Origin: an uncultured Acidobacteriota bacterium
Lineage (GTDB): Bacteria; Acidobacteriota; UBA6911
DNA: 64,000 bases
Reading direction: 5' to 3'
Assembly: GCA_963809485.1 (NCBI GenBank)
Contig: CAWEJX010000020.1
Coordinates: 768,001-832,000, forward strand
Part shown: piece by piece, positions 1 through 64,000 of the stretch
How the letters are laid out: every line of letters starts with the position of its first letter
How positions within the stretch are numbered: position 1 is the stretch's first letter
The notes under the pieces: generated by a model
Databases searched by the model: none
Seen by the model: only the letters and a program-made list of their open reading frames with translations
Told to the model about the DNA's origin: nothing
Position numbers and translations under genes: made by a program

Positions 1-1
1 G

Positions 2-556
2 GCCGCAGCAGACAACCGCCGGTATCTGAGTGGTATGGCAGTTTTCGGCAAATTCCGCCCATTCGCCGTATTTGAGGCTGGGTATGACACGCCTGGAAAT
101 TTCTTCCTGTGTGTCCCAGGTATCCATGCCCCAGATTCCTTTGGCGCTTTCGATCGTTACCTTGTCGTTGACGACGTTGATCCACACGGGCTCATCGGAT
201 GCCCCTTCAACCACGATGCCGTCCCATCCGGCGAACTTCAGCTGGGCGGTGAAGCGCCCGCCGAAGTTGCTGTGACCGAACCATTCAATGGGATAAAGCA
301 TTGGCCCAAGGCCCTGAACCTCGCATCTGCCCGAACCCGGCATGAAAGTGCCGGAAAAAGGGGACGCCATCATGATGATGAGGTTCCTGGGATCGAAAGC
401 TTCGAACGGCAATTGGTCGCCAACCGAGTCAAAGAAAACCGCGGAGCCGATTCCATGGCCCCCGCCGAACTCCTCATATTTTTCGGTATCGATGGCACCG
501 ATCGCCTTGGTAGTCAGGTTGACTCTTAATATTTTTCCTGTATATCCGCCTTTCAT
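2..556 (-). CDS. Aldehyde:ferredoxin oxidoreductase (W/Mo AOR/WOR family), N-terminal part; runs off the window start
   Basis: Manual translation from ATG 556 gives MKGGYTGKILRVNLTT...EAFDPRNLII...SNFGGRFTAQLKFAGWDGIVVEGASDEPVWI...GIWGMDT, the typical AOR N-terminal domain. ATGA overlap with the upstream ferredoxin stop. Not in the ORF track because it has no stop in the window. Confidence 0.9.
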   Translation of the reverse strand, partial: MKGGYTGKILRVNLTTKAIGAIDTEKYEEFGGGHGIGSAVFFDSVGDQLPFEAFDPRNLIIMMASPFSGTFMPGSGRCEVQGLGPMLYPIEWFGHSNFGGRFTAQLKFAGWDGIVVEGASDEPVWINVVNDKVTIESAKGIWGMDTWDTQEEISRRVIPSLKYGEWAEFAENCHTTQIPAVVCCG

Positions 557-1350
557 TGTTGCTCCCCTCCCCCCACCTTCCATACGGGATTTCTTTTCGG
601 TACAACGGTGCCGTTGTCCACTAGTCCCAGATTCAGCCAATGGTCATTCCGGAGGTTCACGTCATAGCCTTCGGTTTCTTTCTGATCCGGCATCTGAGCA
701 ACAAACTTGATCGCCATCATCGGGCAGGTCTCAACGCAAGCCTGCTTGCCGCCGGGGCCCCCTTTTTCATTCCAGTATGGGGTATCAAGGCACAGATCGC
801 ATTTGGAGGATTTTCCTTTGCCGTCGATAACAACCCAGACCGGCCTGTGCGGCTGCTGAGGACACATTTTGATGCAGGTTTTGCATCCGATGCATTTCTG
901 GCTGTCAATCCTCCGGACGTTGCCGTTTGCAGCGTCCACGAAGGCTGCGCCGGTCGGGCAACTCTGAACGCAGACCGGCGCCTTGCACTGCCGGCAGGGA
1001 GCCATCTTGACATCGTTGGGGAACTTGCCGAAAGAGTCCTGCATGATCTGGATGCGCGCTAGCGAAAGATTCTGGACTCCGTAATGGACAAGCGAGCAGC
1101 TGAGCATACACGTCGTGCAGCCTGCGCATTTCTTGCTGTCGTAAACCAGGTAGCCTTCGGATGCGGGATAAGTAGGTCCCGCAGCCTCCGGTGATGGCGC
1201 CACCGCAGTTTCCGCAACCGCCTTTGCAGGCGTTGTTGCGATCAATGCGTCAACGGCGACAACCGTACCCCCCGTGACCAGAAAGTCACGTCTTGACAGC
1301 TGCTTCTTGGCAGCAGCTTCTTTGGCTTCAGCCTTTTTATCTTCAGGCAT
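553..1350 (-). CDS. Tat-signal 4Fe-4S dicluster (DmsB/AorA-like) electron-transfer subunit
   Basis: SRRDFL twin-arginine motif; CxxCxxCxxxC, CRQCKAPVCVQSCP, CIGCKTCIKMCP and KCDLC...ACVETCP motifs; GGAG RBS. Confidence 0.9.
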   Translation of the reverse strand: MPEDKKAEAKEAAAKKQLSRRDFLVTGGTVVAVDALIATTPAKAVAETAVAPSPEAAGPTYPASEGYLVYDSKKCAGCTTCMLSCSLVHYGVQNLSLARIQIMQDSFGKFPNDVKMAPCRQCKAPVCVQSCPTGAAFVDAANGNVRRIDSQKCIGCKTCIKMCPQQPHRPVWVVIDGKGKSSKCDLCLDTPYWNEKGGPGGKQACVETCPMMAIKFVAQMPDQKETEGYDVNLRNDHWLNLGLVDNGTVVPKRNPVWKVGGGEQQ

Positions 1351-1529
1351 GTAAAAACTCCTTTACATAGCAAACATTTTGAAAGCCGTTATGAGAAGGA
1401 TCCGATGACGACCTTCCGTTTAATGCTTTGCGCCCCGGCAGGCAGAAATAATTTGAAACTGCCTCCATTTTTCTCAGTGCATTAATGGAACCATCGCTCT
1501 CACATCTGACACAAAATCCGGGCCTAATG

Positions 1530-1675
1530 TCAACTATACGTTCCGATACGCTTTTGGGGATCGTGTCGAAGGTGGCAGTGGTCGTCAGTATCGCCTCATT
1601 ATAGATTTCAGTTATGGCCTCGATGTCTGAGAATCCTGCGTTTCTGAATGTCAGTTGCGAGTCAAACTGTTTCAT
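1530..1675 (-). pseudogene. Truncated GNAT (phosphinothricin N-acetyltransferase-like) N-terminal fragment
   Basis: MKQFDSQLTFRNAGFSDIEAITEIYNEAILTTTATFDTIPKS matches the YncA/Pat N-terminus; similarity is lost after about 48 aa; 3' boundary approximate. Confidence 0.65.
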
Positions 1676-2059
1676 AGGACCACCTTCTCTCCCTGCAAAC
1701 CCGCCTTGGGGTTCAATCCTAAATCTCTCCTGCCAATTCACGAAAGGAATATTGGAGATGGAGCTGCGGCTTCGGCATAAGGAATGACTTTTTTCTTGCA
1801 ACGGCAATAATCCCGGTCGATCATTCGTTGAGAATCAGATCAGGTGGCGAGCGAGCGACCATTCCCGGCCCCGGAGGGTAAGATCCCTGGGCACAAGCCA
1901 GGAGCCAGGGGCAGGTGAAGAACGTAGACTGAGGAGAGATAGGTCCGTTTGCCGGATACAGTCACAGCAATATCCGTTCTTCAATCTGCATTTCTAATAG
2001 GTCGATGCGCAGCAAGCATCTCATAGTTTGGGCATTATCCCAATAAAGGAGGAAACCTA

Positions 2060-2701
2060 ATGGAAGTTTCAGAGGCAATTCAAAGGAGGGTGACGGTAAG
2101 GCGGTGGATGCAGAAGCCGGTGGAAAAAGAAAAGATAATGCGCGTGATGGAAGCCGGCAGAAGAGCGCCGTCGTGGGGAAATGTACAGCCCTGGCGATAT
2201 GTGGTCGTCCAGGACAGAGCGAGAATAGAGGAATTGGCAAAAACGGCCGGGGGACAGCCGCAGATCAGCACTGCTCCCGTCATCATCGTTTGCTGCGGCG
2301 TAGCCGAAGCATTCTCCCAAAAGTTGCACCGGGAATCCCTGAAACAACTCATCGAAGCAGGCGTGATGGACTGGCCGGACGAACTGCTGGATAACATGGT
2401 TCTGGGAAGCGATCTGTTTGCGCCCTACCGGCTGGGGGAACAGGCGATGAAAATCAAGGCCGGCGAACAGATCATGATTTCCGTTGCCTATATGACGCTG
2501 GAAGCCTTGAATCAGGGGCTGGGGAGCTGCTGGGCAGGAGCCATTGCCACCAAAGATGCTCATTCGATGCTGAAATTGCCGGAGAGCTGGTTTGTGCATG
2601 ACTTTTTGCTTTTGGGCTATCCCGATGAGGATCCCAAACCGAGACCGCGCAAGCCCATCACGGGAATCGTTTTTTGGGAAAGCGTGGAGCCGCAGGCTTA
2701 G
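2060..2701 (+). CDS. Nitroreductase family protein
   Basis: RRVTVRRW, RAPSWGNVQPWRYVVV, GLGSCWAG, LLGYP and RPRKP motifs; AAGGAGG RBS. Confidence 0.92.
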   Translation: MEVSEAIQRRVTVRRWMQKPVEKEKIMRVMEAGRRAPSWGNVQPWRYVVVQDRARIEELAKTAGGQPQISTAPVIIVCCGVAEAFSQKLHRESLKQLIEAGVMDWPDELLDNMVLGSDLFAPYRLGEQAMKIKAGEQIMISVAYMTLEALNQGLGSCWAGAIATKDAHSMLKLPESWFVHDFLLLGYPDEDPKPRPRKPITGIVFWESVEPQA

Positions 2702-2746
2702 TTGTTTTCGGCTGGTGAGGCACTGGATTCGCCAAAGTCCTGGGCG

Positions 2747-3853
2747 CTAGAAGACGTTCTGCTCCTCCCATTCCTCCGGCGTGCGGCAGAAGGAAAAGGC
2801 AAAATCGTCATCCATGTTGCAGCCATCCAGGTGCCAGAATCCGGGTCCGAACCCGCCATCGGCCATCGCCTGACACAAGGGACAATCGTCATCGATCGGG
2901 ATATCATCTTCGGACGAGACCCACGGCAGCCTTATGCGTTCATACTCGATCAGGCAGGAAGGGCTGTTGCCGCCATGCTCGGGATCCGGGGAATCCATCC
3001 AATCTGCCTTTACCTGATCCAGGCGCGCTATTTCGTCGGGTATCGATACATCCCGTTGCTCCTGCATCCGTTTCCAGCAATTCTCAATCAGCATCCGTAC
3101 CAGATCGTAATAGATCACGATTTCATGCGTGCCAAAACCGGCAAATCGATAGGCATGGGAATCCTTCTTAAGGCACGGAGCCGGTTCCTTGAGCCGGCTC
3201 CACTGCGCCTCCCGGGACTGCAGGTCGAAATCAATATCTTCCTGTTTCATGAGAAGGACTTCTCTCGGCGGCAAGCCGCGCAAATCCTCGCGGGGCGTCA
3301 TCAGCCATTTCACATGAATCTCCCTGACAGGGTCCTCCTTGTTTGATGCACGGGCGGCCCGGCACTCGTTGGCAACAAACTCCGCGAGGGCGCCATAGAG
3401 AACCCCCCGTGAATCGAGCGGTGGAACAGCCGTCCGTTCGGCACGCCGCTGATCGGCGATCGCTCTATATTCAACCACGGAGCTGAGAAAGAGCCAATCA
3501 TGGGGAACTCTGTACGGCAGCCACATTTCGGTGAGTTCCCGGCCATTGTGGTATTGAACTTCTCCCTCCGGCATCAGGACCGAGTATGACGATTCTGCAG
3601 CAAAAACCCGTGCGGCCAGGTCCACGAAGATGATCCCGGCATCCCACGGCTCTGGGTTGACACCGTCCGAGAACCCGTCCAGAAACCTGCTGTCGCCTGC
3701 AGGCTTGGTGAACCGGGTTATGGCGTGCTCAAGTTCCTCGATTGTCTCCGGTTCGGCCGCCAGCCCGGCCAGGATTGAATCGGCAAGAAAACCGTGAAGG
3801 GTGCCGTTGATGGCACGGCTTGCATCCATGATGTTGATTCTGAGTTCGCTCAT
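2747..3853 (-). CDS. Hypothetical protein with C-terminal CPLC...HLDGC putative metal site
   Basis: Long ORF; GGAGGAGGA RBS before ATG 3853 (MSELRINI); acidic, Cys-containing C-terminus. Confidence 0.75.
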   Translation of the reverse strand: MSELRINIMDASRAINGTLHGFLADSILAGLAAEPETIEELEHAITRFTKPAGDSRFLDGFSDGVNPEPWDAGIIFVDLAARVFAAESSYSVLMPEGEVQYHNGRELTEMWLPYRVPHDWLFLSSVVEYRAIADQRRAERTAVPPLDSRGVLYGALAEFVANECRAARASNKEDPVREIHVKWLMTPREDLRGLPPREVLLMKQEDIDFDLQSREAQWSRLKEPAPCLKKDSHAYRFAGFGTHEIVIYYDLVRMLIENCWKRMQEQRDVSIPDEIARLDQVKADWMDSPDPEHGGNSPSCLIEYERIRLPWVSSEDDIPIDDDCPLCQAMADGGFGPGFWHLDGCNMDDDFAFSFCRTPEEWEEQNVF

Positions 3854-4106
3854 CGGGAAATCCTCCTCCGGACATGAATGTCCACTCAGGTGACCGTTCA
3901 ACCTCTGTTTCAACGGTTCCACAGAGGCATTCAGACTATCTAATGATCCCCCCCGGATTTGAGCCAGATTATTTTTGCGTCAAAGGTCCATCCAAAGCAT
4001 GCTGAGCCGTAGTGAAAACGTATTGTGCCAACATGCAGCGTTTTTTGCTAAGATAGGCGACGTAATCCATCCCTGCTTTTACGAATTCTTAACAAGGAGA
4101 AACTCT

Positions 4107-4664
4107 ATGAGCCGTGGTCAAATCGAGAAGAGAGGCACGACGCGCCGAGGCTTTGTCAAGAGCGCCGCGGCGGGCGCAGGCGGCATTGCTCTAGCGAGTT
4201 CATTGGGGCCGGTTCTGAGACCCGGCCAGGGCGGCGTGATCGCAGCCCCTGCTGCTGAAAGCAAGTATCAGAAGGAAATACTGGTCGGGGAAGTAAAGAA
4301 GTACGGAGACCTGCGGGTATTCGAGCTCAAAGGTAAGGATGCTCGCGGTTTCGATTGGGCGGTGCAAATGTCGCCGGTTGATGCGATCCCCCTGATGAAA
4401 GAGCCGGAGGTAGTAAATGCCGACCGCGTCAAGGCATACATCGGCGGAGATCCGAAAAACGTGAAGGACATCGGCACGAAAATTGAAGTGTCGATGGGAA
4501 GCGAACCGGAAGTCTACACCATCGACTCAGCAGCGGTGACCTATATCCCGAAGGGGACGCCGCACCGGCAGCGCGTTCTCAATAAAGCCGCGAGAGAATC
4601 GTTTGTTCTGACTCTAACCCTGCCGCCGAAATATGTCGAGCCGGCGAAACCCAAAAAACAATAA
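4107..4664 (+). CDS. Tat-exported cupin-like protein (metal-site HxH lost)
   Basis: AAGGAG RBS; TTRRGFVK signal; GGDPKNVKDIGTKIEVSMG...YIPKGTPH aligns with the neighbouring cupin-like family. Confidence 0.8.
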   Translation: MSRGQIEKRGTTRRGFVKSAAAGAGGIALASSLGPVLRPGQGGVIAAPAAESKYQKEILVGEVKKYGDLRVFELKGKDARGFDWAVQMSPVDAIPLMKEPEVVNADRVKAYIGGDPKNVKDIGTKIEVSMGSEPEVYTIDSAAVTYIPKGTPHRQRVLNKAARESFVLTLTLPPKYVEPAKPKKQ

Positions 4665-4674
4665 GAAGGCCGCT

Positions 4675-5118
4675 ATGACACAGAAAAAATACGAAAAATA
4701 CATTGTGCGGAACGCTGTGGTCACGATGCCTCCAATGGGAGCGGAGAATCCGCTCAACAGCCCGTTGGTCGCCGGCGGTTCCGAGTTGATGAAGGCCATC
4801 GAGGGGGCGATTCCGAATTTCGCGCTGTACTACGTCATGCGCGCCGGTATGTTCATGGAGCCGCCGCACATGCACCCAAATGACGAATACCTGATGTTTA
4901 TCTCTTCGGATCCGCACGACATGAAGAACCTCGGGGCGGTCGTCGAAGTCGCTTACGGCAACGAGTGGGAAAAGGTCGTGTTCTCGCAGTCGGCGCTGGT
5001 CCATTTCCCGAAAAACCTGCCGCATTGCCCAATACACGTGAAGAAGATGGACCGGCCGTTCCTTTTCGGGCATTTCTGGCCAATGGGGGAAACGTCGAAC
5101 TTTGTGCCGGTACCGTAA
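4675..5118 (+). CDS. Cupin-like protein (PHxH...E...HCP family)
   Basis: KYEKYIV N-terminus; PPHMHPNDEYLMF...DPHDMKNLGAVVE...FPKNLPHCP. Confidence 0.85.
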   Translation: MTQKKYEKYIVRNAVVTMPPMGAENPLNSPLVAGGSELMKAIEGAIPNFALYYVMRAGMFMEPPHMHPNDEYLMFISSDPHDMKNLGAVVEVAYGNEWEKVVFSQSALVHFPKNLPHCPIHVKKMDRPFLFGHFWPMGETSNFVPVP

Positions 5119-5249
5119 AACCGGAGACCGGCGGAAATCCGTTCTGCTCAACCAACGGGGCTGGGAACGATTCGTCAAGGCAGACCGACAAATTCTCCGA
5201 GCAGGCCTTCGAAATCTGCAGGCATGAAAATTCGGGCCAACTGCATCCA

Positions 5250-5372
5250 AGAAACTATGGCTGGGCAGAGTTGATTAGAAGGGTGGTTGGATTCGATGTT
5301 TCTGGGTGCGATTCCTGCGGGTGCCGGATGAGGATCCTATGCCCCATCAATTCCCCGGAGGCGAAGGCTTGA
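5250..5372 (+). mobile_element. IS91-family transposase C-terminal remnant
   Basis: RNYGWAELIRRVVGFDVSGCDSCGCRMRILCPI resembles the WAxLxxRVFxxDxLxCxxCGGxMRI tail of IS91 transposases. Confidence 0.55.
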
Positions 5373-5476
5373 TCCCCGGTCTTGATGTGGACCCAGACGC
5401 CGTCGCGGTCCGCAAATTCGTAAGGCGCGGCATCCTTCGCCCGAAGAGTCCATGCGCACGCGATCCCGATCCAAAA

Positions 5477-5876
5477 AGTCAGGTGCCTCCGGCAATGCCG
5501 GAGGCTTGAAAGATTTGAGCCCCTCAAAGCGGTTGGAGGAGTTACGCCGGTCTTGAACGCTGACTTACGCGGGCAAAAGCCGATGAGGCGCTTCCGATCC
5601 CCGCAGGGGCCAGCGCTCCGCGCTGGACAGTTATCTGCGGCGGCACTGTGGCAAGCGCCGTGCGGCAAGGAGATGAAGGGTTTGAGAAACCGGGCGTTTG
5701 CCACAGTGCCGCCGCAGATAACTCCATCGGAAGCGCCTCATCGGCTTTTGCTCGCCGATCCTCGCCGAACAAATCGGTGATCAGCGCTTTTATCAGCGTT
5801 TCTCAGCGTTTCAAAATACGGAACTGTCAAACTCTTGGAGTCCCCCGGCAGAGCCGGGGGTTTACCAATGTAATTA
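5477..5876. mobile_element. ~400-bp non-autonomous IS200/IS605-like palindromic element, copy 1 (full length)
   Basis: AGTCAGG...CCTCCGGC-aat-GCCGGAGG hairpin, nested 26-bp and 31-bp inverted repeats, CCCCGGCAGAGCCGGGG hairpin, ...AATGTAATTA end; near-identical to the other copies. Confidence 0.85.
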
Positions 5877-6172
5877 CAATGGCAGTGCACGTTCATTTCA
5901 TCACTTTCTCCTTCCATCCAACGGATCCCAAAATCCCATTGGCGCCTCCAAAAACGGACCTGATTTGCGGCACCCGCTTGTCGCTGCAGCATATCTTCCG
6001 GGCCGGCTCCGGCGAAGAGCATCCCGGGGAAGAGGCATCTGTTAGATTTTACAGTACATTATTTCTTCCAATTTCCTTTACAATAAGTCAAACGACTTTT
6101 TCATTGCACCAGCGGTCGACGAATACGAGTGATGTGAGGAACACCGGCTGGGAAAAAAGGAGATACTTCGCT

Positions 6173-6643
6173 ATGAACCGGAAGCAATTCATGGAATATG
6201 TCGATCATTTCAACAACAAGAGGTTTGATAAGGTTGCCAGCTATTTCTGTCCGGATGTGACGCTCGCGTATCCCGACAACTTCATGGGTCCGCAGATCCC
6301 CGGCCGCACCGGAAACACCCTGCACGGCCCCAAGGAATTCATTGCCAACTACCTGGCCATCACCGCCAACATTCGTGAAGTCCTGAATGTCGGCGCCTTT
6401 CTTTCCAGGGGGAACCAGTTCTGCGTCGAACTGATCACCGAGTTCCACGTGTTGAAGACTCCCCCGTCCAGCGCCCCGGGAGCCCAATGGAAAGAAGGGG
6501 ACGTCATCGTCATGAATCAGATTGTGCTGTACGATCTGGACGAGAAAGGCAAGTTCAAACGGATCCGGATTTTTCACCATCGCTATCTTGACGCGAAGGA
6601 AGTGCTGCAGAAAAAGGCCGCTCACGCAAAGGTCCTGGCATAA
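6173..6643 (+). CDS. SnoaL/NTF2-like protein
   Basis: YVDHFNNKRFDKVASYFCPDVTL...VLYDLDEKGKFKRIRI; AAGGAG RBS before ATG 6173. Confidence 0.8.
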   Translation: MNRKQFMEYVDHFNNKRFDKVASYFCPDVTLAYPDNFMGPQIPGRTGNTLHGPKEFIANYLAITANIREVLNVGAFLSRGNQFCVELITEFHVLKTPPSSAPGAQWKEGDVIVMNQIVLYDLDEKGKFKRIRIFHHRYLDAKEVLQKKAAHAKVLA

Positions 6644-6661
6644 TTTGCGCTGGATAACCGG

Positions 6662-6706
6662 GGACAGGTGTTGAAATTTCAAAATTTGAAATTTCAACAC
6701 CTGTCC
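6662..6706. repeat. Perfect 22-bp-arm palindrome (REP-like or terminator-like)
   Basis: GGACAGGTGTTGAAATTTCAAA-A-TTTGAAATTTCAACACCTGTCC. Confidence 0.75.
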
Positions 6707-7285
6707 GGGGTTTCAGTCGCCAGGGATGTGCGTCAGGAACCGTGGGCCGTCCGGGTAGTAAAGCGCGGATGTTTTAGAGGTAGTTCAGCTCAAATTCCTC
6801 GGTTGAGAGCTCGAGAGGATTTTTTTTCGAAGGGGGACTCGACAAGCCCCCTGGGGACCAACGTCCCGTAGACGCAAATTCCGTATTCGCCGAGCCCCCC
6901 AGGGTGGAGGATTTTGAAGTGGCCATCGGGGCCAAAATGGCAAAGCCCCGACAGCATCAAGCTGATTAAAAAACTCTTTATCGGAATACCGGGGAATTTG
7001 TAGAAGGGTGCAAATGCCGGTTTTTTCGGAGCGGCGCGGACGCAAGTTTCCCGCGCACCCTTAGCGAGCATCGTAAATCCGGCGATGTGAATCCCGGGAA
7101 ATCGTCCGCAGAGGATGGGCGCGGTCTGTTGGTCATTTCCAGAGCGGGTATGTCCATTAACGCAAAATCCGGGTGAAGCTCTAGCCGCGGACAATGATTC
7201 CTATCAAACGATTGCATGTGCCTCTTGTTCGCCCGTTCGAAATTCTGCGGCTGCTCATTTTGCAGATTACTGCATGTATGGCGGG

Positions 7286-8236
7286 TCATGATCCGCGCAC
7301 GCTAAAGAAGGTGTCCAGTTCTTCGACGCCTTTCCGGACGGCGTTCGCACTTGCTTCTAACTGATCCGCTTCTTCTTTTTCAAGGTCTAACTCCACAATT
7401 CGTTCGATGCCGTTTTTGCCCAAAAGTGCCGGCACCCCTATAAACAGATCATGAATTCCATACTCGCCGCGCAGATAGCAGGCGCAAGGAGCCAGCGTTT
7501 TGCGGTCGGTGATGATAGCTTCGATCATTTCCGCCACCGAAGCCGCAGGAGCGTAATAAGCGGATCCGGTTTTGAGATGGCCGACGATCTCCGCACCGCC
7601 TTTGCGCGTTCGTTCAACCATCCGGTCGATGACCGACTTGTCCAGCATCTCTGTGATCGGAATTCCCGCAACCGTCGTGAAGCGCGGGAGGGGAACCATC
7701 TGGTCGCCGTGGCCCCCCAGACCCATCGCATGAACATCGGTGAGTGCACACCCCAGTTCCTGAGCAACAAAATAGCGGAAACGCGTGGAATCGAGTATTC
7801 CTGCCATTCCCATGACACGTTGTACGGCAAAACCGGTAGTGCGAAAGGCGACGTGACACATGATATCCAGCGGATTGGACACGACGATGACCGTCGAGTT
7901 CGGCGTGTATTTTGCGATATTCTGCGCGACCGATTTGACGATCCCGGCATTGACCTTCAGCAAGTCCATCCGGTCCATACCCGGTTTGCGCGGAAATCCT
8001 GCGGTGATGACCACAACATCGCTGTCCGCGATTTCGGAAAAGTTCCCCGTCCCCTTGATCGAAACGTCATAGCGTCGCATGGGACCGGCGTGCAGGAAAT
8101 CCAGGGCCTTGGCTTGAGTCACTCCTTCGGCGACATCCACCATGACGATATCCGCAATGACTTTTTCAGCAACGTAATAGGCGGCAGTCGCCCCAACATT
8201 GCCCGCCCCAACAATACTGACCTTCCTCCTAGGCAT
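7286..8236 (-). CDS. mdh: Malate dehydrogenase (LDH-like MDH)
   Basis: GAGNVG Rossmann motif, AGFPRKPGMDRMDLL, VSNPLD, LDSTR, LGGHGDQMV, GSAYYAPA. Confidence 0.95.
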   Translation of the reverse strand: MPRRKVSIVGAGNVGATAAYYVAEKVIADIVMVDVAEGVTQAKALDFLHAGPMRRYDVSIKGTGNFSEIADSDVVVITAGFPRKPGMDRMDLLKVNAGIVKSVAQNIAKYTPNSTVIVVSNPLDIMCHVAFRTTGFAVQRVMGMAGILDSTRFRYFVAQELGCALTDVHAMGLGGHGDQMVPLPRFTTVAGIPITEMLDKSVIDRMVERTRKGGAEIVGHLKTGSAYYAPAASVAEMIEAIITDRKTLAPCACYLRGEYGIHDLFIGVPALLGKNGIERIVELDLEKEEADQLEASANAVRKGVEELDTFFSVRGS

Positions 8237-9185
8237 GTTGTTCTCCTTCCGGTCCAGGCGGCGTAACATTTGCGCGCGCCAGCGAAATGCGAAGCTCCTC
8301 TGCCGCATCCAAAAAATCATTCAGTTCCTTGGAATTCATCCTGACGGAAATGATCGTCTCCGCGCCTCCTTTCCCGATTCGTGCCGGAACGCTGACCGCG
8401 ATGTTGTCCAGACCATATTCGCCCTGCAAGCGGATGGAGACCGGAAGGATCGATTTGGAGTCGCGCGCGATTGCTTCCACCAGCGCGGCCACGGCCGCAC
8501 TCGGAGCATAGTAGGATGTGGAGCTCTGAGCCATCTGAAGAATCGTGTCCCCCGCTCTGCGCACTTCCTCCAGGATTTCATCCAGTTTTTCCGACGGCAG
8601 AAGCTTATCCGCGGGGATTCCGGAGACCCTGATCGTGTCGCGGACCGCAACCATGCTGGGCCGGTGCGGCCCGAGGACCATGCCCGTAACCTCGCGAGAG
8701 GATACTCCGAGGTGGTTGCTGATGAGATATCGCAGCCTGGTAGAACTCAGCAGGCCGCCCACGCCCAGGACTCGCGCGCGATCAAATCCCAGAGTTTTTT
8801 GCGCCAGCAGCGTGATCATGTCCACAGGCTCGGCAACGTTGATGACTACCGCCTGGGGAGCCAGCCGCTTGATATCTCCGCAGACTTGAAGAATCAGCTG
8901 CGAGTTGTCTTTGTAAAGCTCGTCGCGGCTCTGGTTCGGGGCGCGCACACGCCCCGCGGCGATCACGATGATGTCGCTGCCGCGAATTCCTTCGATGCTG
9001 TTTTCACCCCTTATATCCGTGTCATAACGGCGGATAGGGCCGGCTTGCAGTATATCCAGGGCTTTCCCGACGGAGAGACCCTCTTTGATATCCACCAGAG
9101 TGACCGAGGCTGTGCGGTTTTCCGCGATAAAAAATGCGCTGTTCGCCCCGACGTTGCCGCTGCCGATAATCCCGACTCGCTTCAT
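8229..9185 (-). CDS. MDH paralog with altered active site
   Basis: GSGNVG motif and strong similarity to the downstream mdh, but NVAEP replaces VSNP, LLSSTR replaces LDSTR and LGPHRP replaces LGGHGD; 8-nt overlap with mdh. Confidence 0.88.
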   Translation of the reverse strand: MKRVGIIGSGNVGANSAFFIAENRTASVTLVDIKEGLSVGKALDILQAGPIRRYDTDIRGENSIEGIRGSDIIVIAAGRVRAPNQSRDELYKDNSQLILQVCGDIKRLAPQAVVINVAEPVDMITLLAQKTLGFDRARVLGVGGLLSSTRLRYLISNHLGVSSREVTGMVLGPHRPSMVAVRDTIRVSGIPADKLLPSEKLDEILEEVRRAGDTILQMAQSSTSYYAPSAAVAALVEAIARDSKSILPVSIRLQGEYGLDNIAVSVPARIGKGGAETIISVRMNSKELNDFLDAAEELRISLARANVTPPGPEGEQHA

Positions 9186-9603
9186 CTTTTGCCCTCCGCT
9201 GCTTAATGGAAGTTTAGTAAACAATAGAATCGCATACAAGGCAGCCACCGGGAGGACTTCTGATTCCCAATCGCGCGGCGGTTTCTTGAGGAATCCGGTA
9301 TTCATGGACCACGGGCCTGCACAAGGGAAGGGGAATTTTCCGAAGAAAATGCAGGTTCCAATTCCAAGGGTGATTATTCCGGCAAAGGAGAATCCCAATT
9401 TCGCGAACCGGTTGGCGACATCAGGGATATTCGCGCCTGCATTTCCTTTCTTTTGTGGGATTGTCTCCGCATCCGGGCGGTGAGAAATCTATTCCTGAAC
9501 AGCAATAATATGATTTTTAGCAATATGGATTCATCCGCATCACCAAAATTCGTAGCACATGTTATGGGAAGCCTGCATAATTTGAATAAGGAAAGGAGGA
9601 TTC

Positions 9604-11943
9604 ATGTACAGAAGAAACGAGGTCCTTGAATATCATGGCTCCGAGCCGAAAGGCAAGATCGAGATTTCGGCCGCCAAACCGCTTATTACTCCCAGAGACC
9701 TGAGTATGGCCTACTTTCCAGGTGTTGCTGAGATTTCCCACATTGTTGCGGAAAAGCCGGACGCTGTCTACGACTATTCCTCCAAGGAAAACCTGATTGC
9801 CGTTGTCACCAATGGCTCTCGCGTGATCGGCCTCGGGAATATCGGCGCACTCGCCGCCAAGGCAGTGATGGAAGGAAAATCTCTTTTGTTCAAACGCTTC
9901 GCGAATATAAACGCGATTGACCTCGAGGTAAATACTCAGGATCCGCAGGAATTTGTGAACGTTGTTGCCAATCTTGAGCCGACTTTCGGAGGCATCAGCC
10001 TGGAGGCGATCCGCTCGCCCGATTGTTTCTACATCGAGCAGGAACTGGCCAGGCGCATGTCGATACCGGTTTTCCATGATGACCAATATGGAACCGCGGT
10101 CATTGTCTGCGCAGCTTTGATCAATGCCCTCATTCTTCAAAAAAAGGCGATCGAGGACCTCAGAATCGTGATCTCCGGAGCCGGCGCAAGCGGCCTGGCA
10201 ACGGCAAGACTGCTGCTGGCTCTGGGCGCGAGGAGGGAAGAGATCTTGATGGCCGATTCAGCGGGAGTTCTGTATGAGGGCCGTCGCGAGAACATGAATC
10301 CGTACAAGGAGCAGTTCTCAGTCAAAACAGACCGCCGGACGCTCGCCGAGGCGCTGAAGGGAAGCGACTGCTTTATCGGATGCTCTGTGGGAGGGGTCGT
10401 CTCGAGAAACATGCTTATCGACATGCGTGAGAGACCCGTTATTTTTTCTCTGGCAGGGCCCGATCCCGAAATATCCTATTCCCTGGCAAAGGAAGTACGC
10501 CCCGACGCAATTGTCGGAACGCGGCACGCGGAATGGCCGAACGAATTTACCAATGTACTTTGCTCTCCGTACGTTCTTCGGGGCGCGCTGGACACGCGAT
10601 GCAAAGCCATCCACCCGGGGCTTTTGCTTGCCGCTGCCGCGGAACTCGCCGCAATCGCGCGCGAAGGAGGGCCGCCTGACGTTGTACACGGCGCCCTTCG
10701 GGAAAATTACCAGTTTGGGCCTGAATACATCATTCCAAAACCATTTGACACGAGGCTTGCAGAGCGGATTTCAGAGGCTGTGGCGAAAGCCGCTGTGGAA
10801 TCGCAAGTTGCGCGGGTTCGCCTGGATTTCCCGAAATACCGCACCCGATTAGGCAATTTCTTCGGCAAGTCCAACACGGTGATGCAGCAATTTATTACGC
10901 AGGCGCAGAAAAAAGTCATGCGCATTGCATTTCCGGAAGGAGAGACGCAAACGATCCTTCGTGCCTGCCAGGCAATCGTAGACAATGGGATCGCGCAGCC
11001 TGTGTTGCTCGGCTCGCCGCAGAAGATAAGGAATTTGATCAAACAGCACAATCTGGATCTTCTCGAAAAAGTGGAAATCATCGATCCGTCGGATCCGCCC
11101 AGCTTCGAAATCTACTGCCGGGAAATTTACGAGCTGAGAAAGCGTAAGGGGCTGACACTCCAGGATACGCGGGATTTTCTGAGGAATCTCAACTGCCTTG
11201 GGATGGCAATGCTCCGCCATGGCGACGTCGATGGCGTTATATCGGGCCAGACGACGCACTATCCCGAAACCATTCGCCCTGCACTCACTCTTATAGGGAT
11301 TCGGGAAGGCGTAAGGCTGGCGACGAGCATGTATATGGTCATCCTGAAAAACAAGGCGAAGTTTTTCGCGGACACAACTATCAACATCACTCCAGACGCT
11401 GAAGACATCGCTGAGATCGCGATCGTGACCGCGGACGCAGTTCGCAGATTGGGCGTCATCCCCAGAATCGCGCTTCTCAGCTTTTCAAATTTTGGATCCT
11501 CGAAGCATCCGCTTGCCGCAAGGGTGGCCAGGGCAGCCGATATCGTGAAGAAGCGCCGGCCGGATCTTGAAGCAGACGGCGAGATTCAGGCGGACGTGGC
11601 GCTAGATGCGGATCAGATCCGGGAACTTTATCCTTTTTGCCGGCTGACGCGCGAGGCGAATACGCTGATTTTCCCCGATCTCGGCTCAGCCAATATCGCC
11701 TACAAACTCATGGGGCGAATCGGTTCCGCTACCATTGTCGGCCCCATCCTGCTGGGCTTGCGGAAACCGGTCGGCGTTCTGCAACGATCGTGCTCCGTGG
11801 AATCCGTCGTGAACAATACCGCCGTCGTCTGCGTGAAAGCGCAGGGGCTGTTCGAACGGGAGGCGGAACCGGAAAAGGAATTTCACCTGACCGATTCCCC
11901 TGACCGAACCCCCGTGATCCGGAGTCCCGAGCCCGCGCTATGA
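9604..11943 (+). CDS. maeB: Malic enzyme-phosphotransacetylase fusion (MaeB-like), divergent
   Basis: AYFPGVA, VMEGKSLLFK, FHDDQYGT and GAGASG in the ME part; FPEGE, LSFSNFGS, DGEIQAD and FPDLGSANIAYK in the PTA part; AAGGAGG RBS. Confidence 0.9.
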   Translation: MYRRNEVLEYHGSEPKGKIEISAAKPLITPRDLSMAYFPGVAEISHIVAEKPDAVYDYSSKENLIAVVTNGSRVIGLGNIGALAAKAVMEGKSLLFKRFANINAIDLEVNTQDPQEFVNVVANLEPTFGGISLEAIRSPDCFYIEQELARRMSIPVFHDDQYGTAVIVCAALINALILQKKAIEDLRIVISGAGASGLATARLLLALGARREEILMADSAGVLYEGRRENMNPYKEQFSVKTDRRTLAEALKGSDCFIGCSVGGVVSRNMLIDMRERPVIFSLAGPDPEISYSLAKEVRPDAIVGTRHAEWPNEFTNVLCSPYVLRGALDTRCKAIHPGLLLAAAAELAAIAREGGPPDVVHGALRENYQFGPEYIIPKPFDTRLAERISEAVAKAAVESQVARVRLDFPKYRTRLGNFFGKSNTVMQQFITQAQKKVMRIAFPEGETQTILRACQAIVDNGIAQPVLLGSPQKIRNLIKQHNLDLLEKVEIIDPSDPPSFEIYCREIYELRKRKGLTLQDTRDFLRNLNCLGMAMLRHGDVDGVISGQTTHYPETIRPALTLIGIREGVRLATSMYMVILKNKAKFFADTTINITPDAEDIAEIAIVTADAVRRLGVIPRIALLSFSNFGSSKHPLAARVARAADIVKKRRPDLEADGEIQADVALDADQIRELYPFCRLTREANTLIFPDLGSANIAYKLMGRIGSATIVGPILLGLRKPVGVLQRSCSVESVVNNTAVVCVKAQGLFEREAEPEKEFHLTDSPDRTPVIRSPEPAL

Positions 11944-11977
11944 TGTCAAGGCCGGATTTTTGCCATATGAGGTACCT

Positions 11978-12997
11978 ATGAATACAGCTTTAAACGAGGG
12001 CACAAGCCAAAAGCAAAATGCATCCAGGGTTTCGGTCGAGGAGTTCATGAGATCCTTCGAGCTCTATGAATATCCAGTTCTCGATCCCAATAGCAGCTAC
12101 CGTGAAGTGTTCAGACGGCTGTGGGAGACCATCCGCAACATTGGCCAGATCGTGAAGGACCGGAAGCCCGAACAGTTGGTAGCGATCGGGCTCAGGGGCA
12201 GTTACTCGCACGGCCATCCCTATGAAGGCAACGATGTGGACCTGCTCTTTACCGTGGACGGCTACACTGAGGAACTGGAGGACATCCTATTAACTGTTTC
12301 CGCTGAAGAGCTTGCAAAAAACGGTTTCAAGTTGTGCAATGGAAAGGAAGTGGACGGCTCCCATCTCTTCCCGGTGCGCTTCCTCGATCTGCGCAAAATA
12401 GAGGAAATACTTAACTGCTATATGTATGGACTGGACAAACTGCTCTATCAGGATGCTTTCAGCGACGCAACAATGCTGCATATGGGCGGGCAGGATCCGT
12501 TGGTGGAAAAAAAGAAAACTCTCTTGCACAGCGGGATCCTAATCCCATACCTCCTTTGGGCATATGGATTAGAAAATGTCGGGAGGGTTTTTTATCAAAT
12601 CAATCGTCATCTACCGGTTCCGACGCGTCCGACCCGGTATCCGGCTGATACGATCAACGAAACCAAAGAGACGCTTAAACAAACCTATATTGCCAGGACC
12701 TTGACAGGAAGGCCGATTCATCTGGGCATGGCCACGGGATATCCTATCCCCGAGCTGGACGAAAGTGACTTTGGCTCGGAACCGCATAGGGAAGCCGAGG
12801 AATTGTTTTGGGCCCTCATGCCTTTGCGCGAGATTTACCTTGAAGCCATCCGAAAGCATATAATCCAGGCCAAGCTGGAGAACGAAGTCCTGGGCAGAAG
12901 GCTCTCCCCATCCAGGATTTTGACTTTTGCACCGTCTTACGACGGCCTCGTGCGCCGCAGATTGCGAGCTCAGTGGGGCAAGTGGGAAAACTGGTAA
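11978..12997 (+). CDS. Nucleotidyltransferase-domain protein (Pol-beta superfamily)
   Basis: GLRGSYSHG-x5-NDVDLL fits hG[GS]x9-13DhD; GAGG RBS before ATG 11978. Confidence 0.75.
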   Translation: MNTALNEGTSQKQNASRVSVEEFMRSFELYEYPVLDPNSSYREVFRRLWETIRNIGQIVKDRKPEQLVAIGLRGSYSHGHPYEGNDVDLLFTVDGYTEELEDILLTVSAEELAKNGFKLCNGKEVDGSHLFPVRFLDLRKIEEILNCYMYGLDKLLYQDAFSDATMLHMGGQDPLVEKKKTLLHSGILIPYLLWAYGLENVGRVFYQINRHLPVPTRPTRYPADTINETKETLKQTYIARTLTGRPIHLGMATGYPIPELDESDFGSEPHREAEELFWALMPLREIYLEAIRKHIIQAKLENEVLGRRLSPSRILTFAPSYDGLVRRRLRAQWGKWENW

Positions 12998-13089
12998 ACC
13001 TCTCAGATCTGATTGCGCGGAAGATTTTTGGGCATCCTGGGAGCCTGTCCGAGAAGAAAATATCATCCCGACATTGCCAACGGCTCGAG

Positions 13090-13215
13090 GCGCCTGGCCT
13101 CGGCGATCCAGCCACCATACCAGGACGACATCAATCTCACGGCTGCGCGCCTCGGTGAGAAGTTTTTCCCGGCATGCGCGCTGGGAAGAGCCCGAGTCGA
13201 TGAATTTCACCTGGG
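13090..13215 (-). pseudogene. Serine recombinase/resolvase fragment
   Basis: DSGSSQRACREKLLTEARSREIDVVLVWWLDRRG resembles the resolvase DVVLVWRLDRWGRS motif. Confidence 0.6.
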
Positions 13216-13440
13216 TAACGACCTGCCAGCCCCGGCGCGTGGGTACGATTCCCGAAGCGAACAGTCCCGTCCGCTCATCGGGGCTCAGCTGCGCGCGGTG
13301 CGCCGCCGCCAGCGCCAGGACCTTCATGCTCGTGTCGTCGTTATAAAAAACCTCTCCCTGTGCCGCCTGGCGGATCAGTTCGTCGAAAGCTGGACGTATC
13401 CCCCTGCGGTTTCAGCGACAATCCACCACTGCCACGGGAG
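13216..13440 (-). mobile_element. IS66-family transposase (TnpC) fragment
   Basis: PAFDELIRQAAQGEVFYNDDTSMKVL...ERTGLFASGIV contains the IS66-type DDT motif; frameshifted upstream. Confidence 0.6.
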
Positions 13441-13535
13441 TACCTGCATTTGACGTACAACACCGCCGGAAGATCGCGAACAATCGGTTCCCAATTGTCT
13501 TCCTGAAAAGCCGGGGCTGGTTGCGCCTGGTCCTC

Positions 13536-13925
13536 CTAATAGACAGGCATATCCATGCCCTGATGTTCATGAACTCTGCCGGCGATCTGGACTTCAATCT
13601 CCGCCATACCTGGAATCATCATTTTTGACAGGTAATATTGATCTCCGACCTTGCGGAATCCAACAGTGGCATCTTTCAGCCGTGTTTGCGAACTCGCAGC
13701 GGAGCTGATCTGTGCCATCGCTATTGCCGACATTTTATTCATGCCGACCACTGCAATGCTTCTGCCATCGTTTGACCTGATGAAACGGTATTCCCCGGCC
13801 GGCAGCTGTTTGCCGGAAACGGTAAAGGCAAACGGTACGTCTGCCCGTATTCTCTTTTGCGCGAAGGCGGCAGATGCCGACAACAATGTCACAAGGCAAA
13901 GCGACACGAGAACTTTCATTCTCAT
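13536..13925 (-). CDS. Small secreted beta-rich hypothetical protein (Acidobacteria-type)
   Basis: Signal peptide ending AFA; DVPFAFTVSGKQLPAGEY motif; GGAGG RBS. Confidence 0.82.
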   Translation of the reverse strand: MRMKVLVSLCLVTLLSASAAFAQKRIRADVPFAFTVSGKQLPAGEYRFIRSNDGRSIAVVGMNKMSAIAMAQISSAASSQTRLKDATVGFRKVGDQYYLSKMMIPGMAEIEVQIAGRVHEHQGMDMPVY

Positions 13926-14199
13926 TTTAGGCCTCCTCTCCTCATCGATTCATATTCCCTTCCGTTTTTCCAAAATCCACACTGGTCACAAATTTAAATA
14001 TAGTATTTTGAAATGAAATTTCAATATTGATCTATACAATTGCTCCCTTAAGAAAATAGACAGGAAAGGTTGGGTTATCAGAATGGAAGGCCGAGGTGCG
14101 GGTCGCCATAAACCCATAACGCCATAGATTCAATTACTTAACGGCTATCATTGGATCCTTGGCTGTGTTGCGGAAACCGTTCGAAGGATTTAAAAGAAG

Positions 14200-14221
14200 T
14201 GGCGGAGAGGGGGGAGATTCG
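14200..14221 (-). mobile_element. att-like duplication of the tRNA-Ser 3' end
   Basis: TGGCGGAGAGGGGGGAGATTCG versus the tRNA end TGGCGGAGAGGGGGGGATTCG at 18362. Confidence 0.75.
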
Positions 14222-14385
14222 GCTGGAGCCGATTGGGCGAATCTGTTGGTGGGCATCGACTTATCGATAATATTCATTGTTCGCAATTAGTTGCGCCGTT
14301 TTCCCATAGTTTCCAGGAGTTTCCGCAGTTTCTCCTAAAGCCTCTATTTCCACGAGAAATGGTATCACTGGTATCACCGCTCAGG

Positions 14386-14553
14386 AGCTTATGGGTCGTT
14401 CAAGCGCGTTTTTTGCCTTTTGTCGTCCGGGCCTCTGATAAAGAGTGATATGTAAACTGAATAAAACTCCAGAAACTCAATTTGCATATCAGGCAAAAAT
14501 CATTTTATGCGTGAAAGAGTCGGGAAGGAAACAGAAATAGGAGATTCGCCTTA
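14386..14553. repeat. Island direct repeat, copy A
   Basis: Highly similar to 17816-18076 (GGTCGTTCAAGCGCGTTTTTTGCC...GTGATATGTAAACTGA...GCGTGAAAGAGTCGG...ACAGAAATAGG). Confidence 0.85.
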
Positions 14554-15031
14554 AGAAGACTTCCCCCATGCCCCCCTTGCCCAACCGGTCGGTGACTTCG
14601 TAATGGGCGAGTGTTTTCCCGATCATGCTCCCACCTCCCTCTCAAGCGCTCGAAATGAGTGTTCGAGGACGCCTTAAGCCCAAGTGATCTAAGCGAAAAA
14701 CCGGACGCTAGGGAGCGGGCGTCCGCTCCCCATCCAAGGCAGGCAACGAATGAGGATAGGCTAATGATCGGCCCGCGATGTGGGGGTTGCAAGCAAAATG
14801 TCGATGCCTTGATATGATCAAAAAAGTTAGGCATCCCAGGAACCAGCTATTGGGGCACACTTCCATCTTCCGGTCCGAAAAGTCCCTGAGTGAGAAATAA
14901 CTTGCTTGCCCATATCCAATGCCGCAAGGTGAAGAGGCGATAGCCCAGGATGGCAGGCCGAGCTACTTTGAGATTCTATTGGCCCCCTTGGCAGATAAAT
15001 GGTCGCAGAAAAGCGCATCCCGCCGATCCGG

Positions 15032-15523
15032 TTATTGGCGTTCAAATACCACGACGTTGTTGATCCGTTGACCTTGAGCGTTCGTACCTTTGCTTGTGAA
15101 CGTCATGGTCTTTCCGTCTTTGGAAATCGTTGCGGTATATGAAATAGCGGTCGCCTTCCCATCTGCCTTCAGAATCACCTCTTCCGTGTATGCATTGACA
15201 AGCCTCACCGAAAGCGATTGTGGTACTTTTGCTCCCAGCACAAAATGTGGGTAATCTTTTCCGTCACGCTTGAACGCATCTTGCTCGAACGTCCGATTCC
15301 CCTGGGCGTCAATCCCCTCGCTAGTCCGAAGTATCACTCCGCCTCCCCGATCTTCGAATGTCCACGTAGAACTCCTCGGCGCCGGACCGGGATCGAACTT
15401 CGACTTGGCCGGGTTTGCCTTCCATGTCCCGAAAAAGGGATCAGCGGTTTGCGACAAGGTGAACAGCGACGTGACGACTACAAAAAGCAAGCTCAACATC
15501 AGGCACCTCACAATCCTTCCCAT
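15032..15523 (-). CDS. Secreted beta-barrel (lipocalin-like) hypothetical protein
   Basis: Signal peptide; DPFFGTWKANPAKSKFDPGPAP...ISKDGKTMT...VVVFERQ; AAGGAG RBS. Confidence 0.82.
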   Translation of the reverse strand: MGRIVRCLMLSLLFVVVTSLFTLSQTADPFFGTWKANPAKSKFDPGPAPRSSTWTFEDRGGGVILRTSEGIDAQGNRTFEQDAFKRDGKDYPHFVLGAKVPQSLSVRLVNAYTEEVILKADGKATAISYTATISKDGKTMTFTSKGTNAQGQRINNVVVFERQ

Positions 15524-16223
15524 CTTAGTTCTCCTTTCCTAAGCGAAAGTGCTAGGCCGGCCCGCGGTTTGTCGGCCTAGTGACCGGCAATTGATCTTCT
15601 GGCGGTGCCGCTGCTTTCTTGGATCGAGGCTTGGCTAGCCTCCTTAAGCAATAGCCGCGCTTGGTTTGCCTAATGGCGCGGAAAGCGGAACATGGGAAAG
15701 GAACTGGGGCAATATGGAGTCGCTGCTTGTTCTGGTTACTGTATGTGTAATGCAATATTCTTATCGCAAACTCAAGCTACAGTCAACAATTAGCAGGTGT
15801 CAGTCCACATTTTTGAGTGCCGCAATCACCCGACAGCAGTCCTGCAGCAATTTCTGGAGATAACGTCGCTCCTCGAGGGCAACTTTGAATACCTGCCGTG
15901 CTTTGTCACGGCCTTCCGGATCCACCCAATTCCTTCCTGGTTCTTCGGTCCAGTCGAAATGAAATGATAGGCAATTGCTTTTGCACCCAGGTTGACCGAC
16001 TGCTTCTCTCTCTGCGGCCGTAGCGATAGCATTAAATCGGGGTGGCGACACACGATTGCTGCACATTTTCATACTATTATTTCTTAATAGGCCCTGTGAT
16101 CGTTAAATCTATTTTGAACAAGAGGATTTTCTGTTACAAAAATTATGCAAATAATATAAGAGGGATCTGAAATAACCATAGGAGATAGATGGTGTAAATG
16201 GATAAGAAAGCAAGGATTCAGCC

Positions 16224-16520
16224 ATGAGAGAATCGTTCACCAGACGAAATACCTTGGGATTAGGGCTTGGGTCGGCAATTTTGGGAGCATGCAGCCGGGT
16301 AGCGACCAGTGCTGGAACGCCTACGGTAATCTGCAAGCTTGAAGGGAATCGTGTGCCTGCTTTGAAGCAGTTAAATAATTATGGCGATGAAATGGAAAGC
16401 CTGCTCCTTCTGCGTAGCTCCCCGATAGCAGTAAAGATGCTGAAATCGGAAGCAGATATTCCACAGCCAGATTTATATAAAAAGAGGTTCGAAGCCTGGG
16501 GGATGGAACATAGCAAATGA
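16224..16520 (+). pseudogene. Internally deleted DUF169-like protein with Tat-like leader
   Basis: FTRRNTL...LGAC leader; LLLRSSPIAVKMLKSEADIP (DUF169-like start) joined directly to a short helical tail; only 98 aa. Confidence 0.55.
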
Positions 16521-16793
16521 GCCACACGGCTGAGCTCGCTAAGGCCAATCCATTCCACTATTAACCGAGCTGCAGAAGAATGCCGCGGAAGTGAAGTAAG
16601 GAGCCGTTCCATGTGCTCCGCAAAAAATACTGCAGGTGCCAATTGCCGACCCCTGAAGCTTCATGCAGCGGTTTTAACGATTTGATATTCATGATGTAAC
16701 CTGCCCAAGACAGGTTTGGATGCACAAAAAACAATCACGCTGGCCCGGCTTTTACAGATGGACAAGAAATTGCCTGTTCGTTAGGAAAGGATC

Positions 16794-17567
16794 ATGATTA
16801 TGAGATACGAAACAGTTCTTATGGAAAAAATCGATGGCATTGCCGTCATCACCTTAAATCGCCCCGATAAGCTCAACGCTGTCAATAAGCAAATGAGATC
16901 CGAAGTTCTCGGTCTGCTGGACGAGGTGGAATCGGACGATGGGGTGCGTGTGCTGGTTTTCACTGGAAGCGGTCGCGGATTCTGTGCGGGGGCCGATATC
17001 AGTGAATTCGAAGGGGTCGGGAAGGATCCTCAACTCGAAAGCGGGCGCAGCGGAGACCTGCTCCTGATGCCCAAACGCATTTTCGGGTTTGAAAAACCGA
17101 TCATCGGGGCCATCAATGGAGTGGCAGCGGGAGACGGCGCGCAATGGGTATTGGCCTTTGATTTGAATGTGGCTTCGGAAAGAGCGCGGTTTGGCTGGCC
17201 TGCCACAGGTTTGGGAATCCTCTGACCGTATGGGATCATTAGGCTTCCGGTGGAAGTCGGACGTTTTCGGGCTAAAGAAGTCTTAATGACACGTAAGTTC
17301 CTCAGCGCCCGGGAGGCCTTTGACTGGGGGTTCCTGGCCAAAGTGGTCGCTCCCGAAAAGCTAATGGAGGAGACTCTCGCTCTGGCCGAAGAGATCAAGA
17401 AAATGCCTCCCCTGTCGATCAAGGCGGTCAAACAGGCGGTGAACATGGGTATGGGGGGTTACGAGTATGCCCAGCAGGTGATGATCAATTTGCAGAAGAC
17501 CCAAGATGCCAAAGAAGGCGCCAGGGCATTCATGGAGAAGCGGGAGCCACGATTTGAGGGAAGATAG
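16794..17567 (+). CDS. Enoyl-CoA hydratase/isomerase (crotonase) family protein with in-frame UGA at 17223-17225 (candidate selenoprotein)
   Basis: ITLNRPDKLNA, GFCAGADI, KPIIGAINGVAAG, then GIL-UGA-PYGIIRLP continuing in frame to EGARAFMEKREPRFEGR; 257 codons, a normal crotonase length. Confidence 0.88.
17226..17270 (+). promoter_or_regulatory. Candidate bacterial SECIS element
   Basis: Stem GGCTTCC(17242-48)/GGAAGTC(17252-58) with GGT apical loop starting 24 nt after the UGA. Confidence 0.65.
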
Positions 17568-17815
17568 CCAAAATGGCTGCTGCATAGAAATCCCACCGGA
17601 TCAAACCAGGCAAGGCTTCGCTCTTGATATCCCGCTAAGAAGCAGGGATGGTGAAGCTGGAAGGCAGGGATCCAGGATGGCTCGTGCATAGGCTTCAATA
17701 GCCGGCTCACTTCTTCGGGAAACTCCCAGCCAAAGGGCTCGTCGAGAAAATCCCGAGGTCCCTTCGATATCCTCTCCTCACGCAATCCGGTCAAGAGACC
17801 AAATGCTCGTATTGC

Positions 17816-18076
17816 AGCTTATAGGTCGTTCAAGCGCGTTTTTTGCCTTTTGTCGTCCGAGGCTTTGATAAGGAAAAGGGATCCTTCAGAAGCCGCGCAA
17901 CAAGCGATAACGTTTTACTAACAAAATGCTGTTTGGGCGGTTTCTAAAAGATTTTCTTGAAAAAGTGATATGTAAACTGAAAAAAACTCCAGAAACTCAA
18001 TTTGCAAATCAGGCAAAAATCACTTTATGCGTGAAAGAGTCGGAAAGGAAACAGAAATAGGCCGGGCTTCGCCTTA
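17816..18076. repeat. Island direct repeat, copy B (contains about 90 bp extra internal sequence)
   Basis: Aligns to 14386-14553 on both sides of an insert at about 17872-17962. Confidence 0.85.
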
Positions 18077-18276
18077 GGCCAACCAGCAGAATTTATTAAT
18101 TGATGTAGTGTTCCGTATCGCTTTCCAATACTGCAGATGCTCTGAAGAAGGTAGACGAATTTCATTTTCTTCTCATCTCCATATTTAACGAAGCAGAGGG
18201 GAAATGAGTCAACATTTCCTCGATATGGTAGCTGATGGCAGGAAGTTTTGAATAACCGAGGTTGGAGGGAGTTACA

Positions 18277-18363
18277 GTCCGCCTTCGCCTTCGCTTCGCT
18301 CGGCTACGGCGGACAGCCTTCGCTAAAGCTCCGGCTTGCCAGCCGAAGCTTTAGCGAAGGCTG
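18277..18363. repeat. REP-like tandem hairpins abutting the tRNA 3' end
   Basis: GTCCGCC...GGCGGAC, then CAGCCTTCGCTAAAGCTCCGGCT-tgcc-AGCCGAAGCTTTAGCGAAGGCTG. Confidence 0.7.
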
Positions 18364-18454
18364 GCGGAGAGGGGGGGATTCGAACCCCCGACACCGGTTT
18401 TGCCAGTGTAACTGCTTAGCAGGCAGCCCTGTTCGGCCACTCCAGCACCTCTCC
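18362..18454 (-). tRNA. tRNA-Ser(GCT)
   Basis: Reverse complement GGAGAGG...GCTGC-CT-GCT-AA-GCAGT, long variable arm, GGTTCGAATCC T-arm, encoded CCA; 93 nt. Confidence 0.96.
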
Positions 18455-18744
18455 GTGGGCATTGGGACGGCAGGCCGCAAAAATGAGAGCCCATAGTAAC
18501 TAATTTGCACCTTAAAATCCACCAACAACTCATACCGCATGCACAAAGCCGGAAATCAGGAGCCCGAAGCCGCTGTCCATTTTATTCTGGAATAACCGGT
18601 TCCGAAGAAAATCGAGTTCGCCTGGCTGGGCCGTTTTAAGATACGACAGTTGCGGCAGGCGACTTCCCGGATTTTCCTATCGCAGCTTGGTCACTTTGCA
18701 GCTTAATGATAAGCTTGGTTTTTTGGCGAGGAATTAATACTGTC

Positions 18745-20199
18745 ATGGATCCGCAGGTTCGCGTCCGCTTTGCCCCAAGCCCTACAGGCTACCTGCACGT
18801 GGGTGGCGCCCGCACGGCACTGTTCAACTGGCTTTTTGCGCGCCATCACGGCGGCAAGTTCATATTGCGCATCGAGGATACCGATTTCGCCCGGTCTTCG
18901 GAGGAAATGGTCGAGGGCATCCTGAAAGGCATGCGATGGCTTGGCCTGACCTGGGACGAGGGCCCCTACTTCCAATCCCAAACGCTGGACCGCTACCGCG
19001 ATTTCGCGGCCCGGCTATTGGAAACCGGAAGCGCCTATCGCTGCTTTTGCCCTGCGGAGGAAAACGCCGCCGACAAAAACGAAAACCGGGAGGCAAACCT
19101 GGTCCAATCGCCCAGTCACGATTGCGCCGGGCTGACCCGCGAAGAATCGGAACGGCGCGCCGCGTCCGGCGAACCGTATGCCCTGCGCTTCAGGATTCCG
19201 CCGGGCAGGACATCCTTTCACGATCAGGTTTTCGGCGATATAGAGGTCGATAACAAAATTCTGGAAGACTTCGTTCTACTTCGCTCCGATGGTATCCCCA
19301 CCTACCACCTGGGTGTGGTCGTGGATGATCTGGACATGGAAATCACTCACGTCATCCGCGGCGCAGACCACATCTCCAACACACCCAAGCAGGTTCTGAT
19401 CTATCGCGCGTCCGGCGAGCCTCTGCCCGCGTTTGCCCACCTTCCGCTGATTCTCGGCCCGGACAAACAGAGGCTTTCCAAGCGCCACGGAGCGACTTCG
19501 GTAATGTCCTACGCGGAAATGGGCTATATCCCCGACGCGTTTTTCAATTTCCTAGCATTGCTGGGATGGTCGCCCGGCGACGACCGCGAGCTGCTTTCGC
19601 GCCGGGAACTGGCGGAACTGTTCACGCTGGAAGGGGTGGGCAAAGCCAACGCCGTTTTCGGGCTGGAGAAACTGGATTGGCTCAACAGCCAATACCTGCG
19701 CAATGTGTCCCTCGAAAGACTCCGTGAAATGGTCCTCGATGAGCTGAAAACTGCCCGAATCCTGGGCGACGAGACTTCTGCGGTCTCTCCCGCAGATTCG
19801 ATGGATGCCGCTCTGGAACTGCTGAGGAACAGGGCGCACAAGTTGAGCGATTACAGCGGTATCTTCAAGTACTTTTTTACGGATGATTACGTCTATGACC
19901 AGACTGCCGCCGATAGATTTCTGGCGGATCCTAAACTCAAGGACCTGGTACCGGCGCTGCTCGATCAATATCGCCTGGACAACGCTTTCACACTCCAGTC
20001 CACGGAAGACATCCTGCGCGGCCTGGCCCAAAAGGAGGGCGTAAAAGCGGGGCTTCTCATCAACGCGCTGCGCGTAGGCCTGACCGGCCAGGGAGTTGCG
20101 CCGGGCCTGTTCGAGGTCATGCGGGCGCTGGGCCGCAAGCGCACCCTGGAACGCATAGAACGCCTGATTACTTATTTACGAATGACGAATTACGGATGA
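18745..20199 (+). CDS. gltX: Glutamate--tRNA ligase
   Basis: RFAPSPTGYLHVGG, LRIEDTD, IRGADH, RLSKRHG. Confidence 0.97.
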   Translation: MDPQVRVRFAPSPTGYLHVGGARTALFNWLFARHHGGKFILRIEDTDFARSSEEMVEGILKGMRWLGLTWDEGPYFQSQTLDRYRDFAARLLETGSAYRCFCPAEENAADKNENREANLVQSPSHDCAGLTREESERRAASGEPYALRFRIPPGRTSFHDQVFGDIEVDNKILEDFVLLRSDGIPTYHLGVVVDDLDMEITHVIRGADHISNTPKQVLIYRASGEPLPAFAHLPLILGPDKQRLSKRHGATSVMSYAEMGYIPDAFFNFLALLGWSPGDDRELLSRRELAELFTLEGVGKANAVFGLEKLDWLNSQYLRNVSLERLREMVLDELKTARILGDETSAVSPADSMDAALELLRNRAHKLSDYSGIFKYFFTDDYVYDQTAADRFLADPKLKDLVPALLDQYRLDNAFTLQSTEDILRGLAQKEGVKAGLLINALRVGLTGQGVAPGLFEVMRALGRKRTLERIERLITYLRMTNYG

Positions 20200-20340
20200 C
20201 GAATTTAGACAAACATTATCGGGTATGATCAGACAAGTGCATGTCGGGCATTATCCATCTGATGATTGTCCATGATGCAGAGGCCGCTTCCACCGGCATA
20301 GACCAAATTCGTCATTCGCAATTCGTCATTCGTAATTCGA
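20176..20340. repeat. Inverted pair of heptamer tandem repeats (ACGAATK)n ... (ATTCGTM)n
   Basis: TTACGAATGACGAATTACGGATGACGAATTT at 20176-20206 and AAATTCGTCATTCGCAATTCGTCATTCGTAATTCG at 20305-20340. Confidence 0.75.
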
Positions 20341-20352
20341 AAGGGGGATGAC

Positions 20353-21090
20353 ATGACTAAGCTGGGAGTCAACATCGATCACATCGCTACCATCCGCCAG
20401 GCCCGGCAGGCCCTGGAACCAGATCCCGTGGCCGCGGCCATTGTGGCCGAACTGGCAGGAGCCGACGGCATTACGGTCCACTTGCGCAAAGACCGCCGGC
20501 ATATTCAGGACAGCGATGTGCGCCGGTTACGCGAGACGGTGACAACCCGTTTGAATCTTGAAATGGCGGCAACTCCCGAAATGCTTCAGATAGCCCTCCA
20601 GCTTCGCCCGGACCAGGTGACATTGGTCCCGGAAAAAGAGAGCGAGGTCACCACTCAAGGCGGATTGAGCATCGCCGGTTCCGTCAAGCCTATCGCTGCC
20701 GCCGTCCGAAATCTTGCAAAGGGCGGAATACAGGTCAGCCTATTCATCGATCCGGATCCCGAGCAAATTGACGCCTCTGCGGATACCGGGATTTCAATGA
20801 TCGAGCTGAACACGCGCGCATATTCGGAAGCCTCCCCCAAGAGCCCCGATCTGGCCGGGACCGAATTCAAGAGAGAGCTGACAAAGATAGTTCAGGCGGC
20901 CGGGCTGGCCCGTAAAAAAGGGCTGAAGGTCCTTGCAGGTCACGGTCTGACTTACCGCAACGTGGGATTTATCTCGAGCATCCCGGAAATCGAAGAGCTT
21001 AATATCGGGCATAACATCATCGCGCGCGCTGTTCTGGTCGGCCTGGACCGCGCCGTCCGCGAAATGCTGCACGCCATGGAAACAAAATGA
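20353..21090 (+). CDS. pdxJ: Pyridoxine 5'-phosphate synthase
   Basis: [43 protein letters not shown]. Confidence 0.97.
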
Positions 21091-21099
21091 CGAATGACG

Positions 21100-21502
21100 A
21101 GTCAGGTACCTCCGGCAAAGCCGGAGGCTTGAAAGATTTGAACCGCTCAAAGCGGTTGGACTAGTTACGCCGGTCTTGAACGCTGACTTACGCGGGCAAA
21201 AGCCGATGAGGCGCTTCCGATCCCCGCAGGGGCCAGCGCTCCGCGCTGGACAGTTTTCTGCGGCGGCACTGTGGCAAGCGCCGTGAGGCAAGGAGATGAA
21301 GGGTATGAGAAACCGGGCGTTTGCCACAGTGCCGCCGCAGAAAACTTCATCGGAAGCGCCTCATCGGCTTTTGCTCGCCGACCTTCGCCGAACAAATCGG
21401 CGTTTGTCAGCGCTTTTATCAGCGTTTCTCAGCGTTTCAAAACACGGAGCTGTCAAACTCTTTGAGTCCCCCGGCAGAGCCGGGGATTTACTAATGTAAT
21501 TA
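21100..21502. mobile_element. ~400-bp IS200/IS605-like palindromic element, copy 2 (full length)
   Basis: Same termini and nested inverted repeats as copy 1. Confidence 0.85.
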
Positions 21503-21621
21503 AACATTCGCCGCCTCAATTCATGATTCGTAAAAGTGTCGAGTAACCTTTATACCAATTTAGCCAAAGCTGCTGGTTTCTGGGTTGTTTTTTCAATTCG
21601 TAATTCGTCATTCGTAAGGAT

Positions 21622-22473
21622 ATGGGGACACTCTTTCTTGTAGCAACACCGATCGGGAACCTCGAAGACATCACTTTGCGAGCGCTTCGCATATTGAAAG
21701 AAGTGGATCTGATCGCCTGCGAAGACACGCGGTACACCGCCAGGCTCCTGAATCGATACGCCATCGATACCCCGAGGGAGAGCTATCACCAGTTCAATGA
21801 AGCCAGCCGCGCGCCGCAGCTGATACAAATGCTTCGCGCCGGCAAAAACATCGTTCTGGTAAGTGATTCCGGCACGCCGTTGATTTCCGATCCGGGATAC
21901 GAGCTGGTGGCTTCCTGCCGTAGAGAAGGCATTCCGGTCGTGCCGGTTCCCGGGCCATCTGCCGCTATCGCAGCCCTCACCGGCTCGGGCCTGCCCACCG
22001 ACGCATTTTTCTTCGCCGGCTTTCTTCCTGCGAGAAGCTCGCAGAGAAAACGCAGGCTCCAGGAGCTTTCCGAGATCCCCGCAACTCTGATATTTTACGA
22101 AGCCCCGCACCGTATACTAGCATCCCTCGAAGACATGGCAGCCATCCTGGGCGCCCGCCGGGCATGCATCGCCCGCGAATTAACCAAGATGCACGAAGAG
22201 CTTCTCCACGGCACCCTGCCGGAACTTCTCCAAATCTTTCAAGCGCGCCCCAGGATCCAGGGCGAATTCACGATTGTGATTGAGCAGGGACAGACGGTTC
22301 AGGTTTCCGCCATCTGGCCCGACTCCATCAAACAGCATCTGGAAGAGGAAATGAGGAAGAGCGGGCTCCCGAGAAATGAAGCCCTCAAATCCGTAGCCAG
22401 ACAAAGAGGCATCTCGCGCAAAGAAGCCTATAACAAATTGAATGACGAATTACGAATGACGACTGACGAATGA
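21622..22473 (+). CDS. rsmI: 16S rRNA (cytidine1402-2'-O)-methyltransferase
   Basis: LVATPIGNLEDITLRA, CEDTR, SDSGTPLISDPG, FYEAPHR, RELTKMHEE. Confidence 0.97.
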   Translation: MGTLFLVATPIGNLEDITLRALRILKEVDLIACEDTRYTARLLNRYAIDTPRESYHQFNEASRAPQLIQMLRAGKNIVLVSDSGTPLISDPGYELVASCRREGIPVVPVPGPSAAIAALTGSGLPTDAFFFAGFLPARSSQRKRRLQELSEIPATLIFYEAPHRILASLEDMAAILGARRACIARELTKMHEELLHGTLPELLQIFQARPRIQGEFTIVIEQGQTVQVSAIWPDSIKQHLEEEMRKSGLPRNEALKSVARQRGISRKEAYNKLNDELRMTTDE

Positions 22474-22612
22474 AAACATGCATTCCGAGAGTCCACATAC
22501 GTTGCATCTATTCGTCAGCAATTCCTGCCAAATATATCCGTGAAAACCGAAAAACCGGCTTTTTATATTCGTAATTCGAAATTCGTCATTCGTAATTCGT
22601 AATTCGTAATTA
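22436..22612. repeat. Inverted pair of ACGAATK/ATTCGTM heptamer arrays between convergent genes
   Basis: AATGACGAATTACGAATGACG at about 22441 and ATTCGTAATTCGAAATTCGTCATTCGTAATTCGTAATTCGTAATT at about 22567. Confidence 0.75.
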
Positions 22613-23161
22613 TGGAATAAGGCCTTTCCCGTCAAGTTCCCCCGGAAGAAATCCGGCTTTGCGGCCTTGGTCGTAGACTTCGGATCTTTCCTTACGCTGC
22701 TGCTTCAGCCTGAGCTCCAGATCCTCGATTTCTTCCTGCAACCGGCGGAGCGAGTCCGCGTTTCCTGCGGCTCTGGAAATCGGTCCGACTTTCGGAGGGG
22801 CCCATTTTTCAGCCTGAAGGCGTGCCCTGCGCGCCTTGAGGCGTTCCTCGTCTTTCTGTATCGAACGGTCCAGCTTCTGAAGCGCGGTACGGTAACCGCG
22901 AACCGACGGTTGACCTTTGCCGGAAGCCGACTCTTTGATCGATTTTTGGGGCGCCGAGTGATCAGGCGCAAATACGGTCAGGTTTCCGTTTGGGGCCAGA
23001 AGCTCCGGATCACCCTCGATGATTTTTGTTTCGATTCCCTGCTCATCCATCCGCCTCCTCCGCTCAGCTTCCTGACGGGCGACATCAGCCAGGGACTGAA
23101 GCGCGAAAATCAGCAATACGGCAAGGCTGGAGGATCTGAAATTTGCGGCCACCATGTCCAT
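22610..23161 (-). CDS. Hypothetical secreted coiled-coil protein
   Basis: Hydrophobic N-terminus, QSLADVARQE, coiled-coil region, GRKAGFLPG end. Confidence 0.75.
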   Translation of the reverse strand: MDMVAANFRSSSLAVLLIFALQSLADVARQEAERRRRMDEQGIETKIIEGDPELLAPNGNLTVFAPDHSAPQKSIKESASGKGQPSVRGYRTALQKLDRSIQKDEERLKARRARLQAEKWAPPKVGPISRAAGNADSLRRLQEEIEDLELRLKQQRKERSEVYDQGRKAGFLPGELDGKGLIP

Positions 23162-23210
23162 CTAATGACCGGATGCGGTTTTGAGCAAGAAAAAATCGAG
23201 AGGATCGGAA

Positions 23211-24659
23211 CTAAACCTGAAGCGGCGGGGCGGCAAAAGGAAAGGATTGAGCGTACGCTTCGGCAAACCGAAGCAGCACCGACTCCTGGAACTGGTTCGC
23301 GAGGACCTGAAGACCTACAGGCAGGCCGGCACTGGTGAATCCGCAGGGAAGCGAAAGCGCCGGAATTCCGGCGAGGTTCGCCGTGACGGTATATATATCC
23401 GAAAGGTACATGGACAATGGATCCGAAATCTTTTCACCGATCCTAAAGGCGGCTGTCGGGCTGACCGGACTGATCAATGCGTCGACTTTCTCGAACGCCC
23501 GGTCGTAATCGCGCTTGATCAGGGTCCGCACCTTCATGGCCCGGCCATAATAGGCTTCATAGTAGCCTGACGAAAGAGCATAGGTCCCGATCATTATCCG
23601 CCGCTTTACCTCCGCGCCGAATCCGTCGCTTCGGGTACGCTTGTACATGTCCGACAGGTCCTTCGGAGCGGAGACGCGTTCCCCGTACCGAACGCCGTCA
23701 TAGCGGGCAAGGTTGGAGCTGGCCTCTGCGGGAGCGATAATGTAGTAGTCTGCGATGGCATAGCGGGTATTGGGAAGAGAAACGTCCATCAGCTCGCAGC
23801 CGAGCGAATGTGCATTGCGGATAGCTGCTTCGATAGCCAATTTTACTTCGGGATCCAGACCCTCTCCGAAAAACTCCCGGGGTATTCCCAGTCTCAGGCC
23901 TCGTACCGGCTTGTTCAGCTCCGCGGCATAGTCCGGCACCGGCACGGGTGACGACGTGGAATCGCGAGCATCCCGGCCCGCAAGAACACCCAAGAGAAGG
24001 GCAACATCCTTAGGATTATTCCCGATGGGAGCAACGCAGTCCAGGGACGACGCAAAGGCAACCAGGCCATAGCGGGATATGCGGCCATAGGTAGGTTTCA
24101 GCCCCAAAACATTGCAGAAAGAAGCCGGTTGCCGGACGGATCCGCCGGTTTCCGACCCCAGCGCCAGGGTCGCCATCCCGGCGGCCACCGCCACTGCGCT
24201 GCCACCGCTGCTGCCACCGGAAACGCGCTCCGGATCATAGGGATTCCGCGTCACATGGAAGGCGGAGTTTTCGGTGGAAGAACCCATGGCGAATTCGTCA
24301 CAGTTGGCCTTGCCGATGATTAGGGCACCGGCAAGCTCCAGGCGCTCGACAGCGGTAGCGTTGTAGGGCGGAAGATAATTCCGCAGGATTCGGGAGCCGC
24401 AGGTAGTCCGCAGGTTTCGCGTGCAGATATTGTCCTTGACGGCAACGGGAACGCCGGCAAGCGGATAGTCACGCTCCCTTATCGTGCGGTCGATTTCATC
24501 GGCGCGCGCCAGAATCCTTTCCGGTTCGACGGTCAGGAAAGCTCCCAGTTTTGCATCGAGTGTTTCTATGCGCTGCAAGGCGGCGGCAGCCACTTCCCTT
24601 GCCGTAACCTGGCCCGAACGGATCGCACCGCTGATAACCGAAGCATCTCTAATATCCAT
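23211..24659 (-). CDS. gatA: Asp/Glu-tRNA amidotransferase subunit A
   Basis: [34 protein letters not shown]. Confidence 0.97.
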
Positions 24660-24753
24660 CTCTAGTTCCTGACAAAAAAGGCAGCATCAGAAATGCCGTC
24701 TTCCGGCTTCCCGTTTCGACAGATATATCTTTGTATCATTCTCTATTTATCAA

Positions 24754-25050
24754 TCAGATTACCTTGGGGACCCTGAAATGACCGGAACCCGCATCCGGCG
24801 CGTTCGCGAGGCTTTCCTCGACAGGCAGGGACGGTTTGATTTCATCTTCCCTGAAGATATGCCGCTCGAAATCGGCTGTCAGGGAAACATGGCTCGTGGG
24901 CTCCACTTCCTCGACGTCCGCTTCTTTGAGCTGCTCAATATAATCCAGGATGCGCTGAAACTGGACGGTGAAGGCGTCAAGCTCCTCTTCACTGAAATGA
25001 AGCTTTGCCAGATCGGCTATTTTAAGAACTTCGGCTCGGGTTATGGACAC
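24754..25050 (-). CDS. gatC: Asp/Glu-tRNA amidotransferase subunit C
   Basis: ITRAEVLKIADLAKL...FREDE...NAP...FRVPKVI; GTG start after GGAG. Confidence 0.93.
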   Translation of the reverse strand: MSITRAEVLKIADLAKLHFSEEELDAFTVQFQRILDYIEQLKEADVEEVEPTSHVSLTADFERHIFREDEIKPSLPVEESLANAPDAGSGHFRVPKVI

Positions 25051-25271
25051 GGTTGAGTCTCCGACAAACACGCCTAATCAAAAAACCGGCAAAACCGGAG
25101 TTTTGGTCATACACGGTTCAAAGCGCCCGGATCGGCTCCACCGGCTTCAGCCGCTGACACACTCTGATTTTCATCCTGAAGGTCAGCGTTCGCCATTCCT
25201 GGCACTTTCAAGCTTCATAGGTATCCCAACAAAGTTCTGACCGTCCCAATCTATAGAGATTCGCCCTCGCA

Positions 25272-26237
25272 TCAATCCCAGGACCGGCTGGGAACTGCGA
25301 TTTTCAGCCAGGTAAAATAGCGCCGGGCATTGGCGATATCCTTCCGGATCTGCTCGATCAGAGCCTGCCTCCCGGAAAACCGTCTTTCATCGCGCAGGCG
25401 CACAAGAAAATCCAGGGAAACCTGCTTATCGTAAATATCCTGCTCGAAATCAAGTACGTGCGTTTCGATGCTGAGAGTTGCTCCTTCGTCCGTATCGACG
25501 GTGGGACGAAATCCGATATTTGTTACGCCCTTGTATCTGCGGCCTTCCAGGTTGAGCATCGTGACATAAACACCCCGGCGCGGAATCAGCTCATTGGGCG
25601 ACCGGAGGTTTGCCGTGGGGACTCGAAGCCGGGAGCCGAGGCCTATTCCATGGATGATTTCACCCTCCAGCGCAAAGGGACGTCCCAGCAGACGCCGCGC
25701 CAGCCCGACCTGTCCGGAGATCAAAGCCTGGCGTATCCCGGTGCTCGAGACGCGGCTGTCCCGGAATTGCACCTGGTGGATTTTTGCGGCCAAAAAGCCT
25801 TTTTCTTCGCCGATTTCCTTGAGCAGATTGAAGCTTCCCTGCCTGCGGTTTCCGAATGCGAAATTGGGCCCGACATAAATCTCTTTCGGGCGAAGCTTCT
25901 CCCATAGGACCTGCAGCGCAAAACCGCGCGCACTCATCTGCGCAAGCGTCAGGTCAAAGGGAATGATGACAACCAGCGGGATTCCCAGGGTTTCAATGGT
26001 TGCAATTTTCTGATTGAGTGTCTGGATCTGCAGCGGTGCATTGTTTGGCGCCAGAACCTGGAGCGGATGGGGGTGAAAAGTCATCACAACCGGAGTGCCG
26101 TTTATCCTGGCCGCACGGGCCATCAGGTCCCGCATCAGGCCCTGATGGCCGAGGTGAACTCCGTCGAAATTTCCAATGGTGACAACAGGCGCCGGATATT
26201 CCGGAATCAGCTCCTCCAGGCGGTAGATAACTGTCAT
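25272..26237 (-). CDS. ribF: Bifunctional riboflavin kinase/FAD synthetase
   Basis: IGNFDGVHLGHQ, VSSTGIR, PTAN, NIGFRPT, IETHVLDF. Confidence 0.96.
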   Translation of the reverse strand: MTVIYRLEELIPEYPAPVVTIGNFDGVHLGHQGLMRDLMARAARINGTPVVMTFHPHPLQVLAPNNAPLQIQTLNQKIATIETLGIPLVVIIPFDLTLAQMSARGFALQVLWEKLRPKEIYVGPNFAFGNRRQGSFNLLKEIGEEKGFLAAKIHQVQFRDSRVSSTGIRQALISGQVGLARRLLGRPFALEGEIIHGIGLGSRLRVPTANLRSPNELIPRRGVYVTMLNLEGRRYKGVTNIGFRPTVDTDEGATLSIETHVLDFEQDIYDKQVSLDFLVRLRDERRFSGRQALIEQIRKDIANARRYFTWLKIAVPSRSWD

Positions 26238-26245
26238 ATTCCCTG

Positions 26246-26671
26246 CTAGATCTTGATCCGGTTGGTCTTCGCCATGTACTTCATCCGGAGCTCGTAGAGA
26301 ACATTCTCAAGCAGTTGCCGCTCGTCGTTGCTCAGATTGCCTTTGGTCTTCTCCTCGAGCATGTTCAGGATATCGATCGTATGTCGGGCCGCCTCGATGT
26401 CCTCTTCCTTCTTATTGGTATAGGGATTTGGTATTTCGCCCATCAGCACAAGGCCCTGCGTATAGTAAGAAAGCAGATAGGAAGGAAAGTCTATGGCAGG
26501 CCTGGGGGGGATATCCTGCTGCGCAGATTTTGCTTCTTCTTTGGAAGACGGCTCTGTGATTGGTTTTTCCTGTGGTTTTTGGCTGTCTTCCGGAGCCCGC
26601 GCTTCGCCATCTTCGCGGAACCCCCTTTTATCGGTTATCGTAAAACTCTGTTCTTCCTGTTCTTTAGTCAT
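26246..26671 (-). CDS. DUF1844-like protein
   Basis: FTITDKRG...GEIPNP...ARHTIDILNMLEEKTKGNL...LYELRMKY. Confidence 0.85.
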   Translation of the reverse strand: MTKEQEEQSFTITDKRGFREDGEARAPEDSQKPQEKPITEPSSKEEAKSAQQDIPPRPAIDFPSYLLSYYTQGLVLMGEIPNPYTNKKEEDIEAARHTIDILNMLEEKTKGNLSNDERQLLENVLYELRMKYMAKTNRIKI

Positions 26672-27116
26672 AGCGGCACCTATCCGAAGACTGGGTGGGA
26701 ATTGAATTTAAAATGCTATCATCGGCCTTATTGCGGCTCAAGGGAAATTGCCGAAATCACGCCTCTCTAACGCATTGCAGCGCCATCGCGACGGCTGCCC
26801 TTCACCTGCCGTCTCAGAAGACAATATGCGTTGCAGGCGGAACGTCAGGCTGATCCAGTTGGAAATGCTTTTGTGCTGCAGCTCACCGCCCCGTCAGGCT
26901 AACCTCGGTGCATCCTGACTGCATCGGGCGAAAATATATCTCATATGCAAAATGCGGCCCCGAGCGACATGCTGGGGGGCACAGGTCGCCTGCTCCGGCC
27001 GGGCAATACCACGCGCCTGCATCAGCCGAATCCGGAGACCCGTTCCGCCTGTCGTGCAACTCTTATCGATGCCCACCCTGCGCAGTGCTTCGGAGAAACC
27101 TTTTGGGAAATGCAGC

Positions 27117-27674
27117 CTAGGAGACCGGCTTTTTCCCGGCCAGGATCAGCTCGGCGTTGTAAACCTTTTTCTGGACTTCCTTTGCCAAAGCCCTGGCTTT
27201 TATCAGGTCCCCTTCGTTCATCAGCCTATCAATGGAAATGCTTCCCTCTTCCACTTCGGCAGCGATAGGCGCGATCTGTTTTACCACCCTGGGAACCACT
27301 CTGCCGCTATCCATGGCAGTCTTGACTTTGGCGAATCGCTCGCCGATCGTTAACTGCATTTCGGCGATTTCCTTGGCAATACCTTCACCATTTGCCCTGG
27401 CAATAGTGGCTGCCTTCTCAAATCTGGATTTGGCCCTGAGATAGAGGGTTTTTGCAGGCTTTTTTTCCGCAACCGCCGATTGTGCCTGCTCCCAGGTTAG
27501 CATCGCTTCCTTATAATTTGAGGGCGCGAGGTCTTCTGCATGAACACTGTTGGCCTGATCCATTGCCGTCTGGGCTGCCTTGATTTCTGCTTCAGGATTT
27601 TGATAGCCGCAGCCGTAACAGACAAGCAGAACCAGCAGGCCGCAACCAACAAAAAATCGACTCGATTTTCTCAT
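27117..27674 (-). CDS. Helical lipoprotein (DUF4398-like)
   Basis: Signal peptide with YGC lipobox-like motif; Ala-rich helical repeats; AAGGGAGG RBS. Confidence 0.75.
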   Translation of the reverse strand: MRKSSRFFVGCGLLVLLVCYGCGYQNPEAEIKAAQTAMDQANSVHAEDLAPSNYKEAMLTWEQAQSAVAEKKPAKTLYLRAKSRFEKAATIARANGEGIAKEIAEMQLTIGERFAKVKTAMDSGRVVPRVVKQIAPIAAEVEEGSISIDRLMNEGDLIKARALAKEVQKKVYNAELILAGKKPVS

Positions 27675-27858
27675 TATTGACCCTCCCTTGATTTTTTCCG
27701 GATTAAGCCTATCTTAACACCAAGATTTCGAGGCGCAAAGCCTCTCGCTGCCTATAAAATAGTTTATCAGGAAGGGCAGAATCCCCAAAACAGGATGATC
27801 CCCTCGAGGGGCGGCTGCATCTTATGCTATGAATATGGAACGGAGCAGATCAATTTCC

Positions 27859-28878
27859 ATGAATATCAAGCTTCCCGTCGCGTTCTTCCTCGGTCTTTCC
27901 CTTCTATGGGGACTCCCGGCAGAAAAGAAATCCGGGAAAAAGCCCGAAGACGACCAGACAATACGCGTGAATGTTGAGATGGTCTCGCTCCCGGTCGTGG
28001 TGACAACCCGGGACGGGAAGCGCATCACCGATCTCCAGCAGCAGGATTTCCAGGTCTTTGAGGATGGCATGCGGCAGGAGATTGCGGGATTTGCCGCAAC
28101 GGATGAGCCTCTGGAAATCGCTCTCCTGCTGGACACCAGCGGAAGCACCGAACTGCAGTTGGCCAGGATACAGAACGCCGCCATCGATTTTGTGAACCAG
28201 CTGCATCCCGACGATGAAGTCGCGGTGATTTCATTTGCCGAGGATATCAAGCTTCAGCAGGATTTCACAATCGATCGGGACAGAAACGAGTACGGCATCA
28301 AAAAGACCAGGCCGGGCGGGTGCACGGTTGAATTCGAAGCCGTCTGGCTGGCCCTGGAGGAAGTGCTCAAGCCTATCAAAGAAAGAAAAGCCCTGGTGCT
28401 TTTCACCGATGGGGTGGATACGTGCAGCCGCAAGGCAAATGAGAGGGAGACCCTCGAGCTGGCAAAAGAAACTCAGGCGACCATCTATTGTGTCTACTAC
28501 AACACAGAATACGACCAGTACCGCACAAGGACCCGAACCACCGGGGGTTATCCGGTGCCTCAATTCCCTCCCGTGATTGTCAATCCCCTTCCCCCCATAT
28601 CGGGGGGGCCGGGCTCCACTACCCCGGAGCACCAGGCGGGGCGGCAATACCTTTCCAAACTGGCGGAATACAGCGGCGGTCTGGTTTTCGACGGCATGGA
28701 GGATCTGAGTTACGCTTTCGCCCAGGTTGCGAAGGAGCTGGCGAGCCAGTACAGCATCGGATACTATTCCACCAACAACAAGCACGACGGGAAGTTCCGC
28801 AAGGTGGAGATAAAAATGAATAAGCCGGATCTCAGGGCGCGAACCAAGAAAGGCTATTTTGCAAAAAAAGACAAGTGA
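27859..28878 (+). CDS. VWA domain protein (Acidobacterial VWFA-related type)
   Basis: DFQVFEDG, LLLDTSGS MIDAS motif, FTDGVD, QYSIGYY...DGKFRKVEI. Confidence 0.9.
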   Translation: MNIKLPVAFFLGLSLLWGLPAEKKSGKKPEDDQTIRVNVEMVSLPVVVTTRDGKRITDLQQQDFQVFEDGMRQEIAGFAATDEPLEIALLLDTSGSTELQLARIQNAAIDFVNQLHPDDEVAVISFAEDIKLQQDFTIDRDRNEYGIKKTRPGGCTVEFEAVWLALEEVLKPIKERKALVLFTDGVDTCSRKANERETLELAKETQATIYCVYYNTEYDQYRTRTRTTGGYPVPQFPPVIVNPLPPISGGPGSTTPEHQAGRQYLSKLAEYSGGLVFDGMEDLSYAFAQVAKELASQYSIGYYSTNNKHDGKFRKVEIKMNKPDLRARTKKGYFAKKDK

Positions 28879-29151
28879 TCCGGATCGCCCGTGTTTCGGC
28901 GAACCGGCGCCCAGGAATCCGGCCGTCCATGACGCAACAGAATCCCTCCCAGTTCTTCGAATCCGGGCTTTAAAAGGCCCGGCTGCATTCATCCGGCTGC
29001 GACGCGGCCTGTTCCTGGCATTTCGAACAAAAGGACGCCGACCATTGTTTTGGGGATCAGTGAGTCAGCGTTTTGAGCGCATCTGTTAGAAGTACGCTCA
29101 ATTGGGGGAACGCATTCGGGAGCCAAACGACCGGCTGGAGGGAGGCGTGAG

Positions 29152-30420
29152 GTGAAAAGCAGACCTAATTCTGAACCGAAATCCCGGATTCCACGAAACC
29201 TTCTGGCGGTCAGCCTTGGTTCCTTCTTTACCGACATATCATCCGAGATGATGGTCCATCTGCTCCCTCTCTTTCTGACCAATGTGCTCGGCGCCAAAAC
29301 AGCGGTGGTCGGACTTATCGAGGGCGTTGCGGAAACCACAGCCAGTCTGACGAAGCTGTTTTCCGGCTGGCTGTCCGACAAGCTGGGCAAACGCAAAGGA
29401 TTGACCGTTCTGGGGTATTCGATCTCGGCAGTTGCTAAGCCGCTCTTCCTGCTGGCCACCACCTGGCCGCTGGTGCTGGTCCTTCGCTTTGCCGACCGCC
29501 TGGGGAAAGGGATTCGAACCGCCCCGCGTGACGCGCTGGTAGCGGATTCCGTTCCCATGGAAAACCGCGGCTTCGGATTCGGCCTGCACCGCGCCGCAGA
29601 TACCGCGGGAGCAACCGTTGGGCTGGCGATTGCCGCTGCCGTCGCCTATGCGGCAGGCCCGGCGGCGATCAGCCTGAGGGCCGATACTTTCCGCCATATA
29701 ATCTGGCTGAGCATCCTGCCTGCCGCGCTTGGTGTTGCAAGCCTGATCCTTCTCGCACGCGATGTTCCAGCCGCGCCCAAAGCGAAATCTGCCGCGCAAC
29801 CGGTCTCTCCGGGGCGAATGGCTCCCGGAAAGCGGCTCAGTCCGCGGATCAGAGGATTTTTCGTGGTGGCGGCGCTCTTCACTCTCGGCAACTCATCCGA
29901 TTCCTTCCTGGTCCTTCGTGCACAGGATCGCGGGCTAAGCGTATTCCATGTGATGCTCGCCATTTTTGTTTTCAATTTGGTCTATGCTATTGCGTCCACG
30001 CCGGCAGGACTGCATTCGGACAGGGTCGGGCGCAGCAAAGTACTGGTTTACGGCTGGTTGACTTACGGGCTGGTGTATCTCGGATTCGCCATGGCTTTTG
30101 CCTCCTGGCACATATGGATCCTTTATGCGCTTTACGGGCTGTACTATGCGATGGTTGAGGGGACCGCCCGCGCCTATGTAGCCGATCTCTCCCCGGCGGA
30201 AAGCCGCGGCACAGCCTATGGAATTTACAATGCTTCGGTCGGAATCATGGCGTTTCCGGCTTCCCTCATCGGCGGCATATTGTGGCAGGGAGCTTTCGGC
30301 TGGCCGGGATTGGGCGCGCGCGCTCCTTTCCTGTTCGGTTCGGGGATGGCAATCGTGGCTGTTTTGCTTCTGACCTTCTGGCTGCCTCGATTGCCCGTAG
30401 AGCAGCCCAGGAAGGGATAG
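29152..30420 (+). CDS. MFS transporter
   Basis: GWLSDKLGKRK motif A, RTAPRDAL, GLHRAADTAG; about 12 TM segments. Confidence 0.92.
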   Translation: MKSRPNSEPKSRIPRNLLAVSLGSFFTDISSEMMVHLLPLFLTNVLGAKTAVVGLIEGVAETTASLTKLFSGWLSDKLGKRKGLTVLGYSISAVAKPLFLLATTWPLVLVLRFADRLGKGIRTAPRDALVADSVPMENRGFGFGLHRAADTAGATVGLAIAAAVAYAAGPAAISLRADTFRHIIWLSILPAALGVASLILLARDVPAAPKAKSAAQPVSPGRMAPGKRLSPRIRGFFVVAALFTLGNSSDSFLVLRAQDRGLSVFHVMLAIFVFNLVYAIASTPAGLHSDRVGRSKVLVYGWLTYGLVYLGFAMAFASWHIWILYALYGLYYAMVEGTARAYVADLSPAESRGTAYGIYNASVGIMAFPASLIGGILWQGAFGWPGLGARAPFLFGSGMAIVAVLLLTFWLPRLPVEQPRKG

Positions 30421-30523
30421 CCCCGCTCGGTTTTCACTGAGTTTCGGCTTCGGCAGGTGATAAAGCAGTATTGTTTATCGGGCAGGCTGTGAATCCCTTT
30501 GGATATAGTGCTCGGGAGTTACT

Positions 30524-31762
30524 ATGCTACTAATCGACAGTTTCATTCATCGAACCTCCCTGTCTGAATTGATTGCCCGTTGGATGATCGGCAGGATTGC
30601 GCCAGGCGACGTAATGCGGCTGAAAAGCATCATCAATTTTAACGGTTATATCGCGAGGCTCTGGATCGACTGGTTTGCCCGCGACCTGCTGGAGAGATTC
30701 CACGGGGTTGTGCCCGTGCGCCTTCCAGTAAGCACCAAGGGGCAGCTCAAAGATTTTGCGATTTCGCATCCCCGGTACACAACAGCGCGAATCGAGCAGA
30801 TGAGGCTCGCATACGGCCGATTCCCGGAGGATTACTATCGGGACACTCCGATCGATGGTGTGCTCTATGCCGCAGCATTTGGGGACAGGCAGGAGTTCGT
30901 CGGCTCTTCCCGCATAAAGCGGTTCCGCAGGATCGCCGAGAAGGGATCGCGAAGGATCGTCGACTTCATGCTGGACCGCATCCGCGCCAACGCCGATCTC
31001 CTGGCCGATGAGCGCGCGCACAGTCTCGGCATATCCAGGGATCAACTCATTACCTCTCCCGAGATGATGGCCGAGGAGTTCAGTCACGCGGAGAGGCGCA
31101 TTCTGAAAAGCATCAAGAATGGAGCATTCCGGCCCGATCCGCTCTCGCTGTCGATCCCGGATGTGGCAGGCGTAAAAATTATCGTCGAGCCCCCGGAGCA
31201 CGAACGCTTCCGCGAGCTTGTCATCCGGATGCCGGGCATTGCAATCACGGAAGAAGAGCGCCATGCCGGCGACTACAACGCCACCAATTTTAGGCTCATC
31301 TATTCCTTGCCAAAGGAGCGGCTGCTCGCCGAACCGTTGAGTGACGCGTATTTGCGCGTGCTTGCATACCGCGGTTTCGACAAAGCCGAAGTGAGCCATC
31401 AATACCGGGATTTTATCGAAAAGGGCGAGAACGAAGTAGGCTTCGAAATGATTGTCGCAAACTACCAGGAGTTCCTCGAGTCCGAGATCGGACAAAGCAT
31501 GCATGAGGAGCGGATCCAGGCGCAAAGATCCCACCGCGATTACAACGGCCACCTGGCGACCAATATCCGGTTTTTGATGGAATTTATGCTGTCTCTGTGC
31601 CGCTCTCCCTGGTGCACGGACCTGGAGGAGGTACCGGTCAAACTATGGGTGAAATATATGCCCGATTCCATAGAACGCGCCAAGCGCAAACTGTATTTCC
31701 CGGAAGAATACTTTTACGATACGGCGGATTGGGTGTGGGGAACGGAAACCGGAAAAGGGTAA
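30524..31762 (+). CDS. Hypothetical protein with RelA/SpoT synthetase-like motifs
   Basis: RIKRFRRIAEK, DVAGVKII, DYNATN and FEMIV...ESEIG..MHE appear in RSH Syn1-4 order; GGGAG RBS. Confidence 0.7.
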   Translation: MLLIDSFIHRTSLSELIARWMIGRIAPGDVMRLKSIINFNGYIARLWIDWFARDLLERFHGVVPVRLPVSTKGQLKDFAISHPRYTTARIEQMRLAYGRFPEDYYRDTPIDGVLYAAAFGDRQEFVGSSRIKRFRRIAEKGSRRIVDFMLDRIRANADLLADERAHSLGISRDQLITSPEMMAEEFSHAERRILKSIKNGAFRPDPLSLSIPDVAGVKIIVEPPEHERFRELVIRMPGIAITEEERHAGDYNATNFRLIYSLPKERLLAEPLSDAYLRVLAYRGFDKAEVSHQYRDFIEKGENEVGFEMIVANYQEFLESEIGQSMHEERIQAQRSHRDYNGHLATNIRFLMEFMLSLCRSPWCTDLEEVPVKLWVKYMPDSIERAKRKLYFPEEYFYDTADWVWGTETGKG

Positions 31763-31830
31763 AGTACAGAAGCCGGGCTGATTCCTACACGGACATGCAT
31801 TAACTCAAAGCCTCAAAGGCTCAACGGTTT

Positions 31831-32970
31831 TTAGTAGCAGAGGTATTCGTTCGCCTTCATGAGACGGATTCCGGCCTTCCCGATCTCCCGGAGACTCCGA
31901 ATTCTTGTGTTTTTTCGCTGTTCCAGGATCCTGCCTACGGTAATCTCACCCAGGCCGGGAACCCTCAAGAGCTGGTTTTTGGCAGCTTTGTTGATATTGA
32001 CGGGGAAATATTCGGGGTGCCGTTTTGCCCAGTGCTCTTTCGGATCGACTTCGAGAGAGAGAAAGCCGGTTTCATCGAAACAAATATCCGATTCGCTAAA
32101 CCCATACTTGCGCATAAGAAAATCAACCTGATACAAGCGATGCTCCCGCATGAAAGCATCCCCCGGGCCGGTTTGCATCTGCCGCCCGCGATCGACGGAG
32201 GCGGCGCCGAGGCCTTTCTGGTAGGCGCTGAAATATATTCTATTGAGGTTCAGACGATCGTAGAGCCCCCACATATATTTGACGATTTCTGAATCGGTCT
32301 CTTCCGCGGCGCCGACAACAAACTGGGTGGTCTGTTTGACGTGCGCGTATCTGCTGCCCCGGGCAGTTAGGCGGCTGATCAGCTTGATGGGTCCGACAAT
32401 ATCTTCGATGAAATTTTTCCTGCTCGACAGCCTGGCCAGGTGTTTTGCCCCGGGTGTTTCAATGTTCAGCGACACAGCGGTCGAGAGCGAAACCGCCTCC
32501 TCGATCGCATTGGCGCTGGCGCCGGGGATGATCTTTAAATGGATATAGCCGCGGAAATCGCGCCGGTACCGGAGAATCCGTGCGATGCGGTTTAGCCGTT
32601 CCATCGTTGCGTCCGGTGTTCCGACGACGCCCGAGGTAAGGAAAAGGCCGAAAACCTCGCGGCGGTTGAAATAGTCGAGAAAAGTGTTAACGGTCTCCTC
32701 CTCGCTGAGCGTGCACCGGCGGAAGTCCTGGTCCGCCCTCAAAGGGCAGTATCTGCAGTCGTTGGAGCAGACATTGGAGATCAGGGTCTTGAATAGGACG
32801 CTGCTGCCCCCGCTGGGCAGCGTTACCGGATAGATCCATTTTTCCTGGGCACCGCGTGTCCGGTGCTCGTTTTCCCTTGTGCCGCAAGCGCAGGCCAGGT
32901 CGTATTGAGCGTCAGCGCTCAGGATCTCAAGTTTTTGCTGGGTGTCAGGCACACGGATTACGGCAGTCAT
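31831..32970 (-). CDS. Putative DNA modification/repair radical SAM protein with HhH motif (TIGR03916-like)
   Basis: KLEILSADAQYDLAC, CSNDCRYC, GLFLTSGV, YIHLKIIPGA, REHRLYQVDFL, LLRVPGLG. Confidence 0.9.
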   Translation of the reverse strand: MTAVIRVPDTQQKLEILSADAQYDLACACGTRENEHRTRGAQEKWIYPVTLPSGGSSVLFKTLISNVCSNDCRYCPLRADQDFRRCTLSEEETVNTFLDYFNRREVFGLFLTSGVVGTPDATMERLNRIARILRYRRDFRGYIHLKIIPGASANAIEEAVSLSTAVSLNIETPGAKHLARLSSRKNFIEDIVGPIKLISRLTARGSRYAHVKQTTQFVVGAAEETDSEIVKYMWGLYDRLNLNRIYFSAYQKGLGAASVDRGRQMQTGPGDAFMREHRLYQVDFLMRKYGFSESDICFDETGFLSLEVDPKEHWAKRHPEYFPVNINKAAKNQLLRVPGLGEITVGRILEQRKNTRIRSLREIGKAGIRLMKANEYLCY

Positions 32971-33326
32971 CCATCCCCTTCCATGATTTACTGATATATA
33001 CAATGTTTATTCGTCAGGAGGAAACCCTTTTCGTGATTCCGAGCGTCACAGAAAGCGAAAAGAAGGGCCCAACGCCGCTGCCGGCGGGCAGCGACATCAT
33101 CGGTTAAGGACCTCCATTCACAGGCCGCGCCTGGCGCCCGGGGTATGTAGCCTGAACCGAAATGGCATCCTTCGCCGCCGCAGCAGGAATCCCGCACAAT
33201 ATGATCGGACTAGTGTCTAGCATTTGTGGCCTTGTTATTGTTAAATAGCATTGCGTATGGGCCGTAATTTCGGTTTTGGGAGAGGCAATAGAAACACATA
33301 GGGAACAATTGACGGGGGTTCGCGAA

Positions 33327-33746
33327 ATGGCTGAAACGAAATACGGGAAATACATCGTCACGGATTTAAACAAGGTGCCGGATGCGCTGGGTACCCGCGT
33401 GTACTGCCTGCACGGCGGCGTATTTGAGGGCGCTCCCTATGTGGACTGCGCCTGGTTCTGGCCGCAATCTCGCGAAGTGGTGGTGGTGGACAAGGGGCAT
33501 TCCCATGATTTCGGGGAAGTGGTGACCTTTTTCGGCTCCAACCCTGAGGATCCCACAGACCTTGGCGGTGAGATCGAGTTCTGGCTGGAAGACGAGCCGC
33601 ACACGATAACCAGAAGCTGCGTCATCTTCGTTCCCAAGGGCATCAAACACTGTCCGCTGATTTTGAAGAAGGTGAACCGGCCGATTTTTCATTTCGCCAC
33701 GGCTACCGACAAGAATTACCGGGGGCCGCAGGAAATGGAACAATAG
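33327..33746 (+). CDS. Cupin-like protein (HxH...E...HCP family)
   Basis: KYGKYIV; GHSHDFGEVVTFFGSNPEDPTDLGGEIE...FVPKGIKHCP. Confidence 0.85.
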   Translation: MAETKYGKYIVTDLNKVPDALGTRVYCLHGGVFEGAPYVDCAWFWPQSREVVVVDKGHSHDFGEVVTFFGSNPEDPTDLGGEIEFWLEDEPHTITRSCVIFVPKGIKHCPLILKKVNRPIFHFATATDKNYRGPQEMEQ

Positions 33747-33897
33747 GTCGCCTGCCGGCGATGCAGGGCGAAGAGGCCGCCGGAACGACGCCGGCCTAGC
33801 CGTCGGAGCCCTGCCGCCCGGCGCATCCGGCAGTTATAGGAAATAGCATCCGTGGCATGCCGGATGGCGGGATGACGGGCAATCGCCCGGCCGGACC

Positions 33898-34413
33898 ATG
33901 TCCCTCGAGATTGACTCCATGCGATATCTGAAGGATCTGCTTTTTACGGAAACGCACCTGATCCGGGGCCATGCAAACACGGGCGACCGCAGGCTCTCGA
34001 CCTTTCTGAACATGACCCGCAAATATTTCCTGGAAATGGAGGAAGCGACCCTCATCCGGCATGACGGAGGCGGCACCCTCCAGGCCGGGTGGATGCTGGT
34101 GCGATTGGACGACATCCTTCTTGCTCACGAAATGGAGGTAACGGGCGACGAAGGATTGAGACTTCTCGGAAAAAATGCGGGCAGCGAAATCGACATCACC
34201 GCCCATTTCAACGGGCGGCTCCCGCTCCAGCTTTCGGGAAAGGTGCGCAAGCGGGCCATCGATTCAGATGCGGTGCGAGGCCACAATTTTTTTGTGGTGG
34301 TAGATCCTGTGCTCCGGGGATTCACGGCCAATCCGTCCCGCGAATATGCCATTTTCAATAAACTGCCCTACCTGATCGCAAACCGGAACCGCATTGCATT
34401 CATCCTCGGGTAG
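33898..34413 (+). CDS. Hypothetical protein with two small beta domains
   Basis: Clean ORF; IRGHANTGDRRLSTFLN...; a second similar-sized unit at the C-terminus. Confidence 0.7.
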   Translation: MSLEIDSMRYLKDLLFTETHLIRGHANTGDRRLSTFLNMTRKYFLEMEEATLIRHDGGGTLQAGWMLVRLDDILLAHEMEVTGDEGLRLLGKNAGSEIDITAHFNGRLPLQLSGKVRKRAIDSDAVRGHNFFVVVDPVLRGFTANPSREYAIFNKLPYLIANRNRIAFILG

Positions 34414-34452
34414 TTCATCAGCCTGTCCGCTCCGCTGAATATGTTGCCGGGG

Positions 34453-34680
34453 AGTCAGGCACCTCCGGCAAAGCCCGAGGCTTGAAAGATTTGAACCGCT
34501 CAAAGCGATTGGAGGAGTTACGCCGGTCTTGAACGCTGACTTACGCGGGCAAAAGCCGATGAGGCGCTTCCGATCCCCGCAGGGGCCAGCGCTTTTATCA
34601 GCATTTCTCAGCGTTTCAAAATGCGGAGCTGTCAAACTCTTTGAGTCCCCCGGCAGAGCCGGGGTTTACCAATGTAATTA
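34453..34680. mobile_element. Palindromic element copy 3 (internal deletion between CAGCGCT microhomologies)
   Basis: Both ends retained; core removed; terminal TTA coincides with the MFS gene stop codon. Confidence 0.85.
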
Positions 34681-36066
34681 CGGCTTGCCGTAAGCAGTTT
34701 TGAAATCTTTGCCCAGCCAGCCTTTGGCAAGAATCAGTAGAATCGTCGAGAGGATGGCGATGCAGCCGTAAATGAACCACATCGTCTCGGTGTTGATCGG
34801 GCCCTCCCTGGGGCAATAGCGGGTGAGGAACCAGCCGGAGTAGAGGCTGGTGATCACCTTGGTCAGGAACCAGGGGAACTGCGCCACACCCATATATGCG
34901 CCCGTCCGTCCTTCGGGGGCGATCTCGGCGGCATACTGCAGGAAGCGCGGCTGCCACATCGCTTCACCCAGGGTCGACAGGACCAGGAAACCCAGCAAGG
35001 CCCAGAAAGTCGGGCCGATGGCCAGAAGAAAAGTCGGCACGGCCATGACCGCTGTCCCGGCAATCATCATGTTGTACACCTTCCGCTTCTGTGAGATCGC
35101 CGCGACCACAGGCACAAGGACGAATATCAGGATCGGGTTGAAATTGGTCGCCGCCTCGAAGTGGTCGCCGATCCATGTGCCTCGATAGGCCCTCTCGACG
35201 TACATCGGAATAGTCAGCCAGTTGTGCGCAAACAGCGTCTGCACCGGAATGAGGGCAAAAATGAAGAAGGCAAACTTCGGATCGGCAAGAGGGTGATTTT
35301 TGAGCCACTCCATGATTGAGAATCGCTCCCCGGACTTCGCTTCCTCCGCGGCCGTCCTCTCAACAGACCCGCCGGCCTCGGCGCGCGCGCCGGCAATCGC
35401 CTTCTCCACGGTGCTCCTGGAAAGGATTGCGAAAAGCAGGAGAACACCGAGCACTGTGAAGCCTGAATACACCCAGTAGGCGCCGGAGATTCCGATCGTC
35501 TTTCTGATTGGCGTAAAGAATGTCGGTAGCCAGCCGCCGAGGTTCATGAGGGCATACAGCATGGCATATCCCATGCCCGCCGTCTCGGGTCCGGTGAACT
35601 GCCGGACCGCCGCGTACGCCGCAGGCTGATACATGCCGTAACCGAGAATGACCAACAGCAGCGCCATGAGCGAGAAGTAGAAGAGCGGCGACCACAGGGC
35701 GCCGGCCAGCCCGAGGGATGGGCCGGCCGCCAGCACTATGCGTCCTGCGACCATCAGAATCATGGACACGATGAGAGCCTTGCGCACTCCCCATTTGTCG
35801 GCGCGCCCGCCGAAGAAGAACATTGAGAGGGTAATGCCCCAGGTCAGCACGCCGACCATCGGCCCGGCCTGAGTGTCCGACAGCCCGACGTATTCGTTAA
35901 AGTACATCGCCAGGTAGCCGAGCACACCGAAGTAGCAGAATCCCTCGAGCAGGTAGGAGACGTTCACGCCCCACAGAGCGCGGGGCGCGTGCACCACGTC
36001 GATGAAGGGCTGAACGATTTCCCGAAGAGGATGGTTTTTATGTTCCGGCTTATTCGCTTCCGCCAT
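34678..36066 (-). CDS. MFS transporter (POT/peptide-transporter-like)
   Basis: YLLEGFCYFG, GGRADKWGVR, YALMNLG, EAATNFNP; multiple TM segments. Confidence 0.88.
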   Translation of the reverse strand: MAEANKPEHKNHPLREIVQPFIDVVHAPRALWGVNVSYLLEGFCYFGVLGYLAMYFNEYVGLSDTQAGPMVGVLTWGITLSMFFFGGRADKWGVRKALIVSMILMVAGRIVLAAGPSLGLAGALWSPLFYFSLMALLLVILGYGMYQPAAYAAVRQFTGPETAGMGYAMLYALMNLGGWLPTFFTPIRKTIGISGAYWVYSGFTVLGVLLLFAILSRSTVEKAIAGARAEAGGSVERTAAEEAKSGERFSIMEWLKNHPLADPKFAFFIFALIPVQTLFAHNWLTIPMYVERAYRGTWIGDHFEAATNFNPILIFVLVPVVAAISQKRKVYNMMIAGTAVMAVPTFLLAIGPTFWALLGFLVLSTLGEAMWQPRFLQYAAEIAPEGRTGAYMGVAQFPWFLTKVITSLYSGWFLTRYCPREGPINTETMWFIYGCIAILSTILLILAKGWLGKDFKTAYGKP

Positions 36067-36205
36067 AAGCCTCGCTGTACCATGGAAACAGGCTGCGTCC
36101 TTCCGTGGCAGCCTGACCCGCAGGCAGCCGGCATCCGGGCCGCGCACATCCCAGATTGTATTGTGTTTTAGGAACCGGCAGGTTCATGGAGCCGCCGCAC
36201 TTGTC

Positions 36206-37036
36206 CTAATCCACCTCGCCCAGGCCCTGCCCCCCATCCACAATAATCTGTTGTCCTGTTATATAAGCTGAACAGGGGGAAGCGAGGAAGAGCGCCAGGC
36301 CGTGCATGTCTGACGGCCAACCGACACGGTGCATAGGGATCGTCCTGGCCACAGCCTTCTGTTCGACCGGATTGAGGGCGTGGCCGTCGCCGATATTTGT
36401 GATGATATAGCCGGGGGCGATCGCGTTGACCGTGATGTTGTACGCAGCAAGCTCCAGCGCGGCGTTCCGCATGAAATTGGCTATCCCCGCTTTGGCCGCC
36501 ATATAAGCAGCTCCGATGGCGGGTTCGATTCGCGTCGCGGCCAGCGAGGTCGTAATGATAATCCGTCCCGATTTCCGGGGTTTCATGTGGCGCACGGCCG
36601 CCCGAACCGTCGCAAAGATACCGTTCATATTCACGTCGATCACCCGGTTCCATCGCACGTCGGTGTAATTCTCGAGAGCGCCCTGAGGGACGCGGGGCCT
36701 TTCCGTTCCTGCCCAGCCGCCTATAAAGCCGACCCCGGGATCGATGCCGGCATTCGCGAACATAACATCCAGCCGTCCATACAGACCGGCTGCTTCGTCG
36801 ACCGCAGCGTCCAGTGCCTTGTGATCGGTGACATCGACGACTTTACCGCGAACATCAAGTCCGGCGTCATGAAGCCGCCGGGTTTCGTTCTCGACTCGCT
36901 GATCGTGGATGTCCAGGATTGTCACCTTTGCCGCATTCGAGGCGAGAGCCTCGGCATAGCCCAGGCCGATCCCGCTAGCCCCGCCGGTAACGATTACGCC
37001 ATATCCCTCGACATTGAAAAGATTCGATATCTTCAC
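36206..37036 (-). CDS. Short-chain dehydrogenase/reductase
   Basis: TGGASGIG, NAG, YMAAK, NAIAPG, VDGG; GGAGG RBS with GTG start. Confidence 0.95.
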   Translation of the reverse strand: MKISNLFNVEGYGVIVTGGASGIGLGYAEALASNAAKVTILDIHDQRVENETRRLHDAGLDVRGKVVDVTDHKALDAAVDEAAGLYGRLDVMFANAGIDPGVGFIGGWAGTERPRVPQGALENYTDVRWNRVIDVNMNGIFATVRAAVRHMKPRKSGRIIITTSLAATRIEPAIGAAYMAAKAGIANFMRNAALELAAYNITVNAIAPGYIITNIGDGHALNPVEQKAVARTIPMHRVGWPSDMHGLALFLASPCSAYITGQQIIVDGGQGLGEVD

Positions 37037-37217
37037 AGTTGCATCCTCCGTCGATAACTGACTTGCCGGGAATTATGAGTATACGGATCGGGCGGCACAA
37101 CGCTTATTTCAGGGATGCTGAAAATGGCGCAATGCGGCGGTTCCGTTTGCAATCCATAGCCCGTCTTTTGCCTCTGAGACCAGCTTCGTGCTTCAGTCGC
37201 TGCCCGGAGCTGCCCGA

Positions 37218-38153
37218 TCAGGCCTTCGCCCCGGAAGCCAGTGGCGGTATCCTGTCCTCGCAAGGCAAACCGGTAGAACAGCGACCGCAGGCCGGTGCGG
37301 GGCCGACCAGTTCCCTGGCCAATCCCAGGCTTTCCACCCTGTTTCCCTGTTCATCGCGCAAATTCTTCAGGCATGCAATATTGTTACGGCCGTCTTTGCT
37401 TATTGCCGAACCGGTGCAGTGATCGATGCAGGCGCCGCACGATCCATCCTGGAAAAACGGGCAGTTGGCGAAGGGACCCGCATAGCGCGGCGTTGGAGTC
37501 AATTCCCTGTCGCATACCACGCTGCTCAGGTAAACCGCACAGCCGCGAGGCGTAATCATAAGGCCATTGAGACCGAAGGTTCCCAAACCGCAGGAATAGG
37601 CGATGTGTCTCTCCGACCAGTTAGCAGCCATCCAGCCTCCGGACATTTCCTTTATCTCGAAAAACCTCGACCGCGTCGGTGCTACGGCATTGCACCTCAA
37701 CACCTCCAGCAGCGAGGCAACATACTGCTCCAGACACTCATAGAGCCTTACGCCTATCCACCGGGAGTGATTGTAGCGCGGAGAACCGCCATAGGGAGAG
37801 GAACGCTCATGGAGACGGACCTCATAGCTAAGCGGCAGGGCCCAGGAAATGACGCCGATCTTGTCGATCTTGCGCGTGGGATTGAACCGCCATCTCTTGC
37901 TTTCAACATACTTTTCCATGATCTCGCGGGGTGTCAGATGGAATTCGCCGATGACGGCTTTCAAGTCCCGGAACACCGCGTCATCCCCGTCGGCAAAAGC
38001 CACGATCGGCTCATCGATTATGGGCAGGTTATCGAAAGCCGTAAGGTGGTTGAGAGGGCTGGCGCGAATATATTCCTTGATGGCATTTTCAATAAACCGG
38101 CAGGGATCAGCCTGAAACAGCCTGGTATCCAATTCTCCGACCTGTTGAGTCAT
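37218..38153 (-). CDS. Epoxyqueuosine reductase (QueG)-like Fe-S protein
   Basis: WSERHIAYSCGLGTFGLN, CGACIDHC, CGRCSTGLPCE. Confidence 0.85.
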   Translation of the reverse strand: MTQQVGELDTRLFQADPCRFIENAIKEYIRASPLNHLTAFDNLPIIDEPIVAFADGDDAVFRDLKAVIGEFHLTPREIMEKYVESKRWRFNPTRKIDKIGVISWALPLSYEVRLHERSSPYGGSPRYNHSRWIGVRLYECLEQYVASLLEVLRCNAVAPTRSRFFEIKEMSGGWMAANWSERHIAYSCGLGTFGLNGLMITPRGCAVYLSSVVCDRELTPTPRYAGPFANCPFFQDGSCGACIDHCTGSAISKDGRNNIACLKNLRDEQGNRVESLGLARELVGPAPACGRCSTGLPCEDRIPPLASGAKA

Positions 38154-38437
38154 GTGTTCACCTCATTGCTGATTTTGCACAGTCTATCACCGGCATGAAC
38201 CAGCTTCACCTAACTTTTCCATTTTGCCTTCCCGGGTACTTGGCATTTGAAGAAATTCCGCTTGCCTTTCAGAAAGGAATGGCGGCGATCCGCCTTTTCC
38301 ACCGCCTGCGGGCGGACGTAATATGATGTTTACATTCCTATTGCGTGTGTTCTAGGCTTGCGGCATCAATCGGTGCAATCGCCCGGCCGTGCAGCATGGA
38401 ACAACCTGCATCCGGGAAGCTGGATTTTCTGTTCCGG

Positions 38438-38829
38438 AGTCAGGTGCCTCGGGCAAAGCCGGAGGCTTGAAAGATTTGAACCGCTTCAAGCGGTTGGACT
38501 AGTTACGCCGGCTTTGAACGCTGACTTACGCGGGCAAAAGCCGATGAGGCGCTTCCGATCCCCGCAGGGGCCAGCGCTCCGCGCTGGACAGTTTTCTGCG
38601 GCGGCACTGTGGCAAGCGCCGTGCGGCAAGGAGATGAAGGGTATGAGAAACCGGGCGTTTGCCACAGTGCCGCCGCAGAAAACTCCATCGGAAGCGCCTC
38701 ATCGGCTTTTGCTCGCCGACCCCTCGCCGAACAAATCGGCGTTTGTCAGCGCTTTTATCAGCGTTTCTCAGCGTTTCAAAATACGGAACTGTCAAACTCT
38801 TTGAGTGCCCCGGCAAAACCGGGGTTTTG
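38438..38829. mobile_element. Palindromic element copy 4 (near full length, right tip diverged)
   Basis: Same nested inverted repeats; lacks the terminal AATGTAATTA. Confidence 0.85.
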
Positions 38830-38859
38830 CTTCAACAAAATTCAAAAGGATGGGCAAAG

Positions 38860-39783
38860 ATGGCAAAGACAAAATTCGGGCACTGGATAAAAACCATCCC
38901 TCCCTTCAAGGATTACGGACAAGGTAATTACAGGCAGGGCACGGAGATGGACAGCAAGTTTTTCGAAAACGATCTCAACGTAAGGCTGGGGACTTACTAT
39001 AACTCCGGAATTCTCCAGCCGTCTCAGACCCAGGTATGTGACTACAATCAAATGATGATATTTATGGGCACAGACACGGATGATCTTGGTTTGCTGGGCG
39101 GTCAGGTCGAATTATGTCTTGGCGAAGATAAGGAGAGGTTTGTCATTACGACCGCAACATCGGTTTCCATCCCGAAGGGATTGCCGCACATGCCGCTTAC
39201 GGTCGGCCCCATGGACCGCCGGTTCATCCAGATGACAGTCTCGATGACATCCAAAGTAAAGGCCAAACCAGCCCTTGAAGACAAGCCGATCGGTCCTTTG
39301 GCCGCGTGGAGGTTTTCAAAATACAGCAAAAATGTCGCGGAACTCGGATTCAAACGCAACGGTCCCTGGCATTACGGACCTAAAAATCCTGATACAAACG
39401 GTGGGTACATAACCGACATCGACGCTGCTGGATTTGAATACAATATGTCCTATGAAAGCATGAAAAAAGCGCCGTACCGGTTCACCCCCGAGCCCGACAA
39501 GCCGCATGTGCATCCCTATACGGAATTCCTGGTATTCCTGGGATGCGACTGCAACGACCTGAACGAATTCCCGGCTGAAGTTGAAATTTGCATGGGCGAG
39601 CAGATGGAAACCCATGTGATTACCAAGCCCACGGTGGCCATACAGCCTAAAGGGCATCCGCACTGCCCGGTCAGAGTGTTGAAGCAGAGCAAGCCCTGGA
39701 TCTTCATGGTGCTCCGGCCATGGGGCATGGGCGGGGACATCTATTCGGGAGGCGAAGCTACAGCAAGAGAGGGTAGACGGTAG
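38860..39783 (+). CDS. Tandem two-domain cupin-like protein
   Basis: Domain 1 FMGTDTDDLGLLGGQVE...IPKGLPHMP has no HxH; domain 2 PHVHPYTEFLVFLG...QPKGHPHCP. Confidence 0.85.
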   Translation: MAKTKFGHWIKTIPPFKDYGQGNYRQGTEMDSKFFENDLNVRLGTYYNSGILQPSQTQVCDYNQMMIFMGTDTDDLGLLGGQVELCLGEDKERFVITTATSVSIPKGLPHMPLTVGPMDRRFIQMTVSMTSKVKAKPALEDKPIGPLAAWRFSKYSKNVAELGFKRNGPWHYGPKNPDTNGGYITDIDAAGFEYNMSYESMKKAPYRFTPEPDKPHVHPYTEFLVFLGCDCNDLNEFPAEVEICMGEQMETHVITKPTVAIQPKGHPHCPVRVLKQSKPWIFMVLRPWGMGGDIYSGGEATAREGRR

Positions 39784-39877
39784 AGCCCGTCAGGAGTCTG
39801 CCGGAAAAATTTTCTTATCTGAGAAGGCAGGGAAAGGGCGCTGCAAAACGCGGCCTGGGTCCGCCCGGAAAGCAGTT

Positions 39878-40144
39878 TTGAGATACCGGATCAGCGAAAA
39901 ATGCATTCAATGTTTTGCCTGCATCAGGAACCGGGTGTGCCCGGAACAGGCGATCCTCGAAAGGGACTCCATTTACGCCATCGACCACGAAAAATGCTCG
40001 GACTGCGGCACCTGCTATTTAAACCAGCGATTTTTCTGCCCGGTCCGGGCGTTTGTCGACGATGAAGCCGTTGCTTCTTCGAAGCCTGTGCAGCGCCGCC
40101 CTTTGAAATCCAGGGGGATCCGCCGGCGCAAAAAGAATAAATAA
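39878..40144 (+). CDS. 2[4Fe-4S] ferredoxin with basic tail
   Basis: CIQCFACIRNRVCP and CSDCGTCYLNQRFFCP; TTG start. Confidence 0.8.
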   Translation: MRYRISEKCIQCFACIRNRVCPEQAILERDSIYAIDHEKCSDCGTCYLNQRFFCPVRAFVDDEAVASSKPVQRRPLKSRGIRRRKKNK

Positions 40145-40235
40145 AGACACATGCGGGCAAGCGCTTGCTGAAAAATGATGGCCCCGCAAAACGCAGGAAT
40201 GATCTCCGCCTGAGATTCCAATCCTGCAGATACCT

Positions 40236-40874
40236 ATGAGAAAGCCGAATGCACATCCGTCCAAAAAGAGATTGCTTGCGCTGGACGCCATGGGCGTAAT
40301 TTACGCCGAGGCGGATGACGGGCAGAATCTGCTTTATCCCTTCATCGTCGAAAACGGCGGATGCAGCGATGTCCAGGAAATCATCAGGCTGTATCACGCC
40401 GCCAGCATGGGATGGATATCCGCTGCCGAATTCTGGAAATCGGCCGGTATCGATCCGGCGCTGGAGGACGAATACCTTTTGAAGCACAGGCTTTCAGAAG
40501 GCCTGGAGGAATTCCTTGAGGAGTCCCGTTCACACGAAATCGAGCTATGGTGCCTGTCGAATGATGTTTCAGAATGGTCGCGAAAGCTGCGCGAGAGGTT
40601 CAGGCTGGACCGGTACTTCCGCGGCTTCATCATCAGCGGTGATACCGGCACACGCAAACCGGACCCCGCAATTTACCGCTACCTTCTCGACAAGGCCGGA
40701 TACGAAGCCTCGGACACCGTATTTGTAGACGACCGGCTGAGAAATATCGATGCAGCCTATGCACTTGGAATCGCGGGAATTCTATTCAATCCTTCTCCCC
40801 AGGACTCGCAGGGGCACTCTCACGTCATCGTGAGATCCTTCCCCGAGCTTTCCAACGCTCTGTTCTATCGATAA
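40236..40874 (+). CDS. HAD-family hydrolase
   Basis: LDAMGVI, LSND, RKPDPAIY, FVDDRLRN. Confidence 0.88.
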   Translation: MRKPNAHPSKKRLLALDAMGVIYAEADDGQNLLYPFIVENGGCSDVQEIIRLYHAASMGWISAAEFWKSAGIDPALEDEYLLKHRLSEGLEEFLEESRSHEIELWCLSNDVSEWSRKLRERFRLDRYFRGFIISGDTGTRKPDPAIYRYLLDKAGYEASDTVFVDDRLRNIDAAYALGIAGILFNPSPQDSQGHSHVIVRSFPELSNALFYR

Positions 40875-41034
40875 ACTCTCTCACTTTTGCCGCCGGCATA
40901 CGCTTGCGGGCGCCGCTGACTTTCGCCTCAGGTATCAGTTCGTCAGCGCTTTGTCAGTGTATGTCCGCGTTAAATGATCCTGGAACTATCAAACTCCGTG
41001 AGTTCCCCAGCAGAACTGGGGACTACCAGTTTAT

Positions 41035-41394
41035 TTACCGGGTGGCGCCGGTGAGCCTGAGGGAAAGCCAGACCAGCATGACGGTGCCTGCAACGGATGC
41101 CAACAATGACAGGAGTGCGTTCCGCAAGGCAACATCCGGGGGAGCAACCATCCAATGGGCAATTGCACCCGTCATCGACAGGGAGGCGTGCAGTACCGCG
41201 TCAGCGGGGAAAAGCCAGGCTGCCAGGATCGATCCGGCCAGCATGATGGCTGCAAATCGGAGCCATGGAAACGGGAACGGGCGGCGCAAGGAGGCGTCGG
41301 TTTCGACGCGCAACATGACTTCTCTGGCGAATGACGATGAGGGTTCAATCTGCCTGTCGGAAATGAGAATTCTGTCGAAATCATCCGGATTCAT
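41035..41394 (-). CDS. Membrane anti-sigma-like protein
   Basis: ATGA-coupled to the ECF gene; EPSSSFAREVM followed by TM helices. Confidence 0.75.
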   Translation of the reverse strand: MNPDDFDRILISDRQIEPSSSFAREVMLRVETDASLRRPFPFPWLRFAAIMLAGSILAAWLFPADAVLHASLSMTGAIAHWMVAPPDVALRNALLSLLASVAGTVMLVWLSLRLTGATR

Positions 41395-41963
41395 ATTCGC
41401 ACCTCCTTGACAGCAACGGAATCGGCGGAGGCTCCGGCAAGCTTCCTGCGGAGCAGTTCCCGGCCCCGGTGCAGCCGGGCTTTGGCGGTTCCCTCGGAAA
41501 CGCCGAGAATCGCCGCGGTCTCCGCCAAATCCATTTCCCTGAAATAAAACACGATCACGGCGTCCCTGTACCGCGAAGGAAGCGCTGCGACCGCCCGTCG
41601 GACAAGGTCGTCGCGCTCTTCCTGCTCGACTTGCAGTTGGGGAGATTGCCCTCCGGCAATTTCAGCGAGAGCGTCGATGGATTCGACCGGAATCGATTTG
41701 CGCCGCATAAAGGACCGAAAAAGATTCAGGCTGACGGCAAAAAACCAGGTTGAAAATGCGGCGTCACCCCGGAATTTGTGCAAATTCCGGTATATTTGCA
41801 TGAAAGCATCCTGGGCCATTTCTTCGGCCCTTTGGCGATCCCGGCAATAACGATAGGCCAGGTTAATCAATGGGCTCTGCCAGCGGCGCACAATGTTCTC
41901 GAAAGCTTTGAGTTCGCCTTCAAGAACGCGCCGCACGTCCGCCGAATCCTGGTCCCTGTCCAC
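41391..41963 (-). CDS. ECF RNA polymerase sigma factor
   Basis: AEEMAQDAF, FSTWFFAVSLN, ETAAILGVSEGTAKARLHRGR; GTG start after GGGAG. Confidence 0.92.
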   Translation of the reverse strand: MDRDQDSADVRRVLEGELKAFENIVRRWQSPLINLAYRYCRDRQRAEEMAQDAFMQIYRNLHKFRGDAAFSTWFFAVSLNLFRSFMRRKSIPVESIDALAEIAGGQSPQLQVEQEERDDLVRRAVAALPSRYRDAVIVFYFREMDLAETAAILGVSEGTAKARLHRGRELLRRKLAGASADSVAVKEVRI

Positions 41964-41983
41964 AAGATCTCCCTGTGAGGTAG

Positions 41984-42010
41984 GACGACATCCCGGAATA
42001 TCCGGTTGCA
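41984..42010 (-). promoter_or_regulatory. ECF-type promoter for the sigma/anti-sigma operon
   Basis: TGCAACC-N16-CGTC on the minus strand. Confidence 0.7.
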
Positions 42011-42027
42011 ATATTTGCTCAAAAAAA

Positions 42028-42054
42028 TGCAACCGGCAATCGGATTGATGCGTC
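42028..42054 (+). promoter_or_regulatory. ECF-type promoter for the divergent membrane protein
   Basis: TGCAACC-N16-CGTC on the plus strand. Confidence 0.7.
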
Positions 42055-42087
42055 ACACCGGACAGAAGGGAAACAGGAGGAACAAAA

Positions 42088-42492
42088 ATGGGTAATGTGC
42101 CGGACGTAGTCGCCATGCTGATTCCAATCGCAGGTATTGCTTTTGTAACAATAGCCGTTTGGCTTGGGGAGCGCCGCAAGGAGAAAGAATCGTTTCAACG
42201 CTGCGAGCTTTTAAGAAAAATCGCGGACAGTCAGGGGGATGCCGCCCAGAGAGTGCTGGCTGTGATACGTCAGCAGGATTATGAAGCCCAGATCCGCAGA
42301 CGCGAAGGCTTGAAGCTGGGCGGATTGATTACATTAGCGGCAGGGATCGGGCTGATGATATTCCTATATATGATCGAGACGGAAGAGCCCGTATGGGTTG
42401 CGGGATCGATTCCCATTCTCGTCGGCGCCGCGCTGGTTGCTTATGTACTCTTTATGGCGCCCAAGCCCGAGCGGGAAGCAAACGGGCTGTAG
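42088..42492 (+). CDS. Small three-TM membrane protein (DUF6249-like)
   Basis: TM helix, RRKEKE...LRKIA, then two TM helices (LKLGGLI...GSIPILVG); AGGAGG RBS. Confidence 0.8.
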   Translation: MGNVPDVVAMLIPIAGIAFVTIAVWLGERRKEKESFQRCELLRKIADSQGDAAQRVLAVIRQQDYEAQIRRREGLKLGGLITLAAGIGLMIFLYMIETEEPVWVAGSIPILVGAALVAYVLFMAPKPEREANGL

Positions 42493-42495
42493 CGG

Positions 42496-42675
42496 ACCGC
42501 TCAAAGCGGTTGGAGGAGTTACGCTGGTCCTGAACGCTGACTTACGCGGGCAAAAGCCGACCCTCGCCGAACAAATCGGCGTTTGTCAGCGCTTTTGTCA
42601 GCGTATCTCAGCGTTTCAAAATACGGAGCTGTCAAACTCTATGAGTCCCCCGGCAAAGCCATGGATTTGCCAATG
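42496..42675. mobile_element. Palindromic element copy 5 (left hairpin and core deleted)
   Basis: ACCGCTCAAAGCGGTT...GCAAAAGCCGA joined to CCCTCGCCGAAC at a GCCGA microhomology. Confidence 0.8.
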
Positions 42676-42768
42676 AAAAGCAGGCAGCCGCTTCATGAAA
42701 TGGCATGGGCAGGCTGCATCCCTGTATTATGGGCAATTCAAGCTGGCGGGCTTGCGGCCACAGGGTTT

Positions 42769-44827
42769 CTAGTCACTTTCAGTGCCGCGCAGCCTTTCCG
42801 CGAGATTTCTGGGTGTTGTCGCGGGAAAAGAGCAGGTGAAGTCCCGGCAGACATATGCCGTTGCGAGCCCGCCGATTTGCGGCCTGTCTTTGAGCAGAAA
42901 CAGGTCGCTGTCGATTCCGCAGGCGACGACCTTGTTGGGAAGGTAAATATGAAAGATTTCCTCGAGCAAATCCCTGGCTTTGGAATCGCCCGGGATCCCC
43001 AATAATCGCGATCTCTTTGGGCTGCCCAAGGTAAAAATCGAGCGCGCACAGCATATGCGGAAAAGTGGAGGGGTGTCTGGGCATCAAGCCCGCCACGCTC
43101 TCGAGGATCGGAATTGCATGCCGCGGCCAGCGATCGTCGCCCGTGAGTTTCCATAGACGCAGCAGCGCACCGGCCGCGACCGAATTTCCCGAGGGTGTGG
43201 CGCTGTCATAAAATTCCTTGGGGCGGTGAATCAGGGATTCGTGATCCTCGGAGGTAAAATAGAACCCTTTGCCCTGTGAATCCCAGAATCCCGAAAGCAT
43301 CACTTCCGCAAGGCTCTCGGCTTCCCTGATCCAGAGCAGGTCAAACGTCGCTTCGTAGAGCGAGATCAATCCGTCGATCAGAAAGGCGTAATCCTCCAGG
43401 TAGGCGTTGAACCTGGCTCTTCCGTCCTTGAAGCTGCGGAGAAGCTTCCCGTTCCGGCGAAGGTTTGAAAGCAGAAATGTTGCATTCCGGGTTGCAGCCA
43501 GACGGTAATCCTCACGGTCCAGGACATTGGCGGCCTCGGAAAAGCTGCGCAGCATGAGCCCGTTCCAGGAGGTCAGCACCTTTTCGTCGCGGGCAGGTTT
43601 CACGCGCGATTCCCTGGCATCGAAGAGCAATTTTCTTTTGCGCTGAATAATATCCGACAGCTGCCTTTCATCCACATTGTTCAACCGGGAGAACTTGTTG
43701 GCCGGCACCGGAACGTTGAGGATATTTTGCCCTTCGAAATTGCCTTCCCGCGTTATTCCGTAGTAGCGGCTGAACAGGCCTGCGTCCCCTTCACCCAGGA
43801 TGGACTCCAGTTCCCCGGCCTGCCAAAGGAAGAATGCCCCTTCCTTCCCTTCGCTGTCGGCATCCTGCGACGAGTAGAAGCCCCCGTCCTCGGATGTCAT
43901 TTCACGCAATACGTAATCCAGGGTTTCCTGACTGATTCTCCGGTAGAGTTCGTTCCTTGTGAGAAGATAAGCGTCAAGATAAGCCCGTGAAAGCAACGCA
44001 TTGTCGTAAAGCATTTTCTCGAAATGGGGCACGAGCCATCGGGCATCGACCGAATAGCGGTGAAATCCGCCTCCCAGCTGGTCGAAGATTCCGCCGTAAG
44101 CCATCCTCTCCAGGGTGTGATTCACAATGTCCAGATACTCCTGCCGGCCGGTCCGCTTATAGGATCGCATCAGGAAGCTCAGCGCCATGGATGGCGGGAA
44201 TTTGGGCGCCCTGCCGAATCCTCCGTTTACGCTGTCGTAGTTGGCCGCGAGCGAGGATGCCGCCGCATCCAGAATGCCGGCATTCAGGTCGCTTTGGGCG
44301 CCTTCCATTCGATTGGATTTTCGCAGTTCGGCGATGATGCCGGCGGCGTCGCCGATAACAGACGATTTCCTGTCACGGTAGGCCTGGGCCACATTCAGCA
44401 GGATCCGGCGGAAGCCGGGCATCCCATAACGGTCCTCGCGCGGGAAATAGGTCCCGCAATAAAAAGGAATACCGTCGGGGGTGAGGAAAACCGTCATAGG
44501 CCAGCCGCCGCTGCCTGTCGTGAGCTGAACAGCCGTCATGTAGATAGAGTCCAGATCGGGGCGCTCTTCCCGGTCGACTTTGATATTGATGAAGGACTCG
44601 TTCATCAGCTTCGCAATTTCCTCGTCTTCGAACGATTCCTTCTCCATGACGTGGCACCAGTGGCAGGCCGAGTACCCGATGCTGAGCAGAATCGGCTTAT
44701 CTTCCTTTTTCGCTCTGGCCAGGGCTTCTTCCCCCCAGGGGTACCACTGGACGGGATTATGCGCATGCTGCAAAAGATATGGGCTCGTTTCATTAATGAG
44801 CGCATTGGTGAACTTATGATCGGTCAT
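42769..44827 (-). CDS. yyaL: Thioredoxin-domain protein YyaL/DUF255 family; 1-nt frameshift near 42990
   Basis: [33 protein letters not shown]; the conserved [11 protein letters not shown]-terminus lies in another frame (42769..43029). Confidence 0.88.
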
Positions 44828-44900
44828 GGCACCACTTTAAGCCCCCATCCCATCGCCGGTCAACTTCGATTCGAGATCCGGGATTCAAAATGCGAGCGCC

Positions 44901-45140
44901 GGTACCTGCGTCCGGCGAAGCAGGGGCCTTGAGTGTGTGGCGCCCAAAGCTGTGGGATGAGTTCCTTAAGCTTCAACCGCTGACACATGCTGGCAAAAGT
45001 CGATAGGCCCCTTCCGCTTGAAGCATCGGAAGCGCCTTATCGACTCCTGTACGCTGACCTACACCATAATGCTCAACGTTCATCAGCGTCTTTATCAGCG
45101 TATGTCAGCATTGCCTGATTCTGGAGCGGCAAAACCCATT
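44901..45140. mobile_element. Highly diverged copy 8 of the palindromic element
   Basis: GGTACCT...CAAAGCTGTGGGATGAGTT...CGCTGAC...GCAAAAGTCGATA...ATCGGAAGCGCCTTATCGACT...TTTATCAGCGTATGTCAGC is collinear with the consensus; boundaries approximate. Confidence 0.65.
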
Positions 45141-45166
45141 GCTCCACACAAGAAAATCTCGAATTT

Positions 45167-45562
45167 CTAATCCGCAAAGGCGGTGAGGATTTCAGGCGGG
45201 ATGGGGGCGGTCTTGCCGGCGTGTAATACCACAACGGTCACACTCCCCTCGGCCGCCTTTTCCTGCGGTGATTCATCGATAAAAACCTCAAAGTTATAGC
45301 GAATGGATGTGCGGCCCAGCCTGCCGGGCCAGAAGCGGAGTGTGAAGCGATTCCCCAGTTCAAGCATCTTTCTGAAGTGACATTCGGCGTGCACTCGCGG
45401 GAAGTCGTAAGTTTTGCCCAGCTCTTTTCGCGATACTCCGAGGCTGTGCAGAAGCTCCCACTCCCCTTCCCCGGCGTAATCGAAGATCCGCGCATAATAG
45501 ATTCGGCCCGACGCATCCGTGTCGGCCCATCGCACTTTTCTTTTGAGTTCGATTGACTTCAT
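45167..45562 (-). CDS. Acyl-CoA thioesterase (4HBT/YbgC hotdog fold)
   Basis: VRWADTDASGRIYY, FPRVHAECHF, LGRTSI. Confidence 0.88.
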   Translation of the reverse strand: MKSIELKRKVRWADTDASGRIYYARIFDYAGEGEWELLHSLGVSRKELGKTYDFPRVHAECHFRKMLELGNRFTLRFWPGRLGRTSIRYNFEVFIDESPQEKAAEGSVTVVVLHAGKTAPIPPEILTAFAD

Positions 45563-45566
45563 CGGC

Positions 45567-45950
45567 TTAGGAACGACTATAACGTGCTTCCACCCGGCTC
45601 TGGATTCCGCCGCGGGGAGTGAATTCACCGCGGACTCTCATCGATACGGGTTTGCAGGCCGCCACAAGGTCCCGCAGAATCCGGTTGACGGCGTTTTCAT
45701 AGAAAATGCCCAGATTCCTGTAGCTGTTCATGTATTCCTTCAAAGACTTCAGCTCAAGGCACCATTGATCCGGGACATAGTTGACGCAAATGGTCCCGAA
45801 GTCCGGCAGGCCGGTTTTGGGGCAAATCGCCGTATATTCCGGGATGACGATCTCTATTTCATAGCCGGGAAACTGGTTCTCCCAGCATTCTATGGCCGGC
45901 AGCGGTGTATCGACGCCGGATTTGGCATGTTCTTCCGTATAGTCTCGCAT
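45567..45950 (-). CDS. queF: NADPH-dependent preQ0 reductase (type I)
   Basis: EYTAICPKTGLPDFG, ELKSLKEY, FTPRGGI. Confidence 0.95.
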   Translation of the reverse strand: MRDYTEEHAKSGVDTPLPAIECWENQFPGYEIEIVIPEYTAICPKTGLPDFGTICVNYVPDQWCLELKSLKEYMNSYRNLGIFYENAVNRILRDLVAACKPVSMRVRGEFTPRGGIQSRVEARYSRS

Positions 45951-45993
45951 AGCGACAACGTAACATATTACGATCCGGGATTCGAGCCCGAGA

Positions 45994-47211
45994 TCAATTC
46001 AGAATCCCGAATCTGATATCCCGAATCTTGTTGCGCGCCCGGTATATCCATTCCCGGTTCTCTTTTCGGAAAAACCTCGGGCTGGAACGGGCCTGTTCCA
46101 TGACCAATTCCAGCTGCACCCGCATCTCGTCCTTTTCCCCTTTTTTTTCAAGCGCCAGCGCCAGCCAGTATCGCCCTTCGGGGTCCGAGTTGCGTTTTGC
46201 CAGAAAGCATCTCAAAAATTCGACCGCTTTATCGGCATTGCCCGTATGAAGGTATGCCTTGCCCACTTCCCGCAAAACATCGCCCAGCCGATATTCAGGG
46301 CTCAGCCGATACGTCTCTTCATAATGCTCCAGGGCCCGGCTCCATTGCCCGTCGGTTTCGTGGCAGCGTCCAAGATGGTAGTAGTAATCCGGATCGCCCG
46401 GATCAATCCTGAGAGCGTTTTCAAAATGCCCCCGGGCCACGCTGATATTTCTCCGGTTCAGGTACAGCAATCCCAGCTGGTAGTGCGCATCCGCATCCTT
46501 TGGATTCGACATGAGCGAGCGCAGATGCTGCTGAGAAGCCTGTTCGCCCGCCCGGGACGCCCAGCGGGTCTGAATCCACAGATAGCCCAGAACCATCAGC
46601 GGGATCATAATAAAAAACGGCAGCGCAAACAGAAATGACGTAAGGATGAAAAAAACAGGCAGGGTAAACCAGGAAACGGCAAAAACGCCTAAAGCCTGCG
46701 CCACGGACAGATAATTGAGTTGCCGGATCGCCCACACGGTGTATACCCCCAGCAAGGTCAGCAGCGCACACATGCCGATGGAAATCCCGACAATCCCGAC
46801 AACCACAAACTGGGGTGCGAAATACTGCAAAGGCGCCGCGATCAGAAAAATCAGCCCCCAGAGCGGAAGGAGGACCGACCCGTGCGACTGGTATTCCTGC
46901 CTGGAAACAGAAGGGCCGGGGCCGTTGCCCGACATTGCGTTGCTCAACAGGATAATCGACGGGATATAGACCAGAAGGGCGTAGACAACAGCCTGGACCA
47001 GGTTGAGCCGCAGGAACGAATAGACGGGTTCAGATGCGCCCGAAGACAGCTCCGGCAAATCCGCATAGACGGAATTTCGAACCGTGACAAACGCAAGGAA
47101 ACCCAGTGCAAAACAGACCACGCCCCACAGTAGCACCCGCTGCCCGGCCTGCACCCGAAGGGCACGGGTACGGAATGCGAGCATGCCCGGCAGATTGGCT
47201 AGAAAGGTCAT
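45994..47211 (-). CDS. Membrane (Yip1-like) protein with C-terminal TPR repeats
   Basis: Several TM helices followed by TPR-like repeats (NPKDADAHYQLG, DPDYYYHLG, PEGRYWLA). Confidence 0.85.
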   Translation of the reverse strand: MTFLANLPGMLAFRTRALRVQAGQRVLLWGVVCFALGFLAFVTVRNSVYADLPELSSGASEPVYSFLRLNLVQAVVYALLVYIPSIILLSNAMSGNGPGPSVSRQEYQSHGSVLLPLWGLIFLIAAPLQYFAPQFVVVGIVGISIGMCALLTLLGVYTVWAIRQLNYLSVAQALGVFAVSWFTLPVFFILTSFLFALPFFIMIPLMVLGYLWIQTRWASRAGEQASQQHLRSLMSNPKDADAHYQLGLLYLNRRNISVARGHFENALRIDPGDPDYYYHLGRCHETDGQWSRALEHYEETYRLSPEYRLGDVLREVGKAYLHTGNADKAVEFLRCFLAKRNSDPEGRYWLALALEKKGEKDEMRVQLELVMEQARSSPRFFRKENREWIYRARNKIRDIRFGILN

Positions 47212-47885
47212 GGGCTGAGCTTGTATCCGACGCCATAAATTGTGAGGATGTGCCGCGGGTTCCGGTAGTCTTCCTCAATCTTCTTTCGTAGCTTGACTAT
47301 GAAATTATCCACCGTCCGGTTGGTCGGGTACTTGTCCGTCCCCCAGACCTTGTCCAGTATCTCATCGCGGTTTACGGGCTCGCCGGCATGAGCGTAAAGC
47401 AGTTTGAACAGTTCCACTTCGTAATGAGACATGGAATATTCCTCCTTTCCGCGCCTCACGATGAAGTGTTTGACGTCCACCTGGCTGGGTCCAATCCTGA
47501 TCCAATCGGCGTCCTGGGCATACTGGCCGCCGCGTCTCAGGAGAGCCATAACCCGGGCCAGCAACTCCCCCACGCTGAAAGGCTTTGTGAGATAATCATC
47601 GGCGCCCACCTTGAGTCCCAGAATCTTGTCATGGTCCTGGGCTTTGGCAGTCAGCATGAGGATCGGGGTATTGAGCTTTTTCCGGATCTGCTCACACACT
47701 TCGTATCCGTTCATGTCCGGCAGCATCAGATCCAGAATAATGCAATCCGGCGCTTCCCGGCTCAGCGCCAGGAGGCCTGCCCTCCCTGTCTCGGCAGTCT
47801 CCACTTCATACCCCTCGAACTCCAGGATATCCTTGAGCCCGCGGGCCATTTCCTTTTCATCCTCAATAACAAATACCTTTTGCAT
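47208..47885 (-). CDS. OmpR-family response regulator
   Basis: IEDE, LDLMLP, GADDYLTKPF, RTVDNFIVKLRKK, GVGY. Confidence 0.95.
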   Translation of the reverse strand: MQKVFVIEDEKEMARGLKDILEFEGYEVETAETGRAGLLALSREAPDCIILDLMLPDMNGYEVCEQIRKKLNTPILMLTAKAQDHDKILGLKVGADDYLTKPFSVGELLARVMALLRRGGQYAQDADWIRIGPSQVDVKHFIVRRGKEEYSMSHYEVELFKLLYAHAGEPVNRDEILDKVWGTDKYPTNRTVDNFIVKLRKKIEEDYRNPRHILTIYGVGYKLSP

Positions 47886-47931
47886 GCTTTTTGATACTTG
47901 ACCCAAAAGGTAGATTATAAAACAAAATCCT

Positions 47932-49515
47932 TCATCCTATCGAATCTCGAATTTCGTGTTTCGAATCCTCAGGGGCTTTCCGAAGAGGGATCCTCAAGGT
48001 AAAGGTGCTGCCTTTGCCGGGTTCGCTATGCACTTTGACTTCCCCGCCGTGCATTTCCGCCACATTCTTGGTGATGGCCAGTCCAATGCCGCTGCCCCGT
48101 ATGCGCCGGATGGACGGTTCACTTCCGCGATAAAACTTGTCGAAGATTCTTGACTGCTCCGACGCAGGAATGCCGATTCCTCTGTCACGGACCGAAAGGT
48201 CCACAAATCCGTCGGCCTTCCTGACGCTCACGTCGATCTGTTTCTGATCTCCCGAATACTTGATGGAATTGTCCAGCAGGTTGAGAAACGCCATGATAAT
48301 CGAATTGGGATCAGCGTAGGAATCGGGTATGTCCGGGTCCACATCGAGAGTCACCTGGAAACCGTCCTTTTGAGCCTCATGCCCGTAGGCCTCCAGGGCC
48401 TTGGCCGCAATCTGCCCTATGTTGGTTTTCTCGAAATACCCGGGCTTCGCTCCCCGCACAAGGTTGGCGAAATCGAGCAGGTTGTTTATGAGCCGGGACA
48501 TGCGGTCGCTTTCGTTGTGGATAATCCGGTAATACTCGGCCCGTTTTTCTTCGTTTTTCACCCTCCCCATGACCAGAATTTCGCTGAACATTCGTATCAG
48601 AGAAAGAGGGGTCTTCAATTCGTGGCTGACGTTGCTGATAAAATCCTCCTTCAGCCGGCGGAGTTGCCGGTCGCGCCTCCATGCAATATAAATGACGGCG
48701 AGGCTTATAAAAGTCAGCGACATGCTCAGGATGATGAGCAGCAGGTTCGTGCGCCGCTGGTTCTCCATGCCCAGCTCGATCTCGGTATAGTTGCGCGGCA
48801 CTATCTGCAGAATCCATTTGTAAAGCGTGGACGGGAACCTGGTTTCAAAAAAGTACTTCGAGGACCGGGACAGGGGTTGGCCGTAGACCCCGTTGTTTTC
48901 AAAGTCCACGACGCTCACATAGAATTTGTCCTGTAAATCCCTCAAATGCCGGTCCAGCAGTGCCGCAATCTTGTCGAAATTCATCTGGTAACAGACCAGG
49001 ATGCGCGATCCGCTGCGGGTTTCTTTCAGGATATAGGTGGCGAAAAAATAGTTGTTCGGCCTTTCCATGTGCAGATGATGCGGTTGATTGAGGGCGATCT
49101 CGTCAAGGTCAAGGTCTTTCACCTTGAAGCTGGAGAGGAACGCCCCCCACTGGTTCCGGATTTCGTAGGAATAGGGCGGATACAGCGGATAGTTGCTCGG
49201 TGGCCTCAGGAAATAGACCTGGTCCACGTTGAGATCGGCATTTTTGATAGCCTCTACCATGGCCGGCCATTTTGAAGGCTCGTCGACATCGACCATCTCC
49301 GAAAGGATGCGGTCGTTGTCGACAAGTCTCTGCTCGATCCGGTCCACATACTGCGTCGCGAGCTTGATATTGCTCTGTACCAGAGATGTCTCGGCCACGT
49401 TTGCGCGTCCGACGGTGTAATAATAGCTGACAAAGCTCAAAGCCGCGGTTGAGACGACAATCAGGCCGATCGCAATGAAGGTAACAAGCGTGTTGTGAAG
49501 GAATGGCACTTTCAT
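47932..49515 (-). CDS. Membrane sensor histidine kinase
   Basis: Two TM helices; SHELKTPL H-box, NLLDNSIKY, DRGIG, GIGL. Confidence 0.95.
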   Translation of the reverse strand: MKVPFLHNTLVTFIAIGLIVVSTAALSFVSYYYTVGRANVAETSLVQSNIKLATQYVDRIEQRLVDNDRILSEMVDVDEPSKWPAMVEAIKNADLNVDQVYFLRPPSNYPLYPPYSYEIRNQWGAFLSSFKVKDLDLDEIALNQPHHLHMERPNNYFFATYILKETRSGSRILVCYQMNFDKIAALLDRHLRDLQDKFYVSVVDFENNGVYGQPLSRSSKYFFETRFPSTLYKWILQIVPRNYTEIELGMENQRRTNLLLIILSMSLTFISLAVIYIAWRRDRQLRRLKEDFISNVSHELKTPLSLIRMFSEILVMGRVKNEEKRAEYYRIIHNESDRMSRLINNLLDFANLVRGAKPGYFEKTNIGQIAAKALEAYGHEAQKDGFQVTLDVDPDIPDSYADPNSIIMAFLNLLDNSIKYSGDQKQIDVSVRKADGFVDLSVRDRGIGIPASEQSRIFDKFYRGSEPSIRRIRGSGIGLAITKNVAEMHGGEVKVHSEPGKGSTFTLRIPLRKAPEDSKHEIRDSIG

Positions 49516-49762
49516 ATTCGTCAGATATTCTACTCTGAGTGTGCGAAAGACACAGCCGGGAATTGCGTAGGCGTTTGTTGCCGTAAGCCGGAATGGGCTC
49601 ACGCGGAGACGCGGAGGCCGCGGAGCTTTAGATTGCTTTCCTCCCCAGCCTCCGCGTCTTCGCGGGCATCAGCCCTTACAGCGATAATTGGGACACCGGA
49701 AAAACAACGATCAGGCAATGCCCTGCCGGTTGACAGCGCCTGTTCTGTTTTTAGCTATAAGA

Positions 49763-50218
49763 TTAGCGTTTGCTGGCGGATGCCCGGGTGGAATCGTCCG
49801 TAGAGGAACTCTTTTCCTTTTTGTCGAGCAGAGCGATGTCCCCGACCCCGGAACGCTTAGCGATATCGAGAAGGACAAAAACGTCGCCGTAGGCCAGAGA
49901 GGAATCTCCGCGGATGAACATGTTTTTAACAGCCCGGCGGCGAAAAACTTCGGTGAGAGTGCTCTCGAGCTTTTCCAGGGTGATGGGCTGGGAATTAAGA
50001 CGGACCGTGTGGTCCAAATCCATATCCACTATGATGGAATCGGGCTTTACATCCTTCGGCTGTGTTTTCGGCGCTGGCTGAGGCACGCGAACCGGATGCT
50101 CGTGCTGTTTGAGGGGAGCCGCCACCATGAAGATGATCAGCAGCACCAGGAGGATATCGATATAAGGGGTTATATTGATGTCCGACTGAAGCCCCTTTTT
50201 CCCAACGGTCATGCTCAT
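49763..50218 (-). CDS. exbD: Biopolymer transport protein ExbD/TolR
   Basis: DINITPYIDILLVLLIIFMV; FIRGD. Confidence 0.92.
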   Translation of the reverse strand: MSMTVGKKGLQSDINITPYIDILLVLLIIFMVAAPLKQHEHPVRVPQPAPKTQPKDVKPDSIIVDMDLDHTVRLNSQPITLEKLESTLTEVFRRRAVKNMFIRGDSSLAYGDVFVLLDIAKRSGVGDIALLDKKEKSSSTDDSTRASASKR

Positions 50219-50262
50219 GCGATTTATACTCCTGAATCCGGGCCGTTCACGCCGGATTCCGC

Positions 50263-51432
50263 TCAGTATAGCCGGAAAGAAACCTCTATATTAGCCTGCA
50301 CGTCCACAGGATTTCCGTTATAGGTGCCCGGCTTGAAACGCCATTTTGTCGCGATCGTGTTAATGGCCGATTCATCCAGTCCGTAGCCTAATCCCCTCAG
50401 AACCTTGAAGCTGTCCACGGTACCGTCTTTTCGAATAATCGCCTGGATAAGCACAATGCCCTCGGCTCTGGCCTTTCGGGCTTCCTCGGTATAGGCAGGC
50501 AACGGCTGCAGGAGAACCACGGGAGGCTTCACTCCGCCCCCGACCACATATGGCCCGTGGCCGCTTCCGATCCCTCCGCCCGAACCGCCGCCCATGCCGC
50601 CTCCACTGCCCGGACCTACGCCGGCACCAGTGCCGGGACCGACTCCCGTGCCGCGCCCGGTGCCTATTCCGCCGCCGCTGCCCGGCCCGGAAGACATGGA
50701 GTTATTGGGAGGAGCGGAAATGTCGCCGATGGGCAGCGATTGGTCCTGGGGGATGTCAATCGGCATCTGGACGCTTGGCACCTGCGCCAGCAGGTCCTCT
50801 GCAGGCATCAGAGGCTGGGGATTCTCCGGATCAGGCGGAATCATCTGCACACGCGTAGTTTCGGGCATTCGTCCGGTCGCAGGCGGCTCCGGCTGGTTTT
50901 TGCCGCCGCCTCCCCCGCCTCCGCCATCCCTGCCGTCCCCTTCATAAGGCGAAAAAATCGGATTATTCACAAACACAACATTCTCGTTCTCGGGAACAAG
51001 GTTCTCTTTTTCATGGATCGCCACGAAAATCAGGCCCAAAAAAGCGATGTGAACGAAAAGAGAAAGCATCCCGGCTTCCATCTTTCGCGTGCGCACCTGG
51101 GCCCGCTCCAGGCGCAACCCTTCAGGATCGGAAAAGACCGAGGGGATGAAAAGCGGATTCCTGAAGCCAGTAAATATATCGGCAAAAAACTCCCTCCAGC
51201 TGAAAGGAGTTTTGGGATCTGTGTCCAGATAGTGAAAGAGCGACGGCCTGGTATGGGGCGCTTTCCATTCCTGAACAATGGCGCGGATAGGATGGCGCAA
51301 AAAGCTCCAATCAATATCCTGCCATACGCTGGTTTCGGGAGTGTCCTTAATGTAATGAAAAAGAGAAGCCTGTGTACGCTCGCCCGAAAAGCGCTTAAAT
51401 ACCAACCGGGTTTTGCTGCTGCTTTCCGTCAT
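50263..51432 (-). CDS. TonB family energy transducer (Gly-rich, Acidobacteria type)
   Basis: TM segment SLFVH, Gly/Pro-rich linker, YTEEARKARAEG...WRFKPG C-terminal domain. Confidence 0.9.
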   Translation of the reverse strand: MTESSSKTRLVFKRFSGERTQASLFHYIKDTPETSVWQDIDWSFLRHPIRAIVQEWKAPHTRPSLFHYLDTDPKTPFSWREFFADIFTGFRNPLFIPSVFSDPEGLRLERAQVRTRKMEAGMLSLFVHIAFLGLIFVAIHEKENLVPENENVVFVNNPIFSPYEGDGRDGGGGGGGGKNQPEPPATGRMPETTRVQMIPPDPENPQPLMPAEDLLAQVPSVQMPIDIPQDQSLPIGDISAPPNNSMSSGPGSGGGIGTGRGTGVGPGTGAGVGPGSGGGMGGGSGGGIGSGHGPYVVGGGVKPPVVLLQPLPAYTEEARKARAEGIVLIQAIIRKDGTVDSFKVLRGLGYGLDESAINTIATKWRFKPGTYNGNPVDVQANIEVSFRLY

Positions 51433-51763
51433 CTGAATTATCTTCCGCTCAGTTGGAAGGGCTTCCTTCCAGTTTGCCTACTATCCGGTTGATCCCTGTC
51501 CCCATAAACAAACCCATACCACTCTTTCATCGAATCGTTAGATGCAATCCAATGTTAATGGTATCACTAAAATTTGTCTTTGGCGGGTGTTCAAGGATAC
51601 AAATTTTTGGAGGACGCTCAAATTGCGCAATCCGCTTCCTCAATGACCTGCACAGGATCGGCTGCCAGATCAAGAATCCTAAGCCCTGCATTTTACCATC
51701 GCGGATTCATGTCGTCCAGAAACAAAATGCCTTTGAGTCACTGAAAGCTCAGGGCTTGTGGAT

Positions 51764-51855
51764 TTGGGATTCCGGATTCGAGATCTGCAATCGAGGATCG
51801 GAGGTTCGCGATTCGGGATTCGAGGTCAAATCCGAATCCTGAATCGCGAGCCTCG
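51764..51855. repeat. Heptamer (GATTCGR-like) tandem array with inverted arm
   Basis: GGATTCCGGATTCGAGATC...GATTCGGGATTCGAG...CCGAATCCTGAATCGCGAG. Confidence 0.6.
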
Positions 51856-52061
51856 AGTCAGGCTTGAAAGATTGGAACCGCTCAAAGCGGTTGGAGGAGT
51901 TATGCTGGTCTTGAACGCTGACTTACGCGGGCAAAAGCCGATGAGGCGCTTCCGATCCCCGCCGAACAAATCGTTTGTCAGCGTATCTCAGCGTTTCAAA
52001 ATACGAAGCTGTCAAACTCTATGAGTCCCCCGGCAGAGCCGAGAGTTTACCAATAGAATTA
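51856..52061. mobile_element. Palindromic element copy 6 (left hairpin and core deleted)
   Basis: AGTCAGG joined to CTTGAAAG; CCGATCCCCG joined to CCGAACAAAT; ends ...AATAGAATTA. Confidence 0.8.
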
Positions 52062-52068
52062 AATCGTT

Positions 52069-54561
52069 CTAATTTTTCAACGCCGGCGATCCTTCAGAGC
52101 GGATGCGCATTCCATAGAAGGAACGATAAACGAAAACCATGGCAACCAGCAGGAACACGCCTGCCATGAAGAGAGTGCTTCCGGAGGCGGTTTTGGACAT
52201 ACTCACGGCCAACTCCACGGCCAGCAGCCCGAACAGAGTCGTGAACTTGATCACGGGATTCATGGCGACCGAAGAAGTATCCTTGAAAGGATCGCCCACT
52301 GTGTCCCCGATAACCGTTGCGGCGTGAAGCGCAGTCCCTTTCTCCTTCAGCTCCACCTCGACGATTTTCTTGGCGTTATCCCAGGCAGCGCCGGCATTGG
52401 CCATGAAAATGGCCTGGAACAAACCGAAGAGGGCGATCGAGATGAGGTAGCCGATAAAAAAGAAGGGCTCAACGAAAGCAAAGGCAAGCGTCGAAAAGAA
52501 GACTGTCAGGAAGATGTTGAACATTCCCTTTTGGGCATAGCGCGTGCAGATCTCGACAACCTTTTTGCTGTCGCTCACCGAAGCCTTCTCCACCCCTTCA
52601 AGCCGGATATTGGCCTTGATGAACTCAACCGCCCGGTAGGCTCCCGTACTTACCGCCTGAGTCGATGCGCCGGTGAACCAGTAAATGACAGCGCCGCCCG
52701 TAATCAGGCCGAGAAGGAACTGGGGATGCAGCAGCGACAGTTTGTCAAGATTTGTGCGGAGACCTTCCGTCAACAATACAATGATGGAAAAGATCATCGT
52801 CGTGGCGCCTACGACAGCCGTTCCGATCAGCACGGGTTTGGCGGTCGCCTTGAAGGTATTGCCGGCCCCATCGTTTTCCTCCAGCAGCTCTTTGGCCTTT
52901 TCGAAATTGACGTCGAACCCGTGGTCCTTCTTGAGCTCCTTTTTGACATCGGGTATCTGCTCAATCAGCGAAAGTTCAAAAACCGATTGGGCGTTGTCGG
53001 TCACCGGCCCGTAGGAATCGACAGCGATGGTAACAGGCCCCATACCCAAAAATCCGAAGGCGACGAGACCGAAGGCAAAAACAGCCGGCGCCAGCATCAA
53101 CGCCCCCAGCCCCATGGTGCTGACGATATAGGCGACCGACATAAGGCCCACGATGGCCATTCCCAGCCAGTACGCGCTGAAATTGCCGGCAATAAAGCCC
53201 GACAGGATTCCAAGAGATGCCCCGCCTTCGCGGCAGGAAGTCACCACCTCACGGACATGGCGGGATTCCGTGGAGGTGAATACCTTCACAAGCTCCGGGA
53301 TTACGGCGCCTGCCAGCGTACCGCAGGTAATTACGGTCGAAAGCTTCCACCAGAGCGAACCATCGCCCAGACTTCCGATGAGGACATAGGAAACCACGTA
53401 GGTAATGGCCACAGAGACGAAAGATGTCAGCCAGACCAGGAAGGTCAGCGGCGCCTCGAAATTCATCTTGGTAGCCTTCCGGTACCGGGCCTTGGCGATC
53501 GCCTCATTGATCAGATAGCTGAGTCCGCTTGCCACGATCATCATGATGCGCATGACAAAGATCCATACGAGCAGCTGGATCTGCACCACTTCCTGGGGAA
53601 CGGCAAGGAGGATGAAGGAAATCAGCGCCACGCCGGTGACCCCGTAAGTCTCAAAGCCGTCGGCCGTTGGCCCAACCGAATCGCCCGCGTTGTCACCCGT
53701 GCAGTCCGCGATAACTCCGGGATTGCGGGCATCGTCTTCCTTGATCTTAAACACAATCTTCATGAGATCGGAGCCGATGTCTGCGATCTTGGTAAAAATG
53801 CCGCCCGCGATTCGCAGCGCCGCAGCGCCCAGGGACTCGCCGATGGCGAAACCGATGAAACAGTTGCCGGCATAATCACCGGGGATAAACAGCAGGATGC
53901 AGAGCATTATGAACAATTCGACGCTGATCAGGGCCATTCCGATGCTCATGCCAGACTTCAGGGGGATGGAATAGCAGGGGAACGGTTTGCCATCGAGGCT
54001 CGCAAAAGCAGTGCGCGAATTGGCCAAAGTATTGATGCGGATGCCGAACCATGCCACCCCGTAGCTTCCGCCAATCCCTATCAGGCTGAAAATTAAAATG
54101 ATAGCAACCTTTATGGGCGTGAAATGCTGAAGCACTCCGAAATAAATCAGCATGATGATGCCGATGAATATTTCGAGGATTAATATGAACTTGCCTTGAG
54201 TAATCAGGTATGTTTTGCAGGTTTCGTAAATAAGTTCGGAGATCTCGCGCATGGCGCGGTGCACAGGAAGCTTTTTGAGCTGGTTAAAAATGATCAATCC
54301 GAAAAGAAGCCCAAGGATGCATACAATAAGCCCTACCATTAGAAGGGACCGGGCATTAATACCGTGGAAATGCACCTTGCCCAAGTCCGGGAGAACAAGC
54401 GATGCTTCGCCTCCCGAATGGGAAGCGGCAGCCTGGGCCGGTTCGGGTGTCTGAGCGACGGCACCGGGCAGGGCCGCCAGGCCAATTAAAATCATCGAAA
54501 GGATTACAGCCCACGTCCGGGCTATTCTCCTCCGGGAACCGCAAATATCGGTCGTTACCAT
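52069..54561 (-). CDS. hppA: Membrane-bound ion-pumping pyrophosphatase
   Basis: GGIFTKIADIGSDL, EDDARNP, GDNAGD, DSYGPVTDNA, GNTFKA, WDNAKK, GDTVGDPFKD. Confidence 0.96.
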   Translation of the reverse strand: MVTTDICGSRRRIARTWAVILSMILIGLAALPGAVAQTPEPAQAAASHSGGEASLVLPDLGKVHFHGINARSLLMVGLIVCILGLLFGLIIFNQLKKLPVHRAMREISELIYETCKTYLITQGKFILILEIFIGIIMLIYFGVLQHFTPIKVAIILIFSLIGIGGSYGVAWFGIRINTLANSRTAFASLDGKPFPCYSIPLKSGMSIGMALISVELFIMLCILLFIPGDYAGNCFIGFAIGESLGAAALRIAGGIFTKIADIGSDLMKIVFKIKEDDARNPGVIADCTGDNAGDSVGPTADGFETYGVTGVALISFILLAVPQEVVQIQLLVWIFVMRIMMIVASGLSYLINEAIAKARYRKATKMNFEAPLTFLVWLTSFVSVAITYVVSYVLIGSLGDGSLWWKLSTVITCGTLAGAVIPELVKVFTSTESRHVREVVTSCREGGASLGILSGFIAGNFSAYWLGMAIVGLMSVAYIVSTMGLGALMLAPAVFAFGLVAFGFLGMGPVTIAVDSYGPVTDNAQSVFELSLIEQIPDVKKELKKDHGFDVNFEKAKELLEENDGAGNTFKATAKPVLIGTAVVGATTMIFSIIVLLTEGLRTNLDKLSLLHPQFLLGLITGGAVIYWFTGASTQAVSTGAYRAVEFIKANIRLEGVEKASVSDSKKVVEICTRYAQKGMFNIFLTVFFSTLAFAFVEPFFFIGYLISIALFGLFQAIFMANAGAAWDNAKKIVEVELKEKGTALHAATVIGDTVGDPFKDTSSVAMNPVIKFTTLFGLLAVELAVSMSKTASGSTLFMAGVFLLVAMVFVYRSFYGMRIRSEGSPALKN

Positions 54562-54899
54562 TGTATATTCTCCTGAATGTTCAACGGGACGCGAACGTCA
54601 CAGCATGTATCGTAATACCAAACATAAATGAAGGGGGGGATTATACCTCAGGTCCCGCCTGGAAATTGCGACGATTTATTGCATTTTTCCAATAATCTGC
54701 CTGCTCTCAGTTTGCACTGCGCCAGCCTGATAGATATCTTCTCAGGGACTTCGTCAGTTTTTGCACCCTGCCTTTGCCATTGTTATCAGATTTCATCAGC
54801 ATCTTTTTCAGTGCAGATCTGCTTTAGTTTGTCCCAGGGCGGTCAAAATGGGCCAGTCTCCCGCCGAAGCCGGAGATTGCCCATGCATTCCCGATGCCT

Positions 54900-55436
54900 T
54901 TATGAAAAGGCCAGGCGGCAAACAATGATGGCGGTTATAAGACTGACGATATCGGCAACCAGCCCCGAAATGACAGCGTGGCGGGCCTTTTTTATGCCCA
55001 CGGCCCCAAAATATACTGCAAGAACATAAAAAGTGGTCTCGGTGCTGCCATATGCGGAAGCAGCCAGGCGCCCGATGAAAGAGTCGGGGCCGTGAACCTT
55101 GATGAGTTCTGTCACGATTCCCATGGACCCGCTTCCCGACAATGGACGCATGATGGCAAGCGGCAGGATCTCAGCCGGGAACCCGACGCGGCGCAACACG
55201 GGATCCAGCCACTGGGAGAGCATATCGATCGCCCCGGCGCCTCGCAGCATCCCGACTGCCACAAGAATCGCAACCAAGTAGGGAATGATGCGAATCGCCA
55301 TCTGGAATCCGCCCTTGGCTCCTTCCACGAAACTCTCATAGACCTTTACTTTCCTAAAGGCGCCGTAAATCGGGACACCCACCAAAAACAATGGGATTGC
55401 CCAAACCGACAGTGTGCCGAGAATGTGCTGGATCAT
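54900..55436 (-). CDS. spmB: SpmB-like membrane protein
   Basis: VYESFVEGAKGG, RPLSGSG, GSTETTFYVLAVYFG. Confidence 0.93.
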   Translation of the reverse strand: MIQHILGTLSVWAIPLFLVGVPIYGAFRKVKVYESFVEGAKGGFQMAIRIIPYLVAILVAVGMLRGAGAIDMLSQWLDPVLRRVGFPAEILPLAIMRPLSGSGSMGIVTELIKVHGPDSFIGRLAASAYGSTETTFYVLAVYFGAVGIKKARHAVISGLVADIVSLITAIIVCRLAFS

Positions 55437-56047
55437 GACGATTTCCTTGAAAATCCGCGGTCGGCGGAAAAAATTGGCAGTTTCTCCAGAATTTTTACGG
55501 CGGTCACACCTAAGACCAGTGCACTAAAGCTCGCTGCCAGTGTGGTTCCAATGATGGCAGTCGGGTCCTTCGAGCCGGCGGACGCCATGATGCTGATCAT
55601 TGTGGCCGGTATCAGTTGAAGCCCGGCCGTATTGATGGTTAGAAACGTGCACATGGCATTGGTGGCGACTCCAGGCCGGCTATTCAGAGTTTCGAGATCC
55701 TCCATTGCCTTCAAACCGAGAGGGGTGGCGGCGTTGCTCAAACCCAGCATGTTGGCAGCAATGTTCATCGTCATGCTTCCCATAGCCGGGTGGCCTGCCG
55801 GGACATCGGGAAATAGCCGCCTCAAAATCGGCGCGATAGCTTTTGCAAGCAGCGACATCAACCCGGAATCCTCTGCTATTTTCACAATTCCCAGCCACAG
55901 CGCCATCACGCCTACTAGCCCGATTGCGACGGCCACACTGGCGCCTGCGGACTCAATCGCCGATTTTGTGACATTTTCGATTTTGCCGTTGATTCCTCCC
56001 AGCACTACGGCAAGAATAATCATGCCAAGCCAAATATAGTTGAGCAT
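55433..56047 (-). CDS. spmA: SpmA-like membrane protein
   Basis: MLNYIW, ANMLGLSNAATPLGLKAM, INTAGLQLIP. Confidence 0.93.
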   Translation of the reverse strand: MLNYIWLGMIILAVVLGGINGKIENVTKSAIESAGASVAVAIGLVGVMALWLGIVKIAEDSGLMSLLAKAIAPILRRLFPDVPAGHPAMGSMTMNIAANMLGLSNAATPLGLKAMEDLETLNSRPGVATNAMCTFLTINTAGLQLIPATMISIMASAGSKDPTAIIGTTLAASFSALVLGVTAVKILEKLPIFSADRGFSRKSS

Positions 56048-56107
56048 AATCCGGTCTCCATTGCTTTAGGGATTCAGGACTCTACGGCACGTATCTTAGC
56101 ACCTGAT

Positions 56108-57031
56108 ATGAATATTCCGACCATCCAACCGCCAAGATTAAAAACAGGAGACACCATCGCCATAGTGGCGCCCGCGAGTACCATCCATCAAAGGGATGGA
56201 TTTGAACGCGGCATACTTGCCCTGGAGGGAATGGGCTTCCGCGTGCGTTTTGGTGACCGTATATTCCAATCGCTCCGCTATCTTGCGGGCGATGATGTTT
56301 CCAGGGCGGAAGAGCTCATGAAAGCCTTTGAAGATCCCGCCATACAGGGAATCGTCGCGCTTCGTGGAGGCTACGGATGCTCCCGCCTGATCCAGCACCT
56401 CATGGAAAGACGATTGCGCCATAATCCCAAAGTGTTCATGGGCTTCAGCGATCTGACCACCTTGCACCTTTTTTTCCGGCGGCGCTTTGGCTGGATCACC
56501 ATCCACGGGCCAATGGCTGCTACCATCGGAAATATTGCCGCGGATCAGGAAAGCCATTTGTTTTCGCTGTGGACAGATCCCGGCTACTGTCCAAAGCTAA
56601 GTTTCCAACAGCTTGAATGCTGGTCTCCGGGAACTGCCGAGGGAAGCCTGGCCGGAGGGTGCCTATCGATTGTGGCGGCAAGCATCGGAACGCCCTACGA
56701 AATCAAGACAGAGGGAAAGATATTGTTTCTGGAGGACCAGGGTGAACCTCCCTTCCGGCTTGACCGCATGATTACCCACCTTTGCCTTGCAGGCAAACTT
56801 CAGTCGGCCGCAGGACTGCTTCTGGGTAGTTTCGCGGATTGCGAGCCCGATCAGGGCGGTTACACCGCCCTGGAAACGCTAAGGGATATTTTGCGCGGCC
56901 TCGACATACCGATTCTGGCCAATTTCCCGGGCGGACACGGCCCGGACAATTGGGCGATCCCGCTGGGCGCGAGAGTTCGCATCGATGCCGATGCACGATT
57001 CATTGAATTTCTCGACCCGGCTGTCTGTTGA
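56108..57031 (+). CDS. ldcA: LD-carboxypeptidase (peptidase S66)
   Basis: RGGYG, GFSDLT (Ser), LED (Glu), GH (His). Confidence 0.93.
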   Translation: MNIPTIQPPRLKTGDTIAIVAPASTIHQRDGFERGILALEGMGFRVRFGDRIFQSLRYLAGDDVSRAEELMKAFEDPAIQGIVALRGGYGCSRLIQHLMERRLRHNPKVFMGFSDLTTLHLFFRRRFGWITIHGPMAATIGNIAADQESHLFSLWTDPGYCPKLSFQQLECWSPGTAEGSLAGGCLSIVAASIGTPYEIKTEGKILFLEDQGEPPFRLDRMITHLCLAGKLQSAAGLLLGSFADCEPDQGGYTALETLRDILRGLDIPILANFPGGHGPDNWAIPLGARVRIDADARFIEFLDPAVC

Positions 57032-57339
57032 CGGCCGAATGTCGAAGAACAGCTTCCCCTGCCCCCTGATCCCGGATCTGCCCAACGATGCGATTTCTTC
57101 AGAAAAGTCGGCGGATTACCGATGCATACGGAGAGGATTCCTATGGGTTCCCATGAAGTGTAGGAGTCTTCGCGAATTGGCTCAAGTTTCGGGCGACATC
57201 TGCCGGCCGATTCGCAGATAATTTGAACAACGGGCTTTACAGCGAAGGTGAAAGTCTGATACATTTCTGTGCTTGGATCTCCCCCCAGCTTCATCCGAGC
57301 ATTTGGTCCGCGGCCCTTTATGCGGATTGAGAACGATTT

Positions 57340-58047
57340 ATGAACCTGCACGGGTCGATAACTGAGCTTCAGGACAGGATATCTAAGCTGTATCTTAAGC
57401 ATGAACAGCAGTTTAGCGAGAATAGCCTAATCCGCGATCTCTGGAGCGCAATGGCAAAGGATGTCGCCCAGCAGACCAGTAGCCTGGATGCGTTGCCGGT
57501 TCCTTTCTGGAATGAGCTGAAAAAAGGCCAGGACGGGTTATTCGAAGCCATTCAGGCTGCACGACAATCTCAAATTATTGAAAACAAAGAGGATTTATCG
57601 CTCCGGGGGTGTTTTGCGAAGACGCTATCGATTGAGGAGCCCACAATCCTGAAAGTTTATGTCCCAATTATCCGCAAACTCAGGGAAAACTGGACAGACC
57701 ATGCGCTGGATTTTTACATCATGGTCAAAGCCCATTTAGCCAGGATAGTGCGCATAACGGCATCCTATTCCGGGGATCCGCTTCTGATGCAACGGTCCAA
57801 TGTGTTGCTGACAAACTTCGAAAGAGAAGTTCAGGAGCCTCATATCGCGATTCTTCCTTCCATAAACCACATCCGTGCAGCCAAGCCTGCTGCGCCTGCG
57901 AAAACAAGCCAAAAAACAAAGGCCAGACACGCCGCCAAAGCGCCTAAAAAGGCTCATTCGCCTATTAAACACGCCAAAATCCGCGCGGGCCGGTCAAAAT
58001 CAATCGCCGCCAAGGTGAGCCTCCGCCGCCGGCGTGCCCGCCGCTGA
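57340..58047 (+). CDS. Hypothetical helical protein with Lys/Ala/Arg-rich C-terminal tail
   Basis: Clean ORF; tail AAKPAAPAKTSQKTKARHAAKAPKKA...RRRRARR. Confidence 0.75.
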   Translation: MNLHGSITELQDRISKLYLKHEQQFSENSLIRDLWSAMAKDVAQQTSSLDALPVPFWNELKKGQDGLFEAIQAARQSQIIENKEDLSLRGCFAKTLSIEEPTILKVYVPIIRKLRENWTDHALDFYIMVKAHLARIVRITASYSGDPLLMQRSNVLLTNFEREVQEPHIAILPSINHIRAAKPAAPAKTSQKTKARHAAKAPKKAHSPIKHAKIRAGRSKSIAAKVSLRRRRARR

Positions 58048-58254
58048 TTTCCGGTCCGTATTTCAGCAAAATCCCTGCCGAAGCATGATTGACCATAATA
58101 GTTTCCACTGACTGCAGATTTTACGTCGCGGATTACAGGTTTCGAGCTTTGATGCACCCAGCATTGAGAGTGCGTATCCTGACCTTGAGCACGGGGGTGA
58201 GAATTCTTTGAGCAATAGGCACTAAAGATGAATCATGGTTTTCCGCGTCGCAGG

Positions 58255-58283
58255 TTGATTTTTTGTATGTCCGTCCACATACT
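58255..58283 (+). promoter_or_regulatory. Candidate sigma70 promoter for the ClpX-like gene
   Basis: TTGATT-N17-CATACT. Confidence 0.4.
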
Positions 58284-58356
58284 TTAAATATAGGACTAAA
58301 AATAGGACAGCCAGGGACTGGAGAATGAGGACCCGGGCGGTTTGGGGAGGTTTATA

Positions 58357-59922
58357 GTGCAAATAGGCTCTGGATCCAAATGGCCGAATCCGGATGAGTT
58401 ACGGAAGGATATGGAAGAATTCTTTTCAAAAAAATATGGCAATAGCGTCAAACTGGGAGTCTTGGGTGCGGAACCGGATCAGGCCCGCACGGCCGACGAA
58501 GGCACTGAGACCAACAATGCCCCCCTGGATATTCATTTCGATTATCTTCCCCGGGACATCAAAAAATATCTCGACCGCTTTGTCGTAAAACAGGACGCCG
58601 CCAAAAAAGTGCTAGCCACAACAATCTGCGACCACTATAACCATATAAAGCGCTGCTCGGTCAAAGGCCCCTGCAAGGAATATTCCAAGCAAAACATCAT
58701 AATGCTGGGCCCGACAGGAGTGGGCAAAACCTATCTTGTGCGGACCATTGCAGATCTGATCGGTGTCCCGTTTGTGAAAGCCGACGCGACAAAGTTCTCC
58801 GAAACCGGCTATGTCGGCGGAGACGTTGAGGATCTGGTTCGCGAGCTGGTTCACAAAGCAGACGGCAACATTCGCCTTGCAGAATACGGCATTATTTATC
58901 TGGATGAGATCGACAAGATCGCCACACCCGCCAATATCCTGGGAAGAGATGTCAGCGGAGGGGGGGTTCAACGCGGGCTCCTGAAGCTCATGGAAGAAAC
59001 AGAAGTAAGCCTCCGCACACCCTTCGATCTGACTTCGCAGCTTCAGGCCGCAATGGAATTTCAATCCAAAGGAAAAGTCGCGCGTTCGGTAATAAATACG
59101 CGGCATATCCTGTTCATCGTCAGCGGGGCGTTCAACGGGCTCGCGGAAATCATCCGCAAACGCGTGGGGGCAAAGTCGATAGGATTTAATTCACGCGGCC
59201 GATCTGCACCCAAAGATGAGGATTATTTTGAGCTCTCCAAGAGCAATGACTTCATCGAATACGGCTTCGAGTCCGAATTCGTGGGCCGCCTGCCCGTGGT
59301 CGTCAGCTGCAAGGAATTGAGTGTCGACGACCTGTTCCAGATCCTCAAGAATTCCGAGGGATCGATCATGAATCAGTATGTCAACGCCTTCGATTCCTAC
59401 GGCATTGAGATGATCCCGACGGATCCGGGACTCTACCGGATCGCCCAGAAGGCCTACGAAGACCATACGGGCGCTCGAAGCCTTGTGGGCGTCTGCGAGC
59501 GCACCTTCCGGGAATACAAATACAACCTTCCGCACTCATCCGTAAAACATCTCGAACTGACAGCCAGAATGGTCGACCAACCCGACGACGTGCTGGGAGA
59601 GATTCTGGAATCTGCAAAAGCCGACCAACTGGTTGAAATGGACCTTGCGTTCGACCGGATCGCGGATGAATGGTCCAAACGAAACGGGATCCAGATCCGT
59701 CTCCACCCCGAGGCCGCGCGGCTGCTAAGCCAAAAGGCCCTTGAAAGCGGCGACAAGCTGGAAGATGTGTTCGCGGAAATTCTGAAAGATTACGAGCATG
59801 GGCTAAACCTGATACGCAGGACACAAGGCGTCCAGCAGTTTGAGATTACGCCGGAGGTAGTCCGGGATCCCAGATCTACTCTCGATCAGTGGATCCGGAC
59901 ATACTACGTCAATCGCAATTAG
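58357..59922 (+). CDS. ClpX-like AAA+ ATPase lacking the N-terminal zinc-binding domain
   Basis: GPTGVGKT, DATKFSETGYVGGDVE, YLDEIDKI, RDVSGGGVQ, IGF loop, GRLP, TGARSL; GGAGG RBS with GTG start. Confidence 0.9.
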   Translation: MQIGSGSKWPNPDELRKDMEEFFSKKYGNSVKLGVLGAEPDQARTADEGTETNNAPLDIHFDYLPRDIKKYLDRFVVKQDAAKKVLATTICDHYNHIKRCSVKGPCKEYSKQNIIMLGPTGVGKTYLVRTIADLIGVPFVKADATKFSETGYVGGDVEDLVRELVHKADGNIRLAEYGIIYLDEIDKIATPANILGRDVSGGGVQRGLLKLMEETEVSLRTPFDLTSQLQAAMEFQSKGKVARSVINTRHILFIVSGAFNGLAEIIRKRVGAKSIGFNSRGRSAPKDEDYFELSKSNDFIEYGFESEFVGRLPVVVSCKELSVDDLFQILKNSEGSIMNQYVNAFDSYGIEMIPTDPGLYRIAQKAYEDHTGARSLVGVCERTFREYKYNLPHSSVKHLELTARMVDQPDDVLGEILESAKADQLVEMDLAFDRIADEWSKRNGIQIRLHPEAARLLSQKALESGDKLEDVFAEILKDYEHGLNLIRRTQGVQQFEITPEVVRDPRSTLDQWIRTYYVNRN

Positions 59923-60056
59923 GGATTAGGGATTAGGGATTAGGACCAATTCATCACTTTTGATTAGGCCGCCAAAGGCGAGTCAAGAGAATCTGATTTT
60001 CCAGTCAGTGACAACTATCAAGTTATTCTAATCCCTAATCACTAATCCCTAATCAC
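59920..60056. repeat. Inverted pair of (TTAGGGA)n / (TAATCMC)n heptamer arrays between convergent genes
   Basis: TAGGGATTAGGGATTAGGGATTAGG ... CTAATCCCTAATCACTAATCCCTAATCAC. Confidence 0.8.
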
Positions 60057-61007
60057 TGCTAAACGGCCCTGGTAGGCGTTTCGCTCCTGTAGACGCTGCA
60101 CGATGAGGCGGCGTATTTCCGCTTTGCTTTTCCCCCAGACCGGCGCGATCAACTGCTCCTCGGGAGCAAATCCAAAAAGCCGCTCGATAAAAATGTCCGG
60201 GCTCAAGCGCTCGAGAAAGTCGACAACCAGTTCCACGTATTCCGCCAATCCCGGAAGCGGGAATGGACGGACCCGGTATTCATCCGCCATAGCGCTGCCA
60301 CGCACGACATGAAGATGGTGCAGCTTTAAAAAATTCAGCCCCCTATCCGATAAAACCGAAGCCGTTTCCAGCATCTCTGCGCGGCTTTCCCACGGAAATC
60401 CCAATATGACATGCGCACACAGCCAGATGCCTCGGTTGCGGCTGCGATTCATCGCATCCAGCCAGCACTGGAAATCGTGCCCCCGGTTGATGCGCTGCAG
60501 CGTCCTGTCGTGCATCGATTCCAGCCCATACTCGAGCGTTACAAAATAGTCCCGCGCGAGCCTTTCCAGCCAGGCCAGCTTGCCTTCGTCGACGCAATCC
60601 GGCCTGGTTCCCAGCGACAGGCCCACGACATCCGGATGAGAAATGGCCGCTTCGTAGAGAGGAATAAGAGATTCAAGAGGAGCGTGTGTATTTGTGAATG
60701 GCTGGAAATAGACGACGAATTTCGCCGCACCGTACCGGTTCTTGAGATAGCGGATTCCTTCGGCAACCTGCTCGGAAACCGGTTTGAAGCTGCTGGCTGT
60801 TTTCGGGCGGAATGAATCGTTATTGCAATAGGTGCATCCTCCCACCGCCAGCGTGCCGTCGCGATTCGGGCAGGAAAATCCCCCGTCGACGCTGACTTTG
60901 AACACGCGGCAACCGAACTTCTCTTTCAGGAAGCCGCCGTATGCGTTATACAGGTGATTTTCGACTTGAGACTGGGGACTCGAGATTCGAGATCGGGAAT
61001 TCGACAT
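60042..61007 (-). CDS. Radical SAM protein, TIGR01212/YhcC family
   Basis: DGGFSCPNRDG...GCTYC, YFQPFTNT, GTRPDC, KLHHLH. Confidence 0.93.
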   Translation of the reverse strand: MSNSRSRISSPQSQVENHLYNAYGGFLKEKFGCRVFKVSVDGGFSCPNRDGTLAVGGCTYCNNDSFRPKTASSFKPVSEQVAEGIRYLKNRYGAAKFVVYFQPFTNTHAPLESLIPLYEAAISHPDVVGLSLGTRPDCVDEGKLAWLERLARDYFVTLEYGLESMHDRTLQRINRGHDFQCWLDAMNRSRNRGIWLCAHVILGFPWESRAEMLETASVLSDRGLNFLKLHHLHVVRGSAMADEYRVRPFPLPGLAEYVELVVDFLERLSPDIFIERLFGFAPEEQLIAPVWGKSKAEIRRLIVQRLQERNAYQGRLAVIRD

Positions 61008-61071
61008 CGCAGACAAAATATAGCAATTCCGGGATTGAGATCATAGCCACGACCTGCAATTTCGGCTCTCA

Positions 61072-61474
61072 AGTCAGGGACCTCCGGTAAAGCCGGAGGC
61101 TTGAAAGATTTGAACCGCTCAAAGCGGTTGGACTAGTTACGCCGGTCTTGAACGCTGACTTACGCGGGCAAAAGCCGATGAGGCGCTTCCGATCCCCGCA
61201 GGGGCCAGCGCTCCGCGCTGAACAGTTTTCTGCGGCGGCACTGTGGCAAGCGCCGTGCGGCAAGGAGATGAAGGGTATGAGAAACCGGGCGTTTGCCACA
61301 GTGCCGCCGCAGAAAACTCCATCGGAAGCGCCTCATCGGCTTTTGCTCACCGACCCTCGCCGAACAAATCGGCGTTTGTCAGCGCTTTTATCAGCGTTTC
61401 TCAGCGTTTCAAAATACGGAGCTGTCAAACTCTTTGAGTCCCCCGGCAGAGCCGGGGGTTTACCAATGTAATTA
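61072..61474. mobile_element. Palindromic element copy 7 (full length)
   Basis: Inverted repeats 61168-61193/61321-61346 and 61224-61254/61288-61318; both terminal hairpins present. Confidence 0.85.
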
Positions 61475-61602
61475 TTGGGCTAAAGCCTTATAGGCGGACT
61501 TGCGGGACTTTGTGCCGTGTGGCGGAAGTAAAATCGGATTTCGCAGGAATGAGCTTTCATCTGTCTGCAAATCCGTTATCCGACATAGAGGATCTGAGAA
61601 TC

Positions 61603-63039
61603 CTACGGCTTGCGCTGCTTGAGAGCCGAGCGCAGTTTATCGGCAAGCGTCCCGAAGCCCTCAGCGGAAGACGGCTGACTTTCCGTCCACTCGCGCATCT
61701 CTTCAACCTCGCGCGCTTCCATCACCGCCCTTGCACTCAGGCGAATACGCCGTCCCGACGGATCTACTTCGAGCACGATGACCTCCACATCCGCCCCGAC
61801 AGGAAAGGCTCGCTGGATTTCGCTCTCCTTCGCCACGCCCGTTTCGCTTAGCGGGATGAGGCCCGTGCGACCGGGAGCCAGGAAGACAAACACGCCGAAT
61901 TTCTCATGCCGTTCGACCTTTCCAGTCAACCGCGCCCCGGGAGCGATGCCGGCTCGGATTCCTGCAGTTGCCTTGGCCGGCGCTGAGCCTTCCCCGATCA
62001 GGGCCACGCCGATCCGTTTCTGCTCGAGGTCGACGGATAGTATCTCAAATATACCCGTCATCCCGGGAACAACCTGGCTCGACCAGCCCCCTGATCCGGT
62101 GGGCGCGAATGTGGAAGCGTGGGCCAGCGCCTCGATTCCCGGAGCGAGTTCTACGAAGGCGCCGAACTCCGCAACACGCGTAATCCGGGCGGGCAGAGTC
62201 TGACCTGCCGTGTACATTTCTCCTGCTTTCGACCAGGGATCGGCGGACAGCTGCTTCAACCCGAGGGAGATCTTCTTCTTGTCCTCGTCCACGCGCAGAA
62301 CCTTGACGGTAATTTCCTCACCCGGCTTGACTATCTCCGAAGGGCTCGATACGCGAGACCATGACATTTCCGATACGTGCAGCAGACCCTGAATGCCTGC
62401 TCCCAGATCGACGAAGGCTCCGTAGTCGCGGACGGAAACGACGCGGCCGGGCAGGACAGCATCGGGAACGATCCTTTCGCGGACATCGGCCTCTTTTGCC
62501 TGCTGTTCCTCCTCGAGAAGCGCCCGCCTTGAGACAACGATGTTCGAGCCCCCATCCCTATACTCGATAATCCGGAATTGGTAGACATTCCCTTCGTGTG
62601 CCGAAGTGTCCGCCCCGCGGACAGCGATATGGGAAATCGGGCAGAACGCCCGACGACGCCCAAGCCGCACCTCGTAGCCACCCTTGACCGCCCGCTCAAC
62701 CTTGCCCTCCACCGGCAGGCCGCTGTGAAAAGCGTCCTCGAACTGCCGATCGTTCGCAGCAGCTCCCGCCAATCTTTGTGAGAGCGTCACACCGCCGGTC
62801 GTAGAAACCACCATCGCCTGAATGGAATCGCCAACAGCGACCTCGATCTGGCCTTCGGCGTTCTTCAGTTCATCGACATTGAGAACAGCCTCGCCCTTGC
62901 CTCCGACGTCGACCAAGGCTACCTCCTGGCCGATGGCAACGATCTTGCCCTCAACTATTTCACCCTTTTCGAGCTGCCTGGTTTGAAGCGATGCCTCGAA
63001 CATTGAGGCAAAGTCTTCTTCCTCCAGATCATCCACCAT
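61603..63039 (-). CDS. S1 RNA-binding multi-domain protein (ribosomal protein S1-like)
   Basis: Repeated S1 motifs (YGAFVDLG...GLLHVSEMSW; FGAFVELAPG; FGVFVFLAPG), C-terminal FGTLADKL; GGAGG RBS. Confidence 0.9.
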   Translation of the reverse strand: MVDDLEEEDFASMFEASLQTRQLEKGEIVEGKIVAIGQEVALVDVGGKGEAVLNVDELKNAEGQIEVAVGDSIQAMVVSTTGGVTLSQRLAGAAANDRQFEDAFHSGLPVEGKVERAVKGGYEVRLGRRRAFCPISHIAVRGADTSAHEGNVYQFRIIEYRDGGSNIVVSRRALLEEEQQAKEADVRERIVPDAVLPGRVVSVRDYGAFVDLGAGIQGLLHVSEMSWSRVSSPSEIVKPGEEITVKVLRVDEDKKKISLGLKQLSADPWSKAGEMYTAGQTLPARITRVAEFGAFVELAPGIEALAHASTFAPTGSGGWSSQVVPGMTGIFEILSVDLEQKRIGVALIGEGSAPAKATAGIRAGIAPGARLTGKVERHEKFGVFVFLAPGRTGLIPLSETGVAKESEIQRAFPVGADVEVIVLEVDPSGRRIRLSARAVMEAREVEEMREWTESQPSSAEGFGTLADKLRSALKQRKP

Positions 63040-63181
63040 ACGTTCCTCCGACCATCGGTTTTTGCCCGCCGGCAGTCCCGCGTCGGCGCATCAGCGAACC
63101 GAAGAGCACTGATTGTACCAACCGGATCCAGCCATAGGAAGATGCACGCGGACGGAATTATAAAAAAACCAAAGAATAGGG

Positions 63182-63210
63182 TTGACCGGAGCCGTCCGGA
63201 TCCGTAGAAT
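63182..63210 (+). promoter_or_regulatory. Sigma70-type promoter
   Basis: TTGACC-N17-TAGAAT upstream of the small ORF at 63258. Confidence 0.6.
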
Positions 63211-63257
63211 TCACAGTTTTTATGTCCAGGCACTCATAGAAAAGGAGGAAGCTTTTA

Positions 63258-63437
63258 ATGGCGGAAAAAATCTCCAAAACGGCGCGAGCGAGTCTTCTCG
63301 ATAAGGGAGAAACGCACGCGCATGCATGCCCGCAGTGCGGCACCTCGATGGTGGCCACCAAGGTCATCAAATATCGGGATATGCCGGGCGGGATGTACTG
63401 GATCTGCCCTAAAGACGATCAGCGCATTAAGATCTAA
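63258..63437 (+). CDS. 59-aa zinc-ribbon-like small protein
   Basis: AAAGGAGG RBS; MAEKISKTARASLLDKGETHAHACPQCGTSMVATKVIKYRDMPGGMYWICPKDDQRIKI; shorter than any ORF in the track. Confidence 0.75.
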   Translation: MAEKISKTARASLLDKGETHAHACPQCGTSMVATKVIKYRDMPGGMYWICPKDDQRIKI

Positions 63438-63503
63438 CTGTGTACCGCGGACGGATTTTCCCGAATCCGTCCGCTTCCATTCCGCTTCGCGACCGCAGCA
63501 TTT

Positions 63504-64000
63504 TCAATCGCCATTTTCGATGCTCGAGTCCCGAATCATAGATATCGCCTCGCCTGTCCGCGCCAGCAGCAGGAATGCAGAGCTGACTTTTACGGATAGA
63601 GCGCTCAAAGCTTCCAGGTATTCCCGGATCTGACGGGCATACTTCTCTCGAAAATAGCTCCCGGCATCCGCGCCATCGCTCCGAACCCAGTCGGTCTTGT
63701 AATCCACGAGCACCCATCCACCCGTTTCCCTGAAAAGCAGGTCGATTTTCCCTTCCTCAATCCCGGAAGGGCTTAATGGACGCACGAATGGAGCCTCCCG
63801 CAAAACCTGCCACCCTGAACGGATAGCGATGCATGCCCGTTCCATCAACGCGGATGACAGTGTTGTGCGCATCATGAACTCCAGATCCCGAACACCCGCC
63901 GGATCCAGATTATGCCGAACGCCCGTGGCCTCGGCGAATTCGGCCAGGCCATCCGGGCTCAGCAGATTTACCCGTTCCATGGCTTCGTGAAACGCCACAC
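63504..64000 (-). CDS. C-terminal PD-(D/E)XK nuclease domain of an AddA/UvrD-like helicase-nuclease (partial)
   Basis: AFHEAME, REAPF, EGKIDLLF, LVDYKTD, YARQIREY. Confidence 0.85.
   Translation of the reverse strand, partial: VAFHEAMERVNLLSPDGLAEFAEATGVRHNLDPAGVRDLEFMMRTTLSSALMERACIAIRSGWQVLREAPFVRPLSPSGIEEGKIDLLFRETGGWVLVDYKTDWVRSDGADAGSYFREKYARQIREYLEALSALSVKVSSAFLLLARTGEAISMIRDSSIENGD

Follow-up and report, generated by a model that had tools for sequence, protein, structure and literature searches.

Introduction

Among the closest counterparts of the repeat family analysed here are the palindrome-associated transposable elements (PATEs). Dyall-Smith et al. (2011; PMC3119063) describe them as lacking inverted terminal repeats, carrying palindromes close to the termini, causing no target duplication, being too short for coding and losing core sequence through repeat-mediated deletion. 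PATE-like elements of Geobacillus stearothermophilus are described in a preprint as gene-less IS200/IS605 derivatives that are mobilized in trans and whose structured non-coding cargo is a guide RNA (omega RNA) for resident TnpB/IscB nucleases (Meers et al., preprint; PMC10055086). The PATE is an already known kind of bacterial mobile DNA. IS200/IS605 elements themselves are reported to insert on the 3' side of a defined tetra- or pentanucleotide and to use the lagging-strand template (Lavatine et al., 2016; PMC5027513). REP/REPIN sequences, as presented by Quentin et al. (2018; PMC6006769), are abundant intergenic hairpin repeats of 20-40 nt, often arranged as inverted doublets and tied to one stationary RAYT (TnpA-REP) gene; RAYTs are Y1 HUH enzymes, likewise acting on hairpins, in single-stranded DNA.

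The family examined in this study is represented by eight copies in a 64,000-nt stretch of DNA (the window) from an Acidobacteriota genome (G000). It very probably consists of PATEs that derive, without the transposase gene, from an IS200-type (tnpA-only) member of IS200/IS605, since its ends, target, polarity, and non-coding core match the published definitions. With the Haloquadratum walsbyi PATEs, as far as these are characterized in PMC3119063, it shares the absence of a transposase gene, of terminal inverted repeats and of target duplication, similar palindromes by both termini, a 4-5 nt target at the 5' end, a terminus-palindrome distance that is larger on the 5' side (12 nt) than on the 3' side (9 nt), 'homogeneous' high-copy families of >90% identity, short derivatives formed by repeat-mediated core deletion, and the presence of copies even though the resident IS200-type transposase genes are pseudogenes. 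It differs from them in its bacterial host, in a parent that is tnpA-only IS200-type rather than IS1341/TnpB-bearing, in a ~280-nt cargo forming one nested, apparently compensatorily maintained hairpin, in a very strong replication-strand bias, and in reaching 345 loci in one family. Features in common with IS608 and ISDra2, as reviewed in PMC5027513, are top-strand subterminal hairpins, the lack of duplication, an active strand on the lagging-strand template, and a left end that directly follows a defined target of four or five nucleotides (TTAC for IS608, T(A/G)ATT here), whereas the present element has neither internal tnpA nor tnpB and uses another target. Like the G. stearothermophilus elements described in the preprint, it is a gene-less IS200/IS605 derivative with a structured non-coding cargo and is probably mobilized in trans; in contrast to them, its parent IS carries tnpA only, and searches of G000 and of five other genomes carrying the element gave no TnpB domain. 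Abundance, intergenic hairpins, and handling by a Y1 HUH enzyme whose substrate is single-stranded DNA are shared with the REP/RAYT system as outlined in PMC6006769; unlike REPs, the elements are units of 200-400 nt with distinct left and right ends matching those of a mobile IS.

Copies in the window and layout of the element

All eight copies listed in the original prediction were found in one orientation, comprising four full-length copies (~400 nt), two short forms, one truncated and one decayed copy, and the window was said to lack a transposase, in agreement with a Y1 transposase search that gave no match within it. The reference copy of the family (D1) spans 21100..21497 on the minus strand (398 nt without target; 5'-ACATTAGTAAAT...CCTGACT-3'). 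The remaining full-length copies, also on the minus strand, lie at 5477..5876 and 61072..61474, both with the TAATT target included, and at 38438..~38829, where the left terminus past the hairpin is degenerate, being either decayed or missing. The short form at 34453..34680 (minus strand; 228 nt with target) carries an internal deletion between GCGCTG direct repeats, and the one at 51856..52061 (minus strand; 206 nt with the TAATT target) is, in addition, missing the terminal hairpin of the right end; the orthologous sites of both are empty in the sister species G006. In the truncated short copy at 42496..42678 (minus strand), the terminal hairpin of the right end is absent and the left-end hairpin is mutated, and an old decayed relative (family D4; ~44901..45160, minus strand), 73% identical over 89 still-alignable nt, retains a P2-like stem with paired changes.

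The plus-strand layout proposed earlier, running from AGTCAGG through two hairpins, P1, a 26-bp P2, a ~31-bp P3 with a 33-nt loop, small hairpins and the CCCCGGCAGAGCCGGGG hairpin to AATGTAATTA, is readable, and a DNA fold reproduces all of its parts. However, the strand described is the inactive complement: the IS608-like layout appears on the opposite strand, the active (top) strand of the element being the minus strand of the window. Under the boundary convention used, TAATT is not part of the element but the target beside its left end, and AGTCAGG (CCTGACT) forms the right end. On the active strand, the flank T(A/G)ATT is followed by ACATTGGTAAAC, the left-end hairpin CCCCGGC-TCT-GCCGGGG, GACTCAAAGAGTTTGACA... 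and the cargo, after which come the hairpin AACCGC-TTTGA-GCGGTT, the right-end hairpin CCTCCGGC-TTT-GCCGGAGG, TACCTGACT and the flank. In the reference copy (all on the minus strand), the left-end subterminal hairpin, a presumed TnpA binding site, occupies 21469..21485, ~12 nt from the left terminus, the right-end subterminal hairpin occupies 21109..21127, 9 nt from the right terminus, and the second right-end hairpin lies at 21141..21157. The target pentanucleotide TAATT adjoining the left end (21498..21502) is flanking DNA outside the element, with a boundary ambiguous by 1 nt.

The two end hairpins are similar and located on one strand, and no terminal inverted repeats were detected in the sequence or in the single-strand DNA fold of the element. 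Alignment of 86 full-length copies revealed sharp ends, and the flanks of the 74 scorable copies among them contained no conserved motif and no repeat. Both consensus hairpins are exactly kept in just 43 of 181 copies. The last base varies among the 186 complete copies (CCTGACT in 123, CCTGACA in 23, CCTGACC in 8, CCTGACG in 4), and the cleavage positions carry a one-base ambiguity; a one-base shift of the junctions is possible.

Abundance and age of the family

A blastn search of the whole assembly yielded 908 HSPs merging into 345 loci, which confirmed the suggested genome-wide repeat family. The family totals 84,926 bp (1.41% of 6.04 Mb), and its density, ~1 locus per 17.5 kb, is about half of the ~1 copy per 8 kb suggested by the window. 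Of these loci, 104 are at least 350 nt long and 110 measure 200-250 nt; 256 are clear of any open frame of at least 200 codons, such frames making up 78% of the genome. Median pairwise identity is 94%, and no pair of copies is at least 99% identical over the ends. Since the copies are ~6% different, the burst looks old, and the family in G000 is most likely a remnant of earlier spread, given that the assembly contains no intact cognate transposase and no nearly identical copies.

A structured, non-coding cargo

The non-coding cargo of the reference copy (~280 nt; 21165..21445, minus strand) forms one nested hairpin in the single-strand DNA fold, with P1 outermost, a 26-bp P2 stem (arms ~21196-21221 and ~21349-21374, minus strand) and a ~31-bp P3 stem (arms ~21252-21282 and ~21316-21346, minus strand) closed by a 33-nt loop (~21283-21315), while two small hairpins flank the P3 side. 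The reference copy folds at -140.7 kcal/mol, compared with a mean of -70.5 kcal/mol for 100 shuffles (z = -14.3), none of which folded as well. The core is non-coding. Substitutions amount to 2.14, 2.37, and 2.10 per codon position, with no codon periodicity and no third-position excess, the 107-aa ORF of the element has no Pfam match, and in 21 of 77 long copies the loop, the part bearing an apparent RBS and ATG, has the inverted orientation.

The stems are the least variable part of the element (0.6-2.7% versus 4-10% at the ends), and in a copy from G127 (83% identical) the stem differences are compensatory in three of three cases and the loop has diverged; judged from these alignments, the stems appear to be kept by compensatory changes across genera. 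Both observations would also be expected if the element were mainly a structured-RNA gene (guide-like, antisense or regulatory) with a cargo kept by selection and IS200 ends serving as the vehicle, a view further favored by contigs from two metatranscriptome runs that cover the element and by the omega RNAs reported in PATEs elsewhere (preprint; PMC10055086). We regard this explanation as very unlikely. Arm-to-arm correction in a long palindrome could equally yield paired changes, and the RNA-library contigs, which carry no strand or end information, may stem from contaminating DNA. Copy 2 and its flanks showed no sigma-70-like promoter, and no TnpB domain turned up in G000 or the five other carriers. 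Rfam, named in the original prediction as a source of possible refutation, contained no family matched by the core, the best hits being microRNA-shaped hairpins far under threshold. Moreover, short forms without P2 and P3 match the long forms in number and age, which indicates that the cargo is not needed for spread. These short subfamilies (~200-240 nt) arose by repeat-mediated internal deletions and multiplied too. The nested hairpin of the cargo brings the two ends of the element next to each other when the DNA is single-stranded.

A cognate autonomous element in related genomes

The search for a tnpA gene with matching ends succeeded outside G000. A genome of another genus of the same family (G133) contains three identical 629-nt IS200-type copies (loci L077, L088, and L092) with shared ends, flanked by the targets TAATT, TAATT, and TGATT and encoding an intact 143-aa Y1 TnpA (Pfam Y1_Tnp, E = 1.7e-37), and degenerate IS copies with the same ends occur in two genomes of the window's genus (G007 and G002). 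In all three genomes, the same left-end hairpin with its flanks (GGTAAAC...GACTCA.AGAGTTTGACA) lies upstream of tnpA. Near-identity between the G133 IS and the window element extends over ~55 nt at the left end and ~60 nt at the right, stretches that take in the two TnpA-type hairpins, the second right-end hairpin and the CTGACT terminus; the IS terminates in the same right-end hairpin followed by TCACTGACT, and has tnpA where the window element has the hairpin cargo. The second right-end hairpin goes back to sequence 3' of tnpA in the parental IS. Together with the empty sites and the polarity described below, the G133 IS supports the proposal that the element is non-autonomous and TnpA-mobilized, its gene having been replaced by a structured non-coding cargo.

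The G133 IS was not found in G000, and the search there for a resident intact cognate tnpA or for TnpB also came back empty; the assembly is 95.7% complete, so a tnpA copy could be unassembled. Among the four Y1_Tnp matches in G000, the nearest relative is a pseudogene (52% amino-acid identity, TAG stop, different hairpin stem), the others being a RAYT-like gene amid other repeats, a truncated gene and a weak match in a 293-codon open frame. The exact hairpin motif is absent within 2.5 kb of any Y1 gene. The RAYT-like gene (C15:225627-225971), with hairpin repeats on its flanks, the great abundance and intergenic location of the family, as with REPs, and the hairpin-acting Y1 HUH nature of RAYTs given in PMC6006769 would fit a REP/REPIN-like system, in which a domesticated RAYT, and not an IS200 transposase, would keep and propagate the repeats. 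Nevertheless, such an origin seems very improbable: the repeats beside this gene differ in sequence, its surroundings are free of all 345 loci over 40 kb, each copy is a single unit whose left and right ends differ and not an inverted doublet of 20-40 nt REPs, and both ends match a mobile IS with tnpA of which G133 has three identical copies.

Target site and proposed movement

The first 5 nt in the 186 complete copies are TAATT in 133, TGATT in 22 and CAATT in 10; one of the pentamers TAATT, TGATT, CAATT or CGATT is present in 167 of the 186, and the bases farther out are random. The ~396 kb of G006 sequence used for comparison contained the flanks of 8 of the 186 complete copies, and 5 of these sites were empty. 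All five are clean, with the insertion directly 3' of a T(A/G)ATT-like pentamer and no target-site duplication, in keeping with the lack of an obvious one noted earlier. One more copy interrupts a member of another repeat family, and comparison with nine uninterrupted members of that family agrees with this; two reciprocal comparisons (G006 occupied, G000 empty) were not clean.

The ends, the target, the lack of duplication, the replication-linked polarity and the cognate autonomous IS in relatives are established here, and the steps of movement are modeled on IS608/ISDra2. By analogy, a Y1 HUH TnpA dimer supplied in trans would bind the end hairpins and cut on the left after the T(A/G)ATT flank and on the right after CTGACT. 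Excision would yield a single-stranded circle, with the donor resealed, and the circle would insert 3' of another T(A/G)ATT in single-stranded DNA at the fork, producing no duplication.

Orientation and replication

On contig C7, the top strand is directed away from dnaA in 30 of 34 loci (left 17 vs. 2, right 13 vs. 2). This flip at dnaA, with long ORFs oriented ~50:50 (e.g., 413:391 on C20), bears out the claimed replication-linked orientation bias, and strong asymmetry is also found among the loci of C20 (81 vs. 4), C6 (25 vs. 0) and C1 (22 vs. 1). A one-strand, replication-linked polarity is unexpected under double-strand cut-and-paste, and although the element resembles a classical MITE, a double-stranded DNA moved by a DDE transposase, in its shortness, non-coding nature, abundance, intergenic location and wealth of secondary structure, the absence of terminal inverted repeats, the five of five empty sites without target-site duplication and ends identical to those of an IS200-type element leave that assignment with next to no credibility. 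Across the genome, the top strand coincides with the G-rich strand in 263 of the 345 loci.

Copy number and distribution of the element

Judged from its sequence, the repeat is an abundant, strongly polarised and newly found member of the palindrome-associated transposable elements (PATEs) derived from IS200/IS605 insertion sequences, an already known kind of transposase-less element. The original prediction had described a family of copies in a single orientation, and this family was confirmed: a search for repeats in the window recovered the reported copies, all in the same orientation, and the layout proposed for them is visible in the copy sequences. Full-length copies of ~400 nt start at window positions 5477, 21100 (copy 2, the reference) and 61072 (copy 8), and a further full-length copy, with a decayed left terminus, starts at 38438. 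Short forms are present at 34453 (228 nt) and 51856 (206 nt, copy 7), a truncated copy at 42496, and a decayed relative at ~44901-45160.

In the whole assembly (G000; 6.04 Mb, 21 contigs), a blastn search with copy 2 gave 908 HSPs, which merged into 345 loci summing to 84,926 bp (1.41% of the genome), as expected of the genome-wide family that had been proposed. The loci are at least 350 nt long in 104 cases and 200-250 nt long in 110, and an alignment of 86 full-length copies showed sharp ends and more than 90% agreement with the consensus at most columns. Open frames of at least 200 codons make up 78% of the genome, and 256 of the 345 loci are free of any such frame. The element explains 1.4% of the genome and hundreds of hairpins between genes, which might otherwise be annotated as small RNAs, as terminators or as extensions of ORFs. 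For the study of single-strand transposition in Acidobacteriota, it also offers a natural data set of many copies, comprising the target T(A/G)ATT, both ends and, in a relative, a candidate cognate Y1 HUH transposase (TnpA). In the window, three mechanically called ORFs begin within element copies (5648-6643, 38659-39783 and 61148-61471), because one frame of the element is stop-free until a TAA inside AATGTAATTA, overlapping the target pentamer TAATT. At such copies, gene callers may add false N-terminal extensions to neighbouring genes or call false small ORFs.

Contigs from two DNA and two metatranscriptome runs (wetland and sediment) cover the element with many different flanks, and the family is therefore widespread; the metatranscriptome contigs may derive from DNA and are not read as transcription. 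The contigs include several deletion forms, and in one run coverage of the element ends is roughly tenfold that of the core. At most 31% of the sampled words of a 1.6-kb stretch were matched in any one public run, essentially the repeat itself; the left flank was scarcely covered, and the right flank thinly and in the two DNA runs only. No description of this family was found among the records listed by searches of the literature on Acidobacteria, IS200 and miniature inverted-repeat elements.

Strand, ends and replication polarity

On the strand used in the original prediction, the orientation counts are 81:4 on contig C20, which carries the window at C20:768001-832000, 0:25 on C6 and 22:1 on C1. 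The proposed link of this bias to replication was borne out on contig C7, where the orientation flips at ~450 kb and the sole dnaA gene lies at C7:454563; a weak GC skew switches sign at the same place. Since the flip occurs at dnaA while long ORFs show no strand bias (413:391 on C20, for example), the polarity of the element follows replication, not transcription. The choice of strand had to be reversed: the strand first described runs against fork movement, and its reverse complement (hereafter the T strand) runs with the fork. The T strand therefore lies on the lagging-strand template, as it does in 30 of 34 loci of C7; for the other contigs, the replichore was assigned from the weak GC skew alone. 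According to PMC5027513, the active strand of IS608 and ISDra2 likewise lies on the lagging-strand template. With ~90% replication-strand polarity in a genome that has no gene strand bias, the copies are usable as replichore markers for a fragmented assembly.

Read on the T strand, the layout resembles that of an IS608-type element, in which the flank T(A/G)ATT is followed by 12 nt, the left-end hairpin (CCCCGGC-TCT-GCCGGGG, minus strand), the cargo, the second right-end hairpin (AACCGC-TTTGA-GCGGTT, on the T strand 3' of the cargo), the right-end hairpin (CCTCCGGC-TTT-GCCGGAGG, minus strand) and TACCTGACT. The subterminal hairpins of both ends are alike and lie on the same strand. Terminal inverted repeats are absent, the termini ACATTGG... 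and ...CCTGACT not being inverted repeats of each other.

Target and empty sites

Among 186 complete copies, the left-flank pentamer is TAATT in 133, TGATT in 22, CAATT in 10 and CGATT in 2, and the bases upstream of it are random. The last base of the right end is T in 123 copies, A in 23, C in 8 and G in 4; with a T at each of the two junctions, the predicted cleavage positions can be fixed only to within 1 nt. For comparison, ~396 kb of a sister species (G006) were fetched, in which genes are ~90% identical to those of G000. Both flanks could be placed there for 8 of the 186 complete copies, of which three sites were filled or held other sequence and five were empty. All five clean empty sites agree with the proposed lack of a target-site duplication: the joined G000 flanks equal the sister sequence in length, and the insertion lies directly after the pentamer, which is T(A/G)ATT in the occupied genome. 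A sixth case, a copy inserted within another repeat family, points the same way, as 9 uninterrupted copies of that repeat agree and no duplication is seen. Two loci occupied in the sister species and empty in G000 (L025 and L035) have extra unaligned bases on both sides and were excluded from the clean cases, and at the site of window copy 2 the sister species carries 385 nt of unrelated sequence, with no empty site.

Runs of GATTCGAGAT/GGATTCGGGATTCGAGG-like units adjoin copies 7 and 8 (window 51760-51850 and 60980-61050), and one copy sits in a multi-copy ~130-nt repeat (...GAACCGCAGAATGTCGAATA.AGAATGATGAATTTCGAAG...) at G000:C20:916000-916540. The element seems to land preferentially in such intergenic repeats.

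An autonomous relative of the element

A tnpA gene with the same ends, as the original prediction had anticipated, exists in related genomes. Matches to the element ends bracket a Y1 transposase gene in a genome of the same genus (G007:C580), and a second such gene lies in another (G002:C286); both are damaged, one by a TGA stop and the other by loss of its 5' part. A 29-nt left-end pattern, searched with at most 3 mismatches in 137 genomes of the class, matched 198 times in G000, 35 times in G006, 8 times in G130, three times in G133 (a related genus), twice each in G127 (another genus) and G132, and once each in G007, G002, G003, G119, G129, G135 and G136, with no match in the other 124 genomes.

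In G133, all three matches belong to a 629-nt element, present in identical copies, whose left flanks (TAATT, TAATT and TGATT) all agree with the target of the family. This insertion sequence (IS) encodes an intact 143-aa TnpA (Pfam Y1_Tnp, PF01797, E = 1.7e-37, 128.7 bits). Its left end is nearly identical to that of the window element, and it has both right-end hairpins and the terminus CACTGACT, beyond which the flanks differ. Because the ends match, the window element is an IS200-type element like that of G133 in which tnpA has been replaced by other sequence. In the parent IS at locus L077 (locus positions 907-1535, minus strand), the 5' UTR of tnpA contains AACCGCTCAAAG, which is exactly complementary to a portion of the right-end hairpin AACCGCTTTGAGCGGTT. 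It also contains a stem (GAGTCTCC...GGAGACTC) in which the AAGGAG ribosome-binding site would be hidden; the two features may regulate translation or pair the two ends.

Transposases of the host genome and state of the family

Four Y1_Tnp matches were found in G000, all of them more than 3 kb from any family locus and lacking the exact hairpin motif within 2.5 kb; an IS bearing a cognate tnpA between the ends of the element was not found in this genome. In the match nearest to the G133 TnpA (C6:298547; 52% identity), a TAG stop interrupts the frame near codon 24. The left end of this match is related but carries a different hairpin stem, a right end could not be recognised, and its orthologue in G006 has no such stop. 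Pairwise identity among long copies has a median of 94.1%, none of the family's copies has a partner at least 99% identical over the ends, and both consensus hairpins are exact in only 43 of 181 copies. Some insertions are common to G000 and G006 (L024, L037 and L038, for example) and others occur in one species only, which implies activity of the family before as well as after the two species split. Judged from the G000 assembly (95.7% complete), the family now has the appearance of a fossil.

The hairpin core CCGGCT.TGCCGG has 57 extra matches outside the 345 loci (e.g., C7:432097, C8:375655 and C10:70514), many of which follow a different left end (CTAATCCAATGGGAGATCC + hairpin + ...GTTTGACAAATAC), while others resemble right ends (AAAGCC + hairpin + GATACTTAC). 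G000 thus seems to hold sister PATE families with a common TnpA-type hairpin and a TAAT-like target. Two further repeats are unrelated to the element: a ~310-nt family whose more than 30 copies in G000 are 86-93% identical (e.g., C21:120008-120323 and C9:29253-29563), which adjoins the element in L036, and a two-copy 102-nt direct repeat in the window (14440-14541 and 17960-18061; 95% identity, 3.5 kb apart).

Comparison with known classes of element

The element has every sequence-level character given for the PATEs of Haloquadratum in PMC3119063 and for IS200/IS605 ends in PMC5027513. Geobacillus PATEs are described in PMC10055086 as carrying omega RNAs, whereas the hosts and the parent IS of the present element lack TnpB: the domains PF07282 and PF01385 are absent from G000, and PF07282 is absent from G006, G007, G002, G127 and G133. 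An omega-RNA-bearing PATE was rejected on the absence of TnpB from G000 and these five other carriers and of any Rfam family match.

Assignment to REP/REPIN sequences mobilised by a REP-associated tyrosine transposase (RAYT) was also rejected. G000 does contain a RAYT-like gene (C15:225627), and the REP-like repeats flanking it are unrelated to the element, the nearest family locus being 40 kb away. The region C15:225227-226370 comprises a 153-aa Y1_Tnp gene with tandem REP-like hairpin units on both sides (GGCCGCGTAGCGGCC..., GCCCGGCCTTTCAAGGCCGGG... and CCCGTCGCGTGAGCGACGG) and looks like a RAYT gene in its own REP cluster (REPtron); similar units adjoin an IS200-type gene on G006:C43. A classical MITE was dismissed, as terminal inverted repeats and target-site duplication are both absent.

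The structured core

At 200-400 nt and without a transposase gene, the elements are too short to code. The T-strand fold of the 400-nt form has a predicted energy of -140.7 kcal/mol (z = -14.3), in which positions ~58-335 are predicted to form a nested stem consisting of P1, a 26-bp P2 and a ~31-bp P3 with a 33-nt loop, bringing the left-end and right-end hairpins side by side. At gathering thresholds, Rfam gave one tRNA and nothing else in the whole window, and a permissive search with copy 2 gave two microRNA-precursor models only, both far below threshold. Around copy 2, a promoter scan found no promoter-like site, and a terminator scan found one terminator-like hairpin that does not stand above shuffled sequences.

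Within the element, variability is lowest in the stems (0.6-2.7% per 20-nt bin vs 4-10% at the ends), and double, pair-preserving stem changes were recorded in sixteen cells. A long copy in G127 is 83% identical over 392 nt; its P2 and P3 differ from those of the window element at three pairs, all three compensatory, and its loop has diverged. When 185,579 species, each represented by a single genome, were searched for exact matches to a P3 arm, with the G000 records possibly left out, only this copy and three in the equivalent of G006 were returned. The feature of wider interest is this long, compensatorily maintained palindrome between IS200 ends in hosts lacking TnpB.

It is conceivable, though in our opinion unlikely, that selection maintains the nested-hairpin core as a structural part of the single-stranded transposition intermediate or of a transcript, and that the core is not filler. 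Such a core could zip ~280 nt into one stem, so that in the 400-nt element only a few dozen bases would separate the two TnpA hairpins, and might also stall lagging-strand synthesis; either effect would make capture by a trans-acting TnpA easier. Selection on the core would account for the slowest-evolving stems, their compensatory upkeep across genera and the ~100 long copies in the species of G000.

The short forms carry various internal deletions between short direct repeats, retaining only the right arm of P2 in 41 cases and neither arm in 40, and G127 also has a ~120-nt form consisting of the left end, P1 and the right end only. Short and long forms (103 vs 78 copies) are about equally old, at 90.0% vs 92.2% identity over the ends. 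The stems are therefore unnecessary for spread, because forms lacking them are as numerous and about as old.

Two other readings of the cargo were rejected. One plus-strand frame is open for ~131 codons in most long copies, and stop-creating changes in it show a modest deficit (16 observed vs 34 expected), in a sequence that is largely palindromic. Substitutions by codon position in this frame (2.14, 2.37 and 2.10) reveal no codon periodicity, a 107-aa ORF of the element has no Pfam match, and 21 of 77 long copies have the P3 loop, with its apparent ribosome-binding site and ATG, in inverted orientation; the cargo is accordingly non-coding. The inverted loop does not point to an active switch, since most of the 21 copies belong to a single subfamily that is also marked by diagnostic changes at other positions, and they look like the outcome of a few old events.

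Follow-up and report, generated by a model that had tools for sequence, protein, structure and literature searches.

A transposase-less IS200-type repeat in an Acidobacteriota genome, with paired stem changes of probable DNA-level origin in its nested palindrome

The hairpin and the repeat family that carries it

We have analyzed a stretch of 64,000 nucleotides (the window) from an Acidobacteriota MAG of 6.04 Mb in 21 contigs, 95.7% complete (G000). Close to its start there is an inverted repeat of 31 bp, in which positions 5629-5659 (AGTTATCTGCGGCGGCACTGTGGCAAGCGCC) pair with 5693-5723 (GGCGTTTGCCACAGTGCCGCCGCAGATAACT) around a loop of 33 nt at 5660-5692. The hairpin is not free-standing; it is the apex of a non-coding repeat of ~398 bp, of which the window contains seven copies plus one fragment. 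The first copy has the following features, LE and RE being the left and right ends of the element:

5477..5871, minus strand: copy 1, full-length; its top strand is the minus strand, with LE at the high-coordinate end and RE at the low-coordinate end
5485..5505, minus strand: RE subterminal hairpin GCCTCCGGC-AAT-GCCGGAGGC, 8 nt away from the end of the element, AGTCAGGT; a homologous hairpin lies downstream of tnpA in 72 of the 80 loci described below
5569..5598: left arm of P1, the outer stem of the central palindromic module
5599..5626: two small hairpins, CCCCGCAGGGG and CCAGCGCTCCGCGCTGG, which render the central module asymmetric; its orientation relative to the element is constant
5629..5659, no strand assigned: inner stem, left arm, carrying A5633, half of a double change
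5660..5692: apical loop of 33 nt, form A in copy 1; the reverse complement (form B) is found in 29 of 87 full-length copies
5693..5723, no strand assigned: inner stem, right arm, carrying T5719, the other half of the double change
5726..5755: outer stem P1 of the central palindromic module, right arm
5781..5808: three direct TCAGCG repeats (at 5781, 5793 and 5803), which pair with CGCTGA of the left module in the fold
5842..5860, minus strand: LE subterminal hairpin CCCCCGGC-AGA-GCCGGGGG, 11 nt from the end; 27 loci whose RE is properly spaced have an LE-like match upstream of the tnpA gene
5872..5876, minus strand: target pentanucleotide, AATTA in the + reading and TAATT on the top strand; pre-existing flank, outside the element

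The remaining copies of the window are these:

21100..21497, minus strand: copy 2, full-length, the reference copy; target AATTA at 21498-21502
34453..34675, minus strand: copy 3, a short form without the central module; the corresponding site in G006 (a sister species, see below) is empty
38438..38831, minus strand: copy 4, full-length; G006 has a terminator-like hairpin resident at this site, into which the LE hairpin of the copy is merged
42496..42676, minus strand: copy 5, short and truncated; an orthologous insertion, since G006 has a copy too
51860..52056, minus strand: copy 6, a short form that has lost the RE hairpin; G006 has no copy at this site
61072..61469, minus strand: copy 7, full-length; target AATTA at 61470-61474

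Copy 1 carries A5633/T5719 where the other full-length copies of the window (2, 4 and 7) carry T/A, as seen both by direct reading and by motif search: copy 1 has AGTTATCTGCGG on its two arms, whereas copies 2, 4 and 7 (matches at 21252, 38590 and 61224) have AGTTTTCTGCGG on theirs. These arm motifs gave 8 matches against 0.56 expected, a number that none of 100 shuffles reached. The initial annotation of this DNA had described the double change together with a G-T pair (AAGCGCC/GGCGTTT) in stem P3 and a 5' start made of GTCAGG, a GC-rich hairpin and GGCTTG, and all of them are there, the start as AGTCAGG with the GC hairpin and GGCTTG at 5477-5509. What they mean, namely whether the + strand folds as a functional RNA or single-stranded DNA kept in shape by compensatory changes, is a different matter that is taken up below.

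The repeat is very abundant in the source genome. BLAST with its three modules, requiring at least 80% of the length, retrieved 263 left, 106 central and 254 right modules, and looser settings gave 268 left and 248 right ends; arithmetic from the end counts puts the family at ~1% of the 6-Mb genome. There were 199 end pairs separated by 420 bp or less, 87 of them ~400 bp long and 112 short, without the central palindrome. Among 41 genomes, the source included, the full element was present only in the source genome and in a congener (G006, the sister species, 93% identity), and several others contained the left-hairpin segment only. The copies are young, with ~1% private divergence. In contigs from three wetland metagenome runs the element ends accumulate a summed depth of ~1,350-4,000, against ~5 in the flanks; contigs break exactly at 21099-21101 and contain the joint of the short form (21201>21377). 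Repeats like this one break MAG assemblies, and having the family defined aids annotation. Another run, presumed to be RNA, gave 11 reads at 90-95% likeness, which are uninformative on expression.

Ends, target site and parent insertion sequence

The limits of the element are sharp. In the + reading, 254 left junctions carry no information (0 bits) beyond AGTCAGG, and neither do 241 right junctions beyond AATTA. AGTCAGG... at one terminus is not the complement of ...CCAATGT at the other, and so there are no terminal inverted repeats. There are instead near-identical subterminal GC hairpins, one per end and in direct orientation, CCTCCGGC-AAA-GCCGGAGG at 9 nt from one end and the LE hairpin listed above at the other. 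The pentanucleotide AATTA followed 122 of 226 right ends, AATCA another 26 and AATTG 8 (156 of 226 together), the background of AATTA in the genome being 0.043%. A target-site duplication was sought in 199 pairs and found in none for k-mers of 5 or longer; at k=4 there was 1 of 199 against 1.1 expected, and shorter k-mers of the flanks matched at control level.

Empty sites have settled where the element stops. We had initially regarded the right flank as unconstrained, with no target motif, a view overturned by the empty sites, because the last 5 nt within the initial boundary turned out to be the target. Three orthologous sites in the comparison with the sister species (copies 3 and 6 of the window, and the G006 locus L063) already have an AATTA-like sequence; two of them are clean and the site of copy 6 has diverged. 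The AATTA-like sequence is also retained at five paralogous empty sites, four of them clear, where copies had inserted into another repeat family of the source genome and could be compared with uninterrupted paralogues. The end of the element is thereby placed at ...CCAATGT, and the insertion lies 3' of TAATT, without duplication. Among 20 loci of the sister species that were checked for empty sites one was clean (L063), one was empty with 31+23 extra nucleotides (L046), and another was complex (L047). Four of the 20 align end to end with the source genome and are therefore shared insertions, two more appear to be shared, and the remainder were without usable flanks. On the top strand, i.e., in the minus reading, the layout is TAATT, then the LE (ACATTGGTAAA and its hairpin), the nested palindrome, and finally the RE (its hairpin and TACCTGACT).

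The orientation of the copies is strongly biased, with 60+/3- on contig C20, 0+/20- on C6 and 22+/1- on C1; long ORFs on C20, taken as a control, were balanced (310+/276-). In each contig the orientation of the element is opposite in sign to the GC skew, and more than 90% of the copies are co-oriented with replication. A single 16S gene was assembled, and it lies on the minus strand of C20. On C7 the orientation switches from 4+/0- at 400-450 kb to 0+/2- at 450-500 kb, the flip falling between 441 and 490 kb, with dnaA at 454,563. Put together, the orientation bias, the GC skew, the strand of the 16S gene and the switch at dnaA indicate that the minus reading of the element is leading-strand sequence, that is, the lagging-strand template. 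The active top strand of the transposon is the reverse complement of the strand that was folded in the initial annotation, and what had been taken for a 5' start is the right end of the transposon in reverse complement.

Ends of this kind flank a transposase gene in another congener (G002). Its genome has a Y1_Tnp gene (105.5 bits) preceded by TAATT and an LE 83% identical to that of the element, and followed in the predicted orientation by an RE 87% identical. The gene lies at a contig end and is without its N-terminus, and the contig stops inside the RE. A scan with this TnpA protein confirmed 569 loci from many phyla, of which the best 80 were kept; on the tnpA strand of these best 80, RE-like matches were found downstream in 72, LE-like matches in 32 and both in 31. 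Four of the 31 LE matches are actually the RE hairpin, leaving 27 loci with both ends properly spaced (607-761 bp). One Desulfobacterales MAG has four copies whose LE directly follows TAATT, each with a different flank upstream of it. The only gene carried by the parent IS group is tnpA. The element keeps ~55-75 nt of each parent end, and where the parent has tnpA it has a nested palindrome of ~280 nt. Since its ends are homologous to those flanking tnpA, the ~398-bp repeat is a non-autonomous, transposase-less derivative of a widespread IS200-type IS of the IS200/IS605 family.

An intact cognate tnpA was not found in the source genome, an assembly 95.7% complete, where the four Y1_Tnp matches include none flanked by the ends of the element; these four loci share nothing significant with it (best word 12 nt, E 0.06) and their hairpins differ. 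The nearest IS200-type gene (C6:298547) has 51% to the G002 TnpA, an in-frame TAG and unrelated flanks, and its orthologue in the sister species diverges at the C-terminus and appears frameshifted. As candidates for an autonomous copy we inspected the 19 left-right end pairs 420-7000 bp apart in the source genome, and the sole recurrent long form was due to the insertion of an IS4-type IS, unrelated to the element, into the LE hairpin. Movement would then proceed by TnpA-catalysed single-strand "peel and paste", with the transposase supplied in trans and excision presumably via a single-strand circle. Contigs from two of the four runs examined, both of them wetland metagenomes, contain, at a depth of 5-6, a right-end-to-left-end junction without AATTA, which could be the junction of a transposon circle or a tandem insertion at a resident TAATT. 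Apart from one spurious pattern match, no tandem right-end/left-end junction was found in the source genome.

Paired changes, mismatches and loop inversions

All 106 central modules were aligned and counted with our own scripts over the 71 stem pairs that lie outside the invertible zone (7,526 pair-cells). Compensated double changes were found in 9 cells, distributed over 8 copies, against 0.26 by chance (Poisson P ~1e-11). The paired changes first noticed in the window are thus real and exceed chance genome-wide. One double change is common to two copies (C1:13873 and C15:85868). The same alignment, which had been proposed as a check of the structured-RNA idea, gave as its other result that 95% of the stem changes are uncompensated, with 154 one-sided mismatches versus the 9 compensated cells (5.5% of the changed cells); gap cells were one-sided in 24 cases and two-sided in 4. 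Per site and copy, the inner arms had 0.011 rare-allele substitutions, the non-palindromic modules 0.013 and the loop 0.020. Such values do not agree with inner stems kept by compensatory change, as had been proposed, since the arms decay about as fast as unpaired sequence, and the stems probably look intact mainly because the copies are young. The arms of the outer stem had a lower rate (0.0065-0.0084), which may reflect some constraint or a conversion bias. Read on the + strand, the mismatch cells were A-C in 64 cases, G-T in 38 and other in 52, A-C exceeding G-T (p=0.013). Outside the central module there is an excess of G>A/T>C changes (237 vs 199), and as the A-C excess goes in the same direction we therefore ascribe it to a mutational asymmetry of co-oriented copies.

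The apex of the palindrome exists in two orientations. In 29 of the 87 full-length copies the 33-nt loop and the adjoining G-T mismatch appear as the reverse complement (form B). Inversion of the apex makes the G-T pair an A-C on the + strand in 28 of 106 modules, and in 8 of 106 the pair has become Watson-Crick. The argument that the G-T wobble betrays a functional + strand fails for this reason. Inversion of the whole central module was not found, all 102 modules with an identified left end being co-oriented with it. Both subfamilies of the element retain the palindrome, and form B belongs mostly to one of them (22 of 25 in one clade). On a weakly supported tree (0 starred branches) the loop state changes at least six times, and taken alone the tree is compatible with a single origin. 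Two form-B copies, on the other hand, have a fully A-type background at eight diagnostic sites, and their loops match the reverse-complemented A consensus, one exactly and the other with 2 differences, which indicates at least three inversion events. In the sole orthologous full-length pair (G006 C22 and source C20:675229) the loop has the same orientation in both species (1/1). In copy C20:1300516 both arms have lost the same 4 nt, beside a compensated pair, a concerted change at several sites.

The hairpin is the apex of the palindromic module of an IS200-derived non-autonomous element (a PATE or MITE), and we consider it likely that its paired changes come from copying of the arms at the DNA level and not from selection on an RNA. 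One arm of the quasipalindrome would be copied from the other, by template switching during replication or by hairpin-templated repair of the folded single strand, and the place for this could be the replication fork or, during transposition, the single-stranded intermediate in its folded state. The paired changes, the mirrored deletion and the inverted loops would all be made at the DNA level and not by selection on a folded RNA. It is the combination of loop inversion, mirrored deletion and arm homogenisation that leads us to attribute the paired changes to arm-to-arm copying. Template-switch correction of hairpins had been named in the initial annotation as the alternative explanation, and it is the one that the inversions, the arm-to-arm copying and the mirrored 4-nt deletion favour. 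Homogenised arms and inverted spacers are described as an outcome of template switching between inverted repeats (PMC8604942), and the footprints reported for RNA genes comprise compensatory changes made in one step, multiple compensatory changes and inverted loops, those of rRNA being mostly of 4 nt and up to 7-8 nt (PMC8794818).

The reading from which the work started, a + strand transcribed into a structured RNA (an omega/HEARO-like scaffold or a regulatory RNA) whose pairing is maintained by selection, appears to us very improbable. It can call upon the excess of paired changes, a fold of great stability and a family tie to IS200/IS605 that is real. The fold, a long nested rod at whose base the terminal hairpins lie, is however about equally good on both strands (-235 kcal/mol on the + and -232 on the minus, z -18.1 and -14.9), one third of the copies have the loop and its wobble pair inverted, and the predominance of A-C over G-T on the + strand is the opposite of what an RNA would predict; the large majority of stem changes, moreover, are uncompensated. 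We have not found support for a functional + strand in any of these data. Rfam, searched with the whole window at gathering score, gave only one tRNA; for 21050-21550 at E<=10 there were five weak matches (three miRNA-precursor models, one lncRNA exon and one snoRNA), none of them relevant, and no plausible match to the HEARO covariance model on either strand. The TnpB zinc-ribbon domain (PF07282) had 0 matches in the source genome, 95.7% complete, the control being positive in 8 of 14 genomes; RRXRR/IscB (PF14239) also had 0 matches there, but with a control that was silent too (0 of 14 genomes) this negative carries no weight. The parent group carries only tnpA. The suggestion of a HEARO/omega guide scaffold is not supported, and the link to IS200/IS605 stands at the level of DNA, as a transposase-less IS200-type element.

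Selection might act on the folded DNA itself. The nested palindrome would zip the top strand (the minus reading), once excised or exposed, into a rod that joins the LE and RE hairpins for TnpA, and lineages with restored pairing would transpose better. That either strand folds into the nested rod with the terminal hairpins at the base, the retention of the palindrome by both subfamilies, the double change common to C1:13873 and C15:85868 and the lowest rare-substitution rate in the outer-stem arms all go in this direction. We nevertheless find this rather unlikely, since the short forms are at least as numerous as the long ones (112 vs 87 among 199), so that the central module is not needed for spread, and 7 of the 9 double cells occur in one copy each and so arose after insertion. 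Inner arms decaying like unpaired modules and the persistence of 154 uncompensated changes also count against it, and loop inversion and the mirrored deletion would be left unexplained. A related and bolder proposal, to which we give a little less credit, is that the nested palindrome is an adaptation of a single-strand transposon, the rod forming in the exposed lagging-strand template and juxtaposing LE and RE for a scarce trans-acting TnpA while the arms "proof-read" each other, whenever the DNA is single-stranded, by template switching or mismatch repair, with the flip/flop loops as a by-product. The element would thus carry a spare copy of each arm from which to mend the other. If that were true, a bacterial mobile element would possess a structure that maintains itself, analogous to the flip/flop hairpins of parvovirus termini. 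Finally, two apical orientations between perfect inverted repeats, with flipping that appears recurrent, could bring to mind an inverton, i.e., a 33-nt segment flipped between the inverted arms by a site-specific recombinase as a phase-variable switch. Invertible segments driven by recombinases are far longer than the ~33-45 nt available here. Besides, the element is dispersed in ~100 mobile copies with unrelated neighbours, orientation largely follows the subfamilies (22 of 25 form B in one clade) and is not a random mix, and the orthologous locus is in the same state in two species, all of which make a switch of this kind exceedingly improbable.

Arm-to-arm copying at the DNA level, our preferred explanation, carries a caution, because in palindromic mobile DNA paired changes far above chance can coexist with no sign of selection at the RNA level, and they do not prove that an RNA is structured. 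Cheap discriminators are the orientation of the loop, mirrored indels and the asymmetry between G-T and A-C. The ~100 dated quasipalindromes of this genome, of which more than 90% share one replication strand, offer a natural data set on the rates of template switching and arm conversion versus point mutation.

Relation to known systems

The stem changes described here are like quasipalindrome template-switch mutations in their paired changes made in one step, the mirrored deletion plus substitution and the inversion of the loop (PMC8794818, PMC8604942, PMC7202029). They differ in the size of the loops, 33 nt here and mostly 4 nt in the rRNA cases reported (PMC8794818), and in that only footprints are seen in our case. 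HEARO and omega RNAs of IscB/TnpB are likewise encoded at the ends of IS200/IS605-family elements, with scaffolds that adjoin variable flanks, but here there is no covariance-model match, no TnpB domain in the genome and a tnpA-only parent group.

The REP/BIME sequences, partners of the RAYT Y1 transposases, are numerous hairpin repeats outside genes on which a Y1 HUH enzyme presumably acts when the DNA is single-stranded (PMC3333891), and the family resembles them in its abundance, its extragenic hairpins and the tie to an enzyme of that type. REPs, however, are units of 20-40 nt without LE/RE asymmetry or a fixed flanking pentanucleotide, and the ends of our element match those of IS200 and not the hairpins around the RAYT-like gene of the source genome (C15:225627).

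The likeness to the IS200-type IS, with IS608 and ISDra2 as models, extends to direct subterminal hairpins, the lack of inverted ends and of target duplication, a left end 3' of a fixed target (here TAATT), a top strand located on the lagging-strand template and homologous ends. IS608 is described as using only the top strand, which inserts into the lagging-strand template with its left end 3' of a fixed tetra- or pentanucleotide (PMC5027513). The differences are that the element is without tnpA and that its ~250-270 ends are far above the copy number typical of autonomous elements.

Transposase-less derivatives of IS200/IS605, the PATEs (palindrome-associated transposable elements), have been reported in Haloquadratum walsbyi and Halanaerobium hydrogeniformans (PMC3119063, PMC7290912, PMC10055086). 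The family described here is a high-copy IS200-derived PATE in Acidobacteriota, with a parent IS group found across many phyla. PATEs are non-coding, have IS200/IS605-type ends and a palindromic interior, and are presumed to be mobilised in trans. Our element shares with them the non-coding palindromic interior between ends of that type, and differs in its host phylum, in a different parent IS group, in its larger size (398 bp), in the two-level nesting of the palindrome and in an apex that occurs in both orientations.

The left-end hairpin of the element

Two observations concern the left-end (LE) hairpin of the ~398-bp non-autonomous IS200-type element. In copy 4 (window 38780-38840) a terminator-like hairpin, CCCCGGCAAAACCGGGGTTTTG, replaces the LE hairpin or is merged with it. 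This same hairpin is present in the sister species (G006) at the corresponding site, which is unoccupied by the element (C7:~18350-18410, L040), and this suggests that the state of copy 4 arose when two similar hairpins recombined or when the sequence between them was deleted.

The other observation involves an insertion sequence found in the source genome (G000), outside the window, in four near-identical copies:

G000:C20:242045-244444, 2.4-kb IS
G000:C4:338392-340790, 2.4-kb IS
G000:C7:51353-53752, 2.4-kb IS
G000:C7:1-2397, 2.4-kb IS

It has inverted ends (CTCGCTG.../...CAGCGAG) and an open frame of 767 aa that, judged by eye, looks like a candidate DDE transposase of the IS4/Tn5 type. Two separate copies of the element, one of the long form and one of the short, carry this IS at an identical point of the LE hairpin, accompanied by a 9-bp duplication, GGCAGAGCC. 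The LE hairpin may be a target of the IS.

Flanks, junctions and other repeats of the window

Directly after the target, CAATGGCA or CCATGGCA was found in three of 60 right flanks inspected, including that of copy 1 (window 5872-5890). Within this stretch the ATG at 5881 appears to be the start of the ORF downstream of copy 1, so that in some copies no more than a few nucleotides appear to separate the element from a start codon downstream.

In contigs from two wetland metagenome runs (X2 and X3; window 21100/21130 region) the right end (RE) of the element is joined straight to the LE, reading …ACCAATG-C-AGTCAGGTAC… with the AATTA target absent. The junction comes either from a transposon circle or from two tandem copies of the element in a related strain.

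Immediately upstream of a tRNA gene, the window also contains two pairs of direct repeats, one of 59 nt (92% identity) and one of 102 nt (95% identity):

14386-14541 and 17816-18061, direct repeat pairs, ~3.4-3.5 kb apart
18365-18454, minus strand, tRNA gene

They may derive from a duplication or together make up a small integrated element.

Transposase genes and a second repeat family

Two transposase-like genes of the source genome were noted:

L002 (G000:C6:297047-300400), locus 1501-1854, tnpA of IS200 type, the one most similar to the parent IS group
L003 (G000:C15:224127-227471), locus 1501-1845, minus strand, Y1 transposase-like gene, 153 aa

The former has an in-frame TAG in place of the tyrosine of the PKYR seen in relatives, and its orthologue in G006 (L066, 92% identity) differs at the C-terminus in a manner resembling a frameshift. 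The repeat family is present in these two genomes, and both may be without an active cognate transposase. The L003 gene is enclosed by arrays, with a period of ~143 bp, in which the hairpin CCGTCGC-tcac-GCGACGG alternates with CCCGGCCT-tgaa-AGGCCGGG. The gene resembles a RAYT that has a REP-like array of its own, and it is unrelated to the ~398-bp element.

A second dispersed repeat family is present in G000 in dozens of copies of 70-84% identity, and elements of the ~398-bp type are often inserted in its members. Examples, all outside the window, are:

G000:C8:143822-144025
G000:C20:1215330-1215535
G000:C14:62318-62482

This is probably another PATE family; its RE-like end, AAAGCCTCCGGCTCTGCCGGAGGATACTTACT, resembles a different subgroup within the same IS200 group.

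Follow-up and report, generated by a model that had tools for sequence, protein, structure and literature searches.

A crotonase-fold gene interrupted by a UGA codon is most likely an intact selenoprotein gene of a widespread family

An in-frame TGA within a crotonase reading frame

In the window, the whole 64,000-nucleotide stretch of DNA analysed here, which comes from an uncultured Acidobacteriota bacterium, a crotonase-like reading frame is broken by one in-frame TGA. Is this codon a nonsense mutation, a boundary between two proteins, or a codon for selenocysteine (Sec)? A sequence-only reading had proposed the last of these after noticing that a single TGA joins two ORFs of the same frame (16794-17225 and 17250-17567), and both the ORF listing and the translation bore out this arrangement. 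The TGA at 17223-17225 is the only internal stop in 16794-17567 (+), it stands in the context GIL-stop-PYG, and the frame ends with a TAG. Read-through does yield the normal 257-a.a. crotonase that had been claimed: residues 14-256 of the product matched PF00378 (ECH_1) over profile positions 4-250 of 251 (E 6e-50), with a score of 170.4 bits against a gathering cut-off of 27. PF00378 and PF16113 were the only Pfam matches. All of the NCBIfam matches fell far under their cut-offs (the best at 184 bits against 394), PRK06023 was not among the best 25 of them for either the full or the truncated forms, and the Sec/Cys crotonase family described here is without a model in NCBIfam release 20.

The start at 16794 that had been assumed is probably not the one used. 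The ATG at 16800, two codons downstream, is more probable, because the closest relative has AGG at 16794-16796, because the homologues begin with M-x-Y-x-T, and because the Shine-Dalgarno-like AGGAAAGGA at 16783-16791 (+), read from the sequence, sits 8 nt before 16800, a spacing that suits this start and not the one at 16794. From 16800, the product has 255 a.a. and the Sec would be residue 142, which is residue 144 in the 257-a.a. numbering kept below. On the PF00378 match, the start evidence and the purifying selection described below, we placed the predicted CDS of the crotonase-fold selenoprotein at 16800-17567 (+), with 255 codons including UGA as Sec, followed by TAG.

The codon at 17223-17225 (+) was then judged by its alignment column, both across 40 related loci and among protein-cluster representatives. 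The homologues carry Cys or UGA at this column and not Trp or Arg, as the proposal of Sec had anticipated. At the 40 loci, which represent at least three phyla, the column holds TGA in 32 and TGC or TGT in 8, with TAA or TAG in none; the TGA is the sole in-frame stop within the gene, and no frameshifts were present. Among the 120 best protein-cluster representatives, 68 have Cys, 35 stop exactly at the column, all of them ending at ...LG[IL][LVF], one has Ala and 16 are distant crotonases, and Cys occupies the column in 68 of the 69 full-length relatives. The TGA loci cover the Acidobacteriota, the Thermodesulfobacteriota/'Deltaproteobacteria' and the Bacillota, at protein identities of 60-98%, and share the motif G-[IL]-[LVF]-U-[PA], with Gly at -3 in all 30 Sec forms. 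Some natural Sec forms are 79-82% identical to a Cys-form query. Thermincola ferriacetica is one carrier of a TGA form, at loci L055 and L057. The tree interleaves the two forms and needs three changes between them (2-3 in bootstraps), and contrasts between Sec and Cys forms rest on about three independent switches. The profile search with alignment A2 picked up generic crotonase motifs, with the matches listed at no more than 42% identity, and enters none of these counts. Genome G034 yielded just a generic crotonase match of 34% identity and supports none of the claims made here.

The TGA recurs in the genomes of two species and among the contigs of two additional sequencing runs. The contigs of these runs carry a genotype like that of one metagenome-assembled genome (G006) and possibly derive from its own source samples, so they lend weak and perhaps non-independent support; contigs X4 and X5 stop short of the UGA. 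Taken together, these results make an intact selenoprotein gene the most likely reading, one of a widespread family that has either Sec or Cys in the active-site loop.

Origin of the window's copy and the Sec machinery of its host

The family as a whole being distributed in this way, the copy in the window might still be a recent passenger, silent or without function in its host. Only two of the 25 genus genomes have it, the next best matches there being at most 39% identical, and the tree places the two genus copies within a 'Deltaproteobacteria' clade (99/89). The two species share a segment of 1316 bp (16260-17575) at 97.4% identity, with rearranged flanks, and a dispersed 70-nt repeat abuts this segment in the other species. 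The surroundings are gene-poor, lower in GC and rearranged, they adjoin a tRNA-Ser, and they include a 5-kb stretch without recognisable genes. Pfam found no family at cut-off in the 534 bp upstream or in the other small ORFs of 13.3-18.3 kb, a scan for sigma-70 promoters and terminators turned up nothing on the + strand ahead of the gene, and the only repeats at the cassette ends were short ones at chance level. On these comparisons, horizontal transfer of a 1.3-kb segment probably brought the copy into the Acidobacteriota genome.

Several observations stand against an inert passenger. Between the two species, the gene differs by 9 synonymous and 6 non-synonymous changes, one of the latter at the unused codon 1, and the UGA and the hairpin that follows it are unchanged; the 534 bp upstream, by comparison, have 18 changes. 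The start at 16800 is preceded by a good ribosome-binding site. Moreover, selA, selB, selD and tRNA-Sec, which the sequence-only reading had named as a check, are all in the host genome: the three genes score over curated cut-offs, selD itself has an in-frame TGA, and the tRNA-SeC (anticodon tca) lies on contig C19. The SelB system is ancestral in the host genus, with selA in 28 of 30 genomes, and the SECIS of the host selD has an architecture like that of the hairpin in the crotonase gene. We thus consider a silent or non-functional copy of a genuine selenoprotein family to be rather improbable.

Decoding of the UGA and the hairpin 3' of it

Could the two halves instead be separate proteins that assemble, or could an ordinary tRNA for Trp or Cys, and not tRNA-Sec, read through the UGA? 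Many loci do have a downstream GTG or ATG start, giving ORFs of 93-105 a.a. However, the stretch of 8-20 codons between the UGA and the first downstream start is translated, because it is conserved as protein while synonymous change is free: the P-Y-G-I-I-R codons, which lie between the UGA and any downstream start, keep their amino acids and use 2-4 synonymous codons each. A break at this point would also cut the active-site loop of a single domain. We compared the two parts of the gene among the 30 Sec-form genes (435 pairs), and the median pN/pS was 0.179/0.808 downstream of the UGA vs 0.228/0.812 upstream, while in the unsaturated pairs of Sec-form genes the median dN/dS was 0.074 downstream vs 0.101 upstream. 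By these measures, purifying selection acts no less strongly after the UGA than before it. Read-through by a standard tRNA is at odds with the Cys found at the column in nearly all of the full-length relatives, with a loop G that is present in 31 of 31 TGA forms and in none of the 6 Cys forms, and with the co-occurrence of the Sec machinery and the TGA form, selA being over cut-off in 7 of 9 other TGA-form genomes and absent from the one Cys-form genome tested. Both a split gene and non-Sec suppression are therefore very improbable in our view.

The hairpin GGCTTCC-GGT-GGAAGTC, with its loop starting at the 24th base after the UGA, is present as had been described, at 17242-17258 (+), and forms a 7-bp stem (GGCUUCC/GGAAGUC) closed by a GGU loop in the MFE fold. 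Known bacterial SECIS elements lie within the coding region, as hairpins a short way past the UGA whose small apical loop requires a G (GG or GU), E. coli fdhF being the textbook case. The SECIS of the host selD has a 7-bp stem and a GGC triloop 21 nt after the UGA, compared with the 7-bp stem and GGU loop at 24 nt in the crotonase gene. The sequence of the crotonase hairpin is unrelated to known bacterial SECIS elements, and its recognition by SelB is a prediction. Searches of 17100-17400 against Rfam (E up to 10) and of 13300-18700 against its SECIS families (E up to 0.1) both came back empty.

The hairpin was included in the MFE structure of all four Sec forms folded. In a thermodynamic test it was no better than its shuffles, with z-scores of +0.45 (74 nt) and -0.01 (48 nt) in the window and values as low as -1.58 among the forms folded, none of them significant. 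Only the comparison with relatives makes the hairpin significant. In the Sec forms, four codons counted from the UGA are nearly frozen, namely CTT at +7, CCG at +8 and GAA at +10 (30/30 each) and GTC at +11 (27/30), whereas the six distinct Cys forms have CTT in 3, CCG in 0, GAA in 4 and GTC in 3. Among 100 conserved degenerate columns, only those four use one codon in at least 90% of the genes, the median share of the major codon elsewhere being 0.5. The invariant loop G, at 17249, is the third base of a Pro codon, and the stem is paired in 96.9% of cells across the 31 Sec-form hairpins. In the same hairpins, none of the 7 base pairs had compensatory double changes and shuffles were uninformative, so covariation was set aside as evidence either way. 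The stem codons encode L-P-x-E-V, which is kept in the Cys forms too, so coding needs account for part of the stem; the Cys form L145 keeps the stem and lacks the loop G. The codon and loop comparisons indicate that selection acts on the nucleotides of the hairpin in the UGA forms alone.

It is scarcely credible that the gene is a crotonase gene killed by a nonsense mutation with a hairpin that is a coding coincidence: standard gene callers do split it, public annotations list 141-a.a. fragments, it lies in a stretch without recognisable genes and its single-sequence fold is not significant, yet the same stop occupies the same column in 32 of 40 loci over three phyla with no other stops or frameshifts, the downstream dN/dS is about 0.07, and the freezing of the hairpin codons is confined to the TGA forms.

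We therefore return to selenocysteine. The UGA at 17223-17225 would be decoded as Sec, with the hairpin at 17242-17258 recruiting SelB-tRNA(Sec). We hold with considerable confidence that a full-length crotonase-fold protein, a UGA decoded as Sec by way of the hairpin, and membership in a distinct clade that keeps the acyl-CoA oxyanion-hole motifs would jointly explain the locus.

Active site, possible chemistry and meaning

The sequence-only reading had also described a crotonase that lacks both catalytic glutamates and keeps its oxyanion-hole motif, and the alignment to solved hydratases agreed on both points. Solved structures were matched by phmmer at E 3e-46 to 1e-43, with 5zai, 5xzd and 2pbp as the best. 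In the alignment to these three, Gln117 (codon CAA, 17142-17144, +) occupies the column of the first catalytic Glu, GGGxE having become GDGAQ, and Ala137 (codon GCC, 17202-17204, +) occupies that of the second, PE having become PA. The first oxyanion-hole motif, FCAGADI (residues 63-69; 16980-17000, +), aligns with the F[CAS]AGADI of the hydratases, and INGVAAGDG likewise aligns with the corresponding oxyanion-hole motif; alignment A3 shows no variation at F63, G66, D68, G109 or G115. All 21 Cys-form homologues have W-P-A and Q117 is nearly invariant, so the loss of the glutamates together with the kept oxyanion-hole motif is a family-wide trait.

Canonical enoyl-CoA hydratases and 3-hydroxyacyl-CoA dehydratases share with the window protein the ECH_1 fold, a length of about 255 a.a. 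and the motifs FCAGADI and G-x-x-A-G-x-G, but they carry both catalytic Glu, where the window protein has Q117 and A137. The protein thus lacks the two glutamates that define enoyl-CoA hydratase sensu stricto (EC 4.2.1.17), and canonical hydration by it is unlikely. The conserved Pro of the hydratase loop G-x-x-P-G-x-G-G is Sec or Cys in the window family, in which this loop is one residue shorter. From these alignments, we infer that a distinct clade within the crotonase superfamily, to which the protein would belong, has kept the oxyanion-hole motifs and replaced both hydratase glutamates. By alignment, the Sec column falls in a loop that follows the second Glu site and from which other crotonases draw catalytic residues. 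Two other crotonases, 4-chlorobenzoyl-CoA dehalogenase and dienoyl-CoA isomerase, offer a precedent: from the position of the second Glu onwards, residues can serve them as nucleophile or proton shuttle (acid/base) on an acyl-CoA bound in the oxyanion hole. These two enzymes use Asp or Glu there, whereas the window family has Sec or Cys.

Speculatively, the protein would bind an acyl-CoA, the enolate of which the oxyanion hole would stabilise. A selenol(ate) or thiol(ate) might then be the single catalytic acid/base, protonating or deprotonating C-alpha or C-gamma in isomerase, epimerase or decarboxylase-type chemistry, a speculative possibility that we slightly doubt. Alternatively, it might act as a Michael-type nucleophile on an enoyl-CoA, which is equally speculative in kind and which we regard as unlikely though not far-fetched.

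Gene neighbourhoods were examined at 22 loci. Directly upstream in L049, L056 and L061 (3 of the 22 loci, the window not among them) are an acyl-CoA mutase, a B12-binding subunit, recognised by eye only, and MeaB, and in L059 an MmdA-like carboxyltransferase lies upstream. Clustering of ORFs found no conserved neighbourhood, at most 6 of the 22 loci sharing any one neighbour family. The 26 neighbours named by Pfam or NCBIfam come from mixed contexts: apart from the acyl-CoA mutase with MeaB and DUF2284 and the MmdA-like carboxyltransferase, they include an HpaB/4-hydroxybutyryl-CoA-dehydratase-like protein with an ADC-like protein, MtaB/MtaC/CobW/RACo, an FlK-like thioesterase, DUF169, CGGC and a nitroreductase. 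These contexts are too mixed to assign a single pathway, and the functional guess is weak because the neighbourhoods are heterogeneous. Four loci do have methylmalonyl-CoA-related neighbours, and on that basis a reaction linked to methylmalonyl/propionyl-CoA is one concrete candidate.

The methylmalonyl-CoA decarboxylase of E. coli, ScpB/YgfG, resembles the window protein in having a crotonase fold without the two glutamates, and the order of mutase, B12 subunit, MeaB and Sec-crotonase in the three Syntrophaceae loci is the scpA-argK-scpB order of E. coli. However, ScpB is only 30% identical to the window protein, to which ordinary hydratases are closer (38-41%), and the column of ScpB His66 is Ala in the window protein. 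The alignment by hhalign pairs the Sec column with ScpB Tyr140, while BLASTP pairs Tyr140 with Tyr146 of the window protein, the Sec lying two residues earlier; Tyr140, near the Sec column, presumably has a catalytic role. With 30% identity and no decarboxylase model among the best 25 NCBIfam matches, we rejected membership in the ScpB/YgfG type.

We know of no described crotonase with a catalytic Cys or Sec, and a literature search likewise found none. In the records accessible to it, the search for selenoprotein or selenocysteine together with enoyl-CoA hydratase or crotonase returned only two review tables. The accessible portions of two selenoprotein catalogues (PMC9312934, PMC13188914) list no member of the PF00378 family. 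Each has an ambiguous row for a 'crotonase' selenoprotein, for which both cite Peng et al. 2016, and the available main text of that paper (PMC5029168) has no mention of it. As tabulated in those portions, this protein has in common with the window protein the name and a U followed by P, but it is DsbA-like (PF01323), a family to which the window protein has no match, and its motif is DxxUP, whereas the window family has an invariant Gly, not Asp, three residues before the Sec. Identity with the catalogued 'crotonase' is a poor fit on both counts, the two being set apart by the catalogue description only, as far as that is given.

For public databases, the consequence concerns at least 35 protein clusters that are recorded as 141-a.a. 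'enoyl-CoA hydratase' stumps, with the C-terminal halves as separate small ORFs. Reading the UGA as Sec would mend the annotation of this gene in Syntrophaceae, Desulfobacterales, Thermincola, Clostridia and Acidobacteriota. The SECIS is built nearly wholly from codons that the protein needs (L-P-x-E-V), which shows how easily Cys and Sec may interconvert in bacteria, and the natural Sec/Cys pairs are a ready comparison of what selenium gains over sulfur.

The crotonase superfamily is a textbook case of a single scaffold, the oxyanion hole, with exchangeable acid/base residues, and a clade without both glutamates and with Sec or Cys in the catalytic loop would be a new catalytic solution for it. 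We tentatively propose, while placing the idea on the unlikely side, that this is the first crotonase-fold selenoenzyme, in which a selenolate, or a thiolate in the Cys forms, would replace the Glu pair and act directly on the acyl-CoA enolate bound in the oxyanion hole, as covalent Michael nucleophile or as sole proton shuttle. If true, Sec would here serve CoA-thioester chemistry in a non-redox role, and the enzyme might be a methylmalonyl-CoA epimerase/decarboxylase or an enoyl-CoA isomerase that has gone unrecognised in anaerobes. Bacterial selenoproteins mostly resemble thiol oxidoreductases, and a CoA-thioester enzyme would widen the chemistry for which Sec is selected.

A Sec/Cys column and translation beyond it

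The crotonase-fold reading frame (16794-17567, + strand, terminal TAG) contains one internal stop, the TGA at 17223-17225 (+ strand), which is the candidate selenocysteine (Sec) codon. As the sequence-only reading had described, this single TGA interrupts an otherwise continuous frame, and read-through gives a 257-aa product that matches Pfam ECH_1 over its full length (E 6e-50). Many NCBIfam enoyl-CoA hydratase models also matched, all far under their curated cut-offs (best 184 bits vs 394). The earlier choice of 16794 as the start is probably wrong: AGG occupies 16794-16796 in the nearest relative, the homologues begin M-x-Y-x-T and AGGAAAGGA sits 8 nt upstream of 16800, so that the ATG at 16800 is the more likely translation start.

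We searched 5.8 billion protein clusters and classified the best 120 representatives. Among these are 69 full-length relatives (56-69% identical), in which the UGA column holds Cys in 68 and Ala in one. A second group of 35 proteins, 141-160 aa long, stops precisely at ...LG[IL][LVF], one residue short of this column, as does one further protein with a long spurious N-terminus; the remaining 16 are ordinary crotonases (~40% identity). NCBI records among the cluster matches include 141-aa stumps called 'enoyl-CoA hydratase/isomerase family protein'. In 40 DNA loci (21 from species-representative genomes, the same-genus relative and 18 metagenome loci obtained with a Cys-form query), the column reads TGA in 32/40, TGC or TGT in 8/40 and TAA or TAG in 0/40, and no in-frame stop other than TGA interrupts the gene. 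Homologues with Cys or UGA at the same column, which had been proposed as a check, thus exist among both proteins and DNA loci. The TGA-form carriers are labelled Syntrophaceae/Syntrophales, Desulfobacterales, 'Deltaproteobacteria', Clostridia, Thermincola, Firmicutes and Acidobacteriota, and the sole named Cys-form genome is from Dehalococcoidales.

Several further relatives were seen. In one Clostridia MAG, a TGA-form copy lies on each of two contigs (L044 and L048), with a cupin-like ORF and a 244/234-aa ORF as similar neighbours downstream; these copies may be paralogues or strain variants. A sister group at 43-44% identity, seen in the cluster representatives P0093 and P0096, also lacks both glutamates and has Cys at the UGA column in the motif I-G-A-[LI]-C-H-V, so the Cys-crotonase clade is wider than the Sec-containing subfamily. 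Two crotonase-like matches with 30% identity to the query, in other genomes, have one in-frame TGA (G009:C143:30257-30997) and one in-frame TAG (G035:C443:10405-11172); the former could be either a further Sec candidate or a pseudogene.

Selection on the protein continues past the UGA. By Nei-Gojobori counts over 30 Sec-form genes (435 pairs; the partial loci L159 and L162 left out), the median pN/pS was 0.228/0.812 upstream and 0.179/0.808 downstream of the UGA, and the median dN/dS of unsaturated pairs was 0.101 upstream vs 0.074 downstream. The P-Y-G-I-I-R stretch directly after the UGA keeps its amino acids while using 2-4 synonymous codons per position among the Sec forms, which rules out that translation begins anew at an ATG or GTG further downstream.

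The putative SECIS hairpin and the Sec machinery

The hairpin GGCTTCC-GGT-GGAAGTC (17242-17258, + strand), previously noted with its loop 24 nt past the UGA, was recovered within the predicted minimum-energy fold, base 24 past the UGA being the first of its loop. We examined codon freezing in 100 columns with a degenerate codon and an amino acid shared by 29 or all 30 of the Sec forms. The commonest codon had a median share of 0.5, and only four columns reached 90%: +7 Leu CTT (30/30), +8 Pro CCG (30/30), +10 Glu GAA (30/30) and +11 Val GTC (27/30), numbered as codons after the UGA. These four are precisely both hairpin arms plus the first loop base. In the Sec forms, the +6 Arg codon also invariably ends in A or G, and this third base pairs with the U of GTC. 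In the six distinct Cys forms (duplicates L146 and L147 dropped), the same codons are unconstrained (CTT 3/6, CCG 0/6, GAA 4/6, GTC 3/6) and G as the first loop base occurs in 0/6, vs 31/31 Sec forms. These contrasts rest on about three changes between Sec and Cys in the tree. Of the Cys forms, L145 retains a folding stem, with a C-U-C loop, and L058 has lost it. No hairpin pair showed compensatory changes, single-sequence folding energies of the hairpin had no significance, and no Rfam model matched it.

The Sec machinery, whose presence in the genome had also been proposed as a check, was found complete: the 6.0-Mb host genome (21 contigs) encodes selA, selB, selD and tRNA-Sec, with selB on the same contig ~36 kb upstream of the window. 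The host selD (G000:C8:80982-81905, outside the window) has one in-frame TGA and is itself a selenoprotein gene; in its hairpin, a 7-bp stem carries a GGC triloop 21 nt past the selD UGA, the same build as in the crotonase hairpin, so the host SelB would plausibly accept the latter. Within the genus, selA is present in 28/30 genomes; it is missing from two, whose completeness is 71% and 76%. Among nine further TGA-form genomes, selA scored over the cut-off in seven; of the two exceptions, a 1.7-Mb MAG has only a 45-residue contig-end fragment and a 2.0-Mb MAG has none. It was also not found in the 1.4-Mb Cys-form Dehalococcoidales genome; these absences are weak evidence because the genomes are incomplete MAGs.

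Active site and gene neighbourhoods

Alignments to solved hydratases bore out the earlier observation that both glutamates are missing, with Gln117 at the first catalytic column and Ala137 at the second, and that FCAGADI is retained. Throughout the clade, in Sec and Cys forms, W-P-A replaces x-P-E, and Q-W replaces E-L after the glycine-rich turn. Classical syn-hydration by crotonases is a two-glutamate mechanism and is therefore not available to this clade. In the same alignments, the Sec column falls where hydratases have the conserved Pro of their G-x-x-P-G-x-G-G loop after the second glutamate, and the loop is one residue shorter here. Against E. coli K-12 methylmalonyl-CoA decarboxylase (ScpB), hhalign aligned Sec with Tyr140, and BLASTP instead matched Tyr140 to the invariant Tyr146, two residues beyond Sec. 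We take ScpB Tyr140, dienoyl-CoA isomerase Asp204 and the rat hydratase backbone at Gly172 to line the active site from the loop corresponding to the Sec column. Covalent Michael catalysis would be the main alternative to our best guess, an enolate-forming acyl-CoA enzyme of the isomerase, epimerase or decarboxylase type with the selenol(ate) as acid/base.

Gene context gives only hints of function. In three Syntrophaceae loci (L049:3879-7849, L056:4758-7889 and L061:2697-7280), an acyl-CoA mutase large subunit, an ORF of 136 aa resembling, by eye, the mutase's B12-binding subunit, and MeaB lie directly upstream on the same strand as the Sec-crotonase, with or without DUF2284 and a C-GCAxxG-C-C (seleno)protein, an order that echoes E. 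coli scpA-argK-scpB. An MmdA-like carboxyltransferase precedes the Sec-crotonase in one locus, and neighbours in other loci are unrelated. In 6/22 loci, a C-GCAxxG-C-C gene (TIGR01909, a family that includes known selenoproteins) is located 154-7518 nt from the crotonase gene (L043, L045, L046, L052, L053 and L061); its product is possibly a partner, or the proximity is mere shared Syntrophaceae synteny. In a Thermincola MAG (L051:2996-7838), MtaB, a B12-binding protein, a CobW-like protein and a RACo-like activase precede the Sec-crotonase, a methanol:corrinoid methyltransferase context with no relation to acyl-CoA metabolism.

Origin in the host and standing of the family

Only 2/25 genomes searched in the genus (the host's own and 24 others) carry the gene, with 98% protein identity and TGA in both; the next best matches are at most 39% identical. 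A maximum-likelihood tree (36 family members, 3 outgroups) nests the Acidobacteriota pair in a clade that also holds a 'Deltaproteobacteria' MAG (support 99/89) and a Desulfobacterales MAG. The two species (the relative being G006) share a segment of just 1316 bp (16260-17575, 97.4% identical), and other nearby common pieces are rearranged and 84-95% identical. The gene lies in a ~5-kb low-GC stretch (13300-18300; GC 0.45-0.53 vs 0.55-0.59 in the flanks) that looks like a decayed or rearranged island: besides the crotonase it has no ORF >163 aa and no Pfam family at cut-off, and a tRNA-Ser(GCU) (18362-18454, - strand) adjoins its end. Since the distribution is sparse, the tree position nested, the shared segment short and the low-GC surroundings rearranged, the host lineage likely acquired the gene horizontally. 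A 70-nt dispersed repeat (L041:7394-7466) abuts the shared segment in the relative and has at least a dozen occurrences in the host genome (contigs C4, C7, C16 and C20).

Between the two species, the gene differs at 9 synonymous and 6 non-synonymous positions, none in the UGA or hairpin, and the 534 bp upstream at 18. Contigs from two bioreactor runs span the UGA and agree there, although they carry the relative's genotype and are possibly non-independent. Expression in the Acidobacteriota host is at most plausible.

In the accessible full-text literature, selenoprotein and crotonase or enoyl-CoA hydratase coincide only in two review tables (PMC9312934 and PMC13188914), each citing Peng et al. 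2016 (PMC5029168). The 2016-derived 'crotonase' row appears as 'DsbA-like protein form 2' (PF01323, motif DxxUP) in a 2026 selenoprotein catalogue, whose accessible part has no PF00378 entry and no other hydratase. The window protein is probably not that row: it has no PF01323 match, and Gly, not Asp, stands three residues before Sec. PRK06023 is missing from its best 25 NCBIfam matches. A crotonase is mentioned in none of the main texts of Peng 2016 (PMC5029168), the Olavius symbiont paper and the GOS paper. We think it rather unlikely that the family is the 'crotonase' row in the Peng 2016 supplement. Because the literature, catalogue and record annotations hold no such selenoprotein family, we regard it as so far unrecognised in the accessible literature. 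Taken together, the UGA/Cys column, downstream selection, frozen hairpin codons and host Sec machinery support the original interpretation of a Sec-containing crotonase: judged from the sequences, the gene belongs to a genuine Sec/Cys family of the crotonase superfamily, one with a compact, putative in-frame SECIS and without either hydratase glutamate.
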